Of a stretch of 59,542 nt of DNA, positions 1-59,542 are shown one piece after another. A program made the position numbers and the translations under genes. The notes beneath the pieces were generated by a model. That model saw nothing but the letters and a program-made list of their open reading frames with translations, did not search any database and was not told where the DNA came from. The first letter of the stretch is position 1; each line of letters opens with the position of its first letter. Source of the stretch: an uncultured Methanosarcinales archaeon (GTDB lineage Archaea; Nanobdellota; Nanobdellia; Woesearchaeales; GW2011-AR15); assembly GCA_964552005.1 (NCBI GenBank), contig CAZKFC010000004.1, forward strand, positions 1 to 59,542, read 5' to 3'.

Positions 1-96
1 ACTATAGTAGGTATGGGTATGCCTATGTGGCTGCCTGCAAGTCCCGGGATTTACACAGGCTCAAGTTTAGGTTATTATCTTGCACAAACCTTCTAA
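1..96 (+). CDS. 3' end of a probable membrane protein truncated by the window edge
   Basis: Frame 1 is open from base 1 (TIVGMGMPMWLPASPGIYTGSSLGYYLAQTF) to TAA at 94-96; convergent with the minus-strand locus. Confidence 0.45.
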   Translation, partial: TIVGMGMPMWLPASPGIYTGSSLGYYLAQTF

Positions 97-248
97 TAGG
101 TGCGCTCCGTCATACGCTTCAAATTTTTCCTTCAGAAAAACCATTCCGAGCCCTCACTATTCTTGTCTCGTGGTCTGAAAAAACACAATGGTTTTTTCAA
201 CTCAAAAGCTTTATTGACTACTTGGCATTCACTCTTGTTTTTAGCTAT

Positions 249-338
249 CTATCTTAATATATTACCAATCAAACTTAACAATAAACCAACTAAGAAAGGA
301 AGAAAAAATAAGAAAATAATAAATTTCCAAGGTTCCAC
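249..338 (-). CDS. possible 29-aa hydrophobic peptide
   Basis: GTG start overlaps the TAG of 338..883 (TAGTG); translation MEPWKFIIFLFFLPFLVGLLLSLIGNILR; below the ORF-track cutoff. Confidence 0.3.
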   Translation of the reverse strand: MEPWKFIIFLFFLPFLVGLLLSLIGNILR

Positions 339-883
339 TAATAATCACCGAAAAGAAATTCGTAAGCTTGCTGTACTTTTTGGCTGAAATGATCCCATAA
401 ATTTTTCCCTGAATTTTTTATAACTTCAACATTATCAGATGGTGTTAAATTATTTATCCCGTAAATTGTAACATGTCTAGTTACATCATAAGGAGATTCC
501 TGCATTATAAGTTCTAATGTGGCAGCACGCTTATCTGGATCTAAGTTTAAAATTGCTGTTGTCCCAACATATGCATTATCAGTTTCAGATAAAAGGTCAT
601 TGTTGACGAAATATTTTACAACATCTGCTTGTATGCTTTGTTCTTGTTCAAGGAACAATTCTACTGCATATTCTGTTTGTGTCTCAGCCGGTAATGAATG
701 ATAAAGCCTGTCTGCTAACCCTAGTCTTACATTAGTAGGATTTTTAGCATATCCTATTATTCCCCCTGTCATAATAGCAGCTGCTGTTAAAGTTATTCCT
801 GTTATGACCCATTTTTTCATATTAGATTTTGGCTGATTTTGATTTATTCTGCTAGTTCTTGACTTAATTTTGTGGACTTTCAT
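338..883 (-). CDS. membrane-anchored hypothetical protein (paralog B of 5452..5946)
   Basis: N-terminal hydrophobic helix; GGAGG RBS upstream; clearly aligns with the 164-aa protein (NPxxVRL, HSLPxETQT, ELFLEQE, RAAxLE, ESPY, NLTP, YEFL). Confidence 0.85.
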   Translation of the reverse strand: MKVHKIKSRTSRINQNQPKSNMKKWVITGITLTAAAIMTGGIIGYAKNPTNVRLGLADRLYHSLPAETQTEYAVELFLEQEQSIQADVVKYFVNNDLLSETDNAYVGTTAILNLDPDKRAATLELIMQESPYDVTRHVTIYGINNLTPSDNVEVIKNSGKNLWDHFSQKVQQAYEFLFGDY

Positions 884-975
884 TTTAATGTTTAACCTCC
901 TTAAATGACATTAATGCTGTAAAATTTAAAAGAATATCACGACAGAAACCGTAAATCTTCCGTACATAACCGAAA

Positions 976-2556
976 TCATGTTAGTAACTGAATAATCTTT
1001 TCCAATTTATCATTGTATTTTCTTTTTAAGTAAGAATTTTTATCTAAAATTTCAATCAGTCTTTCCACTAGGACTGTGTCCAACTTTGAAAATAAATCTT
1101 CATTATCTTGATAAATAGTTGATATTATCTTTATTCTATCATCCCATGTCCAAATTCTTTTATTACCATCATAATAATCGCCTGCTAATATTTTTGAGAT
1201 TGTTCCTAACAACATTTCAGATTCATTATCAGAATTTATTAAATTTGCATAATAACTTGAGATACAAGCCGAATAATTACTTTTATTGCTAAAAATCTCA
1301 TAACTCCTAATTTTTTCTTGTAACTCTTGAACTTGTTCTTCTAAAATTGAGCATCTTGTTTCAAGATCCAGTAATCTTGAATCTGTCCCTTTTTGTTTTA
1401 TCTGCTGTTGTAGATGGGTTTTTATAGCATCAGGTTTTTTTTCATTAAGTGTTAGTGCCGAGATTTCTCTTTTTAATGGTTCTTCATATAAAGGCACGTC
1501 CCTATCTTTATAACAGTCACTTAATCTTGTTCCATCATTAAATATTGCTTTATCAATTATCTGGCTGTCAAGTTCAGTTTTTTCTTCATCACTTAATTTA
1601 TGGTTGCGTTCAACAATTTTTGGCACGGGCCAATGGTCTTCTGAGGAATCACGTCTAGGGATTCTTTCAAAAAAAAGCACGTCTGATGTTGATTTCATTT
1701 GGCCATTTTCATAATAAAACCGTGGTTTTTTTACCATTACACTGTACGCGGGTTCATCATTCCTGTCATTTACTACAAAAGCAAAAAAGAATTTTAGAAG
1801 CATTTTATTTCCAATTTCAGGTATTTCTATGTTTTTTGATATACCCCATGATTCAAAATGGCTCTGTATAGTTTCTTTATCTTCTTCTTCTGAAAAATAA
1901 ACATCAAATTCGCCGTGAGAATGCCCAAAACCAACTATCCTTTTACCCTGGCTTTTCACTTCTTTAAAAGATTTCAGTTTACCCATAGGTGTAATATTAC
2001 AATGATCGCTTTTAATAACTTGTTCGTGCCCAATAATCACATCTCTTATTGTGATATCGGGTTCTCTATTTACTAAAGAATCGTCTAGTGCATACATACC
2101 AATTTCATAATGTTTTCCTTTGCCAGCATGATCAGATAATTGTGAAACCCTGGTTGCAATGTATTGTGCCTTTTGTAAAGCATAGCCTGTTATTTTTATT
2201 TGTGAGATAGTTTCTGCAGCTTGTTTATCAATATCATGATTTATGTCACGGATAATCTTTCTGAGTAATTTATCACGCTTTAATATTTGCCTCTCTTGAA
2301 ATACGTCACTATCTATATAAGAGTCTACGTCAAAATGCCCATCTTCATCAAAGAAATCTCTTAACTTTCTGTTAGTATCTGAAATTGCTGTTAAATATTC
2401 TTCTGGTTCTCTTGGATTTGATAATCTTTGTTCCAGCCTTTCTCTAACTCTATATTGAAATCTTTGTTCTTTATCCCTCTCCATTGAAGGATATTCTTCA
2501 GAATACCTTGGATGTGAAGAATCATACAGATCATAATTAAGTAGAGTTTCTAACAT
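976..2556 (-). CDS. JAB/MPN (JAMM) metallopeptidase-domain protein B with N-terminal extension and C-terminal coiled-coil/helical region
   Basis: YEIGMYAL (catalytic Glu position) and GFGHSHGEFDVYFSEEED (HxH-x7-S, then E at the usual Asp position); heptad-like LETRCSILEEQVQELQEKI. Confidence 0.8.
   Translation of the reverse strand: MLETLLNYDLYDSSHPRYSEEYPSMERDKEQRFQYRVRERLEQRLSNPREPEEYLTAISDTNRKLRDFFDEDGHFDVDSYIDSDVFQERQILKRDKLLRKIIRDINHDIDKQAAETISQIKITGYALQKAQYIATRVSQLSDHAGKGKHYEIGMYALDDSLVNREPDITIRDVIIGHEQVIKSDHCNITPMGKLKSFKEVKSQGKRIVGFGHSHGEFDVYFSEEEDKETIQSHFESWGISKNIEIPEIGNKMLLKFFFAFVVNDRNDEPAYSVMVKKPRFYYENGQMKSTSDVLFFERIPRRDSSEDHWPVPKIVERNHKLSDEEKTELDSQIIDKAIFNDGTRLSDCYKDRDVPLYEEPLKREISALTLNEKKPDAIKTHLQQQIKQKGTDSRLLDLETRCSILEEQVQELQEKIRSYEIFSNKSNYSACISSYYANLINSDNESEMLLGTISKILAGDYYDGNKRIWTWDDRIKIISTIYQDNEDLFSKLDTVLVERLIEILDKNSYLKRKYNDKLEKIIQLLT
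1914..2089. repeat. near-identical block shared with 5036..5211 (JAB cores)
   Basis: 82 bp identical (1914-1995 = 5036-5117) and 42 bp identical (2017-2058 = 5139-5180), followed by a near-identical stretch. Confidence 0.9.
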
Positions 2557-2557
2557 C

Positions 2558-4126
2558 TTAGCAGTGATGATTTTTTTGGGTGTTCCTCCTTTTCCTTAAA
2601 TAAAATCTTTGCTGGCTTAGTGGGTCATACCTAAAATCTGTTTTTAATACATCAAATGAAAACATTGTTCTTATTGATTCTCCAACCATGGCGCTTCCTA
2701 TTACCATGTTAGACATGACAACACTACCATCAGGCTGTTGAGCACAAGACATTGATATACGGGGGTATGTTGATAAATGCAGTTGACAGTCTATACAATC
2801 ACTCTTTCCGGGTTGGTAAACAGCCATCACCCCGCGCTGAGGTCCTGTGCCACCATCGATATATGTTAACCCATTATTAATAGCAAAGTTGTTAAGCCAT
2901 AACCTTGTATATTTATTGTCAACACAACCAAAAATCACGTCGTAGTCTGTTTTAGCCAATCTTTCAGGAGTTAATGTTTTTATGCCTGGATAATTTTGTC
3001 TGTCTTGCTCTGTAACACCAAAATAATGATGCCTAAATTCTTTAAAATTGGGAAAGTTAGGGTCTTTGTTCTCATTAGAATCTTGTTCCCATAGCTTCCT
3101 ATCAAATTCATAAACTTCTTCCAACCAAACTTTATCCTTCTCCAAACTTGTTTGAGCAATTTTCCCATATATGCTGGTTGCTTGAATATGCTTATCAATT
3201 TCTTTTATTCGCTCAGCTAATATGTCTGATTTTTTTTCACCAACCCTATCATACAATAATATTTGACGGTTTAGGTTGTGAGGTTCAACAATATCGTAAT
3301 CTACAATGTCAATCTTTCCAACACCTAATAATGCGAGATTTAGTGCAACGTAATTACCTATCCCGCCTGCGCCCACAATCAAAGCTCTTTTGTTTTTATA
3401 ATACACAGGAAGTTGATGCTGGTCATTATCACTTCCTCTTCTTGAATCTGATAGCAAATTATATATAAGGCTCGAATTATTGGCCATATTACTTTTATGT
3501 TCGTTTTCATATCTAAATATTGTTTTTCTAACTTCTTCACAAACCAAACCAGCAATAACTCCACTTGTAAAACTTCCTTGCGTTTGTTCTTGATATCTAT
3601 CTAGAATTAATGTTTCAAGGTCTGGTGGTTCAACATTTCTTGCGAAGTCTGTTTTTTTTTTTGGAAAATATACCGCCATTTCTCCTTGATAAGCATTAGA
3701 AGAAGCAGATATAATTGGGATGCCATAACTTACAGCATATTTTAATACAGTTTCTTTAGAAACAGCATCATTGGTAGCGTCAATAATGATCTGTGGTTGA
3801 TATGGATAAATAAAGGCTTCTACAAACTTTGAATATATCCCAATAAAATCTAAATTTGGGTTAACTAAGGAAAGGGTGTTTTCTATATGCCTTATCTTTT
3901 TATCACCTATATTTATATCGTCATGTTTAACTAAAAAATCAAGATCATCTCTTGCAATCCTTTTATTATCAATAAAACATATTTTTCCTATACCAAGACC
4001 TGCCAAACCAGTTAAAACCATCTGGGCAAGAACATCCGAGCCAACAACAGCAATAGATGTATTGTATAGCTTGCGCTGGTTTTCTTCTCCCCATACAAGT
4101 ACATTTCTGCTAGTGTGGATAGACAT
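2558..4126 (-). CDS. tandem ThiF/MoeB-domain E1-like enzyme (inactive N-terminal + active C-terminal adenylation domain)
   Basis: Domain 1: SRNVLVWG...IAVVGSDVLA (degenerate Gly loop). Domain 2: LIVGAGGIG, DYDIVEPHNLNRQ, GCVDN, CIDC, SCAQ. Start moved to the MSIHTS ATG at 4126, behind a GAGGT RBS. Confidence 0.88.
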   Translation of the reverse strand: MSIHTSRNVLVWGEENQRKLYNTSIAVVGSDVLAQMVLTGLAGLGIGKICFIDNKRIARDDLDFLVKHDDINIGDKKIRHIENTLSLVNPNLDFIGIYSKFVEAFIYPYQPQIIIDATNDAVSKETVLKYAVSYGIPIISASSNAYQGEMAVYFPKKKTDFARNVEPPDLETLILDRYQEQTQGSFTSGVIAGLVCEEVRKTIFRYENEHKSNMANNSSLIYNLLSDSRRGSDNDQHQLPVYYKNKRALIVGAGGIGNYVALNLALLGVGKIDIVDYDIVEPHNLNRQILLYDRVGEKKSDILAERIKEIDKHIQATSIYGKIAQTSLEKDKVWLEEVYEFDRKLWEQDSNENKDPNFPNFKEFRHHYFGVTEQDRQNYPGIKTLTPERLAKTDYDVIFGCVDNKYTRLWLNNFAINNGLTYIDGGTGPQRGVMAVYQPGKSDCIDCQLHLSTYPRISMSCAQQPDGSVVMSNMVIGSAMVGESIRTMFSFDVLKTDFRYDPLSQQRFYLRKRRNTQKNHHC

Positions 4127-5351
4127 GTTCAACCTCATATAATAAATTACCAATTTTCATTATGTTGGTGTATAATAAAATTCGTTTGTCTAAACTTCTT
4201 TTTTGCAACGGCTTTTTAATGTTTGAACTTTGCTTTTGCAATTCAGTAATTCTCTTGTCAAATCTTTGTTGACAAGAAGTAGTTCTGCTTGCTAGTCTTG
4301 TTGAATACTTAATCATGTCGTCATACATTTTTTCAAGGTTACTTATTTCATTTAACATCTTATTTTTTGATTTTCGCGGTTGGAATTTAGAAAATGCATG
4401 GCCGATTGATGTCATTGAATGATATAGCTGAGAAAGATACTCATATTCTTGTCTTGGTGTTAAGCCATTATTGTATTTTAAAGAAGATAACGACCTAAGA
4501 CCATTCAAAGCTGATTCTTTTATTAATTGCCGTGTATTTTCTAAAACAGATTTATAGTTATTGAAAATATTGTTTAATTTTCTTACCCTTAGAATTAGCT
4601 CTGCATCAATCTTTTCTTTATCAAGTTCTCTATGTTTTCTTGGAGGCACAATTTTATAGGTAATGCCTTCGCTGAACTGTTCAGCTCTGCCATTATGAAT
4701 ATAAGCAATAACACAATAAGGACGCTCATTTGCAGCGTTAAAAGTCATCCCATAAAAAAAAGGTATTGTCAACTGCTGTTTTTGTAACAATACAAATTTC
4801 TGATTTTGATTATATTCTTCAGAATGATCGTCGAACATTGTAGATTGAATTGTGTAAGTCTGTCCGTTTAATGTAAGTTTTAACCCGCGATTCTCACCAT
4901 CAAAATAATATGTAAGTTCATTTTCCTCTTGAGTTAAATCAATTATTTCTTCTAACTCTTTTTTTATACCCCAGTCATTAACATGGCTGAGGATTGTGTC
5001 AACATCTTCACTCGAATAGAAATTTGATATGTTCGCGTGAGAATGCCCAAAACCAACTATCCTTTTACCCTGGCTTTTCACTTCTTTAAAAGATTTCAGT
5101 TTACCCATAGGTGTAATTTCACAGTGTAAAGGTCTTACAACTTGTTCGTGCCCAATAATCACATCTCTTATTGTGATATCAGGTTGTCTATTTACTAAAG
5201 AATCGTCTAGTAGGTAGAAAGCCACTTCCAATGGTGTGCCAGCAAGTTCACACACCCTTCGAGCAATATAATTAGCTTTTTCATATGCATATGATGTTAT
5301 TTTTATTGGAGATAGTTCTTTTCTTATAGTATCTTCAATTGAATATTGCAT
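4110..5351 (-). CDS. JAB/MPN (JAMM) metallopeptidase-domain protein A with C-terminal helical region
   Basis: LEVAFYLL and GFGHSHANISNFYSSED give a canonical E...HxH-x7-S-x2-D. Confidence 0.85.
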   Translation of the reverse strand: MQYSIEDTIRKELSPIKITSYAYEKANYIARRVCELAGTPLEVAFYLLDDSLVNRQPDITIRDVIIGHEQVVRPLHCEITPMGKLKSFKEVKSQGKRIVGFGHSHANISNFYSSEDVDTILSHVNDWGIKKELEEIIDLTQEENELTYYFDGENRGLKLTLNGQTYTIQSTMFDDHSEEYNQNQKFVLLQKQQLTIPFFYGMTFNAANERPYCVIAYIHNGRAEQFSEGITYKIVPPRKHRELDKEKIDAELILRVRKLNNIFNNYKSVLENTRQLIKESALNGLRSLSSLKYNNGLTPRQEYEYLSQLYHSMTSIGHAFSKFQPRKSKNKMLNEISNLEKMYDDMIKYSTRLASRTTSCQQRFDKRITELQKQSSNIKKPLQKRSLDKRILLYTNIMKIGNLLYEVEHVYPH

Positions 5352-5451
5352 TCTAAAAAAGTATCAATAGAATTATTTTTAAAAGACTTCATGAGTTAAT
5401 TTCGTAACTTTTTCGAATAACACTAGAATATTTACGATATTCTTATAATAA

Positions 5452-5946
5452 CTATTCATTTACCAGAAATTCATATAAGCCAACAATTTTTTTAGAAAGA
5501 TATGAAAATATCTTTCCCCCAGATTTAGCAATTAGAGCAGCACAATCTTCTGGTGTTAAATTATCCATACCATCAAATACTATATATTTCTGTATCTCAT
5601 ATGGTGATTCTTCTAGTATAACCTCTAAAGCTGCGGCTCTTGTGTATGGATCAACCTTAAGCAAGGCACTGCCGCCAATGTATGCGTAATCTTCCTGCAT
5701 CAATATGCTGTTTTCAATGTAGTATAAGACCATATCTACTTGATCTTGATATTCTTGTTCAAGAAATAATTCTCCTACAACAGCTGTCTGTGTTTCTTTT
5801 GGCAACGAATGGAATAATTTATTTGCAACACTTAATCTCACACCAACAGGATTGTTTGCATATAAAATTGAAGTACCGATTAAGCTGCCCATTATAAGTA
5901 TTTTTAGACCCTTTGATAATTTATCAATTTGCATAGGAATTATCAT
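5452..5946 (-). CDS. membrane-anchored hypothetical protein (paralog A of 338..883)
   Basis: N-terminal hydrophobic helix; aligns end to end with the 181-aa protein. Confidence 0.85.
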   Translation of the reverse strand: MIIPMQIDKLSKGLKILIMGSLIGTSILYANNPVGVRLSVANKLFHSLPKETQTAVVGELFLEQEYQDQVDMVLYYIENSILMQEDYAYIGGSALLKVDPYTRAAALEVILEESPYEIQKYIVFDGMDNLTPEDCAALIAKSGGKIFSYLSKKIVGLYEFLVNE

Positions 5947-6151
5947 ATGATTAATATTTATAATATCTCACAAGAAAAAACCGAATAATTTCCGTCTTAT
6001 AATAATAAAAAGGTTTATATACTAGAAACGTATTGATTTTTATTAGTTTTACTTGGGGTGATTTGTTATTAAGTATAGTGAGATTTTGTTTAAATTTTGC
6101 GAGTCATCTTTATCTGTTTTTACGCTCATATAATTAAGGAGAGAAAAAGTT

Positions 6152-9100
6152 ATGAGGGAAAAGAGGTTTTTGCTACTTTTAGGAATATTTTTAGCTTTAG
6201 CTATATTATTCACTATCTCTCAGCCTCAACAAGACATTATTTCTACTGATAAATACAACTATACAATCAATGACACAATTACAATTAAATTAAACTATAC
6301 AGATTTTAATAATACAAAGTTAGAAATATTAAATAAACAACACACTTACAATTTCTTTAACCCTCAGCAGTTAATTAAATTTTTACCAAAAGAATATGGC
6401 TTGCATATAATACAGTTCTTTAAAAACTCTAATTTGCTTGATACAGCGCAATTTAATGTAATTAATCCAGAGCCAAAACTAGAAGCACAAGATAAAGTTA
6501 TAGAGCCAACAATTACTAAAATATTTACTGATAAAAATGAATATAACTTATCAGAGATAGTTACAATCATTATTGAGACAGAAGAAGATTTATCTTTATT
6601 TACATTAGAAATAACCAATATAAAAACTTACAAATTTTTTAATTTAAAATCTCATAACATAAAATTTTTGCCGAGCCTACCTGGTGATTATGATGTTGTT
6701 CTAAAAAAAGATAAAGATGTTATTGCAGATACTTCATTTATTGTTACAAATGCTATAGAAAAGTTTTTTATTAGTCCTAGTAAAAAACCAAACTTTAAGA
6801 TATTAAATAGAAGAAACCTTTCTCTAAAATTAAAATCATTGAAACAAACTTTACCAAACAAATTAACTGTTGAGATTGAAGATTCTCCTGTAAAAAAAAT
6901 TGAATTCACAAACTTAGCTTTAGATAATGCTACTTTAAAAATTGATAATATCAATAAAAAATTCAAAATTAACAACAAAGATATTGTTAATTCTTATGCA
7001 ATAGATCCTACTCAGTTATCATTTGACAATGCTACAGTAACAGTAACAGCAAGGGGAATAGAGTTGTGGAAATGCAAAGACTGGGACTTTAATCAGCAAT
7101 TATGCCAAGGGTCTTGGGTGAAACTACAAGATATCACTCCAGGTAAAAACTACACTTTCTTGTTAAACGCGCAAGACCCGGGCTTTGCTGAGACAGGAGT
7201 AGCCACAGTTAATACAAAGAAGCCTATCTACCATCCCTATGAAACTGTAGACATTATAATGGTAGTGCTTGATGAGCAAGGCTATTTGAGAGATGCTAAT
7301 GTCCAATTAACTGTTACAAATCCAAATAACATAACATACAATGTTCCAACTTTCAGAACAAGTAAAGGTATATATGAAAGTACTTTCTCAAACACAGCAA
7401 TAGAAGGTAATTATATCTTGTTTGTGAACGCTTCTGGAAATAATGTAAATTCATCTCTAACTTCAAATTTCTTAGTACAAAATTATTATGAATTTGATAT
7501 CTTAAGAAATACGCCAGTTACAATAGATCCTTTCAAAGGCCCATTTGAATCTAGTATTAGAATTTTCTCATATAATTATACAGGTAACTTTAACTTTACT
7601 GAGGTCCTACCTATAAATTTTACTGTTTATGAAGCAACAGGTGCTATATTAACATCTGATACTGATAATATATATTTAACATGGACCAATCTTCAGAATA
7701 ACTCAATTGTTAATTATACAGCAAATTCACCTTTAAGTACTCCATATTTATATGTACTAGGACCTTCTTTTATAGTTTATAACACGATATTTACAGAGGC
7801 AAGACCTTGGTATTTAGCTGTGGACCCGACTTATTATGGAATTCATTTTACAGGGTTTGAAGCAGATACAACAGCTCCTTGGGATGGGTGGTCTGATCCA
7901 GGAGCAGATGCTCAAAGATCAACAGTTCGAAGCTATTGTACAGACACAGCTTGTGGAGGAGGAGGAGCTGCTAGTATTGAAGTCCAGGATAATGATGCAA
8001 CTGGCTCTTACACTGCGCAGACGTTTGATTTATCAGCGCCATGTGGCGGTGTTGCCTGTGATTCTCTTACACTTTCTTTGTATGTGTATCCGAACAGTTA
8101 TGATAATGCAGATGAAGGTTTTGATATCTGGTGTGATTATGGTACAGGCAGTGCATTTGAATTAGCAGATTGGAAAGATTCTGGGACAGCCGGCAGGACA
8201 ATATGTGGTGTTGAAGCTCCTGAAAATACTTGGACAAAAGTGGAATGTGATTTAACACAATGTACTTTGGATGGGGCTGTTGAAATTAGAATTACATCAC
8301 AAGATTCTACTTCAGGTGGTAACAACGACCAAGTCTTTATTGATGGTATCAATATAACTGGTATTAGAAATATCCCGCCGAATGTCACAGCATTGGTATA
8401 TCCTGGTAATGGCAATAGTGTAAGTGAAGGAGTTGTTGACTTTAACTTTACTGTTGAAGATGTTGACAGTACTATCCAAAACTGCACATTGTATAATAAT
8501 TTTACTGGTGATTGGGAAGCTGACAGAACTATAACTTCTATATCTGAGACAGCAGTCAATAGTATTAGTGTTACTGCCCCAGCAGGTGTCTATATATGGA
8601 ATGTACTGTGTTTTGATGATGAAGGCAAAAGTGATTGGTATACAAGTAATTATACTGTGATTGTTGATTCAGCTCCAGTACTTACAAATTTCCTGATTGA
8701 ACCAACTTTAGAATCTATTACTAGGGATATTAATATCTCAATAAATGTAACTGATGATTATTCTGTCACAGTGATTGCACAAATTACTTTGCCAAACACT
8801 AGCCAATATAACTATACAATGACAGATGCTGACTCTGATGACATATATAATTTAACATTTACAGGCACATCTATAGCAGGGTTGTATAATGTTACTATTT
8901 ATGTAAATGATAGTTATGGCCATATTAATGACAGCAATAAAGGTAATTTCACAATTAATTTAGAAAATTTGTCTATAACAACAGATAAACAAAATTATGT
9001 TGCAGATGAAATTGTTTATATTTACGGTAGAGGATTTAATCCTTTTGTTAATGTTACAGTAAATATAACTGATAGTACAGGAGACCCAGCATTAGACACG

Positions 9101-12100
9101 TCAGTAATTTCAAATTCTACAGGAGGCATTAATTTAAGCTGGACAGTTCCGTCTAGTCCTGCGTTAGGTATTTATAAAATAGGGGCAAATGACACAACAG
9201 ATTATAGTTTGAGCATAAATAACACTTTTGAGGTAGTATCTGCTATAATTACAGCTGATAAGGGCAGTTATGAACAGGCAGAGATTGTTTATATTAGTGG
9301 AAGCGTCTGGGACCCTGGCTATGAGGTTACAGTTAACATTACAGATCCTAATGGTATAGAAGTTTTTGGTCCTATAAATTATACGGCAAATGCTTCTGGC
9401 AATATAAATGCAACATGGGCCCTTCCTATAAACGAATCATTAGGAAGTCATATTTTAATGGCGTATGAACCAGATAGTCCAACTAAAAAAGACGATTATG
9501 TATTTACAGTCACGGCCAGGACTGTAACAATAACAACGCAGTATCCATGGTATAAAGAATCAGAGCAGGTAAATATTACGGGATATGGTTTCAGTTACAA
9601 CAATAATGTTACTATTAACATATATAATGCAACAGGCCAGTCTATTAGTGGTTACCCAAGAGATGTTGTAAGCAACAGCACGGGAGGCATTAATGACAGC
9701 TTCACAGTAAATAATTTGGTTAGCGGCACTTATAATATAATAGCGAATGACACTTTATATCCTGCTTTAGGAGATACAACGATATTTGAAATTGTCAGAG
9801 CTAGAATTTATACAGATAAACAAACATATGACAATGGCGAGACAGTTACAATATATGGACAATATTGGGACAGACTAGTTAATGTAACTATAGATGTTAT
9901 AAATGAAACAGGATTGTCAGAGGCAGGATATCCACAAGATGTTATTACTAATAATAATGGGGAATTTATTCACCAATTAACAGCCCGTGCAATAGGGTTA
10001 TTAGCTACAGTGTTTAATGTTACTGCTGCTCAGCTTCTTGACTCAAGTGAAAATGCCTCTACTAACTACACAGTTCTAAGACAGGCTGTCATTGATACTG
10101 ATAAACCATATTATCCTATCCAGACAAATGCAAATATAACAGGACAACAGTATAGTCCGGATGATTACGTTACTTTATGGGTTAAAAGTAGGGATAACGG
10201 AGGTACAGCTTTAACCTATCCAAGAAGTATAGCAACAGATTCTCTTGGTGAGTTTAACCATTTGTTTAACACATCTAATTATTGTGGAGGTAATTATACT
10301 GTAATTGGAACTGACCAGACATATCCTTTATTATTAAATGCTACTGCCAACTTTACTATAACAAATTGGTGGGATTCTGCCTGGGAAAAAAGAAAACCTC
10401 TATCAATAATTGAACCAGACGGTGTTGCAAGAACAAATACAATTTTAGAAGTTAATATTACTGGTTTAACTGGGTTTATAAGTGATTGTGATGAACTAAG
10501 GATTATTGATTATTTGTATAATCATGACGGCATTGTTTTGGAAAGCAGTTTATATGGTGGTGACGACTCTTCTTTCTGTACAGTAAGGTTTTACGCTAAT
10601 ATAAGTGCCAATGAAATAACGTCAACACGAATTTACGCGTATTATAATAATAGCGCGGCCTCCCCTCTAAGTACTTCCATGCCGTTTAATGAAGTTATCC
10701 ATCAGGATAATGGTGAAAATGCTACTTTAAGAAATACATGGACAGACGATCCGTTTGGCACAGATACTGCTACATCAGGATGGTGGGCTTGGGACAATCC
10801 TGAATTGTATGGAGATCCTGCCCAGCCAGAAGATGATGTTTCAGATCCAGGTATTTATGCCTTATTCACTGGCCCTACAGGAGATAATACAGGCACAGGC
10901 TACCAAGGAGATGTTGACGGCGGCAACACTTCAGTAACAAGCGGAACTATAGATATATCTGGATGGCGCAGCGCAAATTTGTCTTTTTACAGATGGTATT
11001 ATAGTAATGACAACGGCGCTAATAACGATGATACCTGTGCGATGTATGCCAGTACAAATAATGGCACGACATGGCCCTTTACAATATTTGTTTTAAATGA
11101 TGATGACATTGGCGGAGATCCTGACGGTTATAACCAATGGGACCAAACAGAATTTGTCTTGGAGAATATAATTAATAATTTTACTAGTGAATTTAGATTA
11201 TTAGGATTGGGAGAAGATTTTGGAGATGGTGATATAGTAGAGTGCGGGTTTGACGAGTTTGTGATAACAGCATATGTCAGCAACATTAATGTTACTGTTG
11301 GAGCAAGTGAAGATGATTATGTCTGTCAAGATGTGGATTATAGTAAGCCAGTTGTTAAAGATCTTAATGTAAATCCAGATCCGCAGCAAATTGGTTACGC
11401 AGTAAATATTACAGTTAATGCTACTGATGATTATTATGTGGGTGTTGTAAAAGCCAGAATTACAATGCCGAATTCTACGATTTTTGAACTTGTGATGAAT
11501 GATACAGACAGTGATAATGTGTATAATGTTACATATTTTTCAACATTGAAACTAGGCTTATATAATGTTACAATACTTGCTAATGATTCTGTAAGAAATT
11601 CAAATTACACAACAAAAACTAGTTTTGAAATAGTCTTGCAAAATTTGTCTATAACAACAGATAAACAAAATTATGTTGCAGATGAAGTTGTTTATATTTA
11701 CGGTACAGGCTTTAATCCTTTTGTTAATGTTACAGTAAATATAACTGATCCAGATGAAGAATCTGCATTGGCAACGTCAGTAATTTCAAATTCTACAGGA
11801 GGCATTAATTTAACATGGACAGTACCCCCTTCACCAATCTTAGGCTTTTATATTATTAATGCCAATGACACCTCTAATTATAGTAGAAGCATTGATGATG
11901 GTTTTGAGGTAGTATCTGCTATAATTACAGCTGATAAGGGCAGTTATGAACAGGCAGAGATTGTTTATATTAGTGGAAGCGTCTGGGACCCTGGCTATGA
12001 GGTTACAGTTAACATTACAGATCCTAATGGTATAGAAGTTTTTGGTCCTATAAATTATACGGCAAATGCTTCTGGCAATATAAATGCAACATGGGCCCTT

Positions 12101-15100
12101 CCTATAAACGAATCATTAGGAAGTCATATTTTAATGGCGTATGAACCAGATAGTCCAACTAAAAAAGACGATTATGTATTTACAGTCACGGCCAGGACTG
12201 TAACAATAACAACGCAGTATCCATGGTATAAAGAATCAGAGCAGGTAAATATTACGGGATATGGTTTCAGTTACAACAATAATGTTACTATTAACATATA
12301 TAATGCAACAGGCCAGTCTATTAGTGGTTACCCAAGAGATGTTGTAAGCAACAGCACGGGAGGCATTAATGACAGCTTCACAGTAAATAATTTGGTTAGC
12401 GGCACTTATAATATAATAGCGAATGACACTTTATATCCTGCTTTAGGAGATACAACGATATTTGAAATTGTCAGAGCTAGAATTTATACAGATAAACAAA
12501 CATATGACAATGGCGAGACAGTTACAATATATGGACAATATTGGGACAGACTAGTTAATGTAACTATAGATGTTATAAATGAAACAGGATTGTCAGAGGC
12601 AGGATATCCACAAGATGTTATTACTAATAATAATGGGGAATTTATTCACCAATTAACAGCCCGTGCAATAGGGTTATTAGCTACAGTGTTTAATGTTACT
12701 GCTGCTCAGCTTCTTGACTCAAGTGAAAATGCCTCTACTAATTATACTGTTGTTAGAACAGCAATTATAAATACAGACAAAGATAATTACGTTCAGTTAG
12801 AAACTGTTAATATTACAGGTTTGTATTACACGCCTGATGATTATGTCAAAGTCTGGATTAAAAGCCGGGATAATGGCGGTACTGCTATTGACTATCCGAA
12901 ATTAATTCCAACAGATTCTTCAGGTAATTTTAATCATATATTTGATACTAACTCGTATTGTGGCGGTAATTATACAGTTATTGGTACAGATGAAACACAT
13001 CCTGTTAACTTAAATGCGTCTGCAAATTTTACATTAAGAGATTGGTGGGATTCTGCCTGGGAAAAAAGACTTCCTATATATTTAACAAATTTAGAAGCTC
13101 AAGACAGATATAATGAAAGAATATTCGTCAATGTTACAGGTTTAGCTAATAATATTAGTAGTTGTGTAGATGAAATTAGAGTTATATCAACAATTACTGG
13201 AGCAGAAGTACCAGTTAATATTGTTGGCGGAGATAACAGCAATTATTGTGAGGTTATCTTTTTAGGCAATATTACAGCATTAGCTGTAAATGAAAGCAAT
13301 TATTATGTTTATTATAATAATTCAGCGGCTTCAGACCCAGGTTATTCAGATCTTGAATTATATAGTTATGCTATTCATTTCACGGGTATAGAAGCAGATG
13401 ATACAGCACCATGGGACGGCTGGGTTTCAGGAGGAGCAGATGCATTAGAATCAAATTTATATTCTGCTGTTGACGATTCAGGTGCTTCAGGAGGTACTGA
13501 TAGTATTGAAGTCCAAGATAATGATGCAACTGGCTCTTACACTGCGCAATCTTTTGATTTATCATCAGCTTGCGCTGGTAATTCATGTGACTTCTTTAAT
13601 TTCTCAGTTTATTTATACCCGGAAAGTTATGATAATGCAGATGAAGGTTTTGATATCTGGTGTGATTATGGTACAGGAAGTGCTTATGAACTTGCAGACT
13701 GGAAAGATTCTGGTCCAATTGGTAGAACAATCTGTGGTGTTGAAGCTCCTGAAAATACTTGGACAAAAGTGGAATGTGATTTATCACCTTGTACGATTGA
13801 TAGCACAACTGAACTTAGAATTACCAGTCAGGACTCTACATCAGGTGGCAATGGTGACCAAGTTTATATTGACGGTCTAAATATTACAGGTTATAGAAGA
13901 TCTGCGTTAAATATAACAAGTTCAGTATCTAATGTTCAAGAATATTTTGCTTGTATTCCGTTTGATATTATAGAGCCAAATGTAGTAATAAACGAACCAT
14001 TGAATTATTATAACACAACAGATGTTACTCCAGAAATTAATTTTACAATTACAGATAACCAGGACACAATATTAAATTATACAATTTTTGTAGACGGTGT
14101 TTATTATGGCCAGAACGGCACTGTTAATAATAACACACCTAAATTATTAAACTTAAGCACACTTGCAGAAGGCGTACGTAATATAACAGTACAGGCTATG
14201 GACGATTTCAGGAATGCTAAAAATAATTCTATTATTATTATAGTTGATTTAACAGGACCAATAACAAATATAACTCAGCCGATTAATTTTACAAATATAA
14301 CAGGCTCTTCTTATAATTTAGCAGCAGTATCATCTGATGCCTTGACAGCAGTTGACACAGTAAGATTTTATTACAGACCAAATGATACTGCAATATGGAA
14401 TTTTGCATGTTCTGACAATAGTGAGCCATATCAATGTTCTTTGGACATATCTTTGTTGAAGGATGGTGATGCTTACCAAGTTAGAGCGTATGGTAATGAC
14501 ACTTTAGGCAATATAGGACAAAACTATACTGTATATAATATTACATTAGATAGAACAGGACCAATTGTTACAATTACAAGTCCAGTTAATTTCACAAATA
14601 TAACTTCTAATTCATACACAATACAGACAACAGCGTCTGATGCATTGTTAGAAGTTGACACTGTCTTTTTCTATTATAGAGAAAACAATACCGCAACATG
14701 GACATTCCTTGGCACAGACAGTAGTGTTCCGTATAGATGGACCTGGAACCTTACTTTGTTGAATGACGGTGATTCTTACCAAGTAAGAGCTTATGGTAAT
14801 GACAGTTTGGGAAATGTTGGTTATAATTACACAGTATATAATATAACAGTTGATAGAACACCGCCTGATATTAATAATATAAATATTACTCCTGAGCCGC
14901 AGAAAGTTGGCCTTACAATTAATATAACGGCTAACATTTCTGATAATTTTAAAACAGTTGATTATGTTGAAGCACAAATAATATTGCCAAACACTAGCCA
15001 GATTAATCTTGAGATGAGAGATGATAACTCTGATTCTATATATAATGTTACCTTTACTAATACTTTGTTAATTGGCACATATAATTTGACAATTTTTGTT

Positions 15101-18100
15101 AATGATACTTTAGGAAATTCAAATACTTCTAATTTAATAAATTTCACTATTATTTATGACGATCTTTATTTAATAACAGACGATATTAAATATGTCACAG
15201 GCGAAACTGTTTATATAACAGGAGAAGGATTTAATGCTTATGGTAATGTAACAATTAATATTTATAATGAAACAGGACAACCAGTTAATAATTTTCCTAG
15301 AGACGTAATAAGTAATAGTACAGGTGGTTTGAATGATTCATGGCTTATTCCTGGAGGACAGCCTCTTGGTATGTATACAGTAAATGCAACTGATATTACT
15401 GATTCAAGCAGGTCAATAGAAACAACATTTGAAATTGTTGCAGCTATTATAAGTACCTTACAAGAGATTTATCAACAAGCTGACATGGTTAACATAACAG
15501 GTGAGTTCTGGGATCCTAATGAAAATGTTACCATAAATATAACAGACCCTACTGGTGTTGAAGTATATGGTCCTATCAACATTACAAGTAATGCTTCTGG
15601 ATTTTTAACAGCTAATTGGTCCAGTAACTATAATTCAACTATTGGCGAATACATATTAATGGCTTACCAGCCAAGCAATCCAAACAAATATGATACACAT
15701 GTATTTAATATTACACAAAGAACTGTATATTTGCTAACAGATTATCCATGGTATAAACAAGACGACACTGTCTATATAACTGGTTATGGTTTTTCTCCTA
15801 ATATTAATGTTACTATTAACATATATAATGCAACAGGCCAGTCTATTAGTGGTTATCCAAGAGACGTAATAAGCAACAGCACGGGCGGCATTAATGACAG
15901 CTTCACTGTAAATAATTTGGTTAGCGGCACTTATACAATTAATGCAACTGATGATCTCTATAAAAACTTGAATAATATAACTACATTTGATATTGTGTTT
16001 GCAACAATAACAACAGATAAATCTGCTTATATTAATGGCGAAACCGTCTATATAACAGGTAATTACTGGACTAAAAATGTTAACATTACTATTGATATAA
16101 TTAATGAGACAGGCCAATCTATACCTAATTATCCAAAAAACGTTACCTCTTTAAATGATGGCAGTATAAGTGATTCATTGACTGCTGTGGCTATAGGACT
16201 GGGCACAACACAGTATAATATTACAGCTTTTAACCCAAACAAAGCAGAGGAAAATGCCACTGCTAACTATACAGTATCAAGAGTTGCCTTGCTAAACACA
16301 GACAAAACAGAATATGATAAGGATGAAGATATTAACATAACAGGCGAATTTTACTCTCAAAATGGGCCTGTGGAGATAATTATAAGATATCTAAATAATT
16401 CTGGATTTGGTTTTTATTATCCGAAAATAATATACAGTAATATAGATGGGGATATCCAGCATTTATTTAATACTTCATATTTATGTGAAGGCGAATATAT
16501 TATTGAAGTTAGTGATTTAACTTTCTCAAGTTTATATGCAAATACAACATTTAATGTAAGTTATTATGAAGATAATTCTACGTTGGAAAATGCTGATAAC
16601 AGTGATGCTTCCGGCGTATATAATGTGTTTGGAGGCAGTACAAGTGATACTTATTCATCAAATAATAACTGGCAATCTCTTGGAAGTATCAACTACAATT
16701 CTAATTTTACAGCATATCTTAACTATACTTTTAATATCAGTAATTTAAATGCTGATCCGTACAGAATTTATAATATAACATTTAGCGTTGAATACTGCCA
16801 TAGCGGCGGCGAATCAAGCCCGCAGTGTAATCAAAATGATCCGCATGAAGGCGAAGTATTTGGACCTCAATATATATATCTATTTAATTTTTCCAATAAC
16901 GAATGGTTTAACTACACAATATTGCCTGTTAATGATATCTCTGATAGTGAATCAATATTTGAATTTAATCTTTCTACTGGTATTCCTGACTTTGTTCAAA
17001 ATGATATTATTTATGTAAGGTATACAGTCAGCTTTAACCAAACTGGTTCTTTGGATGATCATCTTTTAATAGATTACTTTGATATGAATATTACTTATGA
17101 ATCTCAAGTTGAAAGAGCGTGTACACCTTTAACTACAAAAAGTTTAAATGTGCAGAATTATGATGACAGCTTTGTTATTATTGAGAATACTAAAATTAAT
17201 GTTTATAATTTATCAAATGCTATCATTGACACAGGTAATGGAACCTACTTTAGATATTTACCAGGTGATGAGCTAAAAGTAAAGGTTATTACACCTTTTG
17301 CAAGTGATAATCTTACATATGAAATTTTCGACTTAAACTTCTCAGGCAGTGTAAATATTACTAGCCAAGTAAATGAAAATTACAGTTATTCATTACCAAC
17401 ATTAATAACAAATGTAACACCATTAATAGCAGTAAATGACTCACAAATTAAATTTAGCAAAGCACAGTTAATAATACCAAAACGAAGCCTAGAAATAAAT
17501 ACTATTTTACATTGTATAAATTATAATTACCAAACAGCAGAATGTCTGCAGTTCGAGCTAAATGAAACAGATGATTTTGAGTATAATGAAACTAATGATT
17601 ATATTAAGTTCAATGTAACTTATTTTGATGCATTTGGCGGTGGTCCTGGAGATACTCTACCAAATTTAACAGAGATAAGGATATATAATGTAACTGGCTT
17701 AGCAAACAAACATAGTGGTGGTACTTTAATCCATTCAGGGTTAAACACAACTTTTAATTTGACAGGTAATAATATCTACAGGGTTGAATTTGCCATTACA
17801 AATGAAGGCAGGAAATGGAATATTGATGCTGAAGATTATGCGTATCATAACGGATTAAATGAAACATGGCAGATTAATAATACAGGAGATATATGGTATA
17901 CAGATGGTAGCGGTGCTAATTATACAGGTGGCATTTTTAATAATGGCAAGGTAGAATGGAATTTAAGCTTAGGAGGCACATATAGTTCAGGAGAATCAGG
18001 AACGTTTTACTATGTTGTTAATATAACTACTGATATAACAGATTGGTATTCTGTATATTTTGTTGTAAATGACACTTCTAAAACAAGTGGTAGTACAGAT

Positions 18101-19270
18101 GATTCTACTTATAGAATATTTGACGTTATAAAGCCCTATATTATATTAAATGAGCCGTTACAAGAAGATAATTTATCTATTGGCTATATAATATTCAACT
18201 GGACAGCTGTTGACAATACTAACTTAAATTTAAGCTGTGACTTATTAATTAATGATGCTATTAATGTTAGTGGAATTACTACACAGAATAATGTTTCAAC
18301 CACAACCAATATTGAAATAGGAACATCAGCAAGATATAACTGGAGTATTAATTGTACTGATTATGACGGCAATTCTAATATTAGCGAAACAAGGAATTTT
18401 ACTGTTATAGCAGGTCCGTTGGATATTGACATTAACATCAGCTCTGATAATTCATCTATTGAAATAAACTGGTCAGCTGCACAATTTGCTGAATCTTATA
18501 ACATATATATAACAACAAACTATACATTAGGATTTTCAAGCACACCAAACATTACAGGTATAACAGACTTGAACTGGACAGATATAAATGGTTTTGACAG
18601 TAATAGAAGATATTACAAAGTTGCGGCTGTAAAAGGTGATACTGCTGCTTTAAGCACTAAAACAGTTGGTAAGCATACTAACGAGTTAATACCAACATGG
18701 AATTTGATAAGTATTCCGTTCAATATATCAGAATGGTTATTATATGACGGAATAAATGGCAGAGATATTTTTACTCAGCCAGGAAATTGTATAATGTCTT
18801 TGTGGAGGTACAATGCAAGTAATCAAAGCTGGGAAAGAACAGATTATAATGGTGTATGGACACCAGCATCAGGCAGTGAGAACTTTTTGGCGTTGGAAGA
18901 TGGTCGTGGCTATTGGGCGGAGATTAGTAGTGCGTGTAACATTACTTTTTACGGAAATGTGCCTGTTAATAATAGAAGTTATAATTTGGAAACTTTATGG
19001 AACATGATGGGGCATTACTCAAGTAAAGATCCTTTATTACAGGATGAGTCTGTGATGAAACCAATTAATGTTGTGCCAGAAAATTCTGTTGAGATAATAT
19101 TAAGGTATAATACAGTAGCAAATAAATTTGAGGTAACAGTACATTACCCAGGATATGGTTGGTGGCCTTCTTTCAATAACCAAGATTTCATTTACTTAAA
19201 TCCGATGAAAGGTTATTATTTTGATAATAGCCAATTGGCAACATGGACACACAATCCTAATATAGGCTAA
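6152..19270 (+). CDS. giant (4372 aa) secreted/surface repeat protein with MG2-like Ig modules, DUF2341-like and jelly-roll domains
   Basis: N-terminal signal/TM helix; 18 T-D-K-x-x-Y-type module starts; two WWDSAWEKR motifs; very dense N-x-S/T sequons; RBS GGAG upstream. Confidence 0.9.
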   Translation: MREKRFLLLLGIFLALAILFTISQPQQDIISTDKYNYTINDTITIKLNYTDFNNTKLEILNKQHTYNFFNPQQLIKFLPKEYGLHIIQFFKNSNLLDTAQFNVINPEPKLEAQDKVIEPTITKIFTDKNEYNLSEIVTIIIETEEDLSLFTLEITNIKTYKFFNLKSHNIKFLPSLPGDYDVVLKKDKDVIADTSFIVTNAIEKFFISPSKKPNFKILNRRNLSLKLKSLKQTLPNKLTVEIEDSPVKKIEFTNLALDNATLKIDNINKKFKINNKDIVNSYAIDPTQLSFDNATVTVTARGIELWKCKDWDFNQQLCQGSWVKLQDITPGKNYTFLLNAQDPGFAETGVATVNTKKPIYHPYETVDIIMVVLDEQGYLRDANVQLTVTNPNNITYNVPTFRTSKGIYESTFSNTAIEGNYILFVNASGNNVNSSLTSNFLVQNYYEFDILRNTPVTIDPFKGPFESSIRIFSYNYTGNFNFTEVLPINFTVYEATGAILTSDTDNIYLTWTNLQNNSIVNYTANSPLSTPYLYVLGPSFIVYNTIFTEARPWYLAVDPTYYGIHFTGFEADTTAPWDGWSDPGADAQRSTVRSYCTDTACGGGGAASIEVQDNDATGSYTAQTFDLSAPCGGVACDSLTLSLYVYPNSYDNADEGFDIWCDYGTGSAFELADWKDSGTAGRTICGVEAPENTWTKVECDLTQCTLDGAVEIRITSQDSTSGGNNDQVFIDGINITGIRNIPPNVTALVYPGNGNSVSEGVVDFNFTVEDVDSTIQNCTLYNNFTGDWEADRTITSISETAVNSISVTAPAGVYIWNVLCFDDEGKSDWYTSNYTVIVDSAPVLTNFLIEPTLESITRDINISINVTDDYSVTVIAQITLPNTSQYNYTMTDADSDDIYNLTFTGTSIAGLYNVTIYVNDSYGHINDSNKGNFTINLENLSITTDKQNYVADEIVYIYGRGFNPFVNVTVNITDSTGDPALDTSVISNSTGGINLSWTVPSSPALGIYKIGANDTTDYSLSINNTFEVVSAIITADKGSYEQAEIVYISGSVWDPGYEVTVNITDPNGIEVFGPINYTANASGNINATWALPINESLGSHILMAYEPDSPTKKDDYVFTVTARTVTITTQYPWYKESEQVNITGYGFSYNNNVTINIYNATGQSISGYPRDVVSNSTGGINDSFTVNNLVSGTYNIIANDTLYPALGDTTIFEIVRARIYTDKQTYDNGETVTIYGQYWDRLVNVTIDVINETGLSEAGYPQDVITNNNGEFIHQLTARAIGLLATVFNVTAAQLLDSSENASTNYTVLRQAVIDTDKPYYPIQTNANITGQQYSPDDYVTLWVKSRDNGGTALTYPRSIATDSLGEFNHLFNTSNYCGGNYTVIGTDQTYPLLLNATANFTITNWWDSAWEKRKPLSIIEPDGVARTNTILEVNITGLTGFISDCDELRIIDYLYNHDGIVLESSLYGGDDSSFCTVRFYANISANEITSTRIYAYYNNSAASPLSTSMPFNEVIHQDNGENATLRNTWTDDPFGTDTATSGWWAWDNPELYGDPAQPEDDVSDPGIYALFTGPTGDNTGTGYQGDVDGGNTSVTSGTIDISGWRSANLSFYRWYYSNDNGANNDDTCAMYASTNNGTTWPFTIFVLNDDDIGGDPDGYNQWDQTEFVLENIINNFTSEFRLLGLGEDFGDGDIVECGFDEFVITAYVSNINVTVGASEDDYVCQDVDYSKPVVKDLNVNPDPQQIGYAVNITVNATDDYYVGVVKARITMPNSTIFELVMNDTDSDNVYNVTYFSTLKLGLYNVTILANDSVRNSNYTTKTSFEIVLQNLSITTDKQNYVADEVVYIYGTGFNPFVNVTVNITDPDEESALATSVISNSTGGINLTWTVPPSPILGFYIINANDTSNYSRSIDDGFEVVSAIITADKGSYEQAEIVYISGSVWDPGYEVTVNITDPNGIEVFGPINYTANASGNINATWALPINESLGSHILMAYEPDSPTKKDDYVFTVTARTVTITTQYPWYKESEQVNITGYGFSYNNNVTINIYNATGQSISGYPRDVVSNSTGGINDSFTVNNLVSGTYNIIANDTLYPALGDTTIFEIVRARIYTDKQTYDNGETVTIYGQYWDRLVNVTIDVINETGLSEAGYPQDVITNNNGEFIHQLTARAIGLLATVFNVTAAQLLDSSENASTNYTVVRTAIINTDKDNYVQLETVNITGLYYTPDDYVKVWIKSRDNGGTAIDYPKLIPTDSSGNFNHIFDTNSYCGGNYTVIGTDETHPVNLNASANFTLRDWWDSAWEKRLPIYLTNLEAQDRYNERIFVNVTGLANNISSCVDEIRVISTITGAEVPVNIVGGDNSNYCEVIFLGNITALAVNESNYYVYYNNSAASDPGYSDLELYSYAIHFTGIEADDTAPWDGWVSGGADALESNLYSAVDDSGASGGTDSIEVQDNDATGSYTAQSFDLSSACAGNSCDFFNFSVYLYPESYDNADEGFDIWCDYGTGSAYELADWKDSGPIGRTICGVEAPENTWTKVECDLSPCTIDSTTELRITSQDSTSGGNGDQVYIDGLNITGYRRSALNITSSVSNVQEYFACIPFDIIEPNVVINEPLNYYNTTDVTPEINFTITDNQDTILNYTIFVDGVYYGQNGTVNNNTPKLLNLSTLAEGVRNITVQAMDDFRNAKNNSIIIIVDLTGPITNITQPINFTNITGSSYNLAAVSSDALTAVDTVRFYYRPNDTAIWNFACSDNSEPYQCSLDISLLKDGDAYQVRAYGNDTLGNIGQNYTVYNITLDRTGPIVTITSPVNFTNITSNSYTIQTTASDALLEVDTVFFYYRENNTATWTFLGTDSSVPYRWTWNLTLLNDGDSYQVRAYGNDSLGNVGYNYTVYNITVDRTPPDINNINITPEPQKVGLTINITANISDNFKTVDYVEAQIILPNTSQINLEMRDDNSDSIYNVTFTNTLLIGTYNLTIFVNDTLGNSNTSNLINFTIIYDDLYLITDDIKYVTGETVYITGEGFNAYGNVTINIYNETGQPVNNFPRDVISNSTGGLNDSWLIPGGQPLGMYTVNATDITDSSRSIETTFEIVAAIISTLQEIYQQADMVNITGEFWDPNENVTINITDPTGVEVYGPINITSNASGFLTANWSSNYNSTIGEYILMAYQPSNPNKYDTHVFNITQRTVYLLTDYPWYKQDDTVYITGYGFSPNINVTINIYNATGQSISGYPRDVISNSTGGINDSFTVNNLVSGTYTINATDDLYKNLNNITTFDIVFATITTDKSAYINGETVYITGNYWTKNVNITIDIINETGQSIPNYPKNVTSLNDGSISDSLTAVAIGLGTTQYNITAFNPNKAEENATANYTVSRVALLNTDKTEYDKDEDINITGEFYSQNGPVEIIIRYLNNSGFGFYYPKIIYSNIDGDIQHLFNTSYLCEGEYIIEVSDLTFSSLYANTTFNVSYYEDNSTLENADNSDASGVYNVFGGSTSDTYSSNNNWQSLGSINYNSNFTAYLNYTFNISNLNADPYRIYNITFSVEYCHSGGESSPQCNQNDPHEGEVFGPQYIYLFNFSNNEWFNYTILPVNDISDSESIFEFNLSTGIPDFVQNDIIYVRYTVSFNQTGSLDDHLLIDYFDMNITYESQVERACTPLTTKSLNVQNYDDSFVIIENTKINVYNLSNAIIDTGNGTYFRYLPGDELKVKVITPFASDNLTYEIFDLNFSGSVNITSQVNENYSYSLPTLITNVTPLIAVNDSQIKFSKAQLIIPKRSLEINTILHCINYNYQTAECLQFELNETDDFEYNETNDYIKFNVTYFDAFGGGPGDTLPNLTEIRIYNVTGLANKHSGGTLIHSGLNTTFNLTGNNIYRVEFAITNEGRKWNIDAEDYAYHNGLNETWQINNTGDIWYTDGSGANYTGGIFNNGKVEWNLSLGGTYSSGESGTFYYVVNITTDITDWYSVYFVVNDTSKTSGSTDDSTYRIFDVIKPYIILNEPLQEDNLSIGYIIFNWTAVDNTNLNLSCDLLINDAINVSGITTQNNVSTTTNIEIGTSARYNWSINCTDYDGNSNISETRNFTVIAGPLDIDINISSDNSSIEINWSAAQFAESYNIYITTNYTLGFSSTPNITGITDLNWTDINGFDSNRRYYKVAAVKGDTAALSTKTVGKHTNELIPTWNLISIPFNISEWLLYDGINGRDIFTQPGNCIMSLWRYNASNQSWERTDYNGVWTPASGSENFLALEDGRGYWAEISSACNITFYGNVPVNNRSYNLETLWNMMGHYSSKDPLLQDESVMKPINVVPENSVEIILRYNTVANKFEVTVHYPGYGWWPSFNNQDFIYLNPMKGYYFDNSQLATWTHNPNIG
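9226..10065 (+). repeat. ~840-bp internal direct repeat, copy 1 (copy 2 at 11902..12741)
   Basis: Translations are identical from FEVVSAIITADKG to ENASTNYTV; DNA was identical in every segment compared; offset 2676 bp. Confidence 0.9.
11902..12741 (+). repeat. ~840-bp internal direct repeat, copy 2
   Basis: See copy 1. Confidence 0.9.
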
Positions 19271-19272
19271 AA

Positions 19273-20571
19273 ATGAAAAACAAATTAATAGCAATGCTGG
19301 CAATTTTCCTAATTAATATTTTTACAGCTATAGCTTATCCCGTGCCAATTGGAATAGACGGTGTTGTCTATGACTTAGATAATATAACAAGGGCAGATGA
19401 TACAGTAATGTTCTCTATACAAAATATTGATTCGGGTTTTTACATAGAGGATAATTTAAGATATGACGGTAGTTATTCAGTTGCCGTTAAAGGCAGCCTT
19501 GGTGATTTAATATTTATAAAAGTGTGGACACCGTATCATAACATTACTAAAAATATAACTATTGGAGGTGTATTGCATGGTTATGACTTAAATTTGAATT
19601 TAAGCGTGCCAAATAAACCACCAGTAATTAATTCAACACCAATAATAAAAGCCTATGAAGATATTTTATATGAATATGATGTCGAGGCAATTGATGACAG
19701 CAATAATTTAATTTACTCGCTGAAACAATTTCCAGATAATATGTCAATAAATAATATAACAGGCTTAATAACATGGTTGCCCTTACAAAAAGACATTGGC
19801 TTCCATAATATTTCAGTTAGAGTTACAGACGGTAAGTTTTATGACTGGCAAAATTATACTTTAGAAGTATTTGGCATAAATGATGCTCCTTTAATTATTT
19901 CAAAACCAAAAACAACAGCCAAAGTCAGCCGTTTATATTATTATGATGTTGATGCCATTGACGTTGATAATGATAGTCTTGTTTATTCATTGTTAAAGAA
20001 ACCACGACATATGTATATAAATAAAAAAAATGGTAAGATTCTTTGGTTGCCAAGAACAGCAGGCAACTATGATGTGATTGTTCAGGTAAATGATTCTAAT
20101 TTAACAGATACTCAAAATTTTAGTATTGAAGTTAAACCACATCTAAGAAGAAGATCTAGAAGAACTCACACTTCATTATTAAGGGCACCTTATGTTATAA
20201 CAGGATTAATTAATTACAGTGATAATAACCCAGTGGGTGCTGATTTTGAATATGAAATAACTAACTTGCAAACAAATGAAACCGTTACTGGAAAGACATT
20301 AGATGGGTTTAATGCCTATGCAGAAGTTATTAATGGTCAGGAAGGCGATGATTTACAGATTAATATAGGAAAGGGTAACTATAAAGAAACACATATAGCG
20401 AAGATAACAGGGGAAGTTGTAAGAGATGATATAACTTTAAACGTGACAGAAAAAGAACTCTTCACAAAATCATTATTTCCTTTTAATATATCAATAATCT
20501 CATGGTTAATTTTATTAACATTGCCTTTTGTTTTGATATTGAGGATAGCCTATCTTTATTATAAAAAATGA
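19273..20571 (+). CDS. membrane-anchored surface protein with two cadherin-like/putative Ig domains
   Basis: Signal peptide; NKPPVINSTP...YEYDVEAID and NDAPLIISKP...YYYDVDAIDVD repeats; C-terminal TM helix; starts 2 bp after the giant gene. Confidence 0.85.
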   Translation: MKNKLIAMLAIFLINIFTAIAYPVPIGIDGVVYDLDNITRADDTVMFSIQNIDSGFYIEDNLRYDGSYSVAVKGSLGDLIFIKVWTPYHNITKNITIGGVLHGYDLNLNLSVPNKPPVINSTPIIKAYEDILYEYDVEAIDDSNNLIYSLKQFPDNMSINNITGLITWLPLQKDIGFHNISVRVTDGKFYDWQNYTLEVFGINDAPLIISKPKTTAKVSRLYYYDVDAIDVDNDSLVYSLLKKPRHMYINKKNGKILWLPRTAGNYDVIVQVNDSNLTDTQNFSIEVKPHLRRRSRRTHTSLLRAPYVITGLINYSDNNPVGADFEYEITNLQTNETVTGKTLDGFNAYAEVINGQEGDDLQINIGKGNYKETHIAKITGEVVRDDITLNVTEKELFTKSLFPFNISIISWLILLTLPFVLILRIAYLYYKK

Positions 20572-22322
20572 AAGTAAAAAAGAGGAATATAATTGTAATT
20601 ATTTTCTTACTCTTACTTATACTTGTTTACGCACAACAACCTCCTGAAGAAAGAACTGTCAGAGGAACTGTATATATAGATAATGGGCAGACACAGCAGT
20701 CTGACTTAGGCACTATAATTAAAATAAATAATACTAATCTTTCTATTACAGAAACTACTGAAACATACGGCCCGCCAAATAACGAAGGGAGGTATTCAGC
20801 TACTATAAATGCAAGCCCCGGTGATGTTATTTATGTGCTGGCTTTTAATGAGACATTATGGGGCAATAACACAGGTATAATGGGCCAGACAAAAGTTGAT
20901 ATTGATATTATCTTGAATAAAACGAGAGATGCTGAGCCCCGTGTCATTATATTAATTCCTAGCAACCATACCAGCTATAGTTCTGAAGATAGTTTCAATG
21001 TTACAGCTAATATTACTCTGTATGGAAATAATGGTTTAAATTGTAACGCAACATTATCTTTTAGTCTGCCAGGGATATTTGCATTAGATACTGGTGAAAC
21101 ATACACACATGATTTAGGCACTATAAATAGAGGTTCATCTATTATTGAAGTATGGAATTTGACAGGTTATGGTATAGGCTCAACAAACATAACAATATTA
21201 GCAGAATGTAGCAATGACGGCATTAAACTGGAATATAATAACTATGGCACTATTGTTAATATTTCAAGCCAGGATTTGTCACCTCCTTTAATACAAATAA
21301 TTAGCCCTGGTAATAATACAAGGGTTAATAACCCTGTTATTTTTTATTATAATGTTTCAGATAGCTCACCTATTATAAATTGTACTCTGAATATGAATAA
21401 TGCAACTCTAAATATAACAAATAATCCGCAGAAGGATGTAATTTTAAATTTTACAAATTCATTAACACAAAAATACAATAACTGGTCGATAGATTGTATA
21501 GATAATTCCTCTACTAAAAATTTCGGGAGTTCTGGCTTGTATAATTTAACTTTAAACGATTATCCTTCTATTAGTAATATTGTTGTTGATAACCCTGTTG
21601 ATTTACTGGCAGGCTCTACCAAATTAGTTTACTGCAATGGTACAGCATCAGACGGTGATTCTTATAATGACATATCTAATTTAAATGCTACTTTATTTTT
21701 TACTGGTTTTAATCCTGGTGATATTGATAATAACAGTAATCATTATTCTAATTCATCATGCACTTTGTTTAACGGCGCAGGCAATAATATTGATTTCAGG
21801 TGCGGGTTTGAGCTTGAATATTATGCTAATAATGGCAGCTGGTATTGTAACGCTACTGTTATTGACCTAATTAATACTACAAATTCATCAGAATCAACCT
21901 CTTTAATAAATGATTTACTTGCAATTGGAGTTAATCCAAATATAATTAACTTCGGCAACTTAGAGATAATGCAAATCAGTCCTTTTGATATTATTGTGAA
22001 TGTTACAAATTACGGCAATATTATGCTTGACTTAAGTTTATATGGTTATGCAATATATGAAAATGATAACTTATCTATGGACTGCGATACTAACAACATT
22101 TCATTGGAATATGAGAGATTATCTCAAATCGCAGACCAAAACTATAATAGTATGACACCTATAAATAATACTTTGAATCCTGTATTTGTTGATTTTAATC
22201 TAAGTAAGAGGGAAGGCGGTGCCCCAGAATCACGTAAATCAATCTATTGGAAACTTCAAATTCCGTTATATACAGCTGGAAGATGTAATGGGAAAGTGGT
22301 TTTTTCTGCTATAAAAGGATAA
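20568..22322 (+). CDS. secreted Asn/Thr-rich beta-sandwich protein
   Basis: Signal peptide; many sequons; ATGA overlap with the upstream gene. Confidence 0.85.
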   Translation: MKVKKRNIIVIIFLLLLILVYAQQPPEERTVRGTVYIDNGQTQQSDLGTIIKINNTNLSITETTETYGPPNNEGRYSATINASPGDVIYVLAFNETLWGNNTGIMGQTKVDIDIILNKTRDAEPRVIILIPSNHTSYSSEDSFNVTANITLYGNNGLNCNATLSFSLPGIFALDTGETYTHDLGTINRGSSIIEVWNLTGYGIGSTNITILAECSNDGIKLEYNNYGTIVNISSQDLSPPLIQIISPGNNTRVNNPVIFYYNVSDSSPIINCTLNMNNATLNITNNPQKDVILNFTNSLTQKYNNWSIDCIDNSSTKNFGSSGLYNLTLNDYPSISNIVVDNPVDLLAGSTKLVYCNGTASDGDSYNDISNLNATLFFTGFNPGDIDNNSNHYSNSSCTLFNGAGNNIDFRCGFELEYYANNGSWYCNATVIDLINTTNSSESTSLINDLLAIGVNPNIINFGNLEIMQISPFDIIVNVTNYGNIMLDLSLYGYAIYENDNLSMDCDTNNISLEYERLSQIADQNYNSMTPINNTLNPVFVDFNLSKREGGAPESRKSIYWKLQIPLYTAGRCNGKVVFSAIKG

Positions 22323-22413
22323 TATTTTAGAAGTTTTTTAACAATTTTTCGTCTTATAAAATTATAACTAAGTAAATAATTAATTATAATATATTATACT
22401 TTATTAAATATTA

Positions 22414-22480
22414 TTATAAAGAAAAAATAATTATAAAGAAAAAACAATTATAAAGAAAAAACAATTATAAAGAAAAATTT
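22414..22480 (+). repeat. four tandem ~17-bp repeats TTATAAAGAAAAAAYAA
   Basis: Units start at 22414, 22431, 22448 and 22465 (last one degenerate), in the AT-rich gap before the HTH gene. Confidence 0.85.
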
Positions 22481-22710
22481 ATAAATAAGTGTGAATAATA
22501 AATAAAATAAGATATAAATAGAAATTAAAAAATAATGTTCTTTATTTAATTATTAATATAAAATAACAAATATGTATATTTAATTATAAAAACGAAATAT
22601 TTAAATACTAGTTGTATAATTAATAAGATTAACATACAAAAATGTATACTGGCGCTTCAAATAGTCAGATAATGCTTACCTGGGTTTAAATTGGGGAAAA
22701 GGGGTAATTA

Positions 22711-23313
22711 ATGGAAATAGAGTCGTTGTTTAGCAGCACCCGTTGGGAGATAATTAAGGCTTTGGCTAATGAGAAATTGTCTCCCATGGAGCTCGCTTCT
22801 AAAACAAAGACAACTTCTGCTAACATCTCCCAGCAACTTCGGTTGCTGGAACTAGCTGGCTTGGTTCGAAGTGAAAAAACTTCAAACGTGGAGCGAGGAA
22901 AGCCACGTGTTGTCTACACGCTTGCAGGGGACATGGCTTTCCTTATCCTTTCTTCCCCTCATTTTGCTGATAAAAAACTACTGTCATTAACAGAATATCA
23001 TAATTTTATCATGAGATCATGGTTCCTAGATAATTTAGAACATCATTCTTTAGTAACTGACTTTTACACGAAAATAAAAGATATCATACATAATATTGAT
23101 GTGATTGTTGCAAGTTCAACACCAAAAGAACTAACAATTTATATAATAGAGGATAAAAAACTTGATTCTGTCATCAAAAAATCTCTTTCAGACTTGAAAA
23201 AAGTGAGAATTCTTTTTGTTACACAAGAGGAGCTTAAGAAAAAATATTCTCCTGACTTAATTGTTCTTTACGATCCCTACTACAGATATAGTGAGGTGGT
23301 TGGAAGTGTATAG
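22711..23313 (+). CDS. ArsR-like winged-HTH transcriptional regulator with C-terminal extra domain
   Basis: TRWEIIKAL...SPMELA...SANISQQLRLLELAGLV wHTH pattern. Confidence 0.8.
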   Translation: MEIESLFSSTRWEIIKALANEKLSPMELASKTKTTSANISQQLRLLELAGLVRSEKTSNVERGKPRVVYTLAGDMAFLILSSPHFADKKLLSLTEYHNFIMRSWFLDNLEHHSLVTDFYTKIKDIIHNIDVIVASSTPKELTIYIIEDKKLDSVIKKSLSDLKKVRILFVTQEELKKKYSPDLIVLYDPYYRYSEVVGSV

Positions 23314-23388
23314 GGATATTATGATTGTGGTTGATGCTACTAATAAACTGGCAAACAACCAGCTAATAAAAAGGGAGGGGTACGAAAA

Positions 23389-24090
23389 ATGAAGAAAAAA
23401 TTGGTAATAACAATGTTAGTTGCAATATTAACATTGGCAATAGTAATGGCTGATCCAGATCCTTTAGGGGCTACATTGACACCTGGTCAGTCAAGCAGGG
23501 GAACAAACACGGATGCCAGTTCAAATCCGCAGAATGCACAGGCTGGAAACGTTACACAGCTGAACATAAACCAGTCCAGGATAACACAGATCTGGCAAGG
23601 TTATTATGGTAATGTTTCAGGGCAGATAGTGTTGGAAAATTCTGGCGGCGATAGGTTCTATGACTGGACATATACAGCCGTTACAGGTGAAGTGTATGCT
23701 AGCAGAAACACTATATCGGACTGGTCTACAATAAATTGTACAAATAGTACACAGTGGGAAGCAGAAGAATCTTCTTTAAATATTGCAAGTGCGGACACAG
23801 ATGGTATTAATGAGACATATGATACAGTGACACACCCAACATTTCAAGTAGGGACTAAGACAATTCCGAGCAATTATTGCCAAGCTACCAGACCATATAA
23901 CAATGCAGGCGCTCCAGGCGCTTGGTATAACGTGCTTATGAACAGTAACTCTACAAATACAGTCTATGTGGTTGTATTATCAGAAGATCAAACAGCCTTT
24001 GACGGCAGCACAGCAGACTTTGAGTTATTGGTACCGACTGATAAAAGCAGCGGCTTAGCAACATATTACTTTTATGTTGAACTGGCCTAA
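23389..24090 (+). CDS. secreted ~210-aa beta-rich protein, family copy 1
   Basis: Signal peptide; WQGYYGNVSG, two Cys, C-terminal TYYFYVEL; paralogous to 24160..24924 and 43547..44206. Confidence 0.85.
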   Translation: MKKKLVITMLVAILTLAIVMADPDPLGATLTPGQSSRGTNTDASSNPQNAQAGNVTQLNINQSRITQIWQGYYGNVSGQIVLENSGGDRFYDWTYTAVTGEVYASRNTISDWSTINCTNSTQWEAEESSLNIASADTDGINETYDTVTHPTFQVGTKTIPSNYCQATRPYNNAGAPGAWYNVLMNSNSTNTVYVVVLSEDQTAFDGSTADFELLVPTDKSSGLATYYFYVELA

Positions 24091-24159
24091 AACTAACTTT
24101 TATTTTTTTTAAATAAACGAGGACAAAAAAGCAGAGAAATAAAAAATGGTGAATGAATA

Positions 24160-24924
24160 ATGCTCATTAGAATAAAGAAAAAAAATCTCGGATTATTATT
24201 TATAGCGATAGCTCTTGTATCATTCATGAGCATTATACATTATACTTATGGTGATGCAACAGGAGCCACATTGACAAATGTGTCTACAACTCAGAAAGGG
24301 GCCGCGAGTCCAGATTGGAACAACGGAACTAAAGGAGCTATTCACATAGTCCGTCTAACTGCTGAACAGCAGGATAATAAATGGAAAGCATATGTAGGAA
24401 ATGTTAGCTCTACTTTTGTATTAGATGATGCTGATGATTATTCAATCTACCAGTGGAGCATAAGTGATTTCACAGGTCAGGTATATATTACAAGGGATGG
24501 CTCTGTTACATGGGGTACGGTTGACTGTGCGTCAGTCGCGAATAAAGAATCTGAAGATACAGCTCTTGGCCACACATCAACAAGCGAAGATAGTGTTAAT
24601 AGTACTTTTGTTTCAACATCTCATAAAGATTTTACAATTGGGACAAATCAAATTAATGATGGAGACTGTTTTTCAACTGCAACATGGGCCAACGACACTA
24701 CACAGACGCCTTCAGCCACAACACCTTTTACTGAAGTATTGCTGTGGGATAGCACAGGCGGAGACATGATTTATACTACATTTGTTGAAACCGACGCTTC
24801 AAGCTACAGGGCAGATGGTAGTCCAGGGACAACTTATGATTTTCAGGCAATTGTTCCGGAAGATGCAGATGCAGGAGATCCAACATTAACATACTACTTT
24901 TACTTAGAATTAACCTCTAATTAA
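24160..24924 (+). CDS. secreted beta-rich protein, family copy 2
   Basis: Signal/TM helix; WKAYVGNVS, two Cys, TYYFYLEL. Confidence 0.85.
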   Translation: MLIRIKKKNLGLLFIAIALVSFMSIIHYTYGDATGATLTNVSTTQKGAASPDWNNGTKGAIHIVRLTAEQQDNKWKAYVGNVSSTFVLDDADDYSIYQWSISDFTGQVYITRDGSVTWGTVDCASVANKESEDTALGHTSTSEDSVNSTFVSTSHKDFTIGTNQINDGDCFSTATWANDTTQTPSATTPFTEVLLWDSTGGDMIYTTFVETDASSYRADGSPGTTYDFQAIVPEDADAGDPTLTYYFYLELTSN

Positions 24925-25676
24925 ATTTTTTTTAATAATTTTATTTCGATTTCGTCAAAATGTTTTTTCTGCAATAAATCAACCTTTCTTTGATGATCTA
25001 GGTACAATAAGGGTATAAATGTGAAGACTTTATCTTCTCTTGTCTGTTCTGGCAGAAGCAGGTTAAAGGTAAGTTTTGGCGGGTTTTTACCATTGGCTGT
25101 GAAAAACCCGATTATCTTCTTATAAACATCTTTTATAACGAGGCTGATATCCCTGGCTTTAACAGGCACTTTGACTTCAGGATGTGTATTAACCTTTGGC
25201 GGTCTTCTATTATAGACTTCAAGAGCTTTTTCTAAAGCATTTACTAAGTCAAAAACAGAAACTTTTCTTTTTCTAGGTTGGGGTGTCTTTGGATAAATAG
25301 GAGGTTTTTCCTCTAAATTAACTGCGCTTTCCTCACTTTCATAATCTAATAAATCATCGTATAATTCATCATCATTTGCATTGACTGAAGCAATTAAAGT
25401 GTCGAGTGCAGCCATATCTTCATCCATAAATCTGTAAGATTTTACTCTCAACAAGATAGCGGCTGCTAATAACACTTTTCCTGATATTTTTAGGTCCATC
25501 TCCCTTAATTTTTTCAGCTTTTGGATGAATTTTTTTGCTAGCATAGAAACATTAACATCCCATGGATCCATTTTCTCACTACTAACCAAGTCATAAATCA
25601 TGCTCTGCCATGTAATCTCATCATTATTAAATAGAATATTAAATATCTGGTCATTAGATTTCTCTACGTCTATCAT
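24921..25676 (-). CDS. scpA: segregation and condensation protein A (kleisin)
   Basis: MDPWDVNVSMLA, GKVLLAAAILLRVKS, PRKRKVSVFDLVNAL, TFIPLLYL motifs. Confidence 0.85.
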   Translation of the reverse strand: MIDVEKSNDQIFNILFNNDEITWQSMIYDLVSSEKMDPWDVNVSMLAKKFIQKLKKLREMDLKISGKVLLAAAILLRVKSYRFMDEDMAALDTLIASVNANDDELYDDLLDYESEESAVNLEEKPPIYPKTPQPRKRKVSVFDLVNALEKALEVYNRRPPKVNTHPEVKVPVKARDISLVIKDVYKKIIGFFTANGKNPPKLTFNLLLPEQTREDKVFTFIPLLYLDHQRKVDLLQKKHFDEIEIKLLKKI

Positions 25677-26053
25677 TTTTTATTAGTGTTATAAAAGTGT
25701 ATACTAGTATATAAATATTTTGTATATTGATGTTTTTTTCAACAGTTATTTACTTTTTATATCCATGTGTAGTCACAGCCGTGATTGACCTCTGGTTACA
25801 GTTAATCATAAAAAGTTAACAGATTAAAAAAGCTATTGGCCACACCCCAATCCTTTAAGAAAGCATTGATGGAAACAAAGCGTACTATCTTTTAAGAGAT
25901 AGTACTTATTAAAAAAGCTATGGGGCCCGCCCAGATTCCCACATAAGGGCTGCCACCCTTATCAACCCGCACACTACTCAACTTTGTTGAGTAGGACTTG
26001 TTTTCATCAATGTTTTAGTGAGTGTTAATGAACGGTTAAAATATTGAGAATGA

Positions 26054-26141
26054 TGGGCCCGCCCAGATTCGAACTGGGGATCCCCCGCGTTCTAAACAAA
26101 ATGTTAGTCAGGCGGATGTCATGCCTCTAGACCACGAGCCC
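26054..26141 (-). tRNA. tRNA-Val(GAC) with 16-nt anticodon-loop intron (26090..26105)
   Basis: Acceptor GGGCTCG/CGGGCCC, T-arm CCCAG-TTCGAAT-CTGGG, anticodon stem TCCGC/GCGGG; BHB helix CTGA/TTAG. Confidence 0.9.
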
Positions 26142-26266
26142 CCATATCTAAGAATTAAATAATAGAATAAAAAGATTTCTATTGGCACTGGACAATAATA
26201 GCAGTAGACATTCCCATGTGAGATATATAAACTAATTCTACAATTAAATATCATGAGGTGAGTTAA

Positions 26267-26347
26267 ATGATACATAAAAACCACTATTACATTGAACAAT
26301 TATTCTTTCAACAGATTAAATCTAAAACATTGGAGGTGTCAGCATGA
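26267..26347 (+). CDS. possible 26-aa peptide
   Basis: GAGGTGA RBS; TGA overlaps the next ATG (ATGA). Confidence 0.3.
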   Translation: MIHKNHYYIEQLFFQQIKSKTLEVSA

Positions 26348-26490
26348 AAAAACCTAAAAACATATTAGAAGAAATTGAGCAGGAGCTTAACCAGGACATT
26401 TATAATGAAGTCATGATAGAAAATTATATAGAAGAGGATATTATTAATCCTGGAGAAGCTGGTTTTATGATTGGCTACCTAAGTGCATAA
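26344..26490 (+). CDS. 48-aa acidic small protein
   Basis: GGAGGTG RBS; MKKPKNILEEIEQELNQDIYNEVMIENYIEEDIINPGEAGFMIGYLSA; missing from the ORF track. Confidence 0.7.
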   Translation: MKKPKNILEEIEQELNQDIYNEVMIENYIEEDIINPGEAGFMIGYLSA

Positions 26491-26523
26491 AATATATAAG
26501 TTGTCATATCATCCTTTCTCTAT

Positions 26524-27096
26524 ATGAGGATACTTAATAAAAATGAAATTATGCTTGAGAAAGATTCTTTGTTAAGAGAATTAAGACTAGGTAAAATCTT
26601 TATATACCCTACTGATACAATTTACGGAATAGGCTGTAATGCGTTAAATGAAGACTCCATAAAAAAAATCAGGCAGTTAAAGGAGAGGTATCACCAACCT
26701 TTTTCAGTGATAGCACCATCTAAAGAATGGATAAAAGATAATTGTTATATATCAAAAAAACAATTACAATGGTTAAATAAACTGCCTGGAGCCTATACTT
26801 TTATATTAAAGCTAAAGAATAAATTGGCAGTTTCAAATTATGTCAATTCCGGTATGGAAACTATTGGTGTAAGAATTCCCAAACACTGGTTCACAGAATT
26901 TGTTCAAGAGACAGCTGTGCCCATAATAACAACTTCTGTCAACAAAACGGGCGAACAGTACATGACTTCATTGGAAGACCTTGATCCAGATATCAAAAAA
27001 GGCGTTGACTATATTTTTTTTGATAAGCCAATAATAGGCAAACCTTCCACAATAGTGGATTTTACTAAGAAAAGGATAGAGGTTAAGAAAAGATGA
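26524..27096 (+). CDS. sua5: threonylcarbamoyl-AMP synthase (Sua5/YrdC domain)
   Basis: YPTDTIYGIGC, KER, PGAYTFIL, GVRIP, TTSVN, PSTIVD. Confidence 0.92.
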   Translation: MRILNKNEIMLEKDSLLRELRLGKIFIYPTDTIYGIGCNALNEDSIKKIRQLKERYHQPFSVIAPSKEWIKDNCYISKKQLQWLNKLPGAYTFILKLKNKLAVSNYVNSGMETIGVRIPKHWFTEFVQETAVPIITTSVNKTGEQYMTSLEDLDPDIKKGVDYIFFDKPIIGKPSTIVDFTKKRIEVKKR

Positions 27097-27151
27097 AGAA
27101 TAATTCATTATTAGTCATATCCTTCACTTTGAAGAAGAGAGGTTTTACAAA

Positions 27152-27757
27152 ATGAAGATACTTGCAGCAGGGGACATTCATGGGGACATGGGCCTAGCTG
27201 AAAAACTGGCTGACAAAGCTGAAAAACAAAAAGTTGACCTGGTTATATTGTGCGGTGATTTGACATTCCATGAGCAAAGCACAGATAATATGATAGGGCC
27301 TTTTGTCAAGAAAAAGAAGAAAGTCCTTATCATTCCAGGAAATCATGAGTCTGTGGCAACAGCAGATTTCTTGGCAGAGTTTTACGGCGTCAAAAACATA
27401 CATGGCTATTCTGTGAAATATGAAGATGTGGGGATATTTGGCGCAGGTGGTGCTAATATAGGGCCAAAAACAATAGTAACAGATAAAGAAATCTTTGATT
27501 TGTTGAAACAAGGTCATGACAAAATTAAATATTTGAAAAAAAAGATATTAGTTAGTCATGTTCATCCAACTGGAACCAAAATGGAAAAACTATCAGATTT
27601 TGTTCCAGGCAGCTCAGGCGTGAAAAAAGCCATTGACAAGTTTAAACCTGATATAATGTTGTGCAGTCATGTCCATGAAGCAGAAGGCCTTGAAGAAAAG
27701 ATTGGGAAAACAAGAGTTATTAATGTTGGTCGAAAAGGGAAGATTATTGACATATGA
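27152..27757 (+). CDS. calcineurin-like metallophosphoesterase
   Basis: GDIHG, GD, PGNHE, SH, HVHE motifs. Confidence 0.9.
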   Translation: MKILAAGDIHGDMGLAEKLADKAEKQKVDLVILCGDLTFHEQSTDNMIGPFVKKKKKVLIIPGNHESVATADFLAEFYGVKNIHGYSVKYEDVGIFGAGGANIGPKTIVTDKEIFDLLKQGHDKIKYLKKKILVSHVHPTGTKMEKLSDFVPGSSGVKKAIDKFKPDIMLCSHVHEAEGLEEKIGKTRVINVGRKGKIIDI

Positions 27758-28920
27758 CTTCCAAAATTTATGAGCCAAGAGAAGATTCTTATTTGTTGCA
27801 GAAGTACGTTGAAAAATATTCTGATGTTGATGATTTAGTTTTAGATATTGGAACTGGTTCTGGAATTCAAGCAATAACCGCTGCAAAGAAAGCTAAGAAA
27901 GTAATTGCATCTGATTTAAATCCAAAGGCAATTGAACAGGCAAAGTTAACAGCTAGCATTGAAAAAATAAAGAACATTGAATTTATTGAATCAGATTTAT
28001 TTGATAACATACCTAAAAAAAAGTTTGACCTGATAATATTTAACCCACCTTATCTGCCCAAACTAAAAAAAGTTGAAGATATTGCTTTGTTTTCTGGGAA
28101 GAGAGGTAGCGAGACAACAATAAGATTTTTAGATCAGGCTGCTGATTATCTTAAAAAAGATGGCCTTATATTATTAATAAGTTCTTCAATAACTAATCAA
28201 AATAAAATTCAAGAAAGTGTTCAAAACAATTTACTTGCATCTAAGATTTTGGAAACACAACATGTTTTTTTTGAAGATATTGTTTTATTTTTAATTAAGA
28301 AAAGTGAGATATTAAAAAAATTACATGGTAAAGATGTAACAAATGCCAAAATATTTTCGCATGGAAAAAGAGGCGTTATAATAAAAGCCCAGTATAAGAA
28401 CAAAACAGTAGCTGTTAAAATTAAAAAGTCTGAGAGCACTGCTCAAGGAACAATAGAAAACGAAAGTAAGTTTCTCAAGATTCTGAACAAGGAAAAAATC
28501 GGGCCTAAATTAGTAATGCATGATAAGGATTATTTAATGTATTATTTTGTTCCTGGTAAATTTATTGAAGAATATATTAAAGAACACACTAAAAAAGACA
28601 TTTTAATCGTGTTAAAAAAAATCTTTGAGCAATTGTATAAAATGGACAACCTTGGTATAAATAAGTTTGAGATGCATCATCCTGTTAAGCATATTGTTGT
28701 TAACAAGAATAACCCTGTACTGCTGGATTTCGAGCGCGCACGCTATACAGAAAAGCCTAAAAATATCACACAGTTCTGTGATTATTTAATTGGCATCAGA
28801 GAATTATTAAGAAGCAGAGACATTGTAATTGATAGAAATAATATGATTGATCTTGCCAAAACATATAAGGATAAACCAAGTAAAATAAATTATCAAAAAA
28901 TATTGAGATTGTTAAAATGA
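27754..28920 (+). CDS. HemK2/N6AMT1-like SAM methyltransferase fused to a protein-kinase-like domain
   Basis: YEPREDSYLL, DIGTGSG, NPPY; then HGKRG, VAVK, LLDFER. Confidence 0.85.
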   Translation: MTSKIYEPREDSYLLQKYVEKYSDVDDLVLDIGTGSGIQAITAAKKAKKVIASDLNPKAIEQAKLTASIEKIKNIEFIESDLFDNIPKKKFDLIIFNPPYLPKLKKVEDIALFSGKRGSETTIRFLDQAADYLKKDGLILLISSSITNQNKIQESVQNNLLASKILETQHVFFEDIVLFLIKKSEILKKLHGKDVTNAKIFSHGKRGVIIKAQYKNKTVAVKIKKSESTAQGTIENESKFLKILNKEKIGPKLVMHDKDYLMYYFVPGKFIEEYIKEHTKKDILIVLKKIFEQLYKMDNLGINKFEMHHPVKHIVVNKNNPVLLDFERARYTEKPKNITQFCDYLIGIRELLRSRDIVIDRNNMIDLAKTYKDKPSKINYQKILRLLK

Positions 28921-29234
28921 AATCATTTTCAGAGAGATGTTATTCTTTATTAAAAAAAGTTCCTGAAGGTAAAATCACAACATACAAAGAACTGGCACAT
29001 GCATTGAACACGAAAGCGTTTCAAGCAGTTGGTCAAGCCATGAAAAATAATCCTTATGCACCTCATGTACCTTGCCATAGAGTTGTTTCTTCCGATGGCA
29101 GTATTGGCGGGTTCAATGGCCAAATAAAAGGTAAAAAGATACAAGATAAAATTTCATTATTACAAAAAGAAGGTATAGAATTTAAAGGGAATAAAATAAA
29201 GAATTTTGAAGAAGTTTTGTTTAGCTTTCCTTAG
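28917..29234 (+). CDS. ogt: methylated-DNA-protein cysteine methyltransferase (MGMT family)
   Basis: VPEGKITTY, AVGQAM, PCHRV active-site motif. Confidence 0.88.
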   Translation: MKSFSERCYSLLKKVPEGKITTYKELAHALNTKAFQAVGQAMKNNPYAPHVPCHRVVSSDGSIGGFNGQIKGKKIQDKISLLQKEGIEFKGNKIKNFEEVLFSFP

Positions 29235-30156
29235 ACCTCTTCTTTAGCTTTTTAATCTCATCTTCCAGATCTAATTTCTCAAGTAATTCTTTGTATCTAT
29301 TTCTTATTGTAACTTCAGTAACACCAGCCACATCAGCTACCTCTCTCTGTGTTCTTTTCTCTCCGTTTATTAAAGCTGCAACATACAAACCAGCAGCAGC
29401 AATACCTGTTGGTCCTCTACCAGAAGTTAATTCTGCGTGTTGGGCTTTTTCTATAATCTCAACAGCCTTACTTTGTGTCTTTGGGCTTAATTTTAACGAG
29501 CTTGAAAATCTTGGTATATAATCAATTGGATTACTTGGTAATATAGTAATTTGGAGTTCTCTTGTTACAAATCTGTAAGTCCTGCCAACCTCTTTTTTTT
29601 CTATGCCGGACGCTTCAGATAACTCGTCTAATGTTCTGGGAACTTCATGTCTTCTACAAGCAGCATATAACGCGCCAGCAACAACAGATTCCATGCTTCT
29701 ACCCCTAACAAGTCCTCTTTGCACCGCTAAAGTATAGATGCGGGCAGCTTCTTCTTCAACTGACTTTGGCAATTTAAGATATGAAGATACTCTTTTTAAT
29801 TCTGCCAATGCAAGTTTCAAATTTCTTTCAATAGCAGTTGATATCCTATACTGCCATTTTCTCAACCTGAAAAATTTATTCTTGCTTTTTTTCCCTAATG
29901 CGTATAAATCTGATTTACGGCCGACTTCTGTCCCTAAACCTTGATCATACTGTGTGTATGTTGTTGGCGCGCCTGTTCTTCTTTTTCTTTGAGAAGTGTC
30001 AGAATCAAACTCACGCCATTCCTGGCCGAAGTCAACCATTTTTTCCTCGACAACCAAGCCACAATCCTTACAAATGACTTCGCCCTTTTCCTTGTTAAAG
30101 AATAAGTTTATGCCGCCGCATTCAGGACACTTTTTTACATAATCTCTATCCATCAT
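29221..30156 (-). CDS. tfb: transcription initiation factor IIB
   Basis: CPECGG zinc ribbon, EWREF B-finger, cyclin repeats, TQREVADVAGVTEVTIRNRYKEL. Confidence 0.97.
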   Translation of the reverse strand: MMDRDYVKKCPECGGINLFFNKEKGEVICKDCGLVVEEKMVDFGQEWREFDSDTSQRKRRTGAPTTYTQYDQGLGTEVGRKSDLYALGKKSKNKFFRLRKWQYRISTAIERNLKLALAELKRVSSYLKLPKSVEEEAARIYTLAVQRGLVRGRSMESVVAGALYAACRRHEVPRTLDELSEASGIEKKEVGRTYRFVTRELQITILPSNPIDYIPRFSSSLKLSPKTQSKAVEIIEKAQHAELTSGRGPTGIAAAGLYVAALINGEKRTQREVADVAGVTEVTIRNRYKELLEKLDLEDEIKKLKKRSKES

Positions 30157-30337
30157 ATATCAAACCCCCGCATCACTCTTAAGTAAAACGTTAATTTTAT
30201 AAAGGGCAATTGAATTGCTTTAAAAAGATTTCGGTTTCTTGGCTTTGGCTATATAATATATATTTGGCTATAAACTATTTTTATAAGCAAGTATTAGAAA
30301 GAAACTTTTATATATTTCAATGTAAATAATTTTCAAC

Positions 30338-30964
30338 ATGAATAAATTTGTGTATCTGGTTTCTATTGCATTATTAATGATTATAGTAACTGGCTGTTCA
30401 ACCTTGTTTAATGGTGAGGAAGAACAAGAACTTGTCTTACCTACTGCAGTAGAGCAATGGGCAGTATCCGCCAAGGCAAGTTCAGCTGCCGGTGGTTTAT
30501 TGGGAGAGAACAGGGATGACCAGAGTCCGTATGCAGCAACTGGTGAGCCGGACGTTGAAGAATGTGGCAACAGTTTAAATGCGTGGGTTATTGAACAAGA
30601 AGACGACGGTTTACATTGGCTTGAACTAGAATTTTATGATGAAGTTTATGTAAGTAAAGTTAGAATAAGAGAAAGCTGGAACCCTGGTTCTGTTACAAAA
30701 GTAGAGCTAAAAGATGGAGATAATTATGTAACAATGTGGGAAGGTACAGATAATAGAAGACACCCAGAGTGTCCGGGTTTTTTTGAAGTTGAGTATGAAG
30801 GGCAAGAAGGCAATATTACAGTAAAAATGTCACCATTTAAAGTACATACAATAAGGATAACATTTAACACAGACGTTCCTGGTTGGAACGAGATAGACGC
30901 TGTCCAATTAGTTGGTTATAACGATAGATGGTATTTATTTAATAATACTATTTTCTATGAGTAA
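30338..30964 (+). CDS. putative lipoprotein with discoidin/galactose-binding-like fold
   Basis: Signal with IVTGC; ASS...ATGEPDV...NAW, WLELEF, WNEIDAVQLVG. Confidence 0.7.
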   Translation: MNKFVYLVSIALLMIIVTGCSTLFNGEEEQELVLPTAVEQWAVSAKASSAAGGLLGENRDDQSPYAATGEPDVEECGNSLNAWVIEQEDDGLHWLELEFYDEVYVSKVRIRESWNPGSVTKVELKDGDNYVTMWEGTDNRRHPECPGFFEVEYEGQEGNITVKMSPFKVHTIRITFNTDVPGWNEIDAVQLVGYNDRWYLFNNTIFYE

Positions 30965-31124
30965 ATATTCTTTTAGATTTTAATTTTTTCTTTGTCGCCA
31001 AATAAGGCTATAATTTCTTTGTGGCGACGAACCTATGATTTAAAAGAAACAATCTTGGCTGTATTGATTAAGCAGTGAGGGCAATCCGAGGTAGAAATTT
31101 TTAAAAAACAGAATTTTAAACTAA

Positions 31125-31676
31125 TTATCTGCCAACAAACAAGTTATATTTCTCATTACCTTTTAGCTCAGAAAGAATTCTTTTTACAACTATCTTCTTC
31201 GGGTCAGGCAATAATTTTACACGTTTTTTTAAATCGTCAAAACTTTTAAATTCTTCAATACGTCGCTCTTCAATAATTTCCCACATATGTTTCTTTCCAA
31301 GGCCGGGCAGCAATTCTAAGATATGCATTCTAGTTGTTAAAGGCTGCGCTTTGTTAAAAAAATCAACAAACTTCTTCTCATTTTTCGTTACATAATCACT
31401 CACCAGCTGTTCTAGTTCTGCTAGCGCTGTTGCTGTTAATTTGTTAGGGTCTAATTTTCCGTTGACATGATGAATCTTATCGCGCTTGCCTTCGCCAATG
31501 TAAACTTCATCATGAATTTGTAATGTTGCCTCTTTTTTAGGCACAATCTCTAATAAAGTAAGATAGTCTTTTCCTAGAGCTTGCACTATTGCAGTCTTTT
31601 TATATCCGGGCGTGTTGTCGAATGCATAGCCGTGTGGTAATATATCAAGGACTATTGCGAATTCTTCTTTTTGCAT
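31125..31676 (-). CDS. DUF655 family RNA-binding protein
   Basis: IVLDILPHG, LELLPGLGKKHMW HhH; conserved position after rpl21e-rpoF. Confidence 0.88.
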   Translation of the reverse strand: MQKEEFAIVLDILPHGYAFDNTPGYKKTAIVQALGKDYLTLLEIVPKKEATLQIHDEVYIGEGKRDKIHHVNGKLDPNKLTATALAELEQLVSDYVTKNEKKFVDFFNKAQPLTTRMHILELLPGLGKKHMWEIIEERRIEEFKSFDDLKKRVKLLPDPKKIVVKRILSELKGNEKYNLFVGR

Positions 31677-31729
31677 TTTTATGAGAGGTAGTTAATGGAG
31701 GCTTGTATTTAAATTTTATGTGTAGAAAT

Positions 31730-32083
31730 TTATTTTTTTTCAGGAAGATACTTCTTTATTACACTAATAATTTTTTGCTGGTTGTCTTTGTTAACTGTTA
31801 GAGTGTACCCTGAAAATATCACTTTTAATTCTTCAACACTTGCCGGCAACAGGTCCAACAATTTTTTTATGTGATGTTCTTTTAACCTTGGTATATTCAG
31901 TTTAATTATATCCTTTTCTAAAGACTCTGCTTGACTTTGTTTTAATACAGTGTATTGGTTAATGTATTCTTCAGTTTTTCCTGTCCTGATAGATAATTCT
32001 TTTTTCCTTTTTTTGATTTTTGTAATCTCTTTCTTCAAATCATATATACTTATTGGAGTTTGTTCTTGGATTTTCGGGTTCAT
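31730..32083 (-). CDS. rpoF: RNA polymerase subunit F (Rpo4)
   Basis: KLLDLLPASVEELKVIF; synteny rpl21e-rpoF-DUF655. Confidence 0.85.
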   Translation of the reverse strand: MNPKIQEQTPISIYDLKKEITKIKKRKKELSIRTGKTEEYINQYTVLKQSQAESLEKDIIKLNIPRLKEHHIKKLLDLLPASVEELKVIFSGYTLTVNKDNQQKIISVIKKYLPEKK

Positions 32084-32370
32084 TTTGATCTTTTAAGATG
32101 TACAGGATGTACTATAAGTAATTTTTCTTTTTTTCCGTCTTTTATAAGAACTTCGTAACAATGGCCTTTCTTGTTTAGGATTAAACCAGACTTACCGTGA
32201 AACCTTGGATAATACATGCCTTTTTGGTAAGCAGATTCAGCTTTTAATATTACTTTATCTCCTTGTTTAAATTCCTGAAAAAATTTTCTTATAGAGATTT
32301 TGCCTCTTTCCTTGTAATTCTTTTTTAATTTACTGCGGGTTTTTCTTCTAAAACTACCATGATGTTTCAT
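32080..32370 (-). CDS. rpl21e: 50S ribosomal protein L21e
   Basis: GSFRRKTRSKL, GMYYPRFHGKSG, VHPVHL. Confidence 0.95.
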   Translation of the reverse strand: MKHHGSFRRKTRSKLKKNYKERGKISIRKFFQEFKQGDKVILKAESAYQKGMYYPRFHGKSGLILNKKGHCYEVLIKDGKKEKLLIVHPVHLKRSK

Positions 32371-32461
32371 GTCAACAATGGAAAAAAGTATTGTTTATAA
32401 AGATTACGCAATAATAAAGTTTATTAATTAAAAAAATATAGTTTAAAAAGGGTGATGTGAT

Positions 32462-32680
32462 ATGACTGATTTGTTTAGAGCTGCTGTAAATGATATACAA
32501 AAAACATATGTGTACAAAAATGTGCAAGATCCTGCCACAAAAGAAACATTAAAACATCTTATTAACGCGTTGAGCCACTTACTCTATTTTGTTGGTACAG
32601 AAAATAAAGACCTTATAAACTTAAAAAAAGAAATGAGCACGCTCAAATCCATACTTGCTGAGCACGGCTATAGATATTAA
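32462..32680 (+). CDS. hypothetical protein
   Basis: GGTGA RBS; fills the gap between convergent and divergent genes. Confidence 0.65.
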   Translation: MTDLFRAAVNDIQKTYVYKNVQDPATKETLKHLINALSHLLYFVGTENKDLINLKKEMSTLKSILAEHGYRY

Positions 32681-32684
32681 ATCA

Positions 32685-33770
32685 CTACTTTAAATGTATT
32701 TCAACTATATCATTATCATGCAGAACATGAGTTATTTTAGTTCTTTTTTGTCCATCATACCTGACAGATTTACCCCAAACACGGGCAAATTTGAATTTTG
32801 TAACAAAATCTTTGTGCAATTTCAAGCATAGTTCTTTCAAAGAATCACCTTCTCTCATTATCAAAGGTTCTTTCATATCTGCTTCTTTTCCTGGCTGTTT
32901 CAAATAAATCCTGATAAAGTTTAATTTATCAAAGATTTTTTGTTTCAATTCTTCTAGATTTTGTTCTTTCTCGGCAGAAATAAAGATAGCGTCTTTATAT
33001 TTTGTTTTTATCTTCTCTAGATTTACTACAGTGTCTATTTTATTAATAACAGTTATCCCGGGAATGTATTTTTTATTGCCTTCAACAATGTCTATTATCT
33101 GGTCTTCATTTATTGGAGATCTTATTAAAACATCCGCGTTAATTATTTTTAATTCTTTTAATATTGCAGCTATTGTTTTTTTTTCTATTTTTAAAGGGAC
33201 AGTTGATGCAACAGTAACACCGCCTTTTGATGTTTTTTTGATACGGACATCAGGTTTTTCTTGGTTAATTCGTATACCAGAGTTATACAATTCTTTTTCA
33301 ATTATTTTTAGTTGCGTTAAATTATTAATATCCAGTACAATTAAGATTAAATCTGCTGATCTGATAGCAGCCAAAACTTCTTTTCCTTTACCAGTGCCGT
33401 CGGCAGCTCCTTTTACAATACCAGGCACGTCAAACAGCTGTATTTTAGCGTGGTTATATTCAAGCAAACCAGGTATAACTGTTAATGTGGTGAACTCATA
33501 AGCCGCAACTTTGGATTCTGCGTTTGTTAATTTATTCAGCAGAGTAGATTTGCCTACAGATGGATAACCTACCATGACAACAGTTGCGTCACCACTCTTT
33601 TTAAGAACATATCCGGAAGTTTTTCCTTTGCCTTTTTTTTTTGTTTCGATTTCTTCTTTTAACCTGGCTATCTTAGCTTTTACTAATCCAATATGATGCT
33701 GTGTTTTTTTATTATACTTAGTAGTGCGTAATTCTTCTTCAAGTTCTTTAATACGTTCTTGTCTAGACAT
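32685..33770 (-). CDS. DRG/OBG family GTPase with TGS domain
   Basis: GYPSVGKSTLL, YEFTT, DVPG, NKID, C-terminal TGS. Confidence 0.93.
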   Translation of the reverse strand: MSRQERIKELEEELRTTKYNKKTQHHIGLVKAKIARLKEEIETKKKGKGKTSGYVLKKSGDATVVMVGYPSVGKSTLLNKLTNAESKVAAYEFTTLTVIPGLLEYNHAKIQLFDVPGIVKGAADGTGKGKEVLAAIRSADLILIVLDINNLTQLKIIEKELYNSGIRINQEKPDVRIKKTSKGGVTVASTVPLKIEKKTIAAILKELKIINADVLIRSPINEDQIIDIVEGNKKYIPGITVINKIDTVVNLEKIKTKYKDAIFISAEKEQNLEELKQKIFDKLNFIRIYLKQPGKEADMKEPLIMREGDSLKELCLKLHKDFVTKFKFARVWGKSVRYDGQKRTKITHVLHDNDIVEIHLK

Positions 33771-33803
33771 AATTACCTTTAAAAAAAGTAGATTATAAAA
33801 AAA

Positions 33804-34676
33804 TTATCCCTTGCTGCCTGCAAATAATGAAACTCCCATCCCAGTTATCATGGCTACAAGAGAATCAGATATGAAAAACTTAGGAGATAATAGTTCTATA
33901 AGAGTATTTTTACCCCACAATACTCCAAGAGCGAATGACAGTACTAGGCCGACTAAAAATGTTACACCAAAGTAAGTTACTGCAGTTTGCAGGTTTTTGT
34001 AAGATGATTTAAGAAATATGATTATACCTAATATAAATATTGTAAAAAACATTATTCCGACTTGGACATTTGGCGCACTTAAAGTTGGACTTGAAAAAAC
34101 ACCAAATTCAGCAACTATTAAATATACTAGGACAGATAACAAAGATTTTTCATTTTGTAGAGACTCTTTAGAGAACATATCTTTAAGATTTTCTTGTTGT
34201 TTGTATTGTTCAATCTTTCTTTCTTTTTCTAATATTGTTGCATGAGCATCTTGTTTTTGTCTAATTTTATCTGCAAATTTCAAAAAATGAGCTTTTGCAC
34301 TCATAACAAATGATCTAGATGCTATGTAAAACCCAACTATGCTAGCACATACTGCTGTTATTCCTATTAATATAGTAGAGAAACCCCATCCTTGTAATTT
34401 AACAAGTTCCATATACTGTGGGAAGAAATCTATTATGACAAGTAATATAATAATAAATAGAATAGTACGTTTCATAAATGATAATAATAAGGAAGATATT
34501 CCGTTTAAAATCAATAATAACACAAAAAATATTAGCAAAGATATTATAATGGCAACTGCATTACCCTGCATTACTTGTTGCGGCAATGTGCCAAAATAAT
34601 TAATTATATTATGGGAGACCTCACTTATTAATGGGTTTGTGATTGTTGCGTTTGTTTCGTTTATCATTACAACCAC
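33804..34676 (-). CDS. multi-pass membrane hypothetical protein
   Basis: About six hydrophobic helices around a charged central linker. Confidence 0.75.
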   Translation of the reverse strand: MVVMINETNATITNPLISEVSHNIINYFGTLPQQVMQGNAVAIIISLLIFFVLLLILNGISSLLLSFMKRTILFIIILLVIIDFFPQYMELVKLQGWGFSTILIGITAVCASIVGFYIASRSFVMSAKAHFLKFADKIRQKQDAHATILEKERKIEQYKQQENLKDMFSKESLQNEKSLLSVLVYLIVAEFGVFSSPTLSAPNVQVGIMFFTIFILGIIIFLKSSYKNLQTAVTYFGVTFLVGLVLSFALGVLWGKNTLIELLSPKFFISDSLVAMITGMGVSLFAGSKG

Positions 34677-35623
34677 TGTTTTCTTTTAAAGTATATATAC
34701 ATTAAAATAATGCTTAAAGCCATCAAGCTAAGGGCGAACGGATATCCATAAATACCCCATTTATGGATTTCTGGCATATACTTAAAATTCATACCATATA
34801 TGCCCGAAATTAAGGTTGGGACAAGTACAAAAGCTGATATTACAGTTAATCGTTTCATGACATCATTAAGGTTATTAGAAACAGAAGTTAAATGAATATC
34901 AAGAGTGCCTGTTAATATGTCACGGTAAGTGGCTACCATGTCAATCAATTGAATAACATCATTGTATAAATAGCGAATTTTTTTAATGTTAGGTCCTTTA
35001 AGATCCTTAATGAATTTTTTTTCAATAGAAGCTATAACTTCTCTATTTCCAGTTAATGATTTATGAAAATAGATTAGAGTTTTCTTTAAGCTAAATATTT
35101 CTTTTACAGTCTTTGTTCCATGCGTTTTAAAAACCGCTTCTTCGATTTTATTAATCCTTTCTTCAATTTCATCTGTTACGCTGAAAAAATGGTTTACTAT
35201 TTCGCTCAGAATCATGTACATCGTAAAGGTCATGTCTTTTTGTAACATTTCAACTATTTTTTCATCAGACAAATGTTCAAGTTTTTCAATTGCTTCAATG
35301 TGTCTAGTCCGGATAATGACAGTTTTACTACCCCTAATAAAAATGTTTAAAGGCATGGTAATGTAATTGTTTGCTTTATTGAGAAAAGGTGCGTGAAACG
35401 TAATACCAGAAACATTATTGTCGTTATGAATGCCGGGACGCTCGTCCTCGTCTAATGCCCGTAACAAGTCTTCGTAAGAAATACCAGTTTTTTCTGCTAT
35501 CTTTTTTAATTCTTGTTTGCTCGGGTTAAGGCAGTCAACCCAGACTTCTGACTTAATCTTTTCCAAGTTATCTAAGTCGCCTTTAGCAATCTTACCATGA
35601 GAAAGATATGTAATCTGAATCAT
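34667..35623 (-). CDS. corA: CorA Mg2+/Co2+ transporter
   Basis: WVDCLNP, GIYGMNF signature, two C-terminal TM helices. Confidence 0.95.
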   Translation of the reverse strand: MIQITYLSHGKIAKGDLDNLEKIKSEVWVDCLNPSKQELKKIAEKTGISYEDLLRALDEDERPGIHNDNNVSGITFHAPFLNKANNYITMPLNIFIRGSKTVIIRTRHIEAIEKLEHLSDEKIVEMLQKDMTFTMYMILSEIVNHFFSVTDEIEERINKIEEAVFKTHGTKTVKEIFSLKKTLIYFHKSLTGNREVIASIEKKFIKDLKGPNIKKIRYLYNDVIQLIDMVATYRDILTGTLDIHLTSVSNNLNDVMKRLTVISAFVLVPTLISGIYGMNFKYMPEIHKWGIYGYPFALSLMALSIILMYIYFKRKQWL

Positions 35624-35671
35624 ATTACAAGTTCAGTTACCAAGTTATTTAAATTTTTCTAATTATAAAAG

Positions 35672-36034
35672 CTAGGTTTGAATTACATATACGTTACTTG
35701 GCTCAAGTAAAGGAAAATAAACATTGTACCACACACCCTGATCATATGGTGACATAATCAGAACAAAAGGTCCCCTTTCTGCTAATAAAGCTGATTGGTC
35801 TCGTTGACCTTTATATATAACTCTTATTTTTCGTTTTCCGCTAAATAATAAAGCCTCGCCTGCTTGTTCAGATAATTCAAAAACTTCATATGATTGGAGA
35901 GAACCTTCAAGATCAGATAACGGTATTTTTAAAGAAGCATCCTCTTGTCTAATCGGTATAAATCCTTTATCAGAATAATCAAGGTATTGTCTTACTGCTC
36001 TTGCAGCAATCAAAAGTCTCTGTTTAAATTCCAT
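35672..36034 (-). CDS. hypothetical protein
   Basis: 120-aa ORF colinear with its neighbours; no recognisable motif. Confidence 0.6.
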   Translation of the reverse strand: MEFKQRLLIAARAVRQYLDYSDKGFIPIRQEDASLKIPLSDLEGSLQSYEVFELSEQAGEALLFSGKRKIRVIYKGQRDQSALLAERGPFVLIMSPYDQGVWYNVYFPLLEPSNVYVIQT

Positions 36035-36099
36035 ATCTGATTCTATAACTATTCTTGCTAATTTATAATACTTTCCTTACTTAAATTAAAAAAATAAAA

Positions 36100-38157
36100 T
36101 TAAAGAATAAAAAATAATGACACTAATACAAGTGTCAGTGTTGATAATAGCTTTATAACAACGTGCAGCGAAGGTCCGGCAGTATCCTTGAATGGATCAC
36201 CAACTGTATCTCCTACAACAGCTGCTTTGTGTGTCATGCTGCCTTTACCACCATACTTTCCAGTTTCTATGTATTTCTTTGCATTATCCCATGCAGCACC
36301 GCCATTATTTAATACTAATGCTAAAATAACACCAGCTATAGTACCTACCATTAACAATGCGCCGGCTGCTTCCGCTCCTAAAAAAATTCCGACAGCAGTT
36401 GGCACAATAACAACTAATAGCCCAGGCAGCACCATTTCTTTTAATGCGCCAACAGTAGCAATATCAACACACTTGCCATAATCTGGTTTACTCTTGCCCA
36501 ACATGATGTTTTTATCAGTTTTGAACTGCCTTCTTACTTCGTTTATGATGTAATAAGCAGCTTTTCCGACAGCTCTTATAGCTAGGCTGCTGAATATAAA
36601 GATTAAGGTTGCACCAATTAATCCACCTACGAAAACATGTGGTTTTGCCATGTCAATACCTAAGATACCATGCGGCCTAATCTCGTCAAGATAAGCACTG
36701 AATAACAAGAATGCAGCCAATGCAGCACTACCAACAGCATATCCTTTAGTTAGGGCTTTTGTTGTGTTACCGACAGCATCTAATCTATCAGTTTTTTCTC
36801 TGACTTTCTTAGGCTGTTTACTCATCTCTATAATACCGCCTGCGTTATCAGCAATTGGACCAAAGTTGTCCATTGCTAAGATATAAGCAGCAGTTGCCAG
36901 CATACCCATTGTAGCGATAGCAGTTCCATAAATACCGCCATGTGGCAATCCAGTTATATTACCAATATAATAACTGCCTAATAAGGCTGCTGAAATAACC
37001 ACAACAGGCAAACCAGTACTTTCTAAGCCGACAGCAAACCCACTAATAATATTTGTAGCAGATCCTGTCTGGGATGCTTCTGCGATGTCTTGGACAGGCC
37101 TGAACCTTTGTTCTGTATAATATTGTGTTATAAACAAGAACAATACGCTAGTTAAAATTCCCATCACACCAGTTATAAAAAAACTTACCCAGAATTGTCC
37201 TAACATTAAATATGTTGCAAGAGCAAATCCTGCAATTGCCAATATCGCGGTTACATAATATCCTCTATTAAGGGCTTTCATTGGGTCTTCATCATCATGT
37301 GTTTTAACTATCATGACTCCTATAATAGAAGCTATCAACCCAAAACTTCTTGCCACTAAAGGAAATATTATACCAGAAAAACCAAACACAGGAAATAATG
37401 CAATTCCTAAAATCATTGCACCTATGTTTTCGGCAGCAGTTGATTCAAATAAATCTGCTCCACGGCCAGCACAATCACCTACATTATCACCTACTAAATC
37501 AGCAATAACAGCTGGATTCCTGGGATCGTCTTCAGGGATACCAGCTTCAACTTTTCCAACTAAGTCTGCACCTACGTCAGCTGCTTTAGTATAAATTCCG
37601 CCGCCAAGCTGAGCAAATAAAGCTACAAAACTAGCACCAAAACCAAAACCAACTATTAATAAGGGTGTAACAGTTGGATTAGTTGCACCGCCATATAAAT
37701 AGAATAACCCGGCTACACCTAATAAACTCATTGCCACTACTAATAATCCAGAAACTGCACCTCCCCTTAAAGCAATCTTAACAGCTTTATCTAAGCTTGA
37801 ACGGGCAGCACTTGCAACCCTTATATTAGCTCTAACACTAATATACATGCCAATAAAACCAGATATTGCTGAAGCTAATGCTCCTAAAATAAATGCAACA
37901 GCTGTCTGCATAGCATAATTCGGATAATTAGGAACTGGCCACAATGAATATATGCCGTAAATCAAACCAGCAACAACCAATGATAATATCATTATTGTTG
38001 AATATTGTCTTTTCATAAAGGCATTAGCACCTTCTTTTATAGCGTCAGAAATCTCCTGCATCTTTGGCGTGCCTTTATCATGTTTCAAAACATATCTTGT
38101 AAGCCATCCGGCAAACACCAATGATAATATACTAATAACAAATACAAATTCTATCAT
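36100..38157 (-). CDS. hppA: membrane-bound pyrophosphatase, K+-independent H+-pumping type
   Basis: GGGIYTKAADVGADLVGKVEAGIPEDDPRNP, DNAGG, GNTTKA, GDTVGDPFKDTAGP. Confidence 0.95.
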   Translation of the reverse strand: MIEFVFVISILSLVFAGWLTRYVLKHDKGTPKMQEISDAIKEGANAFMKRQYSTIMILSLVVAGLIYGIYSLWPVPNYPNYAMQTAVAFILGALASAISGFIGMYISVRANIRVASAARSSLDKAVKIALRGGAVSGLLVVAMSLLGVAGLFYLYGGATNPTVTPLLIVGFGFGASFVALFAQLGGGIYTKAADVGADLVGKVEAGIPEDDPRNPAVIADLVGDNVGDCAGRGADLFESTAAENIGAMILGIALFPVFGFSGIIFPLVARSFGLIASIIGVMIVKTHDDEDPMKALNRGYYVTAILAIAGFALATYLMLGQFWVSFFITGVMGILTSVLFLFITQYYTEQRFRPVQDIAEASQTGSATNIISGFAVGLESTGLPVVVISAALLGSYYIGNITGLPHGGIYGTAIATMGMLATAAYILAMDNFGPIADNAGGIIEMSKQPKKVREKTDRLDAVGNTTKALTKGYAVGSAALAAFLLFSAYLDEIRPHGILGIDMAKPHVFVGGLIGATLIFIFSSLAIRAVGKAAYYIINEVRRQFKTDKNIMLGKSKPDYGKCVDIATVGALKEMVLPGLLVVIVPTAVGIFLGAEAAGALLMVGTIAGVILALVLNNGGAAWDNAKKYIETGKYGGKGSMTHKAAVVGDTVGDPFKDTAGPSLHVVIKLLSTLTLVLVSLFFIL

Positions 38158-38270
38158 ATTTCAAACCCCCATGTATTTTAGTTTCTAAATTGGTTTTTAA
38201 TTCAAATTAATAAAGGTTTTGATTTTTGCACGACATAATCTTTATATTTTCACATTATTTTTACAAAAAT

Positions 38271-39485
38271 ATGAACTTCTCATGTCCTTATTGCGGCGGA
38301 TCTAGATTACAACATTTACGAACATGCCCGAAAGTGTATTCTATCATTAAACAAAAGCAGTTTAACAAAAAATCTAAAAAAGACTATTTTGGCGAGTCTC
38401 CAAATATTTTTATTGGCAGGTTTGGTTATCCAAAGGTTAACGTGGGCATTTTGTCTAATGAGCTTCTGCCTAAAGATGTTGATAACCCTAAAAAATGGGT
38501 AGAAGATAATTACGAGATACCAAAGATTGTTGATTTACGTAGCACATTAATCAATTCCAGGTTCAAAGCAAACGTGAAAAGTTTTGATGAAAAATTTCTT
38601 GAAATAACTAAAGAAGTTTCCATGGCAAAAAAGCCAGTAGATGTTGAAGTCCACCTTAACAAAAAGCCACAGTTTAGCATTAATCTAGATAATGATATTA
38701 CGCCTTACGGCCCTTCTGTTAAATTAGAGAAAGCTGAGATAACCGAAAACCCTTCTATCTCGAGACAGGTTGATAAAGTTGTTAGTGAAGATGAGCTGAA
38801 AGCAACAGAAGCTATAGACTATTTATATAATAAAGGTTATGACGAGCATTTCCTGACAAAACTTATTTCAGTGGGCAATCTTGGCATAAAGAAGGAAAGG
38901 AAATTAGTGCCTACAAGATGGTCTATCACAGCAGTTGACGACATTCTCGGAAAAAAACTTATTGCTGAAATAAAAGATTACAATAATTATGACTATGTGG
39001 CACACTTCGGCGGTTATCTGGGCAATTATTATCTTATATTATTCTTCCCGGAAATATGGTCTTATGAATTATTTGAGACATATGTTGGCAATCCGGAAGA
39101 ACTTAAACTAAATGAAATAGAAACTGCAACTGATTATGAACCATACACTGGAAGGAAAAGTTATGCGATTAATACAGTAGGCGGTTACTACGCTGCCCGT
39201 TTGGGAATTTTAGAATATTTGAAAAATAAAAAAAGACAAGCTTCTGTATTAGCCTTGAGATTTATAACAAACGAGTATTATATGGCGCTTGGTGTTTGGG
39301 TTGTAAGGGAAGCAACTAGAAACGCATTGAAATCAAAACCAATTATTTTTTCTAGTGAAGATTTAATGATGAAATACGCTTCCATGTTAATCAAAAAGAA
39401 ATTTACTTTTGAATTAGATAATCTAACTAAAAAAAGTGTAATATTAAAAGAAATAAAAAATCAAAAAAAGCTTACTCAGTTTTAG
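38271..39485 (+). CDS. nreA: Nre family archaeal DNA repair protein
   Basis: CPYCGGSRL...CP zinc motif, SPNIFIGRFGYP, LVPTRWSITAVDD, GGYYAARL, LGVWVVRE, C-terminal PIP-like QKKLTQF; start moved to ATG 38271. Confidence 0.9.
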   Translation: MNFSCPYCGGSRLQHLRTCPKVYSIIKQKQFNKKSKKDYFGESPNIFIGRFGYPKVNVGILSNELLPKDVDNPKKWVEDNYEIPKIVDLRSTLINSRFKANVKSFDEKFLEITKEVSMAKKPVDVEVHLNKKPQFSINLDNDITPYGPSVKLEKAEITENPSISRQVDKVVSEDELKATEAIDYLYNKGYDEHFLTKLISVGNLGIKKERKLVPTRWSITAVDDILGKKLIAEIKDYNNYDYVAHFGGYLGNYYLILFFPEIWSYELFETYVGNPEELKLNEIETATDYEPYTGRKSYAINTVGGYYAARLGILEYLKNKKRQASVLALRFITNEYYMALGVWVVREATRNALKSKPIIFSSEDLMMKYASMLIKKKFTFELDNLTKKSVILKEIKNQKKLTQF

Positions 39486-40044
39486 CTTCAGCTTTTTCTT
39501 TTTTTAGTTTTTCTTTAGCTTCTTTAGCAGGTTTCTCTTCCTTTTCTTCCTCTTTAGGAGCTTCTTTTTTTTCTTCCTCTGCTTCGTCTTTCCTTTTTTT
39601 AGGTTTTTCTTCTTCTTTTGGTTTTTCAGCTGGTTTTTCTTCAGCAGGCGCTTCTTCTGCTGGAGCTTCAACAACTAAAGGCTTTTTACCATGTTTGAGT
39701 ATTTTCATACTAATTTGCGTTATTTTATCATGTATTGTGTTGCCGCAAACAGTTTTTCTTTTACGAATGCCTTTTTCCTTATTTCTAATACCTACTCCAC
39801 TAACCAATAAAACTTTTTTTCTAACAGGTCCTTCTATATCACGTCTCATTGGGAAACCGCAATAATCTGCGCCACCAGTTATCTCGAATTCGTATCCTGG
39901 TAGATCAAGAGCTTCTCCTCTTATTTTATCACCTATTTTTTTGTTGATAAGTTTGTCCGCGTTATCACCTGAAACTACTATCTGGGTAGATTTTCCTGTC
40001 TTCGGATCTCCAATAACTAATTTGAATTCCGCCATTATTATCAC
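39472..40044 (-). CDS. rps6e: 30S ribosomal protein S6e with Glu/Lys-rich C-terminal tail
   Basis: FKLVIGDPKTG, EITGGADYCGFPMRRD, RKTVCGN. Confidence 0.93.
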   Translation of the reverse strand: MIIMAEFKLVIGDPKTGKSTQIVVSGDNADKLINKKIGDKIRGEALDLPGYEFEITGGADYCGFPMRRDIEGPVRKKVLLVSGVGIRNKEKGIRKRKTVCGNTIHDKITQISMKILKHGKKPLVVEAPAEEAPAEEKPAEKPKEEEKPKKRKDEAEEEKKEAPKEEEKEEKPAKEAKEKLKKEKAEAKTE

Positions 40045-40253
40045 CTTAATTTTATATAGCTGAGAACTTGATTTAAGTCTCGTAATGAGATCAACCCAAG
40101 GTTTTAAGCCTCAGCACTTACAAAGAATTAATAATGACTTTAAAAAGATTTTGTTATCCATAACTTTTATAAAGCATGTATTTTTCCTCTGCAGTAAGAA
40201 ATGTGGGACTTTCCTTTATAAAGGGAGCCTGAATCTTGCCAAGGTGAAATGTA

Positions 40254-40832
40254 ATGGGAGTTTACAAATATATAAAGCAGTTGTGGAAAAACCCTAAAAA
40301 AAACAATCCTGAATTGTGGAAAAAAAGATTAATACAATGGAGACGTGAACCAGTTACAATAAGAATAGACAAGCCAACTAGGTTAGATAAAGCACGTGAG
40401 CTTGGATATAAAGCTATTAAAGGTTTTGTCATTGTAAGGCAGCGTGTGAATAAAGGTGGCCGTATGCGGCCTAAGATAAGGAAAGCACGTAGACCAAAGA
40501 CAAGGCGCCATAAAAAAATTGTTGCTCAAAATTATCAGACAATTGCAGAGCAACGAGCTAATAAAAAATATCCAAACTGTGAAGTTCTCAATAGTTACTG
40601 GGTTGCAGAAGACGGCTTATATAAATGGTATGAAGTCTTGCTAGTAGATAAAGAACATCCTGAAATTAAATCAAGACATAGTTTAAGCTGGATATCTCAG
40701 CCGCAACATCGTGGCCGTGTATACAGAGGTAAAACTTCTTCAGGAAGAAAATCTAGAGGATTAAGAAAAAAAGGCAAGGGCGCTGAAAAAGTCCGACCTT
40801 CACTAAGAGCAAAAGGCAGAAAAGCCCATTAA
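40254..40832 (+). CDS. rpl15e: 50S ribosomal protein L15e
   Basis: PTRLDKARELGYKA, EVLNSYWVAEDG, RGKTSSGRKSRGL. Confidence 0.96.
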   Translation: MGVYKYIKQLWKNPKKNNPELWKKRLIQWRREPVTIRIDKPTRLDKARELGYKAIKGFVIVRQRVNKGGRMRPKIRKARRPKTRRHKKIVAQNYQTIAEQRANKKYPNCEVLNSYWVAEDGLYKWYEVLLVDKEHPEIKSRHSLSWISQPQHRGRVYRGKTSSGRKSRGLRKKGKGAEKVRPSLRAKGRKAH

Positions 40833-40866
40833 ATTTTTATAATCTATTTTATTTTTATTGTGATAC

Positions 40867-41090
40867 GGGCTCGTAGTCTAGCGGCTACGCGTTGAAATTC
40901 CGGTGGAATTCACTGGTTAGCGGCGCGCCGCAAATGACGTCGCCCTTACATCCTTAGGGAAAGAAAGGCGGAGGTCCCCAGTTCGAATCGTGACAAGCTT
41001 TTTAAAAAAGCTTGAGCAAAATAGGTGCAACATTCAACTTTGTTGAAGTTCCACTTTTGCAATTATACGGCGAAAGTCTGGGCGGGCCCA
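40867..41090 (+). tRNA. tRNA-Val(TAC) with three introns (40887..40933 D-loop, 40951..40965 at 37/38, 40988..41076 T-loop)
   Basis: Removing the three segments gives a complete cloverleaf GGGCTCG...CT-TAC-AA...TTCGAAT...CGGGCCC-A; BHB helices GCGG/CCGC, CTTA/AAAG (one mismatch), TTCG/CGAA. Confidence 0.88.
40994..41056 (+). repeat. double-hairpin repeat copy inside the tRNA-Val(TAC) T-loop intron
   Basis: Core AGGTGC-n-ACATTCAACT-n-GTTGAAGT-n-CCACTT (30 identical positions) shared with 45781..45815 on the minus strand. Confidence 0.8.
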
Positions 41091-41152
41091 TTCATTGTTC
41101 TTTTCTTTTATAAACACAGAACGAAACACTTAAATATAATTACCATTTTAGA

Positions 41153-41410
41153 GTGCTTACAAAAATTTTTTGGAGTGGGTGTTTAAAAATTAACAATATT
41201 ATATTAGCAGGTTTTGTTGTTATATTTCTAATCTTTATTTTATTAATCTATTTAAGAATAAGAGAAAGTCCAGGAAATAATTTAAGACGAGCACGGAAAC
41301 ATCATAAATTAGGTGAAAAATACTATAATGAGGGCGATGTTGAAGAAGCTGAGTTACATTATGAGATTGCTAAACAATACAGAGAAAAAGCTTTGAAGGG
41401 TGGAAAATAA
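41153..41410 (+). CDS. small membrane protein with TPR-like helix pair
   Basis: One TM helix, then HHKLGEKYYNEGDVEEAELHYEIA. Confidence 0.65.
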   Translation: MLTKIFWSGCLKINNIILAGFVVIFLIFILLIYLRIRESPGNNLRRARKHHKLGEKYYNEGDVEEAELHYEIAKQYREKALKGGK

Positions 41411-42129
41411 TGGAGTGGTACGAGAAATTTGACTTTGACGAAGATCCTTTTTCTACAAATCCTAGGGAAAATCATGATAAACTAGTTGGTATGGAAGAAA
41501 TAATTGAAGAAATCTTTTACAGGATCAATTCTGGCAGCATGTTGGTTGTTGAGGGTCCTGAAGGAAGTGGAAAAACTACATTGTTGATGGTAGCAGCCAG
41601 GAAATTCGGCGGCAAAAAAAAGGTTGTCTATATTGACTGTAGTGTCCTTAATAAGAAGCTAAATATAACAAGAGTTTTGCAGAACAGGTATGGTTTTTTC
41701 GGCAGGTTATTTAACAAGAAACCTAAAAACATGATTCTTCTAATGGACAATGTCCATGAATTATCTAAACTAAACACAGAACGTCTTAAATATTATTTTG
41801 ACCAGAATTATATTAAGTCAATTATATTTACAACTGAGAAATACAGCAAGGTAAAATTTTCTGATAGCTTAAAAGACAGGATTGGCAAACGTGTCATTAA
41901 AATACCAAAGTTGAGCGAATATGACGCAGTTGAGATTATCAGGAAAAGAATAAATGATGACAATAATGAATTATTCAATGAGAACATCATTAAAAAAATT
42001 TTTAAGATATCCAAATATTCACCAAAAGATTTGTTAAAAAATTGTGCAAGAGTCGCCCAGGTGGCAGCTAATAAAGAGCGTAATAGAGTCCAGATGATTG
42101 ATTTAAAAGTCTTTGGGAAGAAAAAATGA
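41410..42129 (+). CDS. AAA+ family ATPase (ExeA-like N-terminus)
   Basis: WYEKFDFDEDPF, Walker A GPEGSGKT, Walker B LLMDN. Confidence 0.8.
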   Translation: MEWYEKFDFDEDPFSTNPRENHDKLVGMEEIIEEIFYRINSGSMLVVEGPEGSGKTTLLMVAARKFGGKKKVVYIDCSVLNKKLNITRVLQNRYGFFGRLFNKKPKNMILLMDNVHELSKLNTERLKYYFDQNYIKSIIFTTEKYSKVKFSDSLKDRIGKRVIKIPKLSEYDAVEIIRKRINDDNNELFNENIIKKIFKISKYSPKDLLKNCARVAQVAANKERNRVQMIDLKVFGKKK

Positions 42130-43139
42130 CGTTATGGTATAAAAAACTTGGTTTTTATAGCAATCCATTTAGTATAAAGCCTGCAGCTTTTCATGATAAA
42201 TTAGTTGCATATGACATGTCTTACATTTATAAGAAAATTAATGATGGAGAAATTTTGTTCATAGAAGGCGAGTATGGTACTGGCAAAACTACCATATTGA
42301 AAAATATTATTAGAAGGTTTAGAGGGAAAAACAGAATAATATATTATAGCTTTAACACAGGCGATTTTAACCTTAAATCCTTATTAGAAGGTGCTAATTC
42401 GTTCTTGCGTAAGATGGCTGGCTTGCGCGTTAAGAATATTGTCATGCTGTTAGATGAGGTCCAGAGCTTAAAAACTCAAGAAGCAAGACAACTACTGAAT
42501 TATTATCGGGATGGTACTATCCAGAGCATTGTCTTTGTCAGCCATGATTATGATAATGTGAAGTTTCCTGTTGAGATTGAGACTTTCCTTAACGGGAATA
42601 TCCTTAGGACAGTTGATTTGAGTTTGAACGAGGCGCTTGACTTAGTGAAATCTAGGATTGGTGATCTTGACATATTGCCAAAAAACATGGCTGCAAAATT
42701 GTTTAAATTAGCAGGGAAAAATCCAAGAAGATTTTTTGAATATTGTGAAGACACTATTAAATACGCAGTTGAGATTGGTGATGATCAAGTAACTGATTTC
42801 CATGTTAATGAGGCTCTTAAAGATGTTGTAAAAGAACAGAAAAAAAAGAAAGTTATCAGGAAATTAGCTAAAGCTGCTAAAAAGACAGTTGCTAAAAAAG
42901 CACCAGTAAAAAAGCCGGCTGTAAAGAAAGTAACTAAGAACGCTAAAGCTAAACCAAAACCTAAGCAAACTGTTGAGAAAACAAAACCCGCTTCCAAAAA
43001 ATACAAAGTAAACAAGTTAATTGAGAATACTAAAAAATCTGGTTTAGGAACTATTACAGCAAAAGAAGAACCTATATCAGAAGAAACAGAATCAGATGAG
43101 GATGTCCCTGAATATAAAGTTTATTTCTTTGATAAATGA
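42126..43139 (+). CDS. AAA+ family ATPase with Lys-rich low-complexity tail
   Basis: WYKKLGFYSNPF, GEYGTGKT, MLLDE. Confidence 0.8.
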   Translation: MTLWYKKLGFYSNPFSIKPAAFHDKLVAYDMSYIYKKINDGEILFIEGEYGTGKTTILKNIIRRFRGKNRIIYYSFNTGDFNLKSLLEGANSFLRKMAGLRVKNIVMLLDEVQSLKTQEARQLLNYYRDGTIQSIVFVSHDYDNVKFPVEIETFLNGNILRTVDLSLNEALDLVKSRIGDLDILPKNMAAKLFKLAGKNPRRFFEYCEDTIKYAVEIGDDQVTDFHVNEALKDVVKEQKKKKVIRKLAKAAKKTVAKKAPVKKPAVKKVTKNAKAKPKPKQTVEKTKPASKKYKVNKLIENTKKSGLGTITAKEEPISEETESDEDVPEYKVYFFDK

Positions 43140-43263
43140 TTAATATTATCTTTACAAAATCCTCTTAGAGGCATTTGAACCTACATCTTATTTTATAAAA
43201 TTAAGTCGGGCTAAGCAAAGCGCATCTCGACTTTTTTCGCTTAAACCTTTCTTAAAGGATTAA

Positions 43264-43335
43264 TGGACTCGGCGGGGATCGCACCCGCTGCCTTTCCCGT
43301 GCGAGGGGAACGCTCTACTGGTGAGCTACGAGCCC
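43264..43335 (-). tRNA. tRNA-Ala(CGC)
   Basis: Acceptor GGGCTCG/CGAGTCC with G3:U70; anticodon arm TTCCC-CTCGCAC-GGGAA. Confidence 0.88.
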
Positions 43336-43338
43336 GTT

Positions 43339-43412
43339 TGGGGTCCCTGGGATTCGAACCCAGATCTCAGAGTCCCGAACCCTGAATCTTAACCAAGTTG
43401 GACCAAGACCCC
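43339..43412 (-). tRNA. tRNA-Pro(CGG)
   Basis: Acceptor GGGGTCT/GGACCCC; anticodon arm CAGGG-TTCGGGA-CTCTG; T-arm CTGGG-TTCGAAT-CCCAG. Confidence 0.9.
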
Positions 43413-43546
43413 TTTATTCGGACTACTTAATATAATTAATGTAGTCCTTGGTTTTTTCCATCAATGCTTTTGTAAAAGGCTTGACCAAGTTGGACCAAGA
43501 CCCCTTAACTAATAAGTGAGAAAATAATAGAAATAAAAACTTTACC

Positions 43547-44206
43547 TTAATCAAGTTCTATATATATATTGTATGTGGCCTGGCCTAAACTTACATTAAC
43601 AGGTACTAATAATTGGAAGTCAGTTGCAGTCCCGTTAAAGCCTATAACATCATTATCAATGAGGGCAGTGTAAACAGTTGTGACTGCATCTGTGTTCAAC
43701 AAAACATTCCAAAAGACGACTTTAGGATCTGTGCTGTTATCAGTTAGTGTGGACCTGCAGCCTGTCATAAGCCTGCCGGCAACATCAAAGCTCGGATGTG
43801 TTGTATTAAGAAAAGTGTCATTTATCCCATCGCTGGTTGAGTTTGAGATGTTGAGCCGAGCTTCTTCCTGGTATATTTGTGTTTGGTTAGTGCAATTTAT
43901 GTTTGACCAGTCACTGATTACAGTGCGTGTGGCAAAAACTTCTCCACTTGGAGTAACAGCATTCCAGTCATACAAGTTACTGCCGGTTGCATCTTCAAGA
44001 ACTATGCCGCCGCCAACCTCTCCAAAAAACCCTTGCCATATCTTTGTTTCTGATGTGCCATTTATTTCTAATGGTGTTACGTTGCCACCGCCTGCAGTTA
44101 AATTTGATACATTAAGAGAAGGATCTGATAAAACATATTTAGTTTGTGAAATCATAATTATTATAGATAATATGCTCAATATGAAAATAAGTTGTTTTTT
44201 ATTCAT
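43547..44206 (-). CDS. secreted beta-rich protein, family copy 3
   Basis: Signal peptide; WQGFFGEVGG, SDWSNINC, DGINDTF, HPSF, DFQLLVP, TYNIYIEL. Confidence 0.85.
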   Translation of the reverse strand: MNKKQLIFILSILSIIIMISQTKYVLSDPSLNVSNLTAGGGNVTPLEINGTSETKIWQGFFGEVGGGIVLEDATGSNLYDWNAVTPSGEVFATRTVISDWSNINCTNQTQIYQEEARLNISNSTSDGINDTFLNTTHPSFDVAGRLMTGCRSTLTDNSTDPKVVFWNVLLNTDAVTTVYTALIDNDVIGFNGTATDFQLLVPVNVSLGQATYNIYIELD

Positions 44207-44207
44207 T

Positions 44208-44771
44208 CTAGTTACCTACTTTACTTAAAAACTGATTATAGAGATTTTGTTTAGGCTTTATTTTGAAATCATTAATGATTTGAAATACTCTATAAGGAGT
44301 TATTCCGGTTTGTTTAGCAATATTTTCTAGCAAGACGCCGTTCTGATACGCATGGATGATATGGTAATAACGAAACATTTGTGGGTTAATTTTTCTAGAA
44401 CTGATTTTCTTTGTATAATCTTGTATTAACTGTCTAACACGTTTTTCAGATATCTGCTTAGATTGCCTTGTTGACAATATATAATAACCTTTAGACAGGT
44501 TATTACCCCTTATATAGAAAGATAGGTCTTTGGCCAGTTTCCCAGAAATCCTTGAAAACCTTAGTTCTCTTGTCTCAGGATCAAAAATTTTAATTTTATT
44601 ACCTAATATATCAGAAACTTTGATATTAACTAATTCTATTAAGGTACAACCTGTTTCATAGAGAAGTCTAATCATTAACTTGTCTCTCATATCTGAGATA
44701 GAAGATATTAATTTTCTAATTTCTTGCAGTGAAAGATAGCTCTCGCTACTCTCTTTTGTTTTCTGGCTCAT
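44208..44771 (-). CDS. tyrosine recombinase (Xer/integrase) catalytic-domain homolog lacking catalytic residues
   Basis: RDKLMIRLLYETGCTLIEL, NPQMFRYY, IAKQTGIT; no N-terminal core-binding domain. Confidence 0.8.
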   Translation of the reverse strand: MSQKTKESSESYLSLQEIRKLISSISDMRDKLMIRLLYETGCTLIELVNIKVSDILGNKIKIFDPETRELRFSRISGKLAKDLSFYIRGNNLSKGYYILSTRQSKQISEKRVRQLIQDYTKKISSRKINPQMFRYYHIIHAYQNGVLLENIAKQTGITPYRVFQIINDFKIKPKQNLYNQFLSKVGN

Positions 44772-44796
44772 TTGTACCTGGTTAAATTGGGTTTAG

Positions 44797-44824
44797 TTTC
44801 CGTTTCTATATTATAAAACGGAAA
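44797..44824. promoter_or_regulatory. 28-bp imperfect palindrome upstream of the recombinase-like gene
   Basis: TTTCCGTTT-CTATATTATA-AAACGGAAA, 26-53 bp from the ATG. Confidence 0.45.
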
Positions 44825-44935
44825 AAAGGTTTTAATTGATATATATTTTATTACTTAATTTCTATTTAATTATATATAAAAAGAAACTAATATATAAATG
44901 TTTCTATTCTTTAGCCTAGTATACTTATTAGTATA

Positions 44936-45445
44936 TTAAATGAAGAAACTTAGTATACTGCCTAATATAAAATAAATTATTGTATGAATTAAGTTAAAAG
45001 CTGCTGCTTGTGGATCAAAACCTATTATAATATTAAAAAGTGTTCTAAGTAAGTTAAAAAAGATAATTCCATATATGATTGCTGATGTTGACGTTAAAAT
45101 AAATCCAAAAAGTACTAATGTAATCATAATTGAAATAAAATTGATTATACTATGGTGGTTGAATCTACCTGATAATAAATCTATAATTGGCTGTGCTATA
45201 ATAATAAAGTAGATTGCAGACATTGGGTCGTATAAATAAGTTAAGAGTAAAGCAGAGAATGGTACAGGATCGACATCTAAGGCAATAGCAGTGCCAAACT
45301 TTATCATAAATATTAGGCAGAATAAAAATAATCCAACTTCCACAATGATGTTCTTTGTTAAAGTAAGCAGCATTAATACAAGAATAATCATTAATATTTG
45401 TAGTTTAAAAGGCACCTTGGTAAAGAAATTTTTTGTTTTGGCCAT
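44936..45445 (-). CDS. multi-pass membrane protein
   Basis: About five hydrophobic helices. Confidence 0.7.
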   Translation of the reverse strand: MAKTKNFFTKVPFKLQILMIILVLMLLTLTKNIIVEVGLFLFCLIFMIKFGTAIALDVDPVPFSALLLTYLYDPMSAIYFIIIAQPIIDLLSGRFNHHSIINFISIMITLVLFGFILTSTSAIIYGIIFFNLLRTLFNIIIGFDPQAAAFNLIHTIIYFILGSILSFFI

Positions 45446-45488
45446 ATAATATTAGAATGTGTGTGGATTATATAAAGTTAAAGTAATA

Positions 45489-45722
45489 CTATCTGTTTTT
45501 ATTGGGCAATGCATCAAATTCTTTTTTCTTGCTTTCTATCCATTTCTGCATAGCTTTTGGATTTTGCATTAATTCGCGCATCTCATTCATGACTTTTATA
45601 TGAGCTTCATCACCTTTTTGAGCCATTTCCATACCATGTTTTTTGCTTAACTCTGCCATCTCCTCAAAAGTTTCAGCATGAAATTCTTTATCACAAGCTC
45701 CTCTTAACTGCTTACATGTCAT
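45489..45722 (-). CDS. DUF1059-like small metal-binding protein
   Basis: MTCKQLRGACDKEFHAETFEEM...H; start moved to ATG 45722. Confidence 0.75.
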   Translation of the reverse strand: MTCKQLRGACDKEFHAETFEEMAELSKKHGMEMAQKGDEAHIKVMNEMRELMQNPKAMQKWIESKKKEFDALPNKNR

Positions 45723-45780
45723 TGTTTTTATAATATCACTATTGTGTAAGAGCTTAGAACTGATTATAAATCTTATCTTT

Positions 45781-45844
45781 AAGTGGGACTTCAACTTCAG
45801 TTGAATGTCGCACCTCTTTTCCATGCATGCTTTTAGTAAAAGGA
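45781..45844 (-). repeat. double-hairpin repeat copy directly 3' of tRNA-Leu
   Basis: TCCTTTTACTAAAAGCATGCATGGAAAAGAGGTGCGACATTCAACTGAAGTTGAAGTCCCACTT. Confidence 0.8.
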
Positions 45845-45957
45845 TGCGGGGGAAGGGATTTGAACCCTCGGACTCACTAAGAGACAGGATATCTTACCAA
45901 GGTACAACCAAGGCTGTCTTAAGTCCTGCGCGTTTGACCAGACTTCGCTACCCCCGC
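45845..45957 (-). tRNA. tRNA-Leu(TAA) with 27-nt intron (45891..45917)
   Basis: Acceptor GCGGGGG/CCCCCGC, long variable arm, BHB helix CTTA/TAAG. Confidence 0.92.
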
Positions 45958-45992
45958 GCTAATGTCAAGAATTAAAACTTGATTTAAATATT

Positions 45993-46400
45993 TTACTCGT
46001 CTAACATGGTTTTTATATATTTGATAGAGCCTGTGTCTTTAAGAGCTTTTTTTATTGCAACATCCAACAACATTGGTTCTATGGGTTTAGTAACAAGATC
46101 AGCACTTATGTAACTAACATCTTTCTTAGTTTGCTCATCAGTTTTTGCTGTTAGAAATATTATGGGTATATTTTTAGTTTTATCATCTTGTTTTAATTGT
46201 TCAGAAAAAATAATGCCATCTTTCCCAGGCATCATAATATCCAAAATTATTAAATCATATTCATCCTTTTTTGCAAAAGTAAAAGCCTCATCCGCATTAT
46301 GCGCACAGGTAACAGAATAATCTTTATCCATCTTTTCCAACATTTTTTTAATTGAGAAAGTAATGTCTTCGTTGTCATCAACCACTAAAATTCTTATCAT
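45993..46400 (-). CDS. stand-alone CheY-like response regulator receiver
   Basis: ILVVDD, LDIMMPGKDG, FLTA, KP. Confidence 0.92.
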   Translation of the reverse strand: MIRILVVDDNEDITFSIKKMLEKMDKDYSVTCAHNADEAFTFAKKDEYDLIILDIMMPGKDGIIFSEQLKQDDKTKNIPIIFLTAKTDEQTKKDVSYISADLVTKPIEPMLLDVAIKKALKDTGSIKYIKTMLDE

Positions 46401-46438
46401 TTTATTTATTGAGGTAACTAAATTATTAAATATTTCGT

Positions 46439-47359
46439 TTATCTCACGAGATTTTTCAATCCAATACTTTTTGCATAGTTAAAAACATCATTATATTCAT
46501 CGTTATATAATCTTCTATTCATCTCTTTATAGTTAAATGCGTGCCATGCCGGATAATATTGTCCTAATATATTCACTCTGCTCCATTTATTCAAATTTTC
46601 TTTAATCCATTTTACAATAGATTTTGCACAACAATCAATGTGAGAAGGCATTACTAAAATCCTAATTAATAACTCAGAGTCTTTACTTGCTGTTAAGAAA
46701 TTCCTTTTTACAGTATTAACATAATCTTCTGTGAAACTGTATTTACTAGCACATTTATCATTAAAATATCGAAAATCTAATAAATAAATATCAACGATGC
46801 CTTTCAAAATATTAGCTGTTTTCTCACTATAATAAGAATTACTGTTCCAGACAACAGGTATGTCTGCTTTACATAATTTTAAACATTTTAAGATATTATA
46901 TAGGTAAGGCGTGGGCTCGCCACCAACAAAGTTAACGTTTTTACAACCGCGATCCCACATGTTTTCTATCCACTTTGCACCTTCTTTTTCAGTCCATTCA
47001 GTACCATGATTAGGTGTAACACTACCTGGCGCATTCTGACAATATACGCAGCGCATATTACAACCAGCCATGAACAATGTAGCAGAAGGTATTAATTCAG
47101 GTTCTTCACCCCAATGAGTATGCGCGCCAAATATTTTCCAGTTAATATCCACACCACAAAATCCAGTCGCTTTAAATCTGTTAACTCGGCATTTTCTTTC
47201 ACATAATTCACATTCTGCTATTATTTTTTCTACTTGTTTTATTTTTTTATTAAGTAAGCCTTTTTCTTTATTAATCTGAAATCTAGGTTTTTGTTTTCCA
47301 GCTAATATTTTTAGATAGTTAGGATAAGCTTTTTTTATTCCGTTAATCATTCTCCCCAA
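46439..47359 (-). CDS. radical SAM protein (PflX-like)
   Basis: CELCERKC, GCNMRCVYCQN, NFVGGEPTP. Confidence 0.9.
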   Translation of the reverse strand: MGRMINGIKKAYPNYLKILAGKQKPRFQINKEKGLLNKKIKQVEKIIAECELCERKCRVNRFKATGFCGVDINWKIFGAHTHWGEEPELIPSATLFMAGCNMRCVYCQNAPGSVTPNHGTEWTEKEGAKWIENMWDRGCKNVNFVGGEPTPYLYNILKCLKLCKADIPVVWNSNSYYSEKTANILKGIVDIYLLDFRYFNDKCASKYSFTEDYVNTVKRNFLTASKDSELLIRILVMPSHIDCCAKSIVKWIKENLNKWSRVNILGQYYPAWHAFNYKEMNRRLYNDEYNDVFNYAKSIGLKNLVR

Positions 47360-47390
47360 AGTATTAATAGGTAAAGAAAGTATAAAAAAT

Positions 47391-47627
47391 TTATCTAAGC
47401 TTATTTATAATTAAGAATATTAAAGTTAATATTATTGAAATTATAATAGAGGTTGTTATTGGGAAATAAAACTTAAAATTATCTTTTTCTATCCTAATAT
47501 CACCAGGTAAATTTCCTAAACCAATTTTTGATCCAAACAACCAAATTATTCCAAATATAATTAAGATAAAACCTGCAATAATTATAAGATAAGGAAAATA
47601 TTTGTCGTTAATCATTTGCATATACAA
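47391..47627 (-). CDS. DUF2905-like small membrane protein
   Basis: GLGNLPGDI...FYFPITTSIIISIILT. Confidence 0.85.
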   Translation of the reverse strand: MYMQMINDKYFPYLIIIAGFILIIFGIIWLFGSKIGLGNLPGDIRIEKDNFKFYFPITTSIIISIILTLIFLIINKLR

Positions 47628-48253
47628 ACACTTTTTTGTTTTTCTATTGGCTTTTCAACAACTTTTTTTTCAATAACACAATCAGGTATATCAGGTTCCC
47701 AGGCAACTTCTATTTCAAAATTAAATTCATTAGAATCGTAATAATTAACATTGTTTTTTGGGAATAATAGATATGGAACTAAGCCGCCTCTTCTAATTTT
47801 TTCACCTGGCGCAAATACATAACAACTTTCTTTATATTTGGCAAGTAAATTTCCTTGTTTATCATAAATCTTGTATGAATCACAGTACTCTACTTTTTTA
47901 TTTTCTAAATTCACAAGGTCATATGTAAAACTAACTCCATATTTTTTGCCTTGATATGAATTTTCAGCTACTTGATTTTCAATCCTGTATTCATAAACAG
48001 GTTTTTTACCGCAGATTTCAACCTCTTCATAATCATAATAATAATCTAGATAATCAATAACAGTGTCTTCACAATCTGGTATGTTGTTATTTAACTCTTT
48101 GACAGTCATTCCACTTGATAAGTTATTGCTAATTTTAATAGTAGAAAACACAATTATAGATAGAATAATAATTACAAAAATAATGCCAAGTCCAATATGT
48201 CTTTTATGTTTTTCTTTATTAACTTGATGCCGGCCGCATAATGGACATTTCAT
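47612..48253 (-). CDS. membrane-anchored hypothetical protein
   Basis: N-terminal CPLC, one TM helix, Cys-containing external domain. Confidence 0.7.
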   Translation of the reverse strand: MKCPLCGRHQVNKEKHKRHIGLGIIFVIIILSIIVFSTIKISNNLSSGMTVKELNNNIPDCEDTVIDYLDYYYDYEEVEICGKKPVYEYRIENQVAENSYQGKKYGVSFTYDLVNLENKKVEYCDSYKIYDKQGNLLAKYKESCYVFAPGEKIRRGGLVPYLLFPKNNVNYYDSNEFNFEIEVAWEPDIPDCVIEKKVVEKPIEKQKSVCICK

Positions 48254-48322
48254 ATTTGTTATTCTGAACTTTAAAATTTATAAAATTTTCTTATACTAGT
48301 ATACTTTTTATTAAGAAAAATA

Positions 48323-48447
48323 TGCGACGACCGGGAGTCGAACCCGGGCCTCAACCGCTCTGCGCTGTTGGCGTGGAGCCAGTGAATCTCTTTTTTGAGA
48401 TTTTAACGCGTGGCAGGGTTGTGTCCTAGCCACTAGACCATCGTCGC
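48323..48447 (-). tRNA. tRNA-Gly(GCC) with 53-nt intron (48358..48410)
   Basis: Acceptor GCGACGA/TCGTCGC; BHB helix CTGC/GCAG; T-loop TTCGACT. Confidence 0.92.
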
Positions 48448-48525
48448 CTGCTCTATTAAAAAAAATAAATTGTTTATAAACTTTACCAACAAATATTTAT
48501 AATCTTATATCTATAATTAATTGCA

Positions 48526-48855
48526 ATGGAGAAAAAGAGAGACTTGATTTTGTTAGCTATTTATTGGTTAATTTTCTTGATGTCATTCTACGGAGCATTC
48601 CAATTAAGGATATATATGAATTACAATCCAAATACAATAGATGTCAATTTCTTTGGATTAAAAATGACCAGTATAGATGACGTGACAAATTTAAGATTGA
48701 TATTTATTATGCTTAGTATTTCTACGTTATTAGCTTCTTTTGCAATGATTTATTTAATTGTTAATTATAATCTGCAAGTTGTTGAGCATGAGAAGCCAAT
48801 TGAAAAACTTGATCATGAAGTTAAGGAAATACTTAAAGAGGAAAAACCTACTTAG
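48526..48855 (+). CDS. two-TM hypothetical protein
   Basis: Two hydrophobic helices and a charged tail. Confidence 0.65.
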   Translation: MEKKRDLILLAIYWLIFLMSFYGAFQLRIYMNYNPNTIDVNFFGLKMTSIDDVTNLRLIFIMLSISTLLASFAMIYLIVNYNLQVVEHEKPIEKLDHEVKEILKEEKPT

Positions 48856-49201
48856 TTTTAAGTAAATTTAACATATTAACAATCTTAATCTGAATATTCT
48901 TATCAAATTCTAATCTTATGCCGCCTTGAGAAACTGCAATATTGTCATTCCGCCACACTACTTTTCTAGGTCCTTTGTATCTTTTAGCATCTTTTTCTAG
49001 AAAACAGTCAAGAACAATCTTCTTTTCTTTTTTGCTTATTAAATTATAAAATTCTTCAACGTCAACACTATCTTTCAATAAAATGCTGAACAAAAATTTA
49101 CTACTGTTAAAACAAATCTGGTTGGAATTATTCTCATTCTTTAAAGTAATTTCACAAGAAGTTTCCTCTTTTACACCCACACTATAATAGTGTACCCCCA
49201 T
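48848..49201 (-). CDS. hypothetical protein
   Basis: 117-aa ORF filling the interval. Confidence 0.55.
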   Translation of the reverse strand: MGVHYYSVGVKEETSCEITLKNENNSNQICFNSSKFLFSILLKDSVDVEEFYNLISKKEKKIVLDCFLEKDAKRYKGPRKVVWRNDNIAVSQGGIRLEFDKNIQIKIVNMLNLLKTK

Positions 49202-49282
49202 TTTTCGAGCAAGTGTACAAAAAACTTATATTTAAAATATACCCAAAATATTTAAATTATTAATGAATAACTAAAAAGAATA

Positions 49283-51784
49283 ATGAAGTCTGATAAAGAA
49301 ATAAAAAAAGAGTTTAAAATAAAAGCTTCTAAAAATCCTGAGAAATATTATGCTGTTGATCATTTAAAAAAAGAAGGTTTTAAAAGAAAGAAATGTAAAT
49401 GCGGCACATATTTCTGGACTACAACTAATTCAAAATTATGTGGGGATCCAGCATGTTCAGGCGGGTTCAGATTTATAGGGAATACGCCTGCTAAACAAGA
49501 GCTTGATTACATCCAGACTTGGAAAAAATTTGCTTCTATTATGAAAAAACTTGGCTATACAGAAATAAAGCGTTATCCTGTTGTAGCAAGATGGCGCGAC
49601 GACCAATACTGGGTGGGCGCTTCCATATATGATTTTCAGCCGCATGTTGTATCTGGAGCTGTAGAACCGCCTGCTAATCCGTTAGTAGTGCCTCAATTCT
49701 GTTTAAGGTTTAATGATATTGATAATGTAGGTATTACTGGTGCTCACTATACAGGTTTTGTCATGATAGGCCAGCATATGTTTGTGCCAAAAGAAAAATG
49801 GGACCAAAACAAGGTTTTTTCTGATATTCATCAATGGCTGAAAAAAGGTCTTGGCCTGCCAAACAAAGAAATCACGTTTCATGAAGATGCATGGGCAGGC
49901 GGCGGTAATTTCGGGCCGTGCATGGAGTATTTCAGTAGAGGATTAGAACTTGGCAACCAAGTTTACATGTTGTTTGAACAGACAAGTAAAGGGCCAAAAG
50001 AACTTCCATTAAAAGTATTGGATATGGGCATGGGCCATGAAAGAAATGCGTGGTTTACTAAAGGCACTAGTACTAGTTACGAAGCTGTCTTTCCAACAGT
50101 GGCTAAAAAACTTTATAAAATAACAGGAATAAAGCCAGAAGGCAAATTAATGAGAAAATTTCTGCCATATTCTTCTTACTTGAATGTAGATGAAGTTGAT
50201 GATATTGATAAAACATGGAAGCAAGTTGCTAAAAAAATCAATATTGATGTTAAAGAGTTAAAAGAAAAAATATTGCCGTTATCTGCCCTTTATTCAGTAG
50301 CAGAACATACCAGGGCTGCTTTATTCGCTATTTCAGACGGTGCCCTGCCAAATAATGTCGGTGGTGGCTATAATTTACGAGTAATAATAAGAAGAGCTAT
50401 GGATTTTATTGACAAATATAAATGGCATGTAACAATGAATGAAATTGCGGAATGGCATGCTGATTATTTACAACCGTTATTCCCGGAACTAAAGAAAAAT
50501 TTGGATAGTGTCAAAACTATTTTGGATGTTGAATATAAAAAATATCAAGAGACAAAAAAGAAATCCAAACAATTAATTTCTAACCTATTGAAAAAGAAAA
50601 CTAAAATTTCTGAAAGTAAGTTTATTGAGTTATATTCATCTCATGGTATATCCCCAGAAATGATTGCTGAATATGCTCCTGTTAAAATCCCAGATAATTT
50701 TTATGCTAAAGTATCTCAATTACAGAAAGAAATTCAACCTGTGAAAGAGAAAAAAGCCAAACTGCATATAGGAAATTTACCAGACACTGAAATATTGTAT
50801 TATAAAGATTTTGCCTTGGTTGAGTTTGAAGCAGTTGTCTTGAAAGTCATTAATGACAAAGTTATTCTTGATAAGACAGCTTTCTACCCGACATCGGGCG
50901 GACAGTTGCATGACTTGGGTACATTAGACAAATACAAAGTTATTGATGTTTACAAACAAGGCAGTCATGTTATTCATGTTCTTGATAAAAAACCTAACTT
51001 TAAGAAGGGACAGATAGTAAAAGGTAAAATTGATTTTAGCAGAAGGCTACAGTTAGCGCAGCACCATACATCCACACATATTATCAACGGGGCAGCTAAA
51101 CGTGTCTTGGGAAATCATATCTGGCAGGCAGGCGCGCATAAACAACTTGACAAAGCAAGATTAGATATAACGCATTACGCTTCACTGACAGATGACCAGG
51201 TTAAAGATATTGAAAAACTTGCAAATGAAATTATTAAAGAAAATAAACCAGTTTACTCTGATTTAATGCCCAGAAACATAGCTGAAAAAAAGTATGGCTT
51301 TACAATATATCAGGGCGGTGCTGTCCCTGGGAAAGTCCTTAGGATAATTTCCATACCAGATTTTGATACTGAAGCTTGCGGAGGTACTCATTTACACACA
51401 ACTGGAGAAGCTAAATTGATCAAGATAATTAAGACAAGCAAAATCCAAGACGGTATGGTTCGCATAGAATTTACAGCAGGTGAAGCTGCTGCAAAAGAAA
51501 TTGAGCACGAGACAGAAATATTGCAGCAGGCAGCAAAAATCCTTGACTGTAAAATTAATCAAATCCCCGGGAGGGCAAAAGAATTATTTGAAAAATGGAA
51601 AAAAGTTGTTAAAAAAAGAAGAATAGATTCAAAAGACGACTTTATTTTACATAGTAAAGAAGAATCTCAAGATACTGAGCCGATTATTTTAAAGAATACA
51701 GCTTTAATCTTAAAAACACAACCAGAACATGTTGTTAAAACTATTTCAAGGTTTAAAAATGATTTAATGAAAAAGAAAAAATAA
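49283..51784 (+). CDS. alaS: alanyl-tRNA synthetase, archaeal type
   Basis: ANPLVVPQFCLRFND, LDMGMGHER, FYPTSGGQ, HTSTH editing motif, ACGGTH. Confidence 0.96.
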   Translation: MKSDKEIKKEFKIKASKNPEKYYAVDHLKKEGFKRKKCKCGTYFWTTTNSKLCGDPACSGGFRFIGNTPAKQELDYIQTWKKFASIMKKLGYTEIKRYPVVARWRDDQYWVGASIYDFQPHVVSGAVEPPANPLVVPQFCLRFNDIDNVGITGAHYTGFVMIGQHMFVPKEKWDQNKVFSDIHQWLKKGLGLPNKEITFHEDAWAGGGNFGPCMEYFSRGLELGNQVYMLFEQTSKGPKELPLKVLDMGMGHERNAWFTKGTSTSYEAVFPTVAKKLYKITGIKPEGKLMRKFLPYSSYLNVDEVDDIDKTWKQVAKKINIDVKELKEKILPLSALYSVAEHTRAALFAISDGALPNNVGGGYNLRVIIRRAMDFIDKYKWHVTMNEIAEWHADYLQPLFPELKKNLDSVKTILDVEYKKYQETKKKSKQLISNLLKKKTKISESKFIELYSSHGISPEMIAEYAPVKIPDNFYAKVSQLQKEIQPVKEKKAKLHIGNLPDTEILYYKDFALVEFEAVVLKVINDKVILDKTAFYPTSGGQLHDLGTLDKYKVIDVYKQGSHVIHVLDKKPNFKKGQIVKGKIDFSRRLQLAQHHTSTHIINGAAKRVLGNHIWQAGAHKQLDKARLDITHYASLTDDQVKDIEKLANEIIKENKPVYSDLMPRNIAEKKYGFTIYQGGAVPGKVLRIISIPDFDTEACGGTHLHTTGEAKLIKIIKTSKIQDGMVRIEFTAGEAAAKEIEHETEILQQAAKILDCKINQIPGRAKELFEKWKKVVKKRRIDSKDDFILHSKEESQDTEPIILKNTALILKTQPEHVVKTISRFKNDLMKKKK

Positions 51785-51789
51785 TTGTT

Positions 51790-52644
51790 TTAATAATACT
51801 TCTCTAACAATGGTTCAATATCAATATTATCTATGTTGTCAAGAGCCACTGGTGGCTTTGCCCAAGGAAGTTCGTCCACATAGCTTTTGCGCTCTTCTTT
51901 ATAGAATATGCCAATAGGAATCCTTGGTCCCCATTCTCGTGCTTTTTTAAAAGCCTCATCTTTATTATTCGGCTGGTATCCTTCGCTTTGCAGGTCATAT
52001 GTTTTGTTCATGTAAAAATCATATGTCTGAGTATGGTTCCAACTTATACAAGGCTGAAACACGTCTATTAATGAAAACCCGTTATGCTGGATACCCATTT
52101 TTATTAAATTAGTCAGATGATCTAGCTTCCCTGAAAAACCTCTTGATACAAACGTACCGTCTGCGGCTAATGCCAATGCTAGCGGGTTAACAGGGTATTC
52201 AACAGCACCATGAGGAGTTGACTTTGTTTTTGTTCCTTTTAATGATGTAGGGCTTGTCTGGCCTTTTGTCAGGGCATATATCATGTTGTTAAAAACAACA
52301 TAAGTTATGTTAATGTTTCTTCTTACAGCTTGTATAAAATGGTTTAAGCCGATGCCATATCCGTCACCGTCTCCCCCGACTGCAATAACTGTTAAATTTG
52401 GGTTGGTAAGATGGACGCCTGTGGCAGCTGCTACAGGTCTGCCATGAATACTTTCTATACCATAAGTGTTGATGTAATGAGGAGTCTTGCCAGAACAACC
52501 AATGCCCGATACCATAACAACATCTTTCGGGTTTAAGTTAAGTTGGGCAATTGCTTGTTTTAAGGCTAATAATATAGGGAAATTGCCGCACCCGGGACAC
52601 CACTGATTAGTATGATCATTGTTTAAATCTTCTATTTTAGTCAT
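51790..52644 (-). CDS. 2-oxoacid:ferredoxin oxidoreductase beta subunit
   Basis: WCPGCG, GIGCSG, GGDGD TPP motif, TKGQTSPT. Confidence 0.95.
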   Translation of the reverse strand: MTKIEDLNNDHTNQWCPGCGNFPILLALKQAIAQLNLNPKDVVMVSGIGCSGKTPHYINTYGIESIHGRPVAAATGVHLTNPNLTVIAVGGDGDGYGIGLNHFIQAVRRNINITYVVFNNMIYALTKGQTSPTSLKGTKTKSTPHGAVEYPVNPLALALAADGTFVSRGFSGKLDHLTNLIKMGIQHNGFSLIDVFQPCISWNHTQTYDFYMNKTYDLQSEGYQPNNKDEAFKKAREWGPRIPIGIFYKEERKSYVDELPWAKPPVALDNIDNIDIEPLLEKYY

Positions 52645-54401
52645 TTTGCAATCACCTCTTTAACCTTATCACATATCTCTTCCGGGTCAATAGGGCGGCC
52701 ATCATATTTAAACAGAGTATTTTCTATGTAAAACCCGGTTAATTCCCGTATCAAACCGCGCAACTGCCCATTTTTGTTTTGTTCAATCATTAAGGTTTTC
52801 TTGGCTTTTGACAAGATTTCTTTCACTTTGTTAATAGGGAAAGGCTGGATCCATAAGATGTGCATGAAATTAACATTGATATTCTCGTTTTTCAAGAATT
52901 TCATTGCTTCAAGGATCATGCCTTTGTTAGAGCCCCATGAAACAATTGTTAAATCTGCGTTTTTCGGTCCATAAAATTTTGGAGCAATCTCTTCCTCTTT
53001 TATATTCAGCATTTTCTTCTCTCTTTTATCAACCTGAGCTATCCTCATATGGCTTTCTTCTGTTGTGAAAGAATCTTCCCAATGCTCATAACTAGTGCTT
53101 ACATATAGACCGTTAGGCTGGCCAGGGACAGGTCTCGGACTGATCCCGTCTTTTGTAATTTGGTATCTGAGGACTTTGTTTTTTGCATTGTTCATATCTT
53201 GCATGCTCATTAATTTGCCCCTATCTATTTTTAATCTAGAAGTATCAAAAGGCAAGGTTGTTTTTGCAGACGCAGATAAATGTTTGTCTATTAACACAAT
53301 ACCAGGTGTCTGTACTCTATCAGTTAAATTGAAAATCTTGAAAGTCTCATAGAAACATTCATCAACATCTCCAGGCGCAACTAATAATCTGGGGAATTCG
53401 CCTTGTGATGCGTGTACAACAAATCTTAAATCACTCTGCTCGGTATAAGTAGGCATTCCCGTGCTGGGACCTGTGCGCTGGCTTTCTATTATAACAAAGG
53501 GAGTCTCGCTTAACCCTGCCATACCAAGACCTTCAGACATCAGAGCAAAACCTCCTCCTGAAGTGGCTGTCATTGATCTTGCACCCGTCATTGCACCGCC
53601 GCATAACATGTTTACAGCAGCCAACTCAGATTCTGTATGTTTGACAACTATCTTGTACTTTTGCTCATTGCCTGCCATAAAATGCAATACAGATGAAGAA
53701 GGAGTCATGGGATATTCAGCAACAAATTTCACGCCTGCTTTTATTGCTCCTATGCAGGCAGCGTCGTTCCCTGTTAATAATATAGTTTTATCTTTCTTCA
53801 GTTCTTTAATCTTTACCTTGAAATCAATGTTTTTGAAATTGTTTTTAAAATAATCATAGCCGGCTTGGACGGCTTTTTTGTTAGCATTGATAACTTCTGG
53901 CTTTTTTTTCTTTCCAGAAAAATGTTTTTCCAAGGTATAATTGACTTTATTAAGATCATGCCCAATTAAAGCTGTTACTGCGCCTACTGCTACTGTGTTC
54001 CTGTAAATCTTGTCTCCAAATTCCCTGCCCATGTCTGATAAAGGTATGGGGAATATTAAGATGTCTTTCCTATCATCTAACTTAATGTTGCCGGGAACTT
54101 CCACTGAGTCATATATTATAGCCCCATTCTCTGTTAGTTCTTTATAATGTTTATCAATAGTTTTTTTATCAACAGCTACCAATATATCAATTATTTGCAA
54201 CTGCGAATGAATTTCGTCAGGTTCTACCCTTATATAACAGGCATTATGACCTCCTTTAATCAATGAGGGGTAATCTGCAGTATAAAACACGTGCAAACCC
54301 ATTTTTTGTAAAGAACGAGCCATCATTGCGCCTATAGTAAAAACACCAGCACCAGCAGGACCTCCTGCTTTCAAAGCTAATTTGTTAACAGCCATAACCA
54401 T
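52641..54401 (-). CDS. 2-oxoacid:ferredoxin oxidoreductase alpha subunit (fused gamma-alpha)
   Basis: GGPAGAG, YPMTPSS, ESELAA, TSGGGF, QRTGPSTG; start moved to ATG 54401 behind GAGG. Confidence 0.95.
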   Translation of the reverse strand: MVMAVNKLALKAGGPAGAGVFTIGAMMARSLQKMGLHVFYTADYPSLIKGGHNACYIRVEPDEIHSQLQIIDILVAVDKKTIDKHYKELTENGAIIYDSVEVPGNIKLDDRKDILIFPIPLSDMGREFGDKIYRNTVAVGAVTALIGHDLNKVNYTLEKHFSGKKKKPEVINANKKAVQAGYDYFKNNFKNIDFKVKIKELKKDKTILLTGNDAACIGAIKAGVKFVAEYPMTPSSSVLHFMAGNEQKYKIVVKHTESELAAVNMLCGGAMTGARSMTATSGGGFALMSEGLGMAGLSETPFVIIESQRTGPSTGMPTYTEQSDLRFVVHASQGEFPRLLVAPGDVDECFYETFKIFNLTDRVQTPGIVLIDKHLSASAKTTLPFDTSRLKIDRGKLMSMQDMNNAKNKVLRYQITKDGISPRPVPGQPNGLYVSTSYEHWEDSFTTEESHMRIAQVDKREKKMLNIKEEEIAPKFYGPKNADLTIVSWGSNKGMILEAMKFLKNENINVNFMHILWIQPFPINKVKEILSKAKKTLMIEQNKNGQLRGLIRELTGFYIENTLFKYDGRPIDPEEICDKVKEVIAK

Positions 54402-54417
54402 CGCCTCTTTTTTTGGT

Positions 54418-54681
54418 TTAGATAATTTTTTCTTTTGTTTCATTATCAATAATATGAATAGCCTCAACAGGGCAGCTTTCAGCCGCCTCTAGATTAATAT
54501 CAAAATCTTTCTCACTGATAACCTTTTCCTGCCAACCATTTGGTTTATTTTCTCCATGGATAATATCAGATTTTTCCTCGTCATCATCGCTCATCTCCCA
54601 GAACTCTGGAGCAATAACCGTACACGCCCCGCAACCTATACATTTAGGTCTGTTGTGCTTTAAAGTATATGTTTTTCCCAT
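54418..54681 (-). CDS. single-cluster ferredoxin (4Fe-4S motif)
   Basis: CIGCGAC...CP. Confidence 0.88.
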   Translation of the reverse strand: MGKTYTLKHNRPKCIGCGACTVIAPEFWEMSDDDEEKSDIIHGENKPNGWQEKVISEKDFDINLEAAESCPVEAIHIIDNETKEKII

Positions 54682-54746
54682 TTAAATATCACCCACTGTT
54701 TTATTTAAAAATTAAAGATAAACTTCTTATATAAAAGTTTCGTATA

Positions 54747-55382
54747 TTATTTACTTTTAATAACGCCAACTTTAGGGCATTCTTTGTTGAAAACACATTC
54801 ACTACAAATTGGAATGGGTGCTTTACAAATAGCTCGGCCGTGTTCAATAATTAAGTAAGTAAAGTGATTCCACTTATTTTTAGAAAGCACCTTTATAAGG
54901 TCTTGTTCAATCTTGACCGGGTTAGTGTTTTTTGTCAGGCCAAGTCTATAACTAATACGTTTGACGTGAGTATCAACAGCAATCCCTTCTATTTTACCAA
55001 AAGCATTGCTTAACACAATATTTGCAGTTTTCCTGGCAACACCTGGTAGTGATATTAATTCTTTCATGGTAGAAGGAACCTTACCATGGTATTTTTCTAC
55101 TATGATTTTACAGGCATTTTGTATATTTTTAGCTTTTGCATTATAAAATCCAGTAGACCTGATCATCTCTTTTAATTTATCTAAATCACCGTAAGCATAA
55201 TCTTCTGCTTTTCTATATTTCTTGAATAATTTTTTAGTAACTATATTAACACGTTTATCAGTGCACTGCGCAGATAAAATCACAGATATAAGTAATTCAA
55301 GAGGGTTTTTATGCGTAAGAGCAATCTCTGCTCTTGGATATTTCTTCTCTAGAACAGAATAAACTTTCTCAGCTGTTAACAT
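54747..55382 (-). CDS. nth: endonuclease III
   Basis: LSAQCTD, LPGVARKTAN HhH, AVDTH, C-x6-C-x2-C-x5-C. Confidence 0.95.
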   Translation of the reverse strand: MLTAEKVYSVLEKKYPRAEIALTHKNPLELLISVILSAQCTDKRVNIVTKKLFKKYRKAEDYAYGDLDKLKEMIRSTGFYNAKAKNIQNACKIIVEKYHGKVPSTMKELISLPGVARKTANIVLSNAFGKIEGIAVDTHVKRISYRLGLTKNTNPVKIEQDLIKVLSKNKWNHFTYLIIEHGRAICKAPIPICSECVFNKECPKVGVIKSK

Positions 55383-55417
55383 AATAAAATAATAAAATCT
55401 AGAAATTATAAAAATAT

Positions 55418-55672
55418 TTACACTAAATCTTCATTAGTATCTAAATTTTTAACCTTAATAACCTCAACAGGACATGCCTTGGCAGCTTCAATGATGGCAG
55501 GGTTCTCGTCTGTTTCAAGCTCGAATTTGCCGTTAACTTCCGTGCCGCCCTTTAAATTAGCTTTGCCGTCTCCTACTATCTCAAAATGTGCGGGATCCAT
55601 TGCAGCGCACGCTCCTGCGCCAATACAGTTTGCTCGATCATAAATTATTTTATATTTTGCCATAATAATCAC
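55418..55672 (-). CDS. single-cluster ferredoxin (3Fe-4S-type motif)
   Basis: CIGAGAC...CP; second Cys replaced by Ala. Confidence 0.85.
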   Translation of the reverse strand: MIIMAKYKIIYDRANCIGAGACAAMDPAHFEIVGDGKANLKGGTEVNGKFELETDENPAIIEAAKACPVEVIKVKNLDTNEDLV

Positions 55673-55701
55673 CTCTTTTTCCTTTTAAATAATAATGGTT
55701 T

Positions 55702-56436
55702 TTATTTTTTTCTTTTTGTAGTTTTTTTAACTGCCTTTTTTACAGTTTTTTTCTTAGTACTTTTTTCCTCGGATTCAGGCATCTTAATCTCTTTTTTTTC
55801 TTGTTTAACTAAATCTGGTTGTTCCATATTGATTTTTTGCAACATAGAAGGTTCATCAGGTTTTTGTTCAGTATGTGTTTTTCCAGACTTCCTGCTATCT
55901 TGCATTGGCCTTCTGACATATTTTCTGTCTTTAATAAGAACTTTGTTAAGTTCTTTATCTAGATCAGTAAATTCATCAGCTTCATTTAACAACCGCGAAG
56001 AAACTGTTTTTTTAAAGCCGATAACTTCTGCCCTGCATCCAAGTGCTTTGACATGTTCTAACAAATCCTTAAAATCACCGTCTCCACTAACTAAGACAAT
56101 AACATCTAGTTTTGCAGCCATTCGCATAATGTCCATGGCAATACCAACATCCCAGTCGCCTTTTTTAGCACCACCATAAAATGTCTGCAAGTCTTTAGCC
56201 CTGACGTCATAACCGATTTTCTCAAGGGCTTCAAAAAAATTACCTTCTTCTTTTATATCCGCTTTTATTACATAAGCAATTGCCCTTATTAATTTTCTTC
56301 CGGAAACCGCCCTGTTTAATATGTGTGCAAAGTTTACCTTTGAATGATAAAACTGCTTTGCACTATAGTACAAATTCTGTACGTCTACAAATACACCTAT
56401 TCTTTGGTCTTTATGTTTTGGCATTTTATTAATCAC
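55702..56436 (-). CDS. NYN domain (LabA/DUF88) protein with charged tail
   Basis: VFVDVQN, KGDWDVGIAMD, VSGDGDF. Confidence 0.9.
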   Translation of the reverse strand: MINKMPKHKDQRIGVFVDVQNLYYSAKQFYHSKVNFAHILNRAVSGRKLIRAIAYVIKADIKEEGNFFEALEKIGYDVRAKDLQTFYGGAKKGDWDVGIAMDIMRMAAKLDVIVLVSGDGDFKDLLEHVKALGCRAEVIGFKKTVSSRLLNEADEFTDLDKELNKVLIKDRKYVRRPMQDSRKSGKTHTEQKPDEPSMLQKINMEQPDLVKQEKKEIKMPESEEKSTKKKTVKKAVKKTTKRKK

Positions 56437-56520
56437 CTATATTTTACTAGTATCGAACATCCTTCCTATTATATAAATATTTGTAAAGATTTTTATATTA
56501 ACTTGTTTTTTTATAAGATT

Positions 56521-56880
56521 ATGTTATCTATATTATTTATATCGTTGCTTGTAATGTTCTTTGTTTTTATTTTATCAGCTCTACCTTTATATTTTTCTGT
56601 GAAATTCTTGGGAGGGAAAACAACCCTGCTCAAAACAGTTATTGTAACATTTGTCTCAGGGATAATTGTTTCAGCTATTAAATTCCAGTTTAAAACCTCT
56701 GGCAGTATAATAGCCTTTCTTATATTAATCTGGATATACCATGAAGTATTCAGGTTAAAATGGTTAAAAGCGTTCCTTGCCTGGCTGTTGCAATTCGTGT
56801 TTATAGCGTTATTCTATATTCTATCATTATTTTTTGTTGCTCTGTTATTAGGTATATCAATTCTAGCCTTGTTATTGTAA
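56521..56880 (+). CDS. membrane protein
   Basis: About four TM helices; start moved to ATG 56521 to avoid overlap with the NYN gene. Confidence 0.7.
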   Translation: MLSILFISLLVMFFVFILSALPLYFSVKFLGGKTTLLKTVIVTFVSGIIVSAIKFQFKTSGSIIAFLILIWIYHEVFRLKWLKAFLAWLLQFVFIALFYILSLFFVALLLGISILALLL

Positions 56881-56918
56881 AAAGTTTTAAATAATCATCT
56901 ACTTCTTTATTCTAAATA

Positions 56919-57566
56919 ATGTCAGACTCAATATTATTTTTATGTGCTCATAATGACGACCAGATAGTAGGTGCTGGTGGTACAATTGCGAAATATGCAA
57001 AAGAAGGTAAAAATATAGTAACAATAATATTTTCATTTGGTGAGGTGTCATTGCCCCATTTACAGGAGCAAATTAGTAAAAAAACTCGGGTCATAGAATC
57101 TAAACGGGCAGCTAAATTACTGGGAGAGAACGAACTTTATTATCTTGGCTTAAAAGAAGGTAATTTTAAAATTGAAATAAAAGAAAGAGATATCCAGACA
57201 AAGATTATAAATATTGTAAAAAGGATAAAACCAGTTAAAATATTCACTCATGCCCCAGACGATCCTCATCCAGACCATAGGGCTGTTTATGAATTTACAA
57301 TAGATCTAATTGAAAAGATTAATTATAAAGGTGATGTGTACTCATTTAACGTATGGAACTTGTTCCTTAATTTTAAGAAAAGAGAGCTGCCAAAATTGGT
57401 TGTTGATATAACAGATACTTTCAAAATTAAAGTTAAAGCATTCAAGAAACACAAGAGCCAATGGCTAGCCAGGTTGTTTTTAACATGGAACATTTATTTT
57501 CAGGCTATTTTAGACGGGTTTGATAACCATGTTAAATATGCTGAAATTTTTTATAAAATAAAATGA
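56919..57566 (+). CDS. PIG-L family deacetylase
   Basis: AHNDD, HPDH. Confidence 0.9.
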   Translation: MSDSILFLCAHNDDQIVGAGGTIAKYAKEGKNIVTIIFSFGEVSLPHLQEQISKKTRVIESKRAAKLLGENELYYLGLKEGNFKIEIKERDIQTKIINIVKRIKPVKIFTHAPDDPHPDHRAVYEFTIDLIEKINYKGDVYSFNVWNLFLNFKKRELPKLVVDITDTFKIKVKAFKKHKSQWLARLFLTWNIYFQAILDGFDNHVKYAEIFYKIK

Positions 57567-57615
57567 GAATATTACATACCTTAAATCCTTAAAAAACGCA
57601 TATAGATTTGGGAAA

Positions 57616-58776
57616 ATGAAAAGGAAATTATTAATTGCTACGGATGGGTTTTTACCAAGATGGGACGGTATTTCCAGTTTTCTGCATGAGTTAATACCCA
57701 GGTTAGAAAAAAATTATAAGCTCCATATTTTTGCGCCTAATTTAGGCGGCTATAAATTTCCATATAAGGCTAAAATAACAAGGTTCAAAACTATTAGGGT
57801 AAGGTTAGCAGATAACTATTATGCCAGCTTAGTTAATATTAACACAATGGTCCGTGCCATTAAAAAAACAGATGTGGTGTGGATACAGTGTATGGGTCCT
57901 ATTGGTATATGGGGCATTATTTTAGGTAAAATTTACAAAAAACCTATTCTGATGTATAATCATATGCTGGAATGGGAAGTATATCCAAATAGCCAGGGCA
58001 TTAATATATTGAAAGTCCCGATTAATGTCATCACAAAAATGCTTAGCAGGGTTTTTTATAATATGTGTAAAACAATTATTGTGCCTAGTATAGAGCAAGT
58101 TGAATTACTTAATTTAATGGGTGTTAAATCTAATAAGAAAGTGGTCCATCTTGGCGTTGATATAAAACATTATAAACCGCCAATAAGTAAAGCAGAGGCC
58201 AAGCATAAGCTGGGTATTGATCCTGTGAAATTTGTTGTAGGATATGCCGGCCGGTTAAGTTTAGAGAAAGATCTCAAAACATTGTATAGAGCCTTTATTA
58301 GGTTAGCTAAAAAATACAATGATGTTGTTTTGTTGATAGCGGGCGGTGGCAGGCCAGAGCTGGAAAAAATGTTTTCTAATAAAGAAAATGTTATATTAAC
58401 AGGAATAAAGGATGATTTGCTGCCTTATTATCAAGCAATGGATGTTTATGTGCTGCCAAGTTTAACAGAAACAACTTCCTTAACAACAATGGAAGCTATG
58501 GCAGTTGGATGTTCTGTAATTGCTACTCCAGTAGGATTTGTTAAAGAATATATCAATGACGGTGTTAATGGTCTGTTATTTCCTAAAAAAAATTCTTACA
58601 CATTGTACAAAAAAATTGAATATTTATTAGAAAATTCTGATGAACGAGCTAAATTAGGTAAAAAAGCCCGGGAAACTATTGTGGAGAACTATACTTGGGA
58701 TAAGACAGCTGAAGGTATTAAAGATATTATTGACAGTTCAATGCCGTTCAAGGATAGAACTAACCTGACCAAGTAA
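57616..58776 (+). CDS. GT4 family glycosyltransferase
   Basis: GRLSLEK, ETTSLTTMEAMA, DGVNGLLF. Confidence 0.9.
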   Translation: MKRKLLIATDGFLPRWDGISSFLHELIPRLEKNYKLHIFAPNLGGYKFPYKAKITRFKTIRVRLADNYYASLVNINTMVRAIKKTDVVWIQCMGPIGIWGIILGKIYKKPILMYNHMLEWEVYPNSQGINILKVPINVITKMLSRVFYNMCKTIIVPSIEQVELLNLMGVKSNKKVVHLGVDIKHYKPPISKAEAKHKLGIDPVKFVVGYAGRLSLEKDLKTLYRAFIRLAKKYNDVVLLIAGGGRPELEKMFSNKENVILTGIKDDLLPYYQAMDVYVLPSLTETTSLTTMEAMAVGCSVIATPVGFVKEYINDGVNGLLFPKKNSYTLYKKIEYLLENSDERAKLGKKARETIVENYTWDKTAEGIKDIIDSSMPFKDRTNLTK

Positions 58777-59097
58777 CTGCGCAACCTTTCTCAAATCTTT
58801 TTCCAACTGCAAATTATGGATGCCTTCAGCATGTTCTTCTTGCAATATTTCTTTTAACTCATGAGAAAAATGTTCTAAATAATGTTGATATTCATGCAAT
58901 TCTTTTTTGCTAAGTTCTTTACTGTTTTTTAGTCTACTCTCGATCTTTTTTATGTTTTGTTTTTCATATTTTTTTAATTTATATGCGCGACTGCCAATGT
59001 CTTTCAACAACTCTTCTTCAGGAAAATGGCCATGGTCATCAGCATGTTTTAAACCGTGCTCTTGTCCGTATTGACCAGGATAACGCGCATTTGCCAT
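58738..59097 (-). CDS. hypothetical helical protein
   Basis: 119-aa charged ORF; overlaps the end of the GT4 gene. Confidence 0.55.
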   Translation of the reverse strand: MANARYPGQYGQEHGLKHADDHGHFPEEELLKDIGSRAYKLKKYEKQNIKKIESRLKNSKELSKKELHEYQHYLEHFSHELKEILQEEHAEGIHNLQLEKDLRKVAQLLGQVSSILERH

Positions 59098-59124
59098 ATA
59101 TCTAGACTAAAGAATAGCTATTAT

Positions 59125-59292
59125 TTATAGTTTTGGTTTTAAAAATCTGTTTATTATAAACGAAGAAATTACACCAAAAACCAAGATTATCCAGAATAAT
59201 AAGACAGATATTTTGCCAAGGGCCATTAAAATTAGATTAGAGACTAACATTACTATGAGTATTATAGCTGTAATTTTAATTAAGGTTTTCAT
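59125..59292 (-). CDS. 55-aa two-TM membrane protein
   Basis: MKTLIKITAIILIVMLVSNLILMALGKISVLLFWIILVFGVISSFIINRFLKPKL; below the ORF-track cutoff. Confidence 0.6.
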   Translation of the reverse strand: MKTLIKITAIILIVMLVSNLILMALGKISVLLFWIILVFGVISSFIINRFLKPKL

Positions 59293-59297
59293 TAAGT

Positions 59298-59471
59298 TTA
59301 TTTCTTTTTACTATAGAATTTATCTGGAAAGACTAAATGTAGCACACCTTTAAATGTTAATACAGCCCCTAGTACTAGCCACCAACTATATTTAAAATAA
59401 AGCTCGTTTGCTAGCACAATAAGGCCCAATATCAACATTTTCCATTCATGGTAACAGCCTTTATAATACAT
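59298..59471 (-). CDS. 57-aa two-TM membrane protein
   Basis: GGGGTGA RBS; MYYKGCYHEWKMLILGLIVLANELYFKYSWWLVLGAVLTFKGVLHLVFPDKFYSKKK. Confidence 0.65.
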   Translation of the reverse strand: MYYKGCYHEWKMLILGLIVLANELYFKYSWWLVLGAVLTFKGVLHLVFPDKFYSKKK

Positions 59472-59542
59472 ACTTAATCACCCCTACTCTTTATTTTATG
59501 AGAATTAAGAATATGACGTATTTAAATGTTTTTATAGAAAAA

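Follow-up and report, generated by a model that had tools for sequence, protein, structure and literature searches.

Layout of the locus

What can an E1-type activating enzyme and two JAB-type peptidases do in an archaeon when no ubiquitin-like protein (Ubl) and no E2 are encoded beside them, and the trio is bracketed by two small membrane proteins? This question is raised by the first genes of a 59,542-nt archaeal contig stretch (the window, meaning the whole stretch that was analysed). A sequence-only reading had taken the five genes for a distinct, self-contained and membrane-linked protein-modification module. We suggest that the three central genes, JABa, E1 and JABb, are probably a reduced copy of a Bil-like Ubl-E2-JAB-E1(-JAB) conjugation cassette, with the two membrane protein genes being unrelated neighbours.

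All five genes lie on the minus strand, in the order TMa (5946..5452, 164 aa), JABa (5351..4110, 413 aa), E1 (4126..2558, 522 aa when counted from the ATG that agrees with the N-termini of homologues), JABb (2556..976, 526 aa) and TMb (883..338, 181 aa). The end of JABa and the start of E1 share 17 bp (4110-4126), and a single base (2557) lies between E1 and JABb. The cluster is bounded by a convergent plus-strand frame, which enters at the window start and ends in a TAA at 94-96, and by a divergent giant gene of 4372 aa with its start at 6152; the gene arrangement described earlier is confirmed in each of these points. At a genomic GC content of 32%, the JABa, E1 and JABb open reading frames, 413-526 aa long and with dozens of homologues each, far exceed what chance would produce. 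Intron-containing tRNAs, TFB, and relatives of the E1 in Woesearchaeota and Nanoarchaeota make it very probable that the host belongs to the DPANN archaea, as had been supposed.

The E1 enzyme and the two JAMM peptidases

E1 is a single-chain tandem of two adenylation domains, the N-terminal one degenerate and the C-terminal one active by its motifs. In the inactive domain (residues ~1-230) the GxGxxG motif is replaced by VGSDVLAQ, and this half of the protein, searched alone, matches Uba4, ThiF and MoeB. The active domain (~244-522) carries GAGGIGN, D276/D278, NLNRQ, K299, D403 and CxxC. C461, invariant in the alignment, is located on the flexible crossover loop, which the AF2 model (pLDDT 90.7, pTM 0.93) places as a short, low-confidence, disordered stretch (458-464) between CxxC and the helix 470-488. 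The best Foldseek matches of this model were Uba1, Uba6 and Uba7 (E 5e-24 to 1e-20, TMq 0.54-0.62), and the same enzymes led the profile-sequence matches of the active domain.

Both peptidases are Rpn11-like and contain the exact HxHx7Sx2D JAMM motif with its upstream Glu. JABa is a JAMM/MPN+ metallopeptidase with an Rpn11-like core (residues 1-~135) and a beta-rich insert; its C-terminal half is helical. Its residues E42, H103, H105, S113 and D116 are nearly invariant among 40 homologues, and its family profile, compared with solved structures, matched the Rpn11-like protein of Caldiarchaeum (6fjv, E=6e-11), as well as JAMM1 (5ld9) and AMSH. In JABb, an N-terminal extension of ~105 aa precedes the JAB core (~105-245), which keeps an intact JAMM motif, HSHGEFDVYFSEED; the C-terminal domain is rich in coiled coils. 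Identity between the two peptidases (59%) is limited to the JAB core (first ~140 aa). In HMM searches, Pfam ThiF matched E1 strongly (E=1.5e-63, in three stretches), Prok-JAB stayed below threshold on the two JABs (E 0.005 and 0.02), and TMa had no match in Pfam, NCBIfam or PADLOC.

Related E1 loci

We surveyed 82 related E1 loci in DPANN archaea and Desulfobacterota. Almost always the E1 operon consists of four genes, namely Ubl, E2-like, JAB and E1; where the flanks were long enough, E1 was nearly always accompanied by an E2-like gene and a JAB, and most loci have a putative Ubl gene. No operon of the thi, moa or tRNA-thiolation kind is among the 82, and the survey upholds the earlier assignment to ubiquitin-like conjugation and deconjugation, as opposed to thi/moa-type sulfur transfer. 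The Ubl-E2-JAB-E1(-JAB) conjugation cassette is widespread in DPANN archaea, and the wider archaeal family looks undescribed; no homologue was found in the IMG/VR viral contigs.

The JAB-E1-JAB order, expected to be conserved, does recur in the three closest E1 relatives (L001, L002 and L010), all of which are arranged as Ubl-E2-JABa-E1-JABb. Orthologues of JABa are found 5' of E1 in these three loci and in L089 (Ubl-E2-JABa-E1), and orthologues of JABb 3' of E1 in the same three and in L087 (E2-Ubl-E1-JABb). The putative Ubl is a ~140-aa precursor with an invariant Gly within a conserved C-terminal ..QEGG motif, followed by a variable tail of 0-30 aa, while the E2-like protein (400-550 aa) has an invariant Cys and a near-invariant Y..HP 14 aa upstream of it. 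Both are putative identities suggested by motifs and operon position: the two profiles had no Pfam, PADLOC or PDB sequence match, and the alignment of the E2-like profile with human E2s by hhalign was weak (P=0.019).

In a complete cassette, a JAMM peptidase would trim the variable tail of the ~140-aa precursor and expose the C-terminal Gly-Gly, which the active C-terminal adenylation domain of the pseudo-dimeric E1 would then adenylate. The terminus would be captured as a thioester on the crossover-loop Cys of E1 (C461 in the window enzyme), and the Ubl would be handed to the invariant Cys of the large E2-like protein and from there to targets, with a JAMM peptidase reversing the modification. 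These five steps, each of them proposed, would follow the logic of BilABCD.

Probable loss of the Ubl and E2 genes

HMM searches and relaxed tblastn detected no Ubl, E2 or accessory family anywhere in the 59.5 kb of the window. Since relatives of this E1 nearly always have both a Ubl and an E2-like gene in the same locus, this absence is best read as a loss and not, as had been proposed, as the sign of a separate kind of system. The syntenic relative L086 (~70% aa identity, with the same giant gene) has the order promoter-like segment, Ubl-family gene (f7 HMM, E=8e-26), JABa/JABb chimera, TMb and ParDE. Its Ubl has no Gly-Gly and its E1 is absent, having been lost via recombination between the two JAB cores. 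This layout shows that, in a recent ancestor, a Ubl gene stood upstream of JABa, and that recombination is eroding the region. The syntenic relatives form a deletion series, and the region is a hypervariable island, which in relatives has ParDE and Mrr genes for neighbours.

A conserved segment with TTTTAAAAATA (5372..5441, minus strand) ends ~22 nt before the ATG of JABa; its counterpart in L086 (3842-3909, 85% identity) is found ~28 nt ahead of the point where the Ubl gene begins. Because of its archaeal TATA-like box and spacing, we read it as a putative promoter, and deletion of the Ubl and E2 genes in this organism would have left it directly 5' of JABa. With both of these genes missing, the locus could not conjugate anything alone. 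It may be a relic of recent origin on an island with rapid turnover, or it may rely on a Ubl and an E2 encoded elsewhere in the genome. A long-dead relic is unlikely, as JABa, E1 and JABb are full-length, retain all conserved catalytic residues, and the divergence of E1 from outgroups is not greater than that of the E1s of complete cassettes.

Three intact enzymes and a normal evolutionary rate of E1 would likewise be in agreement with a reduced cassette that works in trans, another contig of the genome encoding either its cognate Ubl and E2 partners or a complete paralogous cassette. We give this some weight, while regarding it as unlikely. A promoter-like segment kept directly upstream of JABa would fit it, and so would the two to four cassettes present in some DPANN MAGs (L011, L016, L017 and L021 in DATDYQ01; L008 and L015 in CAZGQD01), which show that paralogous Ubl/E2 sets can coexist. 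However, every E1 in the multi-copy MAGs examined has its own E2 in cis, suggesting cognate pairing, and a split system was not seen among them. Furthermore, the state of the sister locus L086, where E1 is gone and the Ubl has no Gly-Gly, points to decay in the clade.

The membrane proteins TMa and TMb

The two bracketing membrane proteins are indeed paralogues (44% identity over 149 aa, E=3e-49), with one N-terminal hydrophobic segment each; the AF2 model of TMa was unusable (pLDDT 44). Their family is tiny: a search of 5.8e9 proteins gave 5 homologues, and one of 1.8e9 representatives gave 7 clusters. Homologues are encoded without E1 or JAB in L084, L085, L088 and L091, and in L085 and L084 they adjoin the same giant gene as in the window. 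More distant members are flanked by a gene for a 79-aa protein and an Mrr_cat gene, and relatives without E1/JAB adjoin toxin-antitoxin or Mrr genes. The TM genes thus keep company with the giant surface-protein gene next door and with toxin-antitoxin/Mrr modules rather than with the cassette.

Each of the two TM genes is preceded by a separate promoter-like spacer, which speaks against the earlier view of a self-contained membrane-linked system. The JABb-TMb spacer (884..975, minus strand) has a TATA-like box, TTCTTTTAAATTTTA, and a GGAGG 8 nt before the TMb ATG, and is 89% identical to its L086 equivalent, compared with ~72% for the flanking coding sequence. It may well serve as TMb's own promoter and ribosome-binding site. 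We judge TMa and TMb to be lineage-specific neighbours of the cassette and not components of it.

At the same time, the JABb-TMb adjacency and the conserved spacer persist in L086 despite the loss of E1, with a TMb orthologue (63% identity) downstream of the chimeric JAB, which leaves room for a functional link between JAB and TMb. The trio might conceivably have been retained because it works without a Ubl and E2 in cis, E1 activating a non-canonical substrate (an unlinked protein or TMb) that the two JABs would control at the membrane, beside the gene for the giant surface protein. We consider this improbable; if true, this DPANN archaeon would have a membrane-linked derivative of a ubiquitin-like system that does not depend on an E2.

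Quite improbable, too, is the original proposal of a TM-JAB-E1-JAB-TM module sufficient in itself, in which E1 and the JABs act on or with the TM paralogues and neither Ubl nor E2 is needed. It draws on the co-orientation and tight spacing of the genes, on the JABb-TMb adjacency and spacer conserved in L086, and on other membrane-anchored proteins (f28, f56) encoded 3' of JABb in the complete cassettes L001 and L002. Nevertheless, the five-gene layout is confined to this strain, recurring only in a 99.9%-identical twin contig, while TM homologues occur without E1 or JAB and the spacers resemble separate promoters. The C-termini of the TM proteins are variable and have no conserved Gly (..FLVNE, ..FLFGDY, ..FFFGIR, ..FLFRDY), and the proteins have no profile similarity to Ubl, E2 or accessory families. 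In addition, the TMb N-terminus is strongly basic ahead of the membrane segment, and the positive-inside rule predicts a C-terminal domain outside the cell, which would set it apart from the cytoplasmic, ATP-dependent E1.

Comparison with known systems

That E1 could be a ThiF/MoeB/UbaA-type sulfur-carrier or SAMP-activating enzyme, with desampylase-like JABs, is largely refuted and hardly credible: NCBIfam ThiF, MoeB and UbaA models do match the active domain and both JABs have weak desampylase matches (NCBIfam, E~0.003), but the scores are far below cut-offs (e.g. 87.9 vs 450 for UbaA), E1 is a fused inactive-active tandem with no rhodanese domain whereas ThiF, MoeB and UbaA are homodimeric, and the neighbourhoods (0 of 82 of the thi/moa/tRNA-thiolation kind) almost all encode an E2-like Cys protein.

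The reduced cassette that we propose is closest in logic to BilABCD (Type I/II Bil, operon types '6d'/'6c' of Iyer et al. 2006), an antiphage Ubl-conjugation system of bacteria which protects against viruses by conjugating the Ubl onto a virion protein (PMC10557695, PMC11601596). Loci of the relatives resemble Bil in gene set and usual order (Ubl, E2, JAB/JAMM peptidase, E1), in a Ubl precursor where a conserved Gly is followed by a short, non-conserved tail needing JAB processing, in having no E3, and in their patchy, island-like distribution. The window itself retains the E1, with its tandem adenylation domains, and the JAB/JAMM peptidase, in two copies with a complete E...HxHx7Sx2D. Unlike Bil, it has neither Ubl (BilA) nor E2 (BilB). 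Bil E1 has a ~80-aa helical CYS domain in the crossover loop, whereas C461 of the window E1 is on a short loop; the helical insert of the latter (~320-395), found only in the closest relatives in the alignment, is at another position and contains no Cys. The E2-like proteins of the relatives are large (400-550 aa) and have the order HP...Cys, as opposed to Cys...His in BilB. Further differences are the two different JABs of the closest relatives and their DPANN hosts. Bil chains were not among the PDB matches listed for E1 (best 60 of 80) or for the E2-like and Ubl profiles.

With Uba1, Uba6 and Uba7, the window E1 shares the IAD-AAD core, the structural matches extending across both adenylation domains. 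However, it has 522 aa versus ~1000, is only 11-14% identical to them, and has no FCCH/SCCH cysteine domains and no ubiquitin-fold domain; judging from the model, it is like a minimal Uba1-type version but is not a member of that group. The ubiquitin operons of Caldiarchaeum subterraneum and Asgard archaea are similar in being archaeal, in an Rpn11-like JAB (6fjv, the best match) and in a JAMM-processed Ubl precursor. They differ in having small canonical E2s, a ubiquitin recognisable by sequence and a RING E3.

CBASS type II also combines an E1-type adenylation domain and a JAB peptidase within one locus. PADLOC 'E1-E2' (Cap2) models matched the E1 active domain (E down to 3e-20, covering only ~80-180 residues), and no models beyond these Cap2 E1 regions were hit on the locus. 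As neither a CD-NTase nor an E1-E2 fusion is present and the Cap3 models matched neither JAB, type II CBASS (Cap2/Cap3) was rejected. Bub (6E/DUF6527) systems employ an E1 and an E2 that both lack a catalytic Cys (oxyester chemistry), together with a DUF6527 serine protease. These were rejected as well, given the invariant Cys in E1 and in the E2-like protein of relatives, and no DUF6527 match; BubCD is a distant PDB match for E1 (E~5e-19 vs 6e-36 for Uba1).

Outside the DPANN archaea, the Desulfobacterota branch of the survey has the cassette with an added AAA+ ATPase, and two Asgard loci (L050 and L072) encode short, single-domain E1s of 254-296 aa.

Gene content of the locus

Five co-oriented ORFs lie on the minus strand as the sequence-only reading had described them, namely the membrane protein TMa (5946..5452, 164 aa), the JAMM peptidase JABa (5351..4110, 413 aa), the tandem adenylating enzyme E1 (4126..2558, 522 aa), a second peptidase, JABb (2556..976, 526 aa), and a second membrane protein, TMb (883..338, 181 aa). 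Its other structural observations were also borne out: JABa shares 17 bp with E1, a single bp separates E1 from JABb, the cluster is bounded by a plus-strand frame that runs from the contig end to a stop at 94–96 and by a divergent 4372-aa gene from 6152, and TMa and TMb are paralogues (44% identity, E=3e-49). E1 has an alternative TTG start at 4153; the ATG at 4126 yields the N-terminus MSxxxSRN common to its homologues. The contig is archaeal; it encodes TFB, AlaRS and an H+-pyrophosphatase, its GC content is ~32%, and relatives of E1 are annotated as Woesearchaeota, Nanoarchaeota or Nanobdellota. For two tRNAs called by Rfam at 45845–45957 and 48323–48447 (−), the lengths of 113 and 125 nt imply introns. 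ARAGORN reported neither of them, and calls an 88-nt tRNA-Val at 26054–26141 that is absent from the Rfam listing.

Pfam ThiF matches E1 in three stretches (E=1.5e-63), and an alignment of 28 full-length homologues resolves two ThiF-fold halves. In the N-terminal half the nucleotide-binding GxGxxG is replaced by VGSDxLAQ and the catalytic Arg, Lys and Asp are missing; searched alone, this half still matches Uba4, ThiF and MoeB. The C-terminal half has the invariant adenylation columns (G252, G254, G257, D276, D278, N284, R287, K299, D403), a CxxC and, eleven residues further on, an invariant C461. An AlphaFold2 model from the same alignment (pLDDT 90.7, pTM 0.93) is disordered only in loop 458–464 around C461, and its 50 best Foldseek matches in the PDB are eukaryotic Uba1, Uba6 and Uba7 (E down to 5e-24, TMq ~0.6), in alignments spanning both halves. 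We therefore conclude that E1 is a minimal, single-chain form of the inactive/active adenylation pseudo-dimer of eukaryotic E1s, with a short crossover loop that carries the putative catalytic Cys. A helical insert (~320–395) is free of Cys and confined to the closest relatives.

Both peptidases have an exact HxHx7Sx2D motif, and their Pfam and NCBIfam matches are sub-threshold. Across a 40-sequence alignment of the JAB family E42, H103, H105, S113 and D116 are nearly invariant, and the corresponding profile matches the Caldiarchaeum Rpn11-like protein 6fjv (6e-11) and Pyrococcus JAMM1, followed by BRCC36, CSN5 and Rpn11. JABa and JABb are 59% identical, over a ~140-aa JAB core only. A comparison through L083, a near-identical contig, revealed that these cores (4950–5211 vs 1825–2089) are 83% identical at the nucleotide level along 269 nt, while outside them the genes cannot be aligned, which suggests gene conversion between the two.

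Related cassettes in DPANN archaea and Desulfobacterota

About 60 full-length E1 homologues were found; 82 loci were fetched, their ORFs called and clustered, and every ORF re-scanned with the family HMMs. Four families recur together in nearly all DPANN loci whose flanks are long enough: a ~120–190-aa protein, a 310–575-aa protein (f0), a JAB and an E1. Their hosts are Woesearchaeota, Nanoarchaeota and Aenigmatarchaeota, and the same set occurs in a distant Desulfobacterota/Syntrophobacteria branch with E1s ~25% identical. The single invariant residue of the small protein is the second Gly of a C-terminal ..QEGG, followed by 0–30 non-conserved residues; f0 has one invariant Cys and, 14 residues upstream, a nearly invariant Y-x-H-P. 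Neither family is present in Pfam, NCBIfam or PADLOC or has a PDB profile match, and hhalign against three human E2s sets the HP...C of f0 on the HPN...C of UBE2D2 with weak statistics (P=0.019); the assignments of the small protein as a putative Ubl precursor and of f0 as a putative E2 are thus made from motifs and operon logic.

The same gene set, with a tailed-Gly Ubl and a tandem E1, is known from the bacterial antiphage operon BilABCD (PMC10557695, PMC11601596). Unlike Bil types I and II, however, the archaeal family has an E1 without a CYS domain, a large E2-like protein with the canonical HP...Cys order, often two JABs, frequently an AAA+ ATPase, and DPANN hosts. Full-text searches of the searchable library, plus a review, returned no description of the DPANN family. 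Sulfur-carrier, CBASS and Bub assignments were rejected, as the defining features of those systems were not found, and so was a viral origin, since a scan of IMG/VR viral contigs yielded no relative.

A core that lacks its modifier and E2

The sequence-only reading proposed a new, self-contained, membrane-linked conjugation system with a symmetric gene order. The inner part of that order stood up to comparison: JABa-E1-JABb recurs, as Ubl-E2-JABa-E1-JABb, in L001, L010 and L002 (E1 identities of 52, 45 and 44%, respectively), while L089 (51%) reads Ubl-E2-JABa-E1, with a Ubl fragment ending ..AGGILMYLK, and L087/L004 (47%) reads E2-Ubl-E1-JABb. Because the arrangement recurs in the nearest relatives, the JABa-E1-JABb core is old, and so are the two separate groups of JAB orthologues in it. 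The form bracketed by membrane proteins did not hold up, as it is found only in a 99.9%-identical contig of 8.9 kb (L083 = L092), the sole hit of a metagenome scan for the exact five-gene arrangement.

In the nearest relatives the core is always accompanied by Ubl and E2. In the window, neither was found by family HMMs against the six-frame translation of all 59.5 kb, a relaxed tblastn search for remnants in positions 1–6300 gave only noise, and 21 accessory families from related loci (AAA+ ATPase, transglutaminase and ATP-grasp among them) had no match. The flagged locus is a reduced derivative and not a new self-contained system; the best-supported reading is a reduced Bil-like cassette that lost its modifier and E2. 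The loss may be recent; alternatively, the enzymes may act with a Ubl and an E2 encoded elsewhere. The second possibility draws on the several DPANN MAGs that hold two to four cassettes, but in these genomes each E1 cassette has its own E2.

Two to four Ubl-E2-JAB-E1 cassettes are unusual for genomes so small. MAG DATDYQ01 holds four loci (L011, L016, L017 and L021), and paired cassettes occur within single DPANN MAGs as L008 + L015, L027 + L031 and L014 + L019. The closest complete cassettes are preceded by genes for a transglutaminase-core protein, an unknown ~350-aa protein and a RimK-like ATP-grasp protein (L001 1–2343, L010 2094–4813, L087 3958–4623) and followed by one for a 630–1050-aa helical protein that has a membrane segment at its C-terminus; these neighbours may encode accessory proteins or targets.

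A natural deletion series

Three further contigs, from close relatives (L084, L085 and L086; 65–75% protein identity), have the giant surface-protein gene or TM genes in common with the window. The order in L086 is the divergent giant gene, a ~70-nt segment 85% identical to window 5374–5441, a Ubl-family gene, a 425-aa JAB, a TMb orthologue (63%) and a DUF7557-ParE pair. The Ubl-family gene (L086 3938–4366) encodes 142 aa (f7, the Ubl-family HMM, 8e-26), is 36% identical to the Ubl of L001, and ends in ..HKHSMCC in place of the ..GG and tail seen across the family; the product is a dead Ubl or, alternatively, a variant that terminates in Cys. The L086 JAB is chimeric, with its first ~55 aligned residues matching JABa (24/25 vs 15/25 in the clearest window) and the part from the JAMM motif onward matching JABb. 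Recombination between the two JAB cores, whose shared 269 nt at 83% identity provide the substrate, explains the loss of E1 from this locus. L085 has the giant gene, a TMa orthologue and DUF7557-ParE, with no JAB or E1, and L084 has a TMa orthologue with unrelated genes downstream.

The conserved segment holds TTTTAAAAATA and is located upstream of a different start codon in each locus: that of JABa in the window, at a distance of 22 nt, and that of the Ubl gene in L086, at 28 nt. It looks like the operon promoter, which would have come to adjoin JABa when the Ubl gene was deleted, together with E2 if that gene was still present. Taken with its relatives, the window makes up a natural deletion series, from the complete cassette through Ubl/E2-less and E1-less forms to an empty locus, and the series shows how cassettes decay via recombination between their own paralogous JAB cores. 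On the best-supported reading, the Bil-like Ubl-conjugation cassette minus modifier and E2 sits in a rapidly rearranging island that adjoins the giant surface-protein gene, and orthologues of that gene border this island in L085 and L086 as well.

The giant gene itself (6152–19270, +) encodes a 4372-aa predicted surface protein with dense N-x-S/T sequons and large internal duplications; its DNA repeats are spaced 2676 and 5529 nt, and a stretch of >250 aa is repeated identically in translation. The next gene (19273–20571) has He_PIG Ig-like domains.

The membrane proteins TMa and TMb

TMa and TMb have no match in Pfam, NCBIfam or PADLOC, and close homologues are limited to five among 5.8 billion clusters, with an exhaustive profile search placing the family in seven clusters among 1.8 billion representatives. 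Structure prediction was unusable (pLDDT 44). Their possible identity as disguised Ubls or E2s was rejected, as there were no family matches and hhalign comparisons with the Ubl, E2-like, JAB and accessory families stayed at ≤0.3% probability.

A functional link of these proteins to the enzymes, as the membrane-linked model would have it, is disfavoured. The persistence of the JABb-TMb adjacency is the only point for it; the five-gene arrangement, however, is not conserved, the TM C-termini vary and are without Gly, the soluble domain is predicted to be extracellular, and the TM genes seem to have separate promoters. The predicted extracellular location of the TMb C-terminal domain follows from the positive-inside rule, with eight Lys/Arg preceding the hydrophobic segment. 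TMb probably has its own promoter, since the JABb-TMb spacer (884–975) carries a TATA-like box and GGAGG; the spacer is also more conserved towards L086 than the flanking coding sequence (89% vs ~72% identity), which suggests that it is a regulatory element and more than a simple promoter. Distant family members in L088 and L091 adjoin a 79-aa gene and an Mrr_cat nuclease gene, with no E1 or JAB. We consider it best supported that the membrane-protein genes are part of the rearranging island, separate from the cassette.

Repeatedly, a TM-family gene is followed by a 79-aa protein and a toxin-like gene (L085 1258–1746, L086 6482–6976, L088 618–1358, L091 4251–4972), the partners being DUF7557 + ParE in two loci and a 79-aa protein + Mrr_cat in two others.

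A long-dead relic of the cassette is disfavoured because all three enzymes are intact and the E1 is no more distant from outgroups than are the E1s of complete cassettes; as these pairwise identities are ordinary, rapid decay of the E1 under relaxed selection was rejected.

Relation to eukaryotic ubiquitin pathways

If confirmed, the family would extend Bil-type conjugation to ultra-small symbiotic archaea, whose genomes often hold several copies, and would add data on the origin of the eukaryote-like E1 architecture. Further to the E1 likeness, the E2-like partner keeps the eukaryote-type HP...Cys order and the cassette peptidases are Rpn11-like. The usual Desulfobacterota order is small protein, f0, ~140-aa protein, ClpX-like AAA+ ATPase (Pfam AAA_2, 8e-19), JAB and E1, and the combination of putative Ubl, E1, putative E2, Rpn11-like JAB and AAA+ unfoldase recalls a ubiquitin-unfoldase pathway in minimal form. 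A 367-aa ClpX/HslU-like AAA+ protein (Pfam AAA_2, ClpB_D2-small) and its ~140-aa partner are frequent between the E2-like gene and the JAB, in L051–L081 (Desulfobacterota) and also in L014, L017, L024 and L047.

Follow-up and report, generated by a model that had tools for sequence, protein, structure and literature searches.

A two-hairpin repeat family tied to tRNA genes in a stretch of woesearchaeal DNA

Introduction

The 59,542-nt stretch of archaeal DNA analyzed here (hereafter the window) raises the question of why a short two-hairpin module, 60–70 nt in size, occurs there only inside or adjoining tRNA genes, and whether it is a mobile element, the residue of one, or a signal serving its hosts. 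A first-pass annotation of the sequence had described six copies, and had interpreted them by analogy with REP and IS200/IS605-derived palindromic elements.

Results

Six related copies at tRNA genes

All six copies (c1–c6) proved to be where they had been placed, with refined limits, and the four sequence links between them are exact as originally given: AAAGCATTGATGGAAA is common to 25860–25875 (+) and 43455–43470 (−), AATCCTTTAAGAAAG to 25849–25863 and 43247–43261 (−), and TCAACTTTGTTGA to 25978–25990 and 41034–41046, and 41023–41056 in c3 is identical at 30 of 34 positions to 45781–45815 (−) in c6, the tRNA-Leu trailer copy. Judged by sequence, the family is a similarity network (c1–c5, c1–c4, c3–c6, c2–c3), not a set of six equally alike copies, and c4 is best regarded as a degenerate member. 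With nhmmer the family HMM matches six places only in the 59.5 kb, and a seventh copy was found nowhere in the window with either the HMM or the covariance model. When each copy in turn was left out of the HMM, the omitted copy scored higher than anything else apart from the training copies for c1 (E = 0.011), c5 (7e-4), c6 (0.2), c3 (0.46) and c2 (0.55); the result was weak for c4 (E = 3.4). A covariance model trained without c2 and c4 and scanned with filters off recovered both untrained copies (E = 0.009 for c2 and 1.2e-4 for c4), the next matches, at E ≥ 0.33, being reverse-strand echoes of training copies mixed with unrelated weak matches. The similarity is also significant against shuffled sequence: different loci (tRNA flanks plus intron) have 11 12-mers in common, versus 1.1 ± 1.3 (maximum 7) in 300 dinucleotide shuffles.

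All six copies lie within, or at most 130 nt from, five of the six tRNA genes of the window, tRNA-Gly being the one without a copy. Only 857 of 5137 intergenic nucleotides lie within 130 nt of a tRNA, and every copy is found there or in an intron; the remaining ~4.3 kb of intergenic DNA in the window contain none. The clustering at tRNA genes noted at first reading is thus borne out, as are the tRNA assignments and the finding that five copies are sense to the adjacent tRNA, with c1 the antisense one. The copies form a genuine family of repeats linked to tRNA loci, and the module is not a generic terminator distributed over intergenic DNA.

Anatomy and conservation of the module

Hairpin 1 is a 9-bp stem, CAAKCC-UUU-loop-AAA-GCMUUG, with a C·C mismatch conserved in 12 of 15 copies. 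Next come an A-rich linker, A(U/G)GGAAACAAA, and hairpin 2, whose fold is kept and whose sequence is free to vary. The stem of hairpin 1 is longer than the CTTT-n-AAAG of the first-pass annotation, which had also overlooked a 21-nt loop in c2. In a hand-registered alignment hairpin 1 is paired at 94.8%, with both sides changed at four pairs (pair 4 is G-C, U-A or A-U), and its covariation score of 0.326 was reached by 0 of 500 shuffles (0.105 ± 0.032). Compensatory changes in hairpin 2 are found among c3, c6 and the L014 copy (GTG/CAC to GAG/CTC and AAC/GTT to GAC/GTC) and also between two L030 copies. Folding is better than in shuffles for c1, c5, c3 and c6 (z −3.8 to −2.2) and not clearly so for c2 and c4. 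The element has no terminal inverted repeats.

Copies in leaders and trailers

The tRNA-Val(GAC) gene (26054–26141, −), which has a 16-nt canonical intron, was found by ARAGORN; its anticodon, misread by that program, was read by comparison with the intron-less gene of L106. Copy c2 (25974–26046, −), sense to this gene, begins 7 nt past the tRNA and lies between two copies of its 3' end. Hairpin 1 of c2 (26046–26008) consists of CAATATTTT and AAAACATTG split by the 21-nt loop, and is followed by the linker and hairpin 2 (25994–25974). The second, orphan tRNA-Val 3' end, GGGAATCTGGGCGGGCCCCA (25921–25940, −), extends from the T-loop to the discriminator base and matches 26054–26071 with one extra C. 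Abutting it is a further hairpin module, 'B' (ATAAGGGCTGCCACCCTTAT, 25943–25962), which occupies the same position in L035 beside an orphan 3' end of tRNA-Pro(GGG).

Copy c1 (25848–25905, +), with hairpin 1 at 25848–25868, linker ATGGAAACAAAGC and hairpin 2 at 25882–25905, is antisense to both tRNA-Val(GAC) and ScpA. It is bracketed by an exact 13-nt direct repeat, TTAAAAAAGCTAT (left copy 25824–25836, right copy 25909–25921), which is the tRNA-Val trailer read on the + strand; local alignment of the flanks gives 16 matches in 17. The left end of c1 is abutted by a decayed orphan piece of the tRNA-Val acceptor/T-arm, GGCCACACCCCA (25838–25849, +), positionally orthologous to pieces beside the c1 orthologues of L005 (TGGGCCTGCTCACACC) and L138 (GGCCAGACTCGAACTGGC). 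These orthologues lie in front of ScpA (L005/L139 and L138); c1 is orthologous in three genomes with only 80–85% L15e identity, its fold kept through compensatory changes.

Copy c4 (43204–43263, −) starts immediately after tRNA-Ala(CGC) (43264–43335, −) and comprises hairpin 1 (43263–43241), an A-tract that differs by 2 nt in length between samples, and an imperfect hairpin 2 (43232–43204). Copy c5 (43420–43483, −) is upstream of tRNA-Pro(CGG) (43339–43412, −) and consists of hairpin 1 (43483–43462), linker ATGGAAAAAACC and hairpin 2 (43447–43420), whose loop places a TATA-like TTATATTA ~24 nt upstream of the tRNA. Beyond c5 the first 25 nt of tRNA-Pro are present again as an orphan copy, GGGGTCTTGGTCCAACTTGGTCAAG (43480–43504, −), identical to 43388–43412 at 24 of 25 positions; its last 4 nt are the beginning of c5 hairpin 1. 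Copy c6 (45783–45846, −; hairpin 1 45846–45826, linker CATGGAAAAGAG, hairpin 2 45814–45783) uses in its hairpin 1 the final two bases of tRNA-Leu(UAA) (45845–45957, −), a gene with a 27-nt canonical intron.

Duplicated tRNA ends

Direct repeats of tRNA ends, 13–26 nt long, bracket c1, c2 and c5 in the window and, in other genomes, ten or more relatives. Local alignment of flanks gave such repeats around a 59–67-nt element at nine family loci, and L040 and L018, with orphan 3'-end copies, are two further cases. Most exon-external copies are bracketed in this way by a second, decaying tRNA end; the repeat covers either the stretch between the T-loop and the 3' end or a stretch leading inward from the 5' end, in some cases with trailer bases. 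Flanking duplications were looked for at c4 and c6, and none was found. Among 62 tRNAs identified by ARAGORN the 3' 14-mer is repeated downstream in seven and the 5' 14-mer upstream in three, with no case on the wrong side. Since the duplications vary in length and the element lacks terminal inverted repeats, no known transposition chemistry fits.

The earlier description had missed both the tRNA-end duplications at c1, c2 and c5 and the related copies in the introns of other tRNAs described below.

A T-loop intron built around c3

The tRNA-Val(UAC) gene (40867–41090, +) has three introns, in the D-loop, at the canonical 37/38 position and in the T-loop; its exons match the intron-less orthologues of L006 and L007, and in the MFE fold the cloverleaf helices are restored. 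Copy c3 (40994–41054, +; hairpin 1 40994–41014, linker AGCAAAATAG, hairpin 2 41024–41054) is the core of the T-loop intron, which is 89 nt long (40988–41076, +; UCGUGAC...GGCGAAAG). That c3 lies in an intron of this gene had been seen earlier; that the site is in the T-loop and bounded by a BHB motif had not, and is shown by the MFE fold, with the T-stem CCCAG/CUGGG, a central helix UUCG/CGAA, bulges AA(U) and AGU, and an inner helix UCGUG/UACGG. Because a BHB flanks this exon-internal copy, the archaeal splicing endonuclease would be expected to remove it from the pre-tRNA. When read-through precursors containing the antisense copies are folded, the MFE structure shows no preference for a BHB with the distal exon copy.

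In L014, a distant Woesearchaeote, tRNA-Val(UAC) has a homologous intron at this very site; the T-loop is intact in the closer relatives L138, L006 and L007, the last two having no copy in this gene, and L005 has a different intron at the site. The presence of the intron in so distant a relative implies that it may be ancient and repeatedly lost, and not recently inserted.

Relatives in other genomes and metagenomes

Further intronic copies were found: runs X1–X4 (the same metagenomes) contain a 34-nt piece of c3, 94% identical, in the anticodon-loop intron of a tRNA-Gly(CCC)-like gene, and L109 has the module within the canonical intron of tRNA-Arg(UCG). The family thus occupies three kinds of site, namely tRNA introns (the T-loop of tRNA-Val(UAC) and the anticodon loop of other tRNAs), 3' trailers and one 5' leader. 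Other contigs of the same runs contain a 68-nt, 94% identical copy of 25943–26010, low-depth contigs contain two more copies resembling c6 hairpin 2, and more family copies occur in these metagenomes at similar depth. A covariance-model scan was extended to ~1.09 Mb of relatives' loci, picked via L15e and not via the element; the link with tRNA genes, complete for the six window copies, held there for three of seven non-training matches (L030, L040 and L018). Comparison of filled and empty sites, suggested at first reading, revealed no polymorphism, all near-identical contigs and Logan contigs having the same structure.

Search for a mobilizing enzyme

The RAYT/TnpA gene that the analogy with REP elements had anticipated was looked for in 50 ORFs of the window, that is, all those of at least 100 aa other than a 4372-aa repeat ORF and three identified beforehand from the gene tables of the contig (H+-PPase, CorA and a 120-aa ORF with no Pfam hit). 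None has a RAYT, TnpA, TnpB or Cas1 domain, and the window has neither a Y1/Y2 HUH domain nor an active integrase gene, so that membership in the REP/IS200 family is unsupported. Nor is any target tetra- or pentanucleotide conserved ahead of the copies.

Discussion

With one copy in what is probably a spliceable intron and others lying between duplicated tRNA ends, the module has the look of a tRNA-intron family that copies and moves. The T-loop BHB intron, the copies in other tRNA introns and the tRNA-end duplications tie the family to tRNA intron dynamics, not to REP-type elements. On balance we think it somewhat probable that the module is a tRNA-intron-like element, modular and duplicative, whose spread among tRNA genes takes place at the level of DNA, a reading in line with the non-autonomous element proposed at the outset. 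Its host is a Woesearchaeal (DPANN) lineage, and it is a variant of the phenomenon termed "tRNA intron transposition".

Three other readings of a genuine family, and that of mere coincidence, have to be set against this one. It is unlikely that the copies are scars of integrase-mediated integration of larger elements (viruses or plasmids), the tRNA-end repeats being attL/attR and the module an arm next to attP left after deletion. Direct repeats of tRNA ends with the extents described above are the classic signature of tRNA-gene integration (PMC3293823, PMC9897764); moreover, the stretch flanked by the two inverted tRNA-Val genes has an orientation opposite to that in relatives, which shows that these genes take part in recombination, and a tyrosine-recombinase-like gene lies between c5 and c6. 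However, that gene belongs to a conserved chromosomal family in Woesearchaeota, lacks the catalytic Arg I, is syntenic in relatives without the element and is absent near other copies, and IMG/VR contains no trace of the element or of this integrase-like gene. Only 40–115 bp separate the repeats at every locus, and independent deletions would have had to stop repeatedly at the same 60-nt module, which is also found inside introns. To about the same low degree we credit a structured DNA or RNA signal that serves the host at its tRNA genes, perhaps as terminator/insulator, promoter carrier or protein-binding site, and whose similarity between loci is kept by selection and not by mobility. Hairpin 1 and the linker are nearly identical in vent and groundwater organisms, the tRNA-sense strand of antisense copies reads as a hairpin followed by UUUGUUUCC, resembling a terminator, and the c5 loop supplies the TATA-like box; the age and kept fold of c1, as judged from its orthologues, fit selection for host function as well as they fit mobility. 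A positional signal would not be expected to vary among leader, trailer and intron, nor in orientation, which is sense for five copies and antisense for one in the window and mostly antisense in other genomes, and copies are lacking at tRNA-Gly, at tRNA-Val(UAC) of L006 and L007 and upstream of the syntenic tRNA-Pro(CGG) of L133, which has only a weak antisense match downstream. The duplicated, decaying tRNA ends are left unexplained by such a signal, and Rfam has no family that matches the module.

Considerably less probable is kinship with REP/BIME-like or IS200/IS605-derived palindromic elements (PATEs), in which case an HUH enzyme (RAYT/TnpA) encoded elsewhere would move the module as a single-stranded DNA hairpin. 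Two hairpins, a conserved stem mismatch and a conserved single-stranded motif alongside are the kind of features read by HUH enzymes, and both orientations are found. The window, however, has no HUH or TnpB domain and no conserved target motif, its copies are strictly restricted to tRNA genes, and many copies are flanked by long target-derived duplications; IS200/IS605, REP and HUH elements are not known to make duplications of this kind, 13–26 nt long. The analogy drawn in the first-pass annotation is not supported. As for chance resemblance among AT-rich hairpins that follow tRNA genes, single 13–16-mers do recur by chance in DNA of 33% G+C, and the leave-one-out values for c4, c2 and c3 are weak; but the excess of common 12-mers over shuffles, the recovery of untrained copies by the covariance model, and the same module, with covariation, at tRNA genes of other genomes make coincidence extremely improbable, and it was rejected.

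If the family is indeed a duplicative, intron-like element, new copies would arise at the DNA level by insertion into, or recombination with, a tRNA gene. The tRNA end would be duplicated on insertion, so that the gene stays intact, and the element would land in a leader or trailer; wherever a BHB can form, an intron would result if the proximal duplicate were lost or had never been made. Modules may also recombine with one another. Candidate agents are a recombinase or transposase that recognizes hairpins and whose gene lies elsewhere in the genome, integrase-type recombination, and homology- or microhomology-guided recombination via the conserved T-arm. The family could thereby show how archaeal tRNA genes gain introns.

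Several known systems resemble this family in part. Casposons and CRISPR spacer integration employ Cas1-family integrases, and casposons have terminal inverted repeats, cas1, polB and a fixed 14–15-bp duplication. The family here resembles them in insertion at the tRNA 3' end with an unusually long target duplication that leaves the gene intact, but, unlike casposons, lacks inverted repeats, has repeats of variable length and is not accompanied by cas1 in the window. MITEs are likewise small, non-autonomous, multi-copy inserts with flanking direct repeats; unlike theirs, the repeats here are long, variable and always tRNA-derived, and terminal inverted repeats are lacking. REP/BIME elements with RAYT and IS200/IS605-derived PATEs are also short, non-coding, multi-copy and non-autonomous, with structure conserved over sequence, whereas this family has no HUH gene in the window and no fixed target motif, shows long target duplications, and is confined to tRNA genes and their introns. 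In the att duplications of archaeal tRNA genes (PMC3293823; PMC9897764) a complete tRNA gene is similarly accompanied by a partial direct repeat of its 5' or 3' end, changes in tRNA fragments go along with changes in introns, and inversions occur between tRNA genes; intron gain and tRNA fragments arising via mobile-element integration have been proposed as a model (PMC3293823). In contrast, the insert here is far below kilobase size, at 40–115 bp, the repeats neither enclose nor adjoin a functional integrase, and many different tRNAs share the same tiny insert. The transposed BHB introns of Thermoproteales (Fujishima et al. 2010, via PMC4090602) are near-identical short structured sequences at different positions (D-loop, anticodon loop, T-loop) of different tRNAs, are removed through the BHB, and are thought to move at the DNA level by a mechanism stated to be unknown (PMC4090602). 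Unlike those introns, the family described here belongs to DPANN/Woesearchaeota, has modules in leaders and trailers as well, in both orientations, is often bracketed by duplicated tRNA ends, and has a hairpin 1 with a conserved C·C mismatch together with a conserved linker.

A family of double-hairpin elements at tRNA genes

Six copies of an element of ~60–70 nt, built of a hairpin (hairpin 1), an A-rich linker and a second hairpin (hairpin 2), lie at 25848-25905 (c1, plus strand), 25974-26046 (c2, minus), 40994-41054 (c3, plus), 43204-43263 (c4, a degenerate copy, minus), 43420-43483 (c5, minus) and 45783-45846 (c6, minus). A family HMM matches these six places alone in the window, bearing out the family proposed in the first-pass annotation, whose four exact sequence links between copies and whose statement of copy orientation relative to the tRNA genes are also correct. 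In leave-one-out runs each of c1, c5, c6, c3 and c2, when omitted, is the top-scoring place outside the training copies, and c4 is weak. Since hairpin 2 does not align between subfamilies, the covariance model covers hairpin 1 and linker; with c2 and c4 left out of the training set and filters off, it recovers both (c4, 27.7 bits, E 1.2e-4; c2, 20.2 bits, E 0.009), and beyond the copies it gives no match in the window with E <0.33. The tRNA flanks and intron have 11 12-mers in common between loci, against 1.1 ± 1.3 in dinucleotide shuffles.

Every copy is either intronic or no more than 130 nt from a tRNA gene, although intergenic DNA of this kind makes up just 857 of 5137 nt; the ~4.3 kb of intergenic DNA away from tRNAs holds none. 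Thus the copies are not spread evenly over intergenic DNA, and their similarity is better than that of AT-matched shuffles, the two points on which the annotation had staked its proposal. In the comparison of filled with empty sites that it suggested, near-identical contigs, which come from hydrothermal-vent metagenomes, and Logan contigs from four runs show no population indels of this kind. The sole indel polymorphism found in any copy is in the length of the T-run at position 43230 (the A-tract of c4), which is 2 nt shorter in three of four runs and as in the window in the other.

The tRNA genes of the window are six in number: tRNA-Val(GAC) (26054-26141, minus strand, with a 16-nt canonical intron), tRNA-Val(UAC) (40867-41090, plus, with three introns), tRNA-Ala(CGC) (43264-43335, minus) and tRNA-Pro(CGG) (43339-43412, minus), both without introns, and tRNA-Leu(UAA) (45845-45957, minus) and tRNA-Gly(GCC) (48323-48447, minus), each with a canonical intron. 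They stand in DNA of 33% G+C, an entire contig, among genes for archaeal ribosomal proteins L15e, S6e and L21e, TFB, ScpA and an H+-PPase. For L15e, and likewise for a small recombinase-like protein, the best relatives belong to MAGs labelled Woesearchaeota, Nanoarchaeota or Nanoarchaeia, which places the organism in the Woesearchaeal group of DPANN archaea.

Hairpin structure

The stem of hairpin 1 comprises 9 bp (CAAKCC-UUU / AAA-GCMUUG). The annotation had recognized this hairpin but drawn it too short, as the stem takes in the TTG of what had been called a TTGATGG linker. In c2, which begins 7 nt past tRNA-Val(GAC), the two arms are 21 nt apart; in c6 the last two bases of tRNA-Leu form part of the stem, and in c5 the final four bases of a tRNA-Pro piece present in duplicate do so. 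Among 15 copies from several genomes, pair 4 is G-C in 7, U-A in 5 and A-U in 1, pair 6 is C-G in 11 and U-A in 3, and position 5 is a C.C mismatch in 12. In an alignment registered by hand, 94.8% of cells are paired and double changes occur at four pairs; with the register so set, the covariation score is 0.326 versus 0.105 ± 0.032 in shuffles, none of 500 of which reach it. Hairpin 2 folds in all cases and differs in sequence among subfamilies, with compensatory changes among c3, c6 and L014 (loci in relatives' genomes and metagenome contigs are designated L plus a number) and also between the two copies at L030. The fold is equally good on either strand, and a comparison of G.U with A.C pairs, aimed at the strand of a putative RNA, singles out neither, the antisense folds being as stable or more so.

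Searches of Rfam at E<=1 returned no match besides tRNAs and one weak tRNA-like match inside tRNA-Ala. A C/D box or H/ACA guide RNA carried in a tRNA intron was considered and rejected, since the UGAUGG resembles a C box but has no pairing D box, and there is no Rfam match. A tRNA-like reading of 25921-25970, with the loop CTGCCAC as anticodon loop, was dropped because the counterpart at L035 has another loop, and a reading as a solitary CRISPR-like repeat, prompted by a 29-nt unit with GGAAAC at its end, was dropped for want of an array.

A predicted intron in the T-loop of tRNA-Val(UAC)

Removal of 40988-41076, which contains c3, leaves ...CCCAG-UUCGAAU-CUGGG-CGGGCCC-A, in agreement with the intron-less orthologues of L006, L007 and L138. 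The MFE fold of the whole precursor places this insert within a near-canonical bulge-helix-bulge (BHB) motif that consists of the T-stem CCCAG/CUGGG, a 3-nt bulge AGU, a central 4-bp helix UUCG/CGAA, a 2–3-nt bulge AA(U) and an inner helix UCGUG/UACGG. In this model, cleavage predicted inside the bulges gives back the T-loop UUCGAAU.

Orthologues of tRNA-Val(UAC) were compared as the gene downstream of L15e in relatives. The T-loop is intact in L138, L006 and L007 (L15e 85%, 74% and 70% identical to that of the window, respectively), holds an unrelated two-hairpin intron in L005 and L139 (80%), and in L014 (61%) holds, at the same site, a homologous intron built in the same way from hairpin 1, linker and hairpin 2. 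The T-loop of tRNA-Val(UAC) is therefore a site of repeated intron turnover, and the intron of the window may be ancient or may have been acquired again.

Genes with T-loop introns are missed or misread by ARAGORN and by an Rfam gathering search in the window, L005 and L030, so that standard annotation may put the tRNA count of the lineage too low. ARAGORN also misreads tRNA-Val(GAC), with anticodon 'aac' (Ser in intron mode).

Related modules in other tRNA genes

Further copies occur in vent metagenomes of the same runs, on contigs of similar depth. They include two c6-like copies, a 68-nt copy, 94% identical, of part of the c2 locus, and a c5-like copy that lies 3' of, and antisense to, another tRNA 3' end. 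A tRNA-Gly(CCC)-like gene contains an insert that matches hairpin 1 and linker of c3 over 34 nt with 94% identity; the insert comes after ...GGTCTAGTGGCAAGACTCCACCCTCC, the D-arm and anticodon stem-loop of that gene, which puts this copy within an anticodon-loop intron. The sequence that follows it shows homology to a canonical intron, that of tRNA-Arg(UCG) at L109 (a groundwater MAG), which itself starts with a stem resembling hairpin 1; it follows that the modules recombine.

A second intron module, CGCGTTrAAAT-hairpin-TTCACTGG, is common to the D-loop intron of tRNA-Val(UAC) (40888-40916, plus) and the canonical intron of tRNA-Gly(GCC) (48379-48410, minus), and in L138 (about 2087-2126) the canonical intron of tRNA-Val(CAC) begins as this module does, with CGCGTTAAAAT. 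At L030, three successive minus-strand tRNA genes (10740-11500) each have a T-loop intron; the same locus has two bigger relatives of the element (~115 nt) in which a long-range helix, ATTGATGG/CCATCAAT with GTTGACGG/CC(T)GTCAAC, shows compensatory changes.

Duplicated tRNA ends flank many of the elements

Outside introns, many copies are bracketed by tRNA-derived repeats, among them second, partial copies of tRNA ends (orphans); in the window this holds for three. The first 25 nt of tRNA-Pro occur on both sides of c5 (43480-43504 and 43388-43412; 24/25 identical), the last 17–18 nt of tRNA-Val on both sides of c2 (26054-26071 and 25921-25940), and a 13-nt trailer, TTAAAAAAGCTAT, on both sides of c1, which also borders on a decayed piece of acceptor sequence. 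In one metagenome scan, a hairpin 1 plus linker pattern picked up genuine members of the family in further DPANN genomes, both in Hainich groundwater and on one 1.16-Mb contig, situated 3' of and antisense to tRNA-Arg(UCU), Arg(UCG), Arg(CCU), Ile(GAU) and Val(GAC). Every one of these with sequence on that side is followed by an orphan copy of the same tRNA's 3' end. At nine loci the direct repeats are 13–26 nt and the element 59–67 nt; with c2 this makes ten family loci with flanking repeats. The covariance model adds two orphan-bearing cases, L040 (at tRNA-Pro(GGG)) and L018, at loci picked independently of the element. For 62 tRNAs called by ARAGORN the 3' end is repeated downstream in 7 and the 5' end upstream in 3, with none on the wrong side.

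The orphan copies mismatch the acceptor stem and so are decaying relics, open to being mistaken for split tRNAs. At L133 the syntenic tRNA-Pro(CGG), which follows a recombinase-like gene pair also present in the window, lacks both the duplicate and any upstream insert of the c5 type. Read-through splicing to the distal exon copy via a BHB is at most a weak possibility for antisense copies of the type seen at L104: a conserved UGAG/UGAA is able to pair with T-loop positions 54-57, but the MFE favours the normal T-arm. A BHB formed by the duplicated tRNA-Pro 5' end and c5 is an equally weak possibility.

Some loci are more complex. At L122 (13400-13700; contig Ga0066336_11) a fragment resembling the tRNA-Pro 5' end is separated by 36 nt from a complete tRNA-Pro(CGG); after this come an element in antisense, an orphan 3' end, a second tRNA-Pro(CGG) truncated on its 5' side, and tRNA-Ala. 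Here the resident tRNA-Pro appears to have been split by an insert that brought a replacement gene. At L109 the 3' end of tRNA-Arg(UCG) is present in three tandem copies, and a module, AACGAAAGTGA, stands before orphan tRNA 3' ends at L109 (3380-3450), L122 (9380-9425) and L018 (11089).

Candidate enzymes

Among 50 scanned ORFs of the window there are no HUH, TnpB, DDE or Cas1 domains, and no RAYT (Y1 HUH) gene, for which the annotation had proposed to look. The only recombinase-like gene found is a tyrosine-recombinase-like ORF of 187 aa (44208-44771, minus) between c5 and c6 and outside the repeats, always followed by a gene for a secreted, sequon-rich protein (~220 aa; here 43547-44206, minus). 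It belongs to a conserved chromosomal family of ~185 aa found across Woesearchaeota, in which catalytic Arg I is absent from 8/8 aligned members, and no nucleophile Tyr is conserved at the expected distance; it is probably not an active recombinase. Homologues are found neither near other element copies nor in IMG/VR. An integrated element bounded by c5 and c6, comprising the recombinase-like ORF and the ORFans around it, was rejected on these grounds and because the gene pair is syntenic by tRNA-Pro(CGG) across Woesearchaeota even without the upstream insert; for the same reason the gene is no marker of a mobile element. A viral origin was also discarded: three pattern scans of IMG/VR gave chance coding matches or nothing, and the element was not found there.

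Other features of the window

Between the inverted tRNA-Val genes, a segment of 14.7 kb (26141-40867) is flipped relative to L005, L006 and L139, where the gene order is Nre-S6e-L15e-tRNA-Val(UAC)-ScpA, followed by the genes found in the window from 24.9 to 19 kb; this implies recombination within the common 3' half of the tRNA-Val genes. A 48-nt stretch around the palindrome TATACTAGTATA, 75% alike, is common to 25681-25728 (the ScpA promoter region) and 48275-48322 (the tRNA-Gly(GCC) trailer), and a similar sequence precedes ScpA in L005. Between tRNA-Val(UAC) and tRNA-Ala are two neighbouring AAA_14/STAND-like ATPase genes (41410-43139, plus), a pair conserved beside the recombinase-like gene in L131. 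A 4372-aa ORF (6152-19270, plus), which probably encodes a giant surface protein, contains long internal repeats (2676-nt periodicity; repeat families D1-D12); an Ig-domain (He_PIG) ORF comes after it (19273-20571). About 4 copies of a 17-nt tandem repeat, TATAAAGAAAAAAYAAT (22408-22481), lie upstream of an ArsR/MarR-type HTH gene (22711-23313), and an ORF with an NYN-domain nuclease is at 55702-56436 (minus).

A possible route to tRNA introns

Taken over the window and its relatives, one family takes three forms: an intron predicted to be spliced, an insert in a leader or trailer bracketed by a duplicated exon end, and a decayed relic. The series bears on how archaeal tRNA genes acquire introns and on why alike introns occur at different sites and in different tRNAs, and it makes intron gain testable through RNA data and complete genomes of DPANN archaea. 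A host function is possible for some old copies, c1 among them. No one known chemistry fits, because the repeats vary in length and include trailer bases, the c5 junction shows microhomology and terminal inverted repeats are lacking. Possible routes are integrase-type recombination, a long-stagger integrase, and homology-anchored illegitimate recombination or template switching via the conserved T-arm. It is a tentative proposal, and one we consider rather unlikely, that the family is an active, site-directed mobile element that inserts at tRNA ends or loops via a hairpin-reading enzyme or a Cas1- or tyrosine-type integrase, duplicates 15–30 bp of the tRNA end while sparing the gene, and turns into a BHB intron when the proximal duplicate disappears. 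In that case the loci described here would represent intermediate stages in the gain of introns by archaeal tRNA genes, a process whose mechanism has been open since 2010.

Comparison with known systems

The annotation had likened the family to REP and IS200/IS605-derived sequences; the description as a tRNA-directed, non-autonomous repeat family holds, whereas membership in the REP/IS200 group is not supported, in view of the absence of a fixed target motif, the tie to tRNAs and the flanking repeats. REP elements mobilized by RAYTs have a GTAG-type tetranucleotide by the hairpin and are spread over intergenic DNA, whereas here the left flanks differ and no copy in the window lies away from tRNAs. 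IS200/IS605-derived PATEs insert 3' of a fixed tetra- or pentanucleotide and do not duplicate the target; here there is no common target, and 13–26-nt direct repeats flank ten family loci. Casposons have terminal inverted repeats, a fixed 14–15-bp target duplication and cas1, unlike the present elements, whose ends are not inverted repeats, whose flanking repeats span 13–26 nt, and in whose window no Cas1 domain is found. Integrated elements with tRNA att sites share the direct repeats made of a tRNA end, but the inserts here are just 40–115 bp and have no functional integrase between or beside the repeats.

An archaeal BHB tRNA intron is matched by c3 alone, which is intragenic, leaves a canonical tRNA upon removal and has a BHB at its junctions, with splicing predicted. 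The transposed tRNA introns of the Thermoproteales are closely similar at different positions of different tRNA genes, as here, but c1, c2, c4, c5 and c6 lie outside introns, in leaders and trailers. The known phenomenon that comes closest, rather than REP or IS200, is the movement ("transposition") of BHB introns between tRNA genes of archaea, the mechanism of which a 2014 review calls unknown (PMC4090602), together with a model in which recombination at tRNA genes yields intron gain and tRNA fragments (PMC3293823). What is new is the DPANN lineage, the occurrence of the same modules in introns and flanks, and the repeated finding of copies between duplicated tRNA ends, an arrangement that resembles an intermediate between insert and intron.
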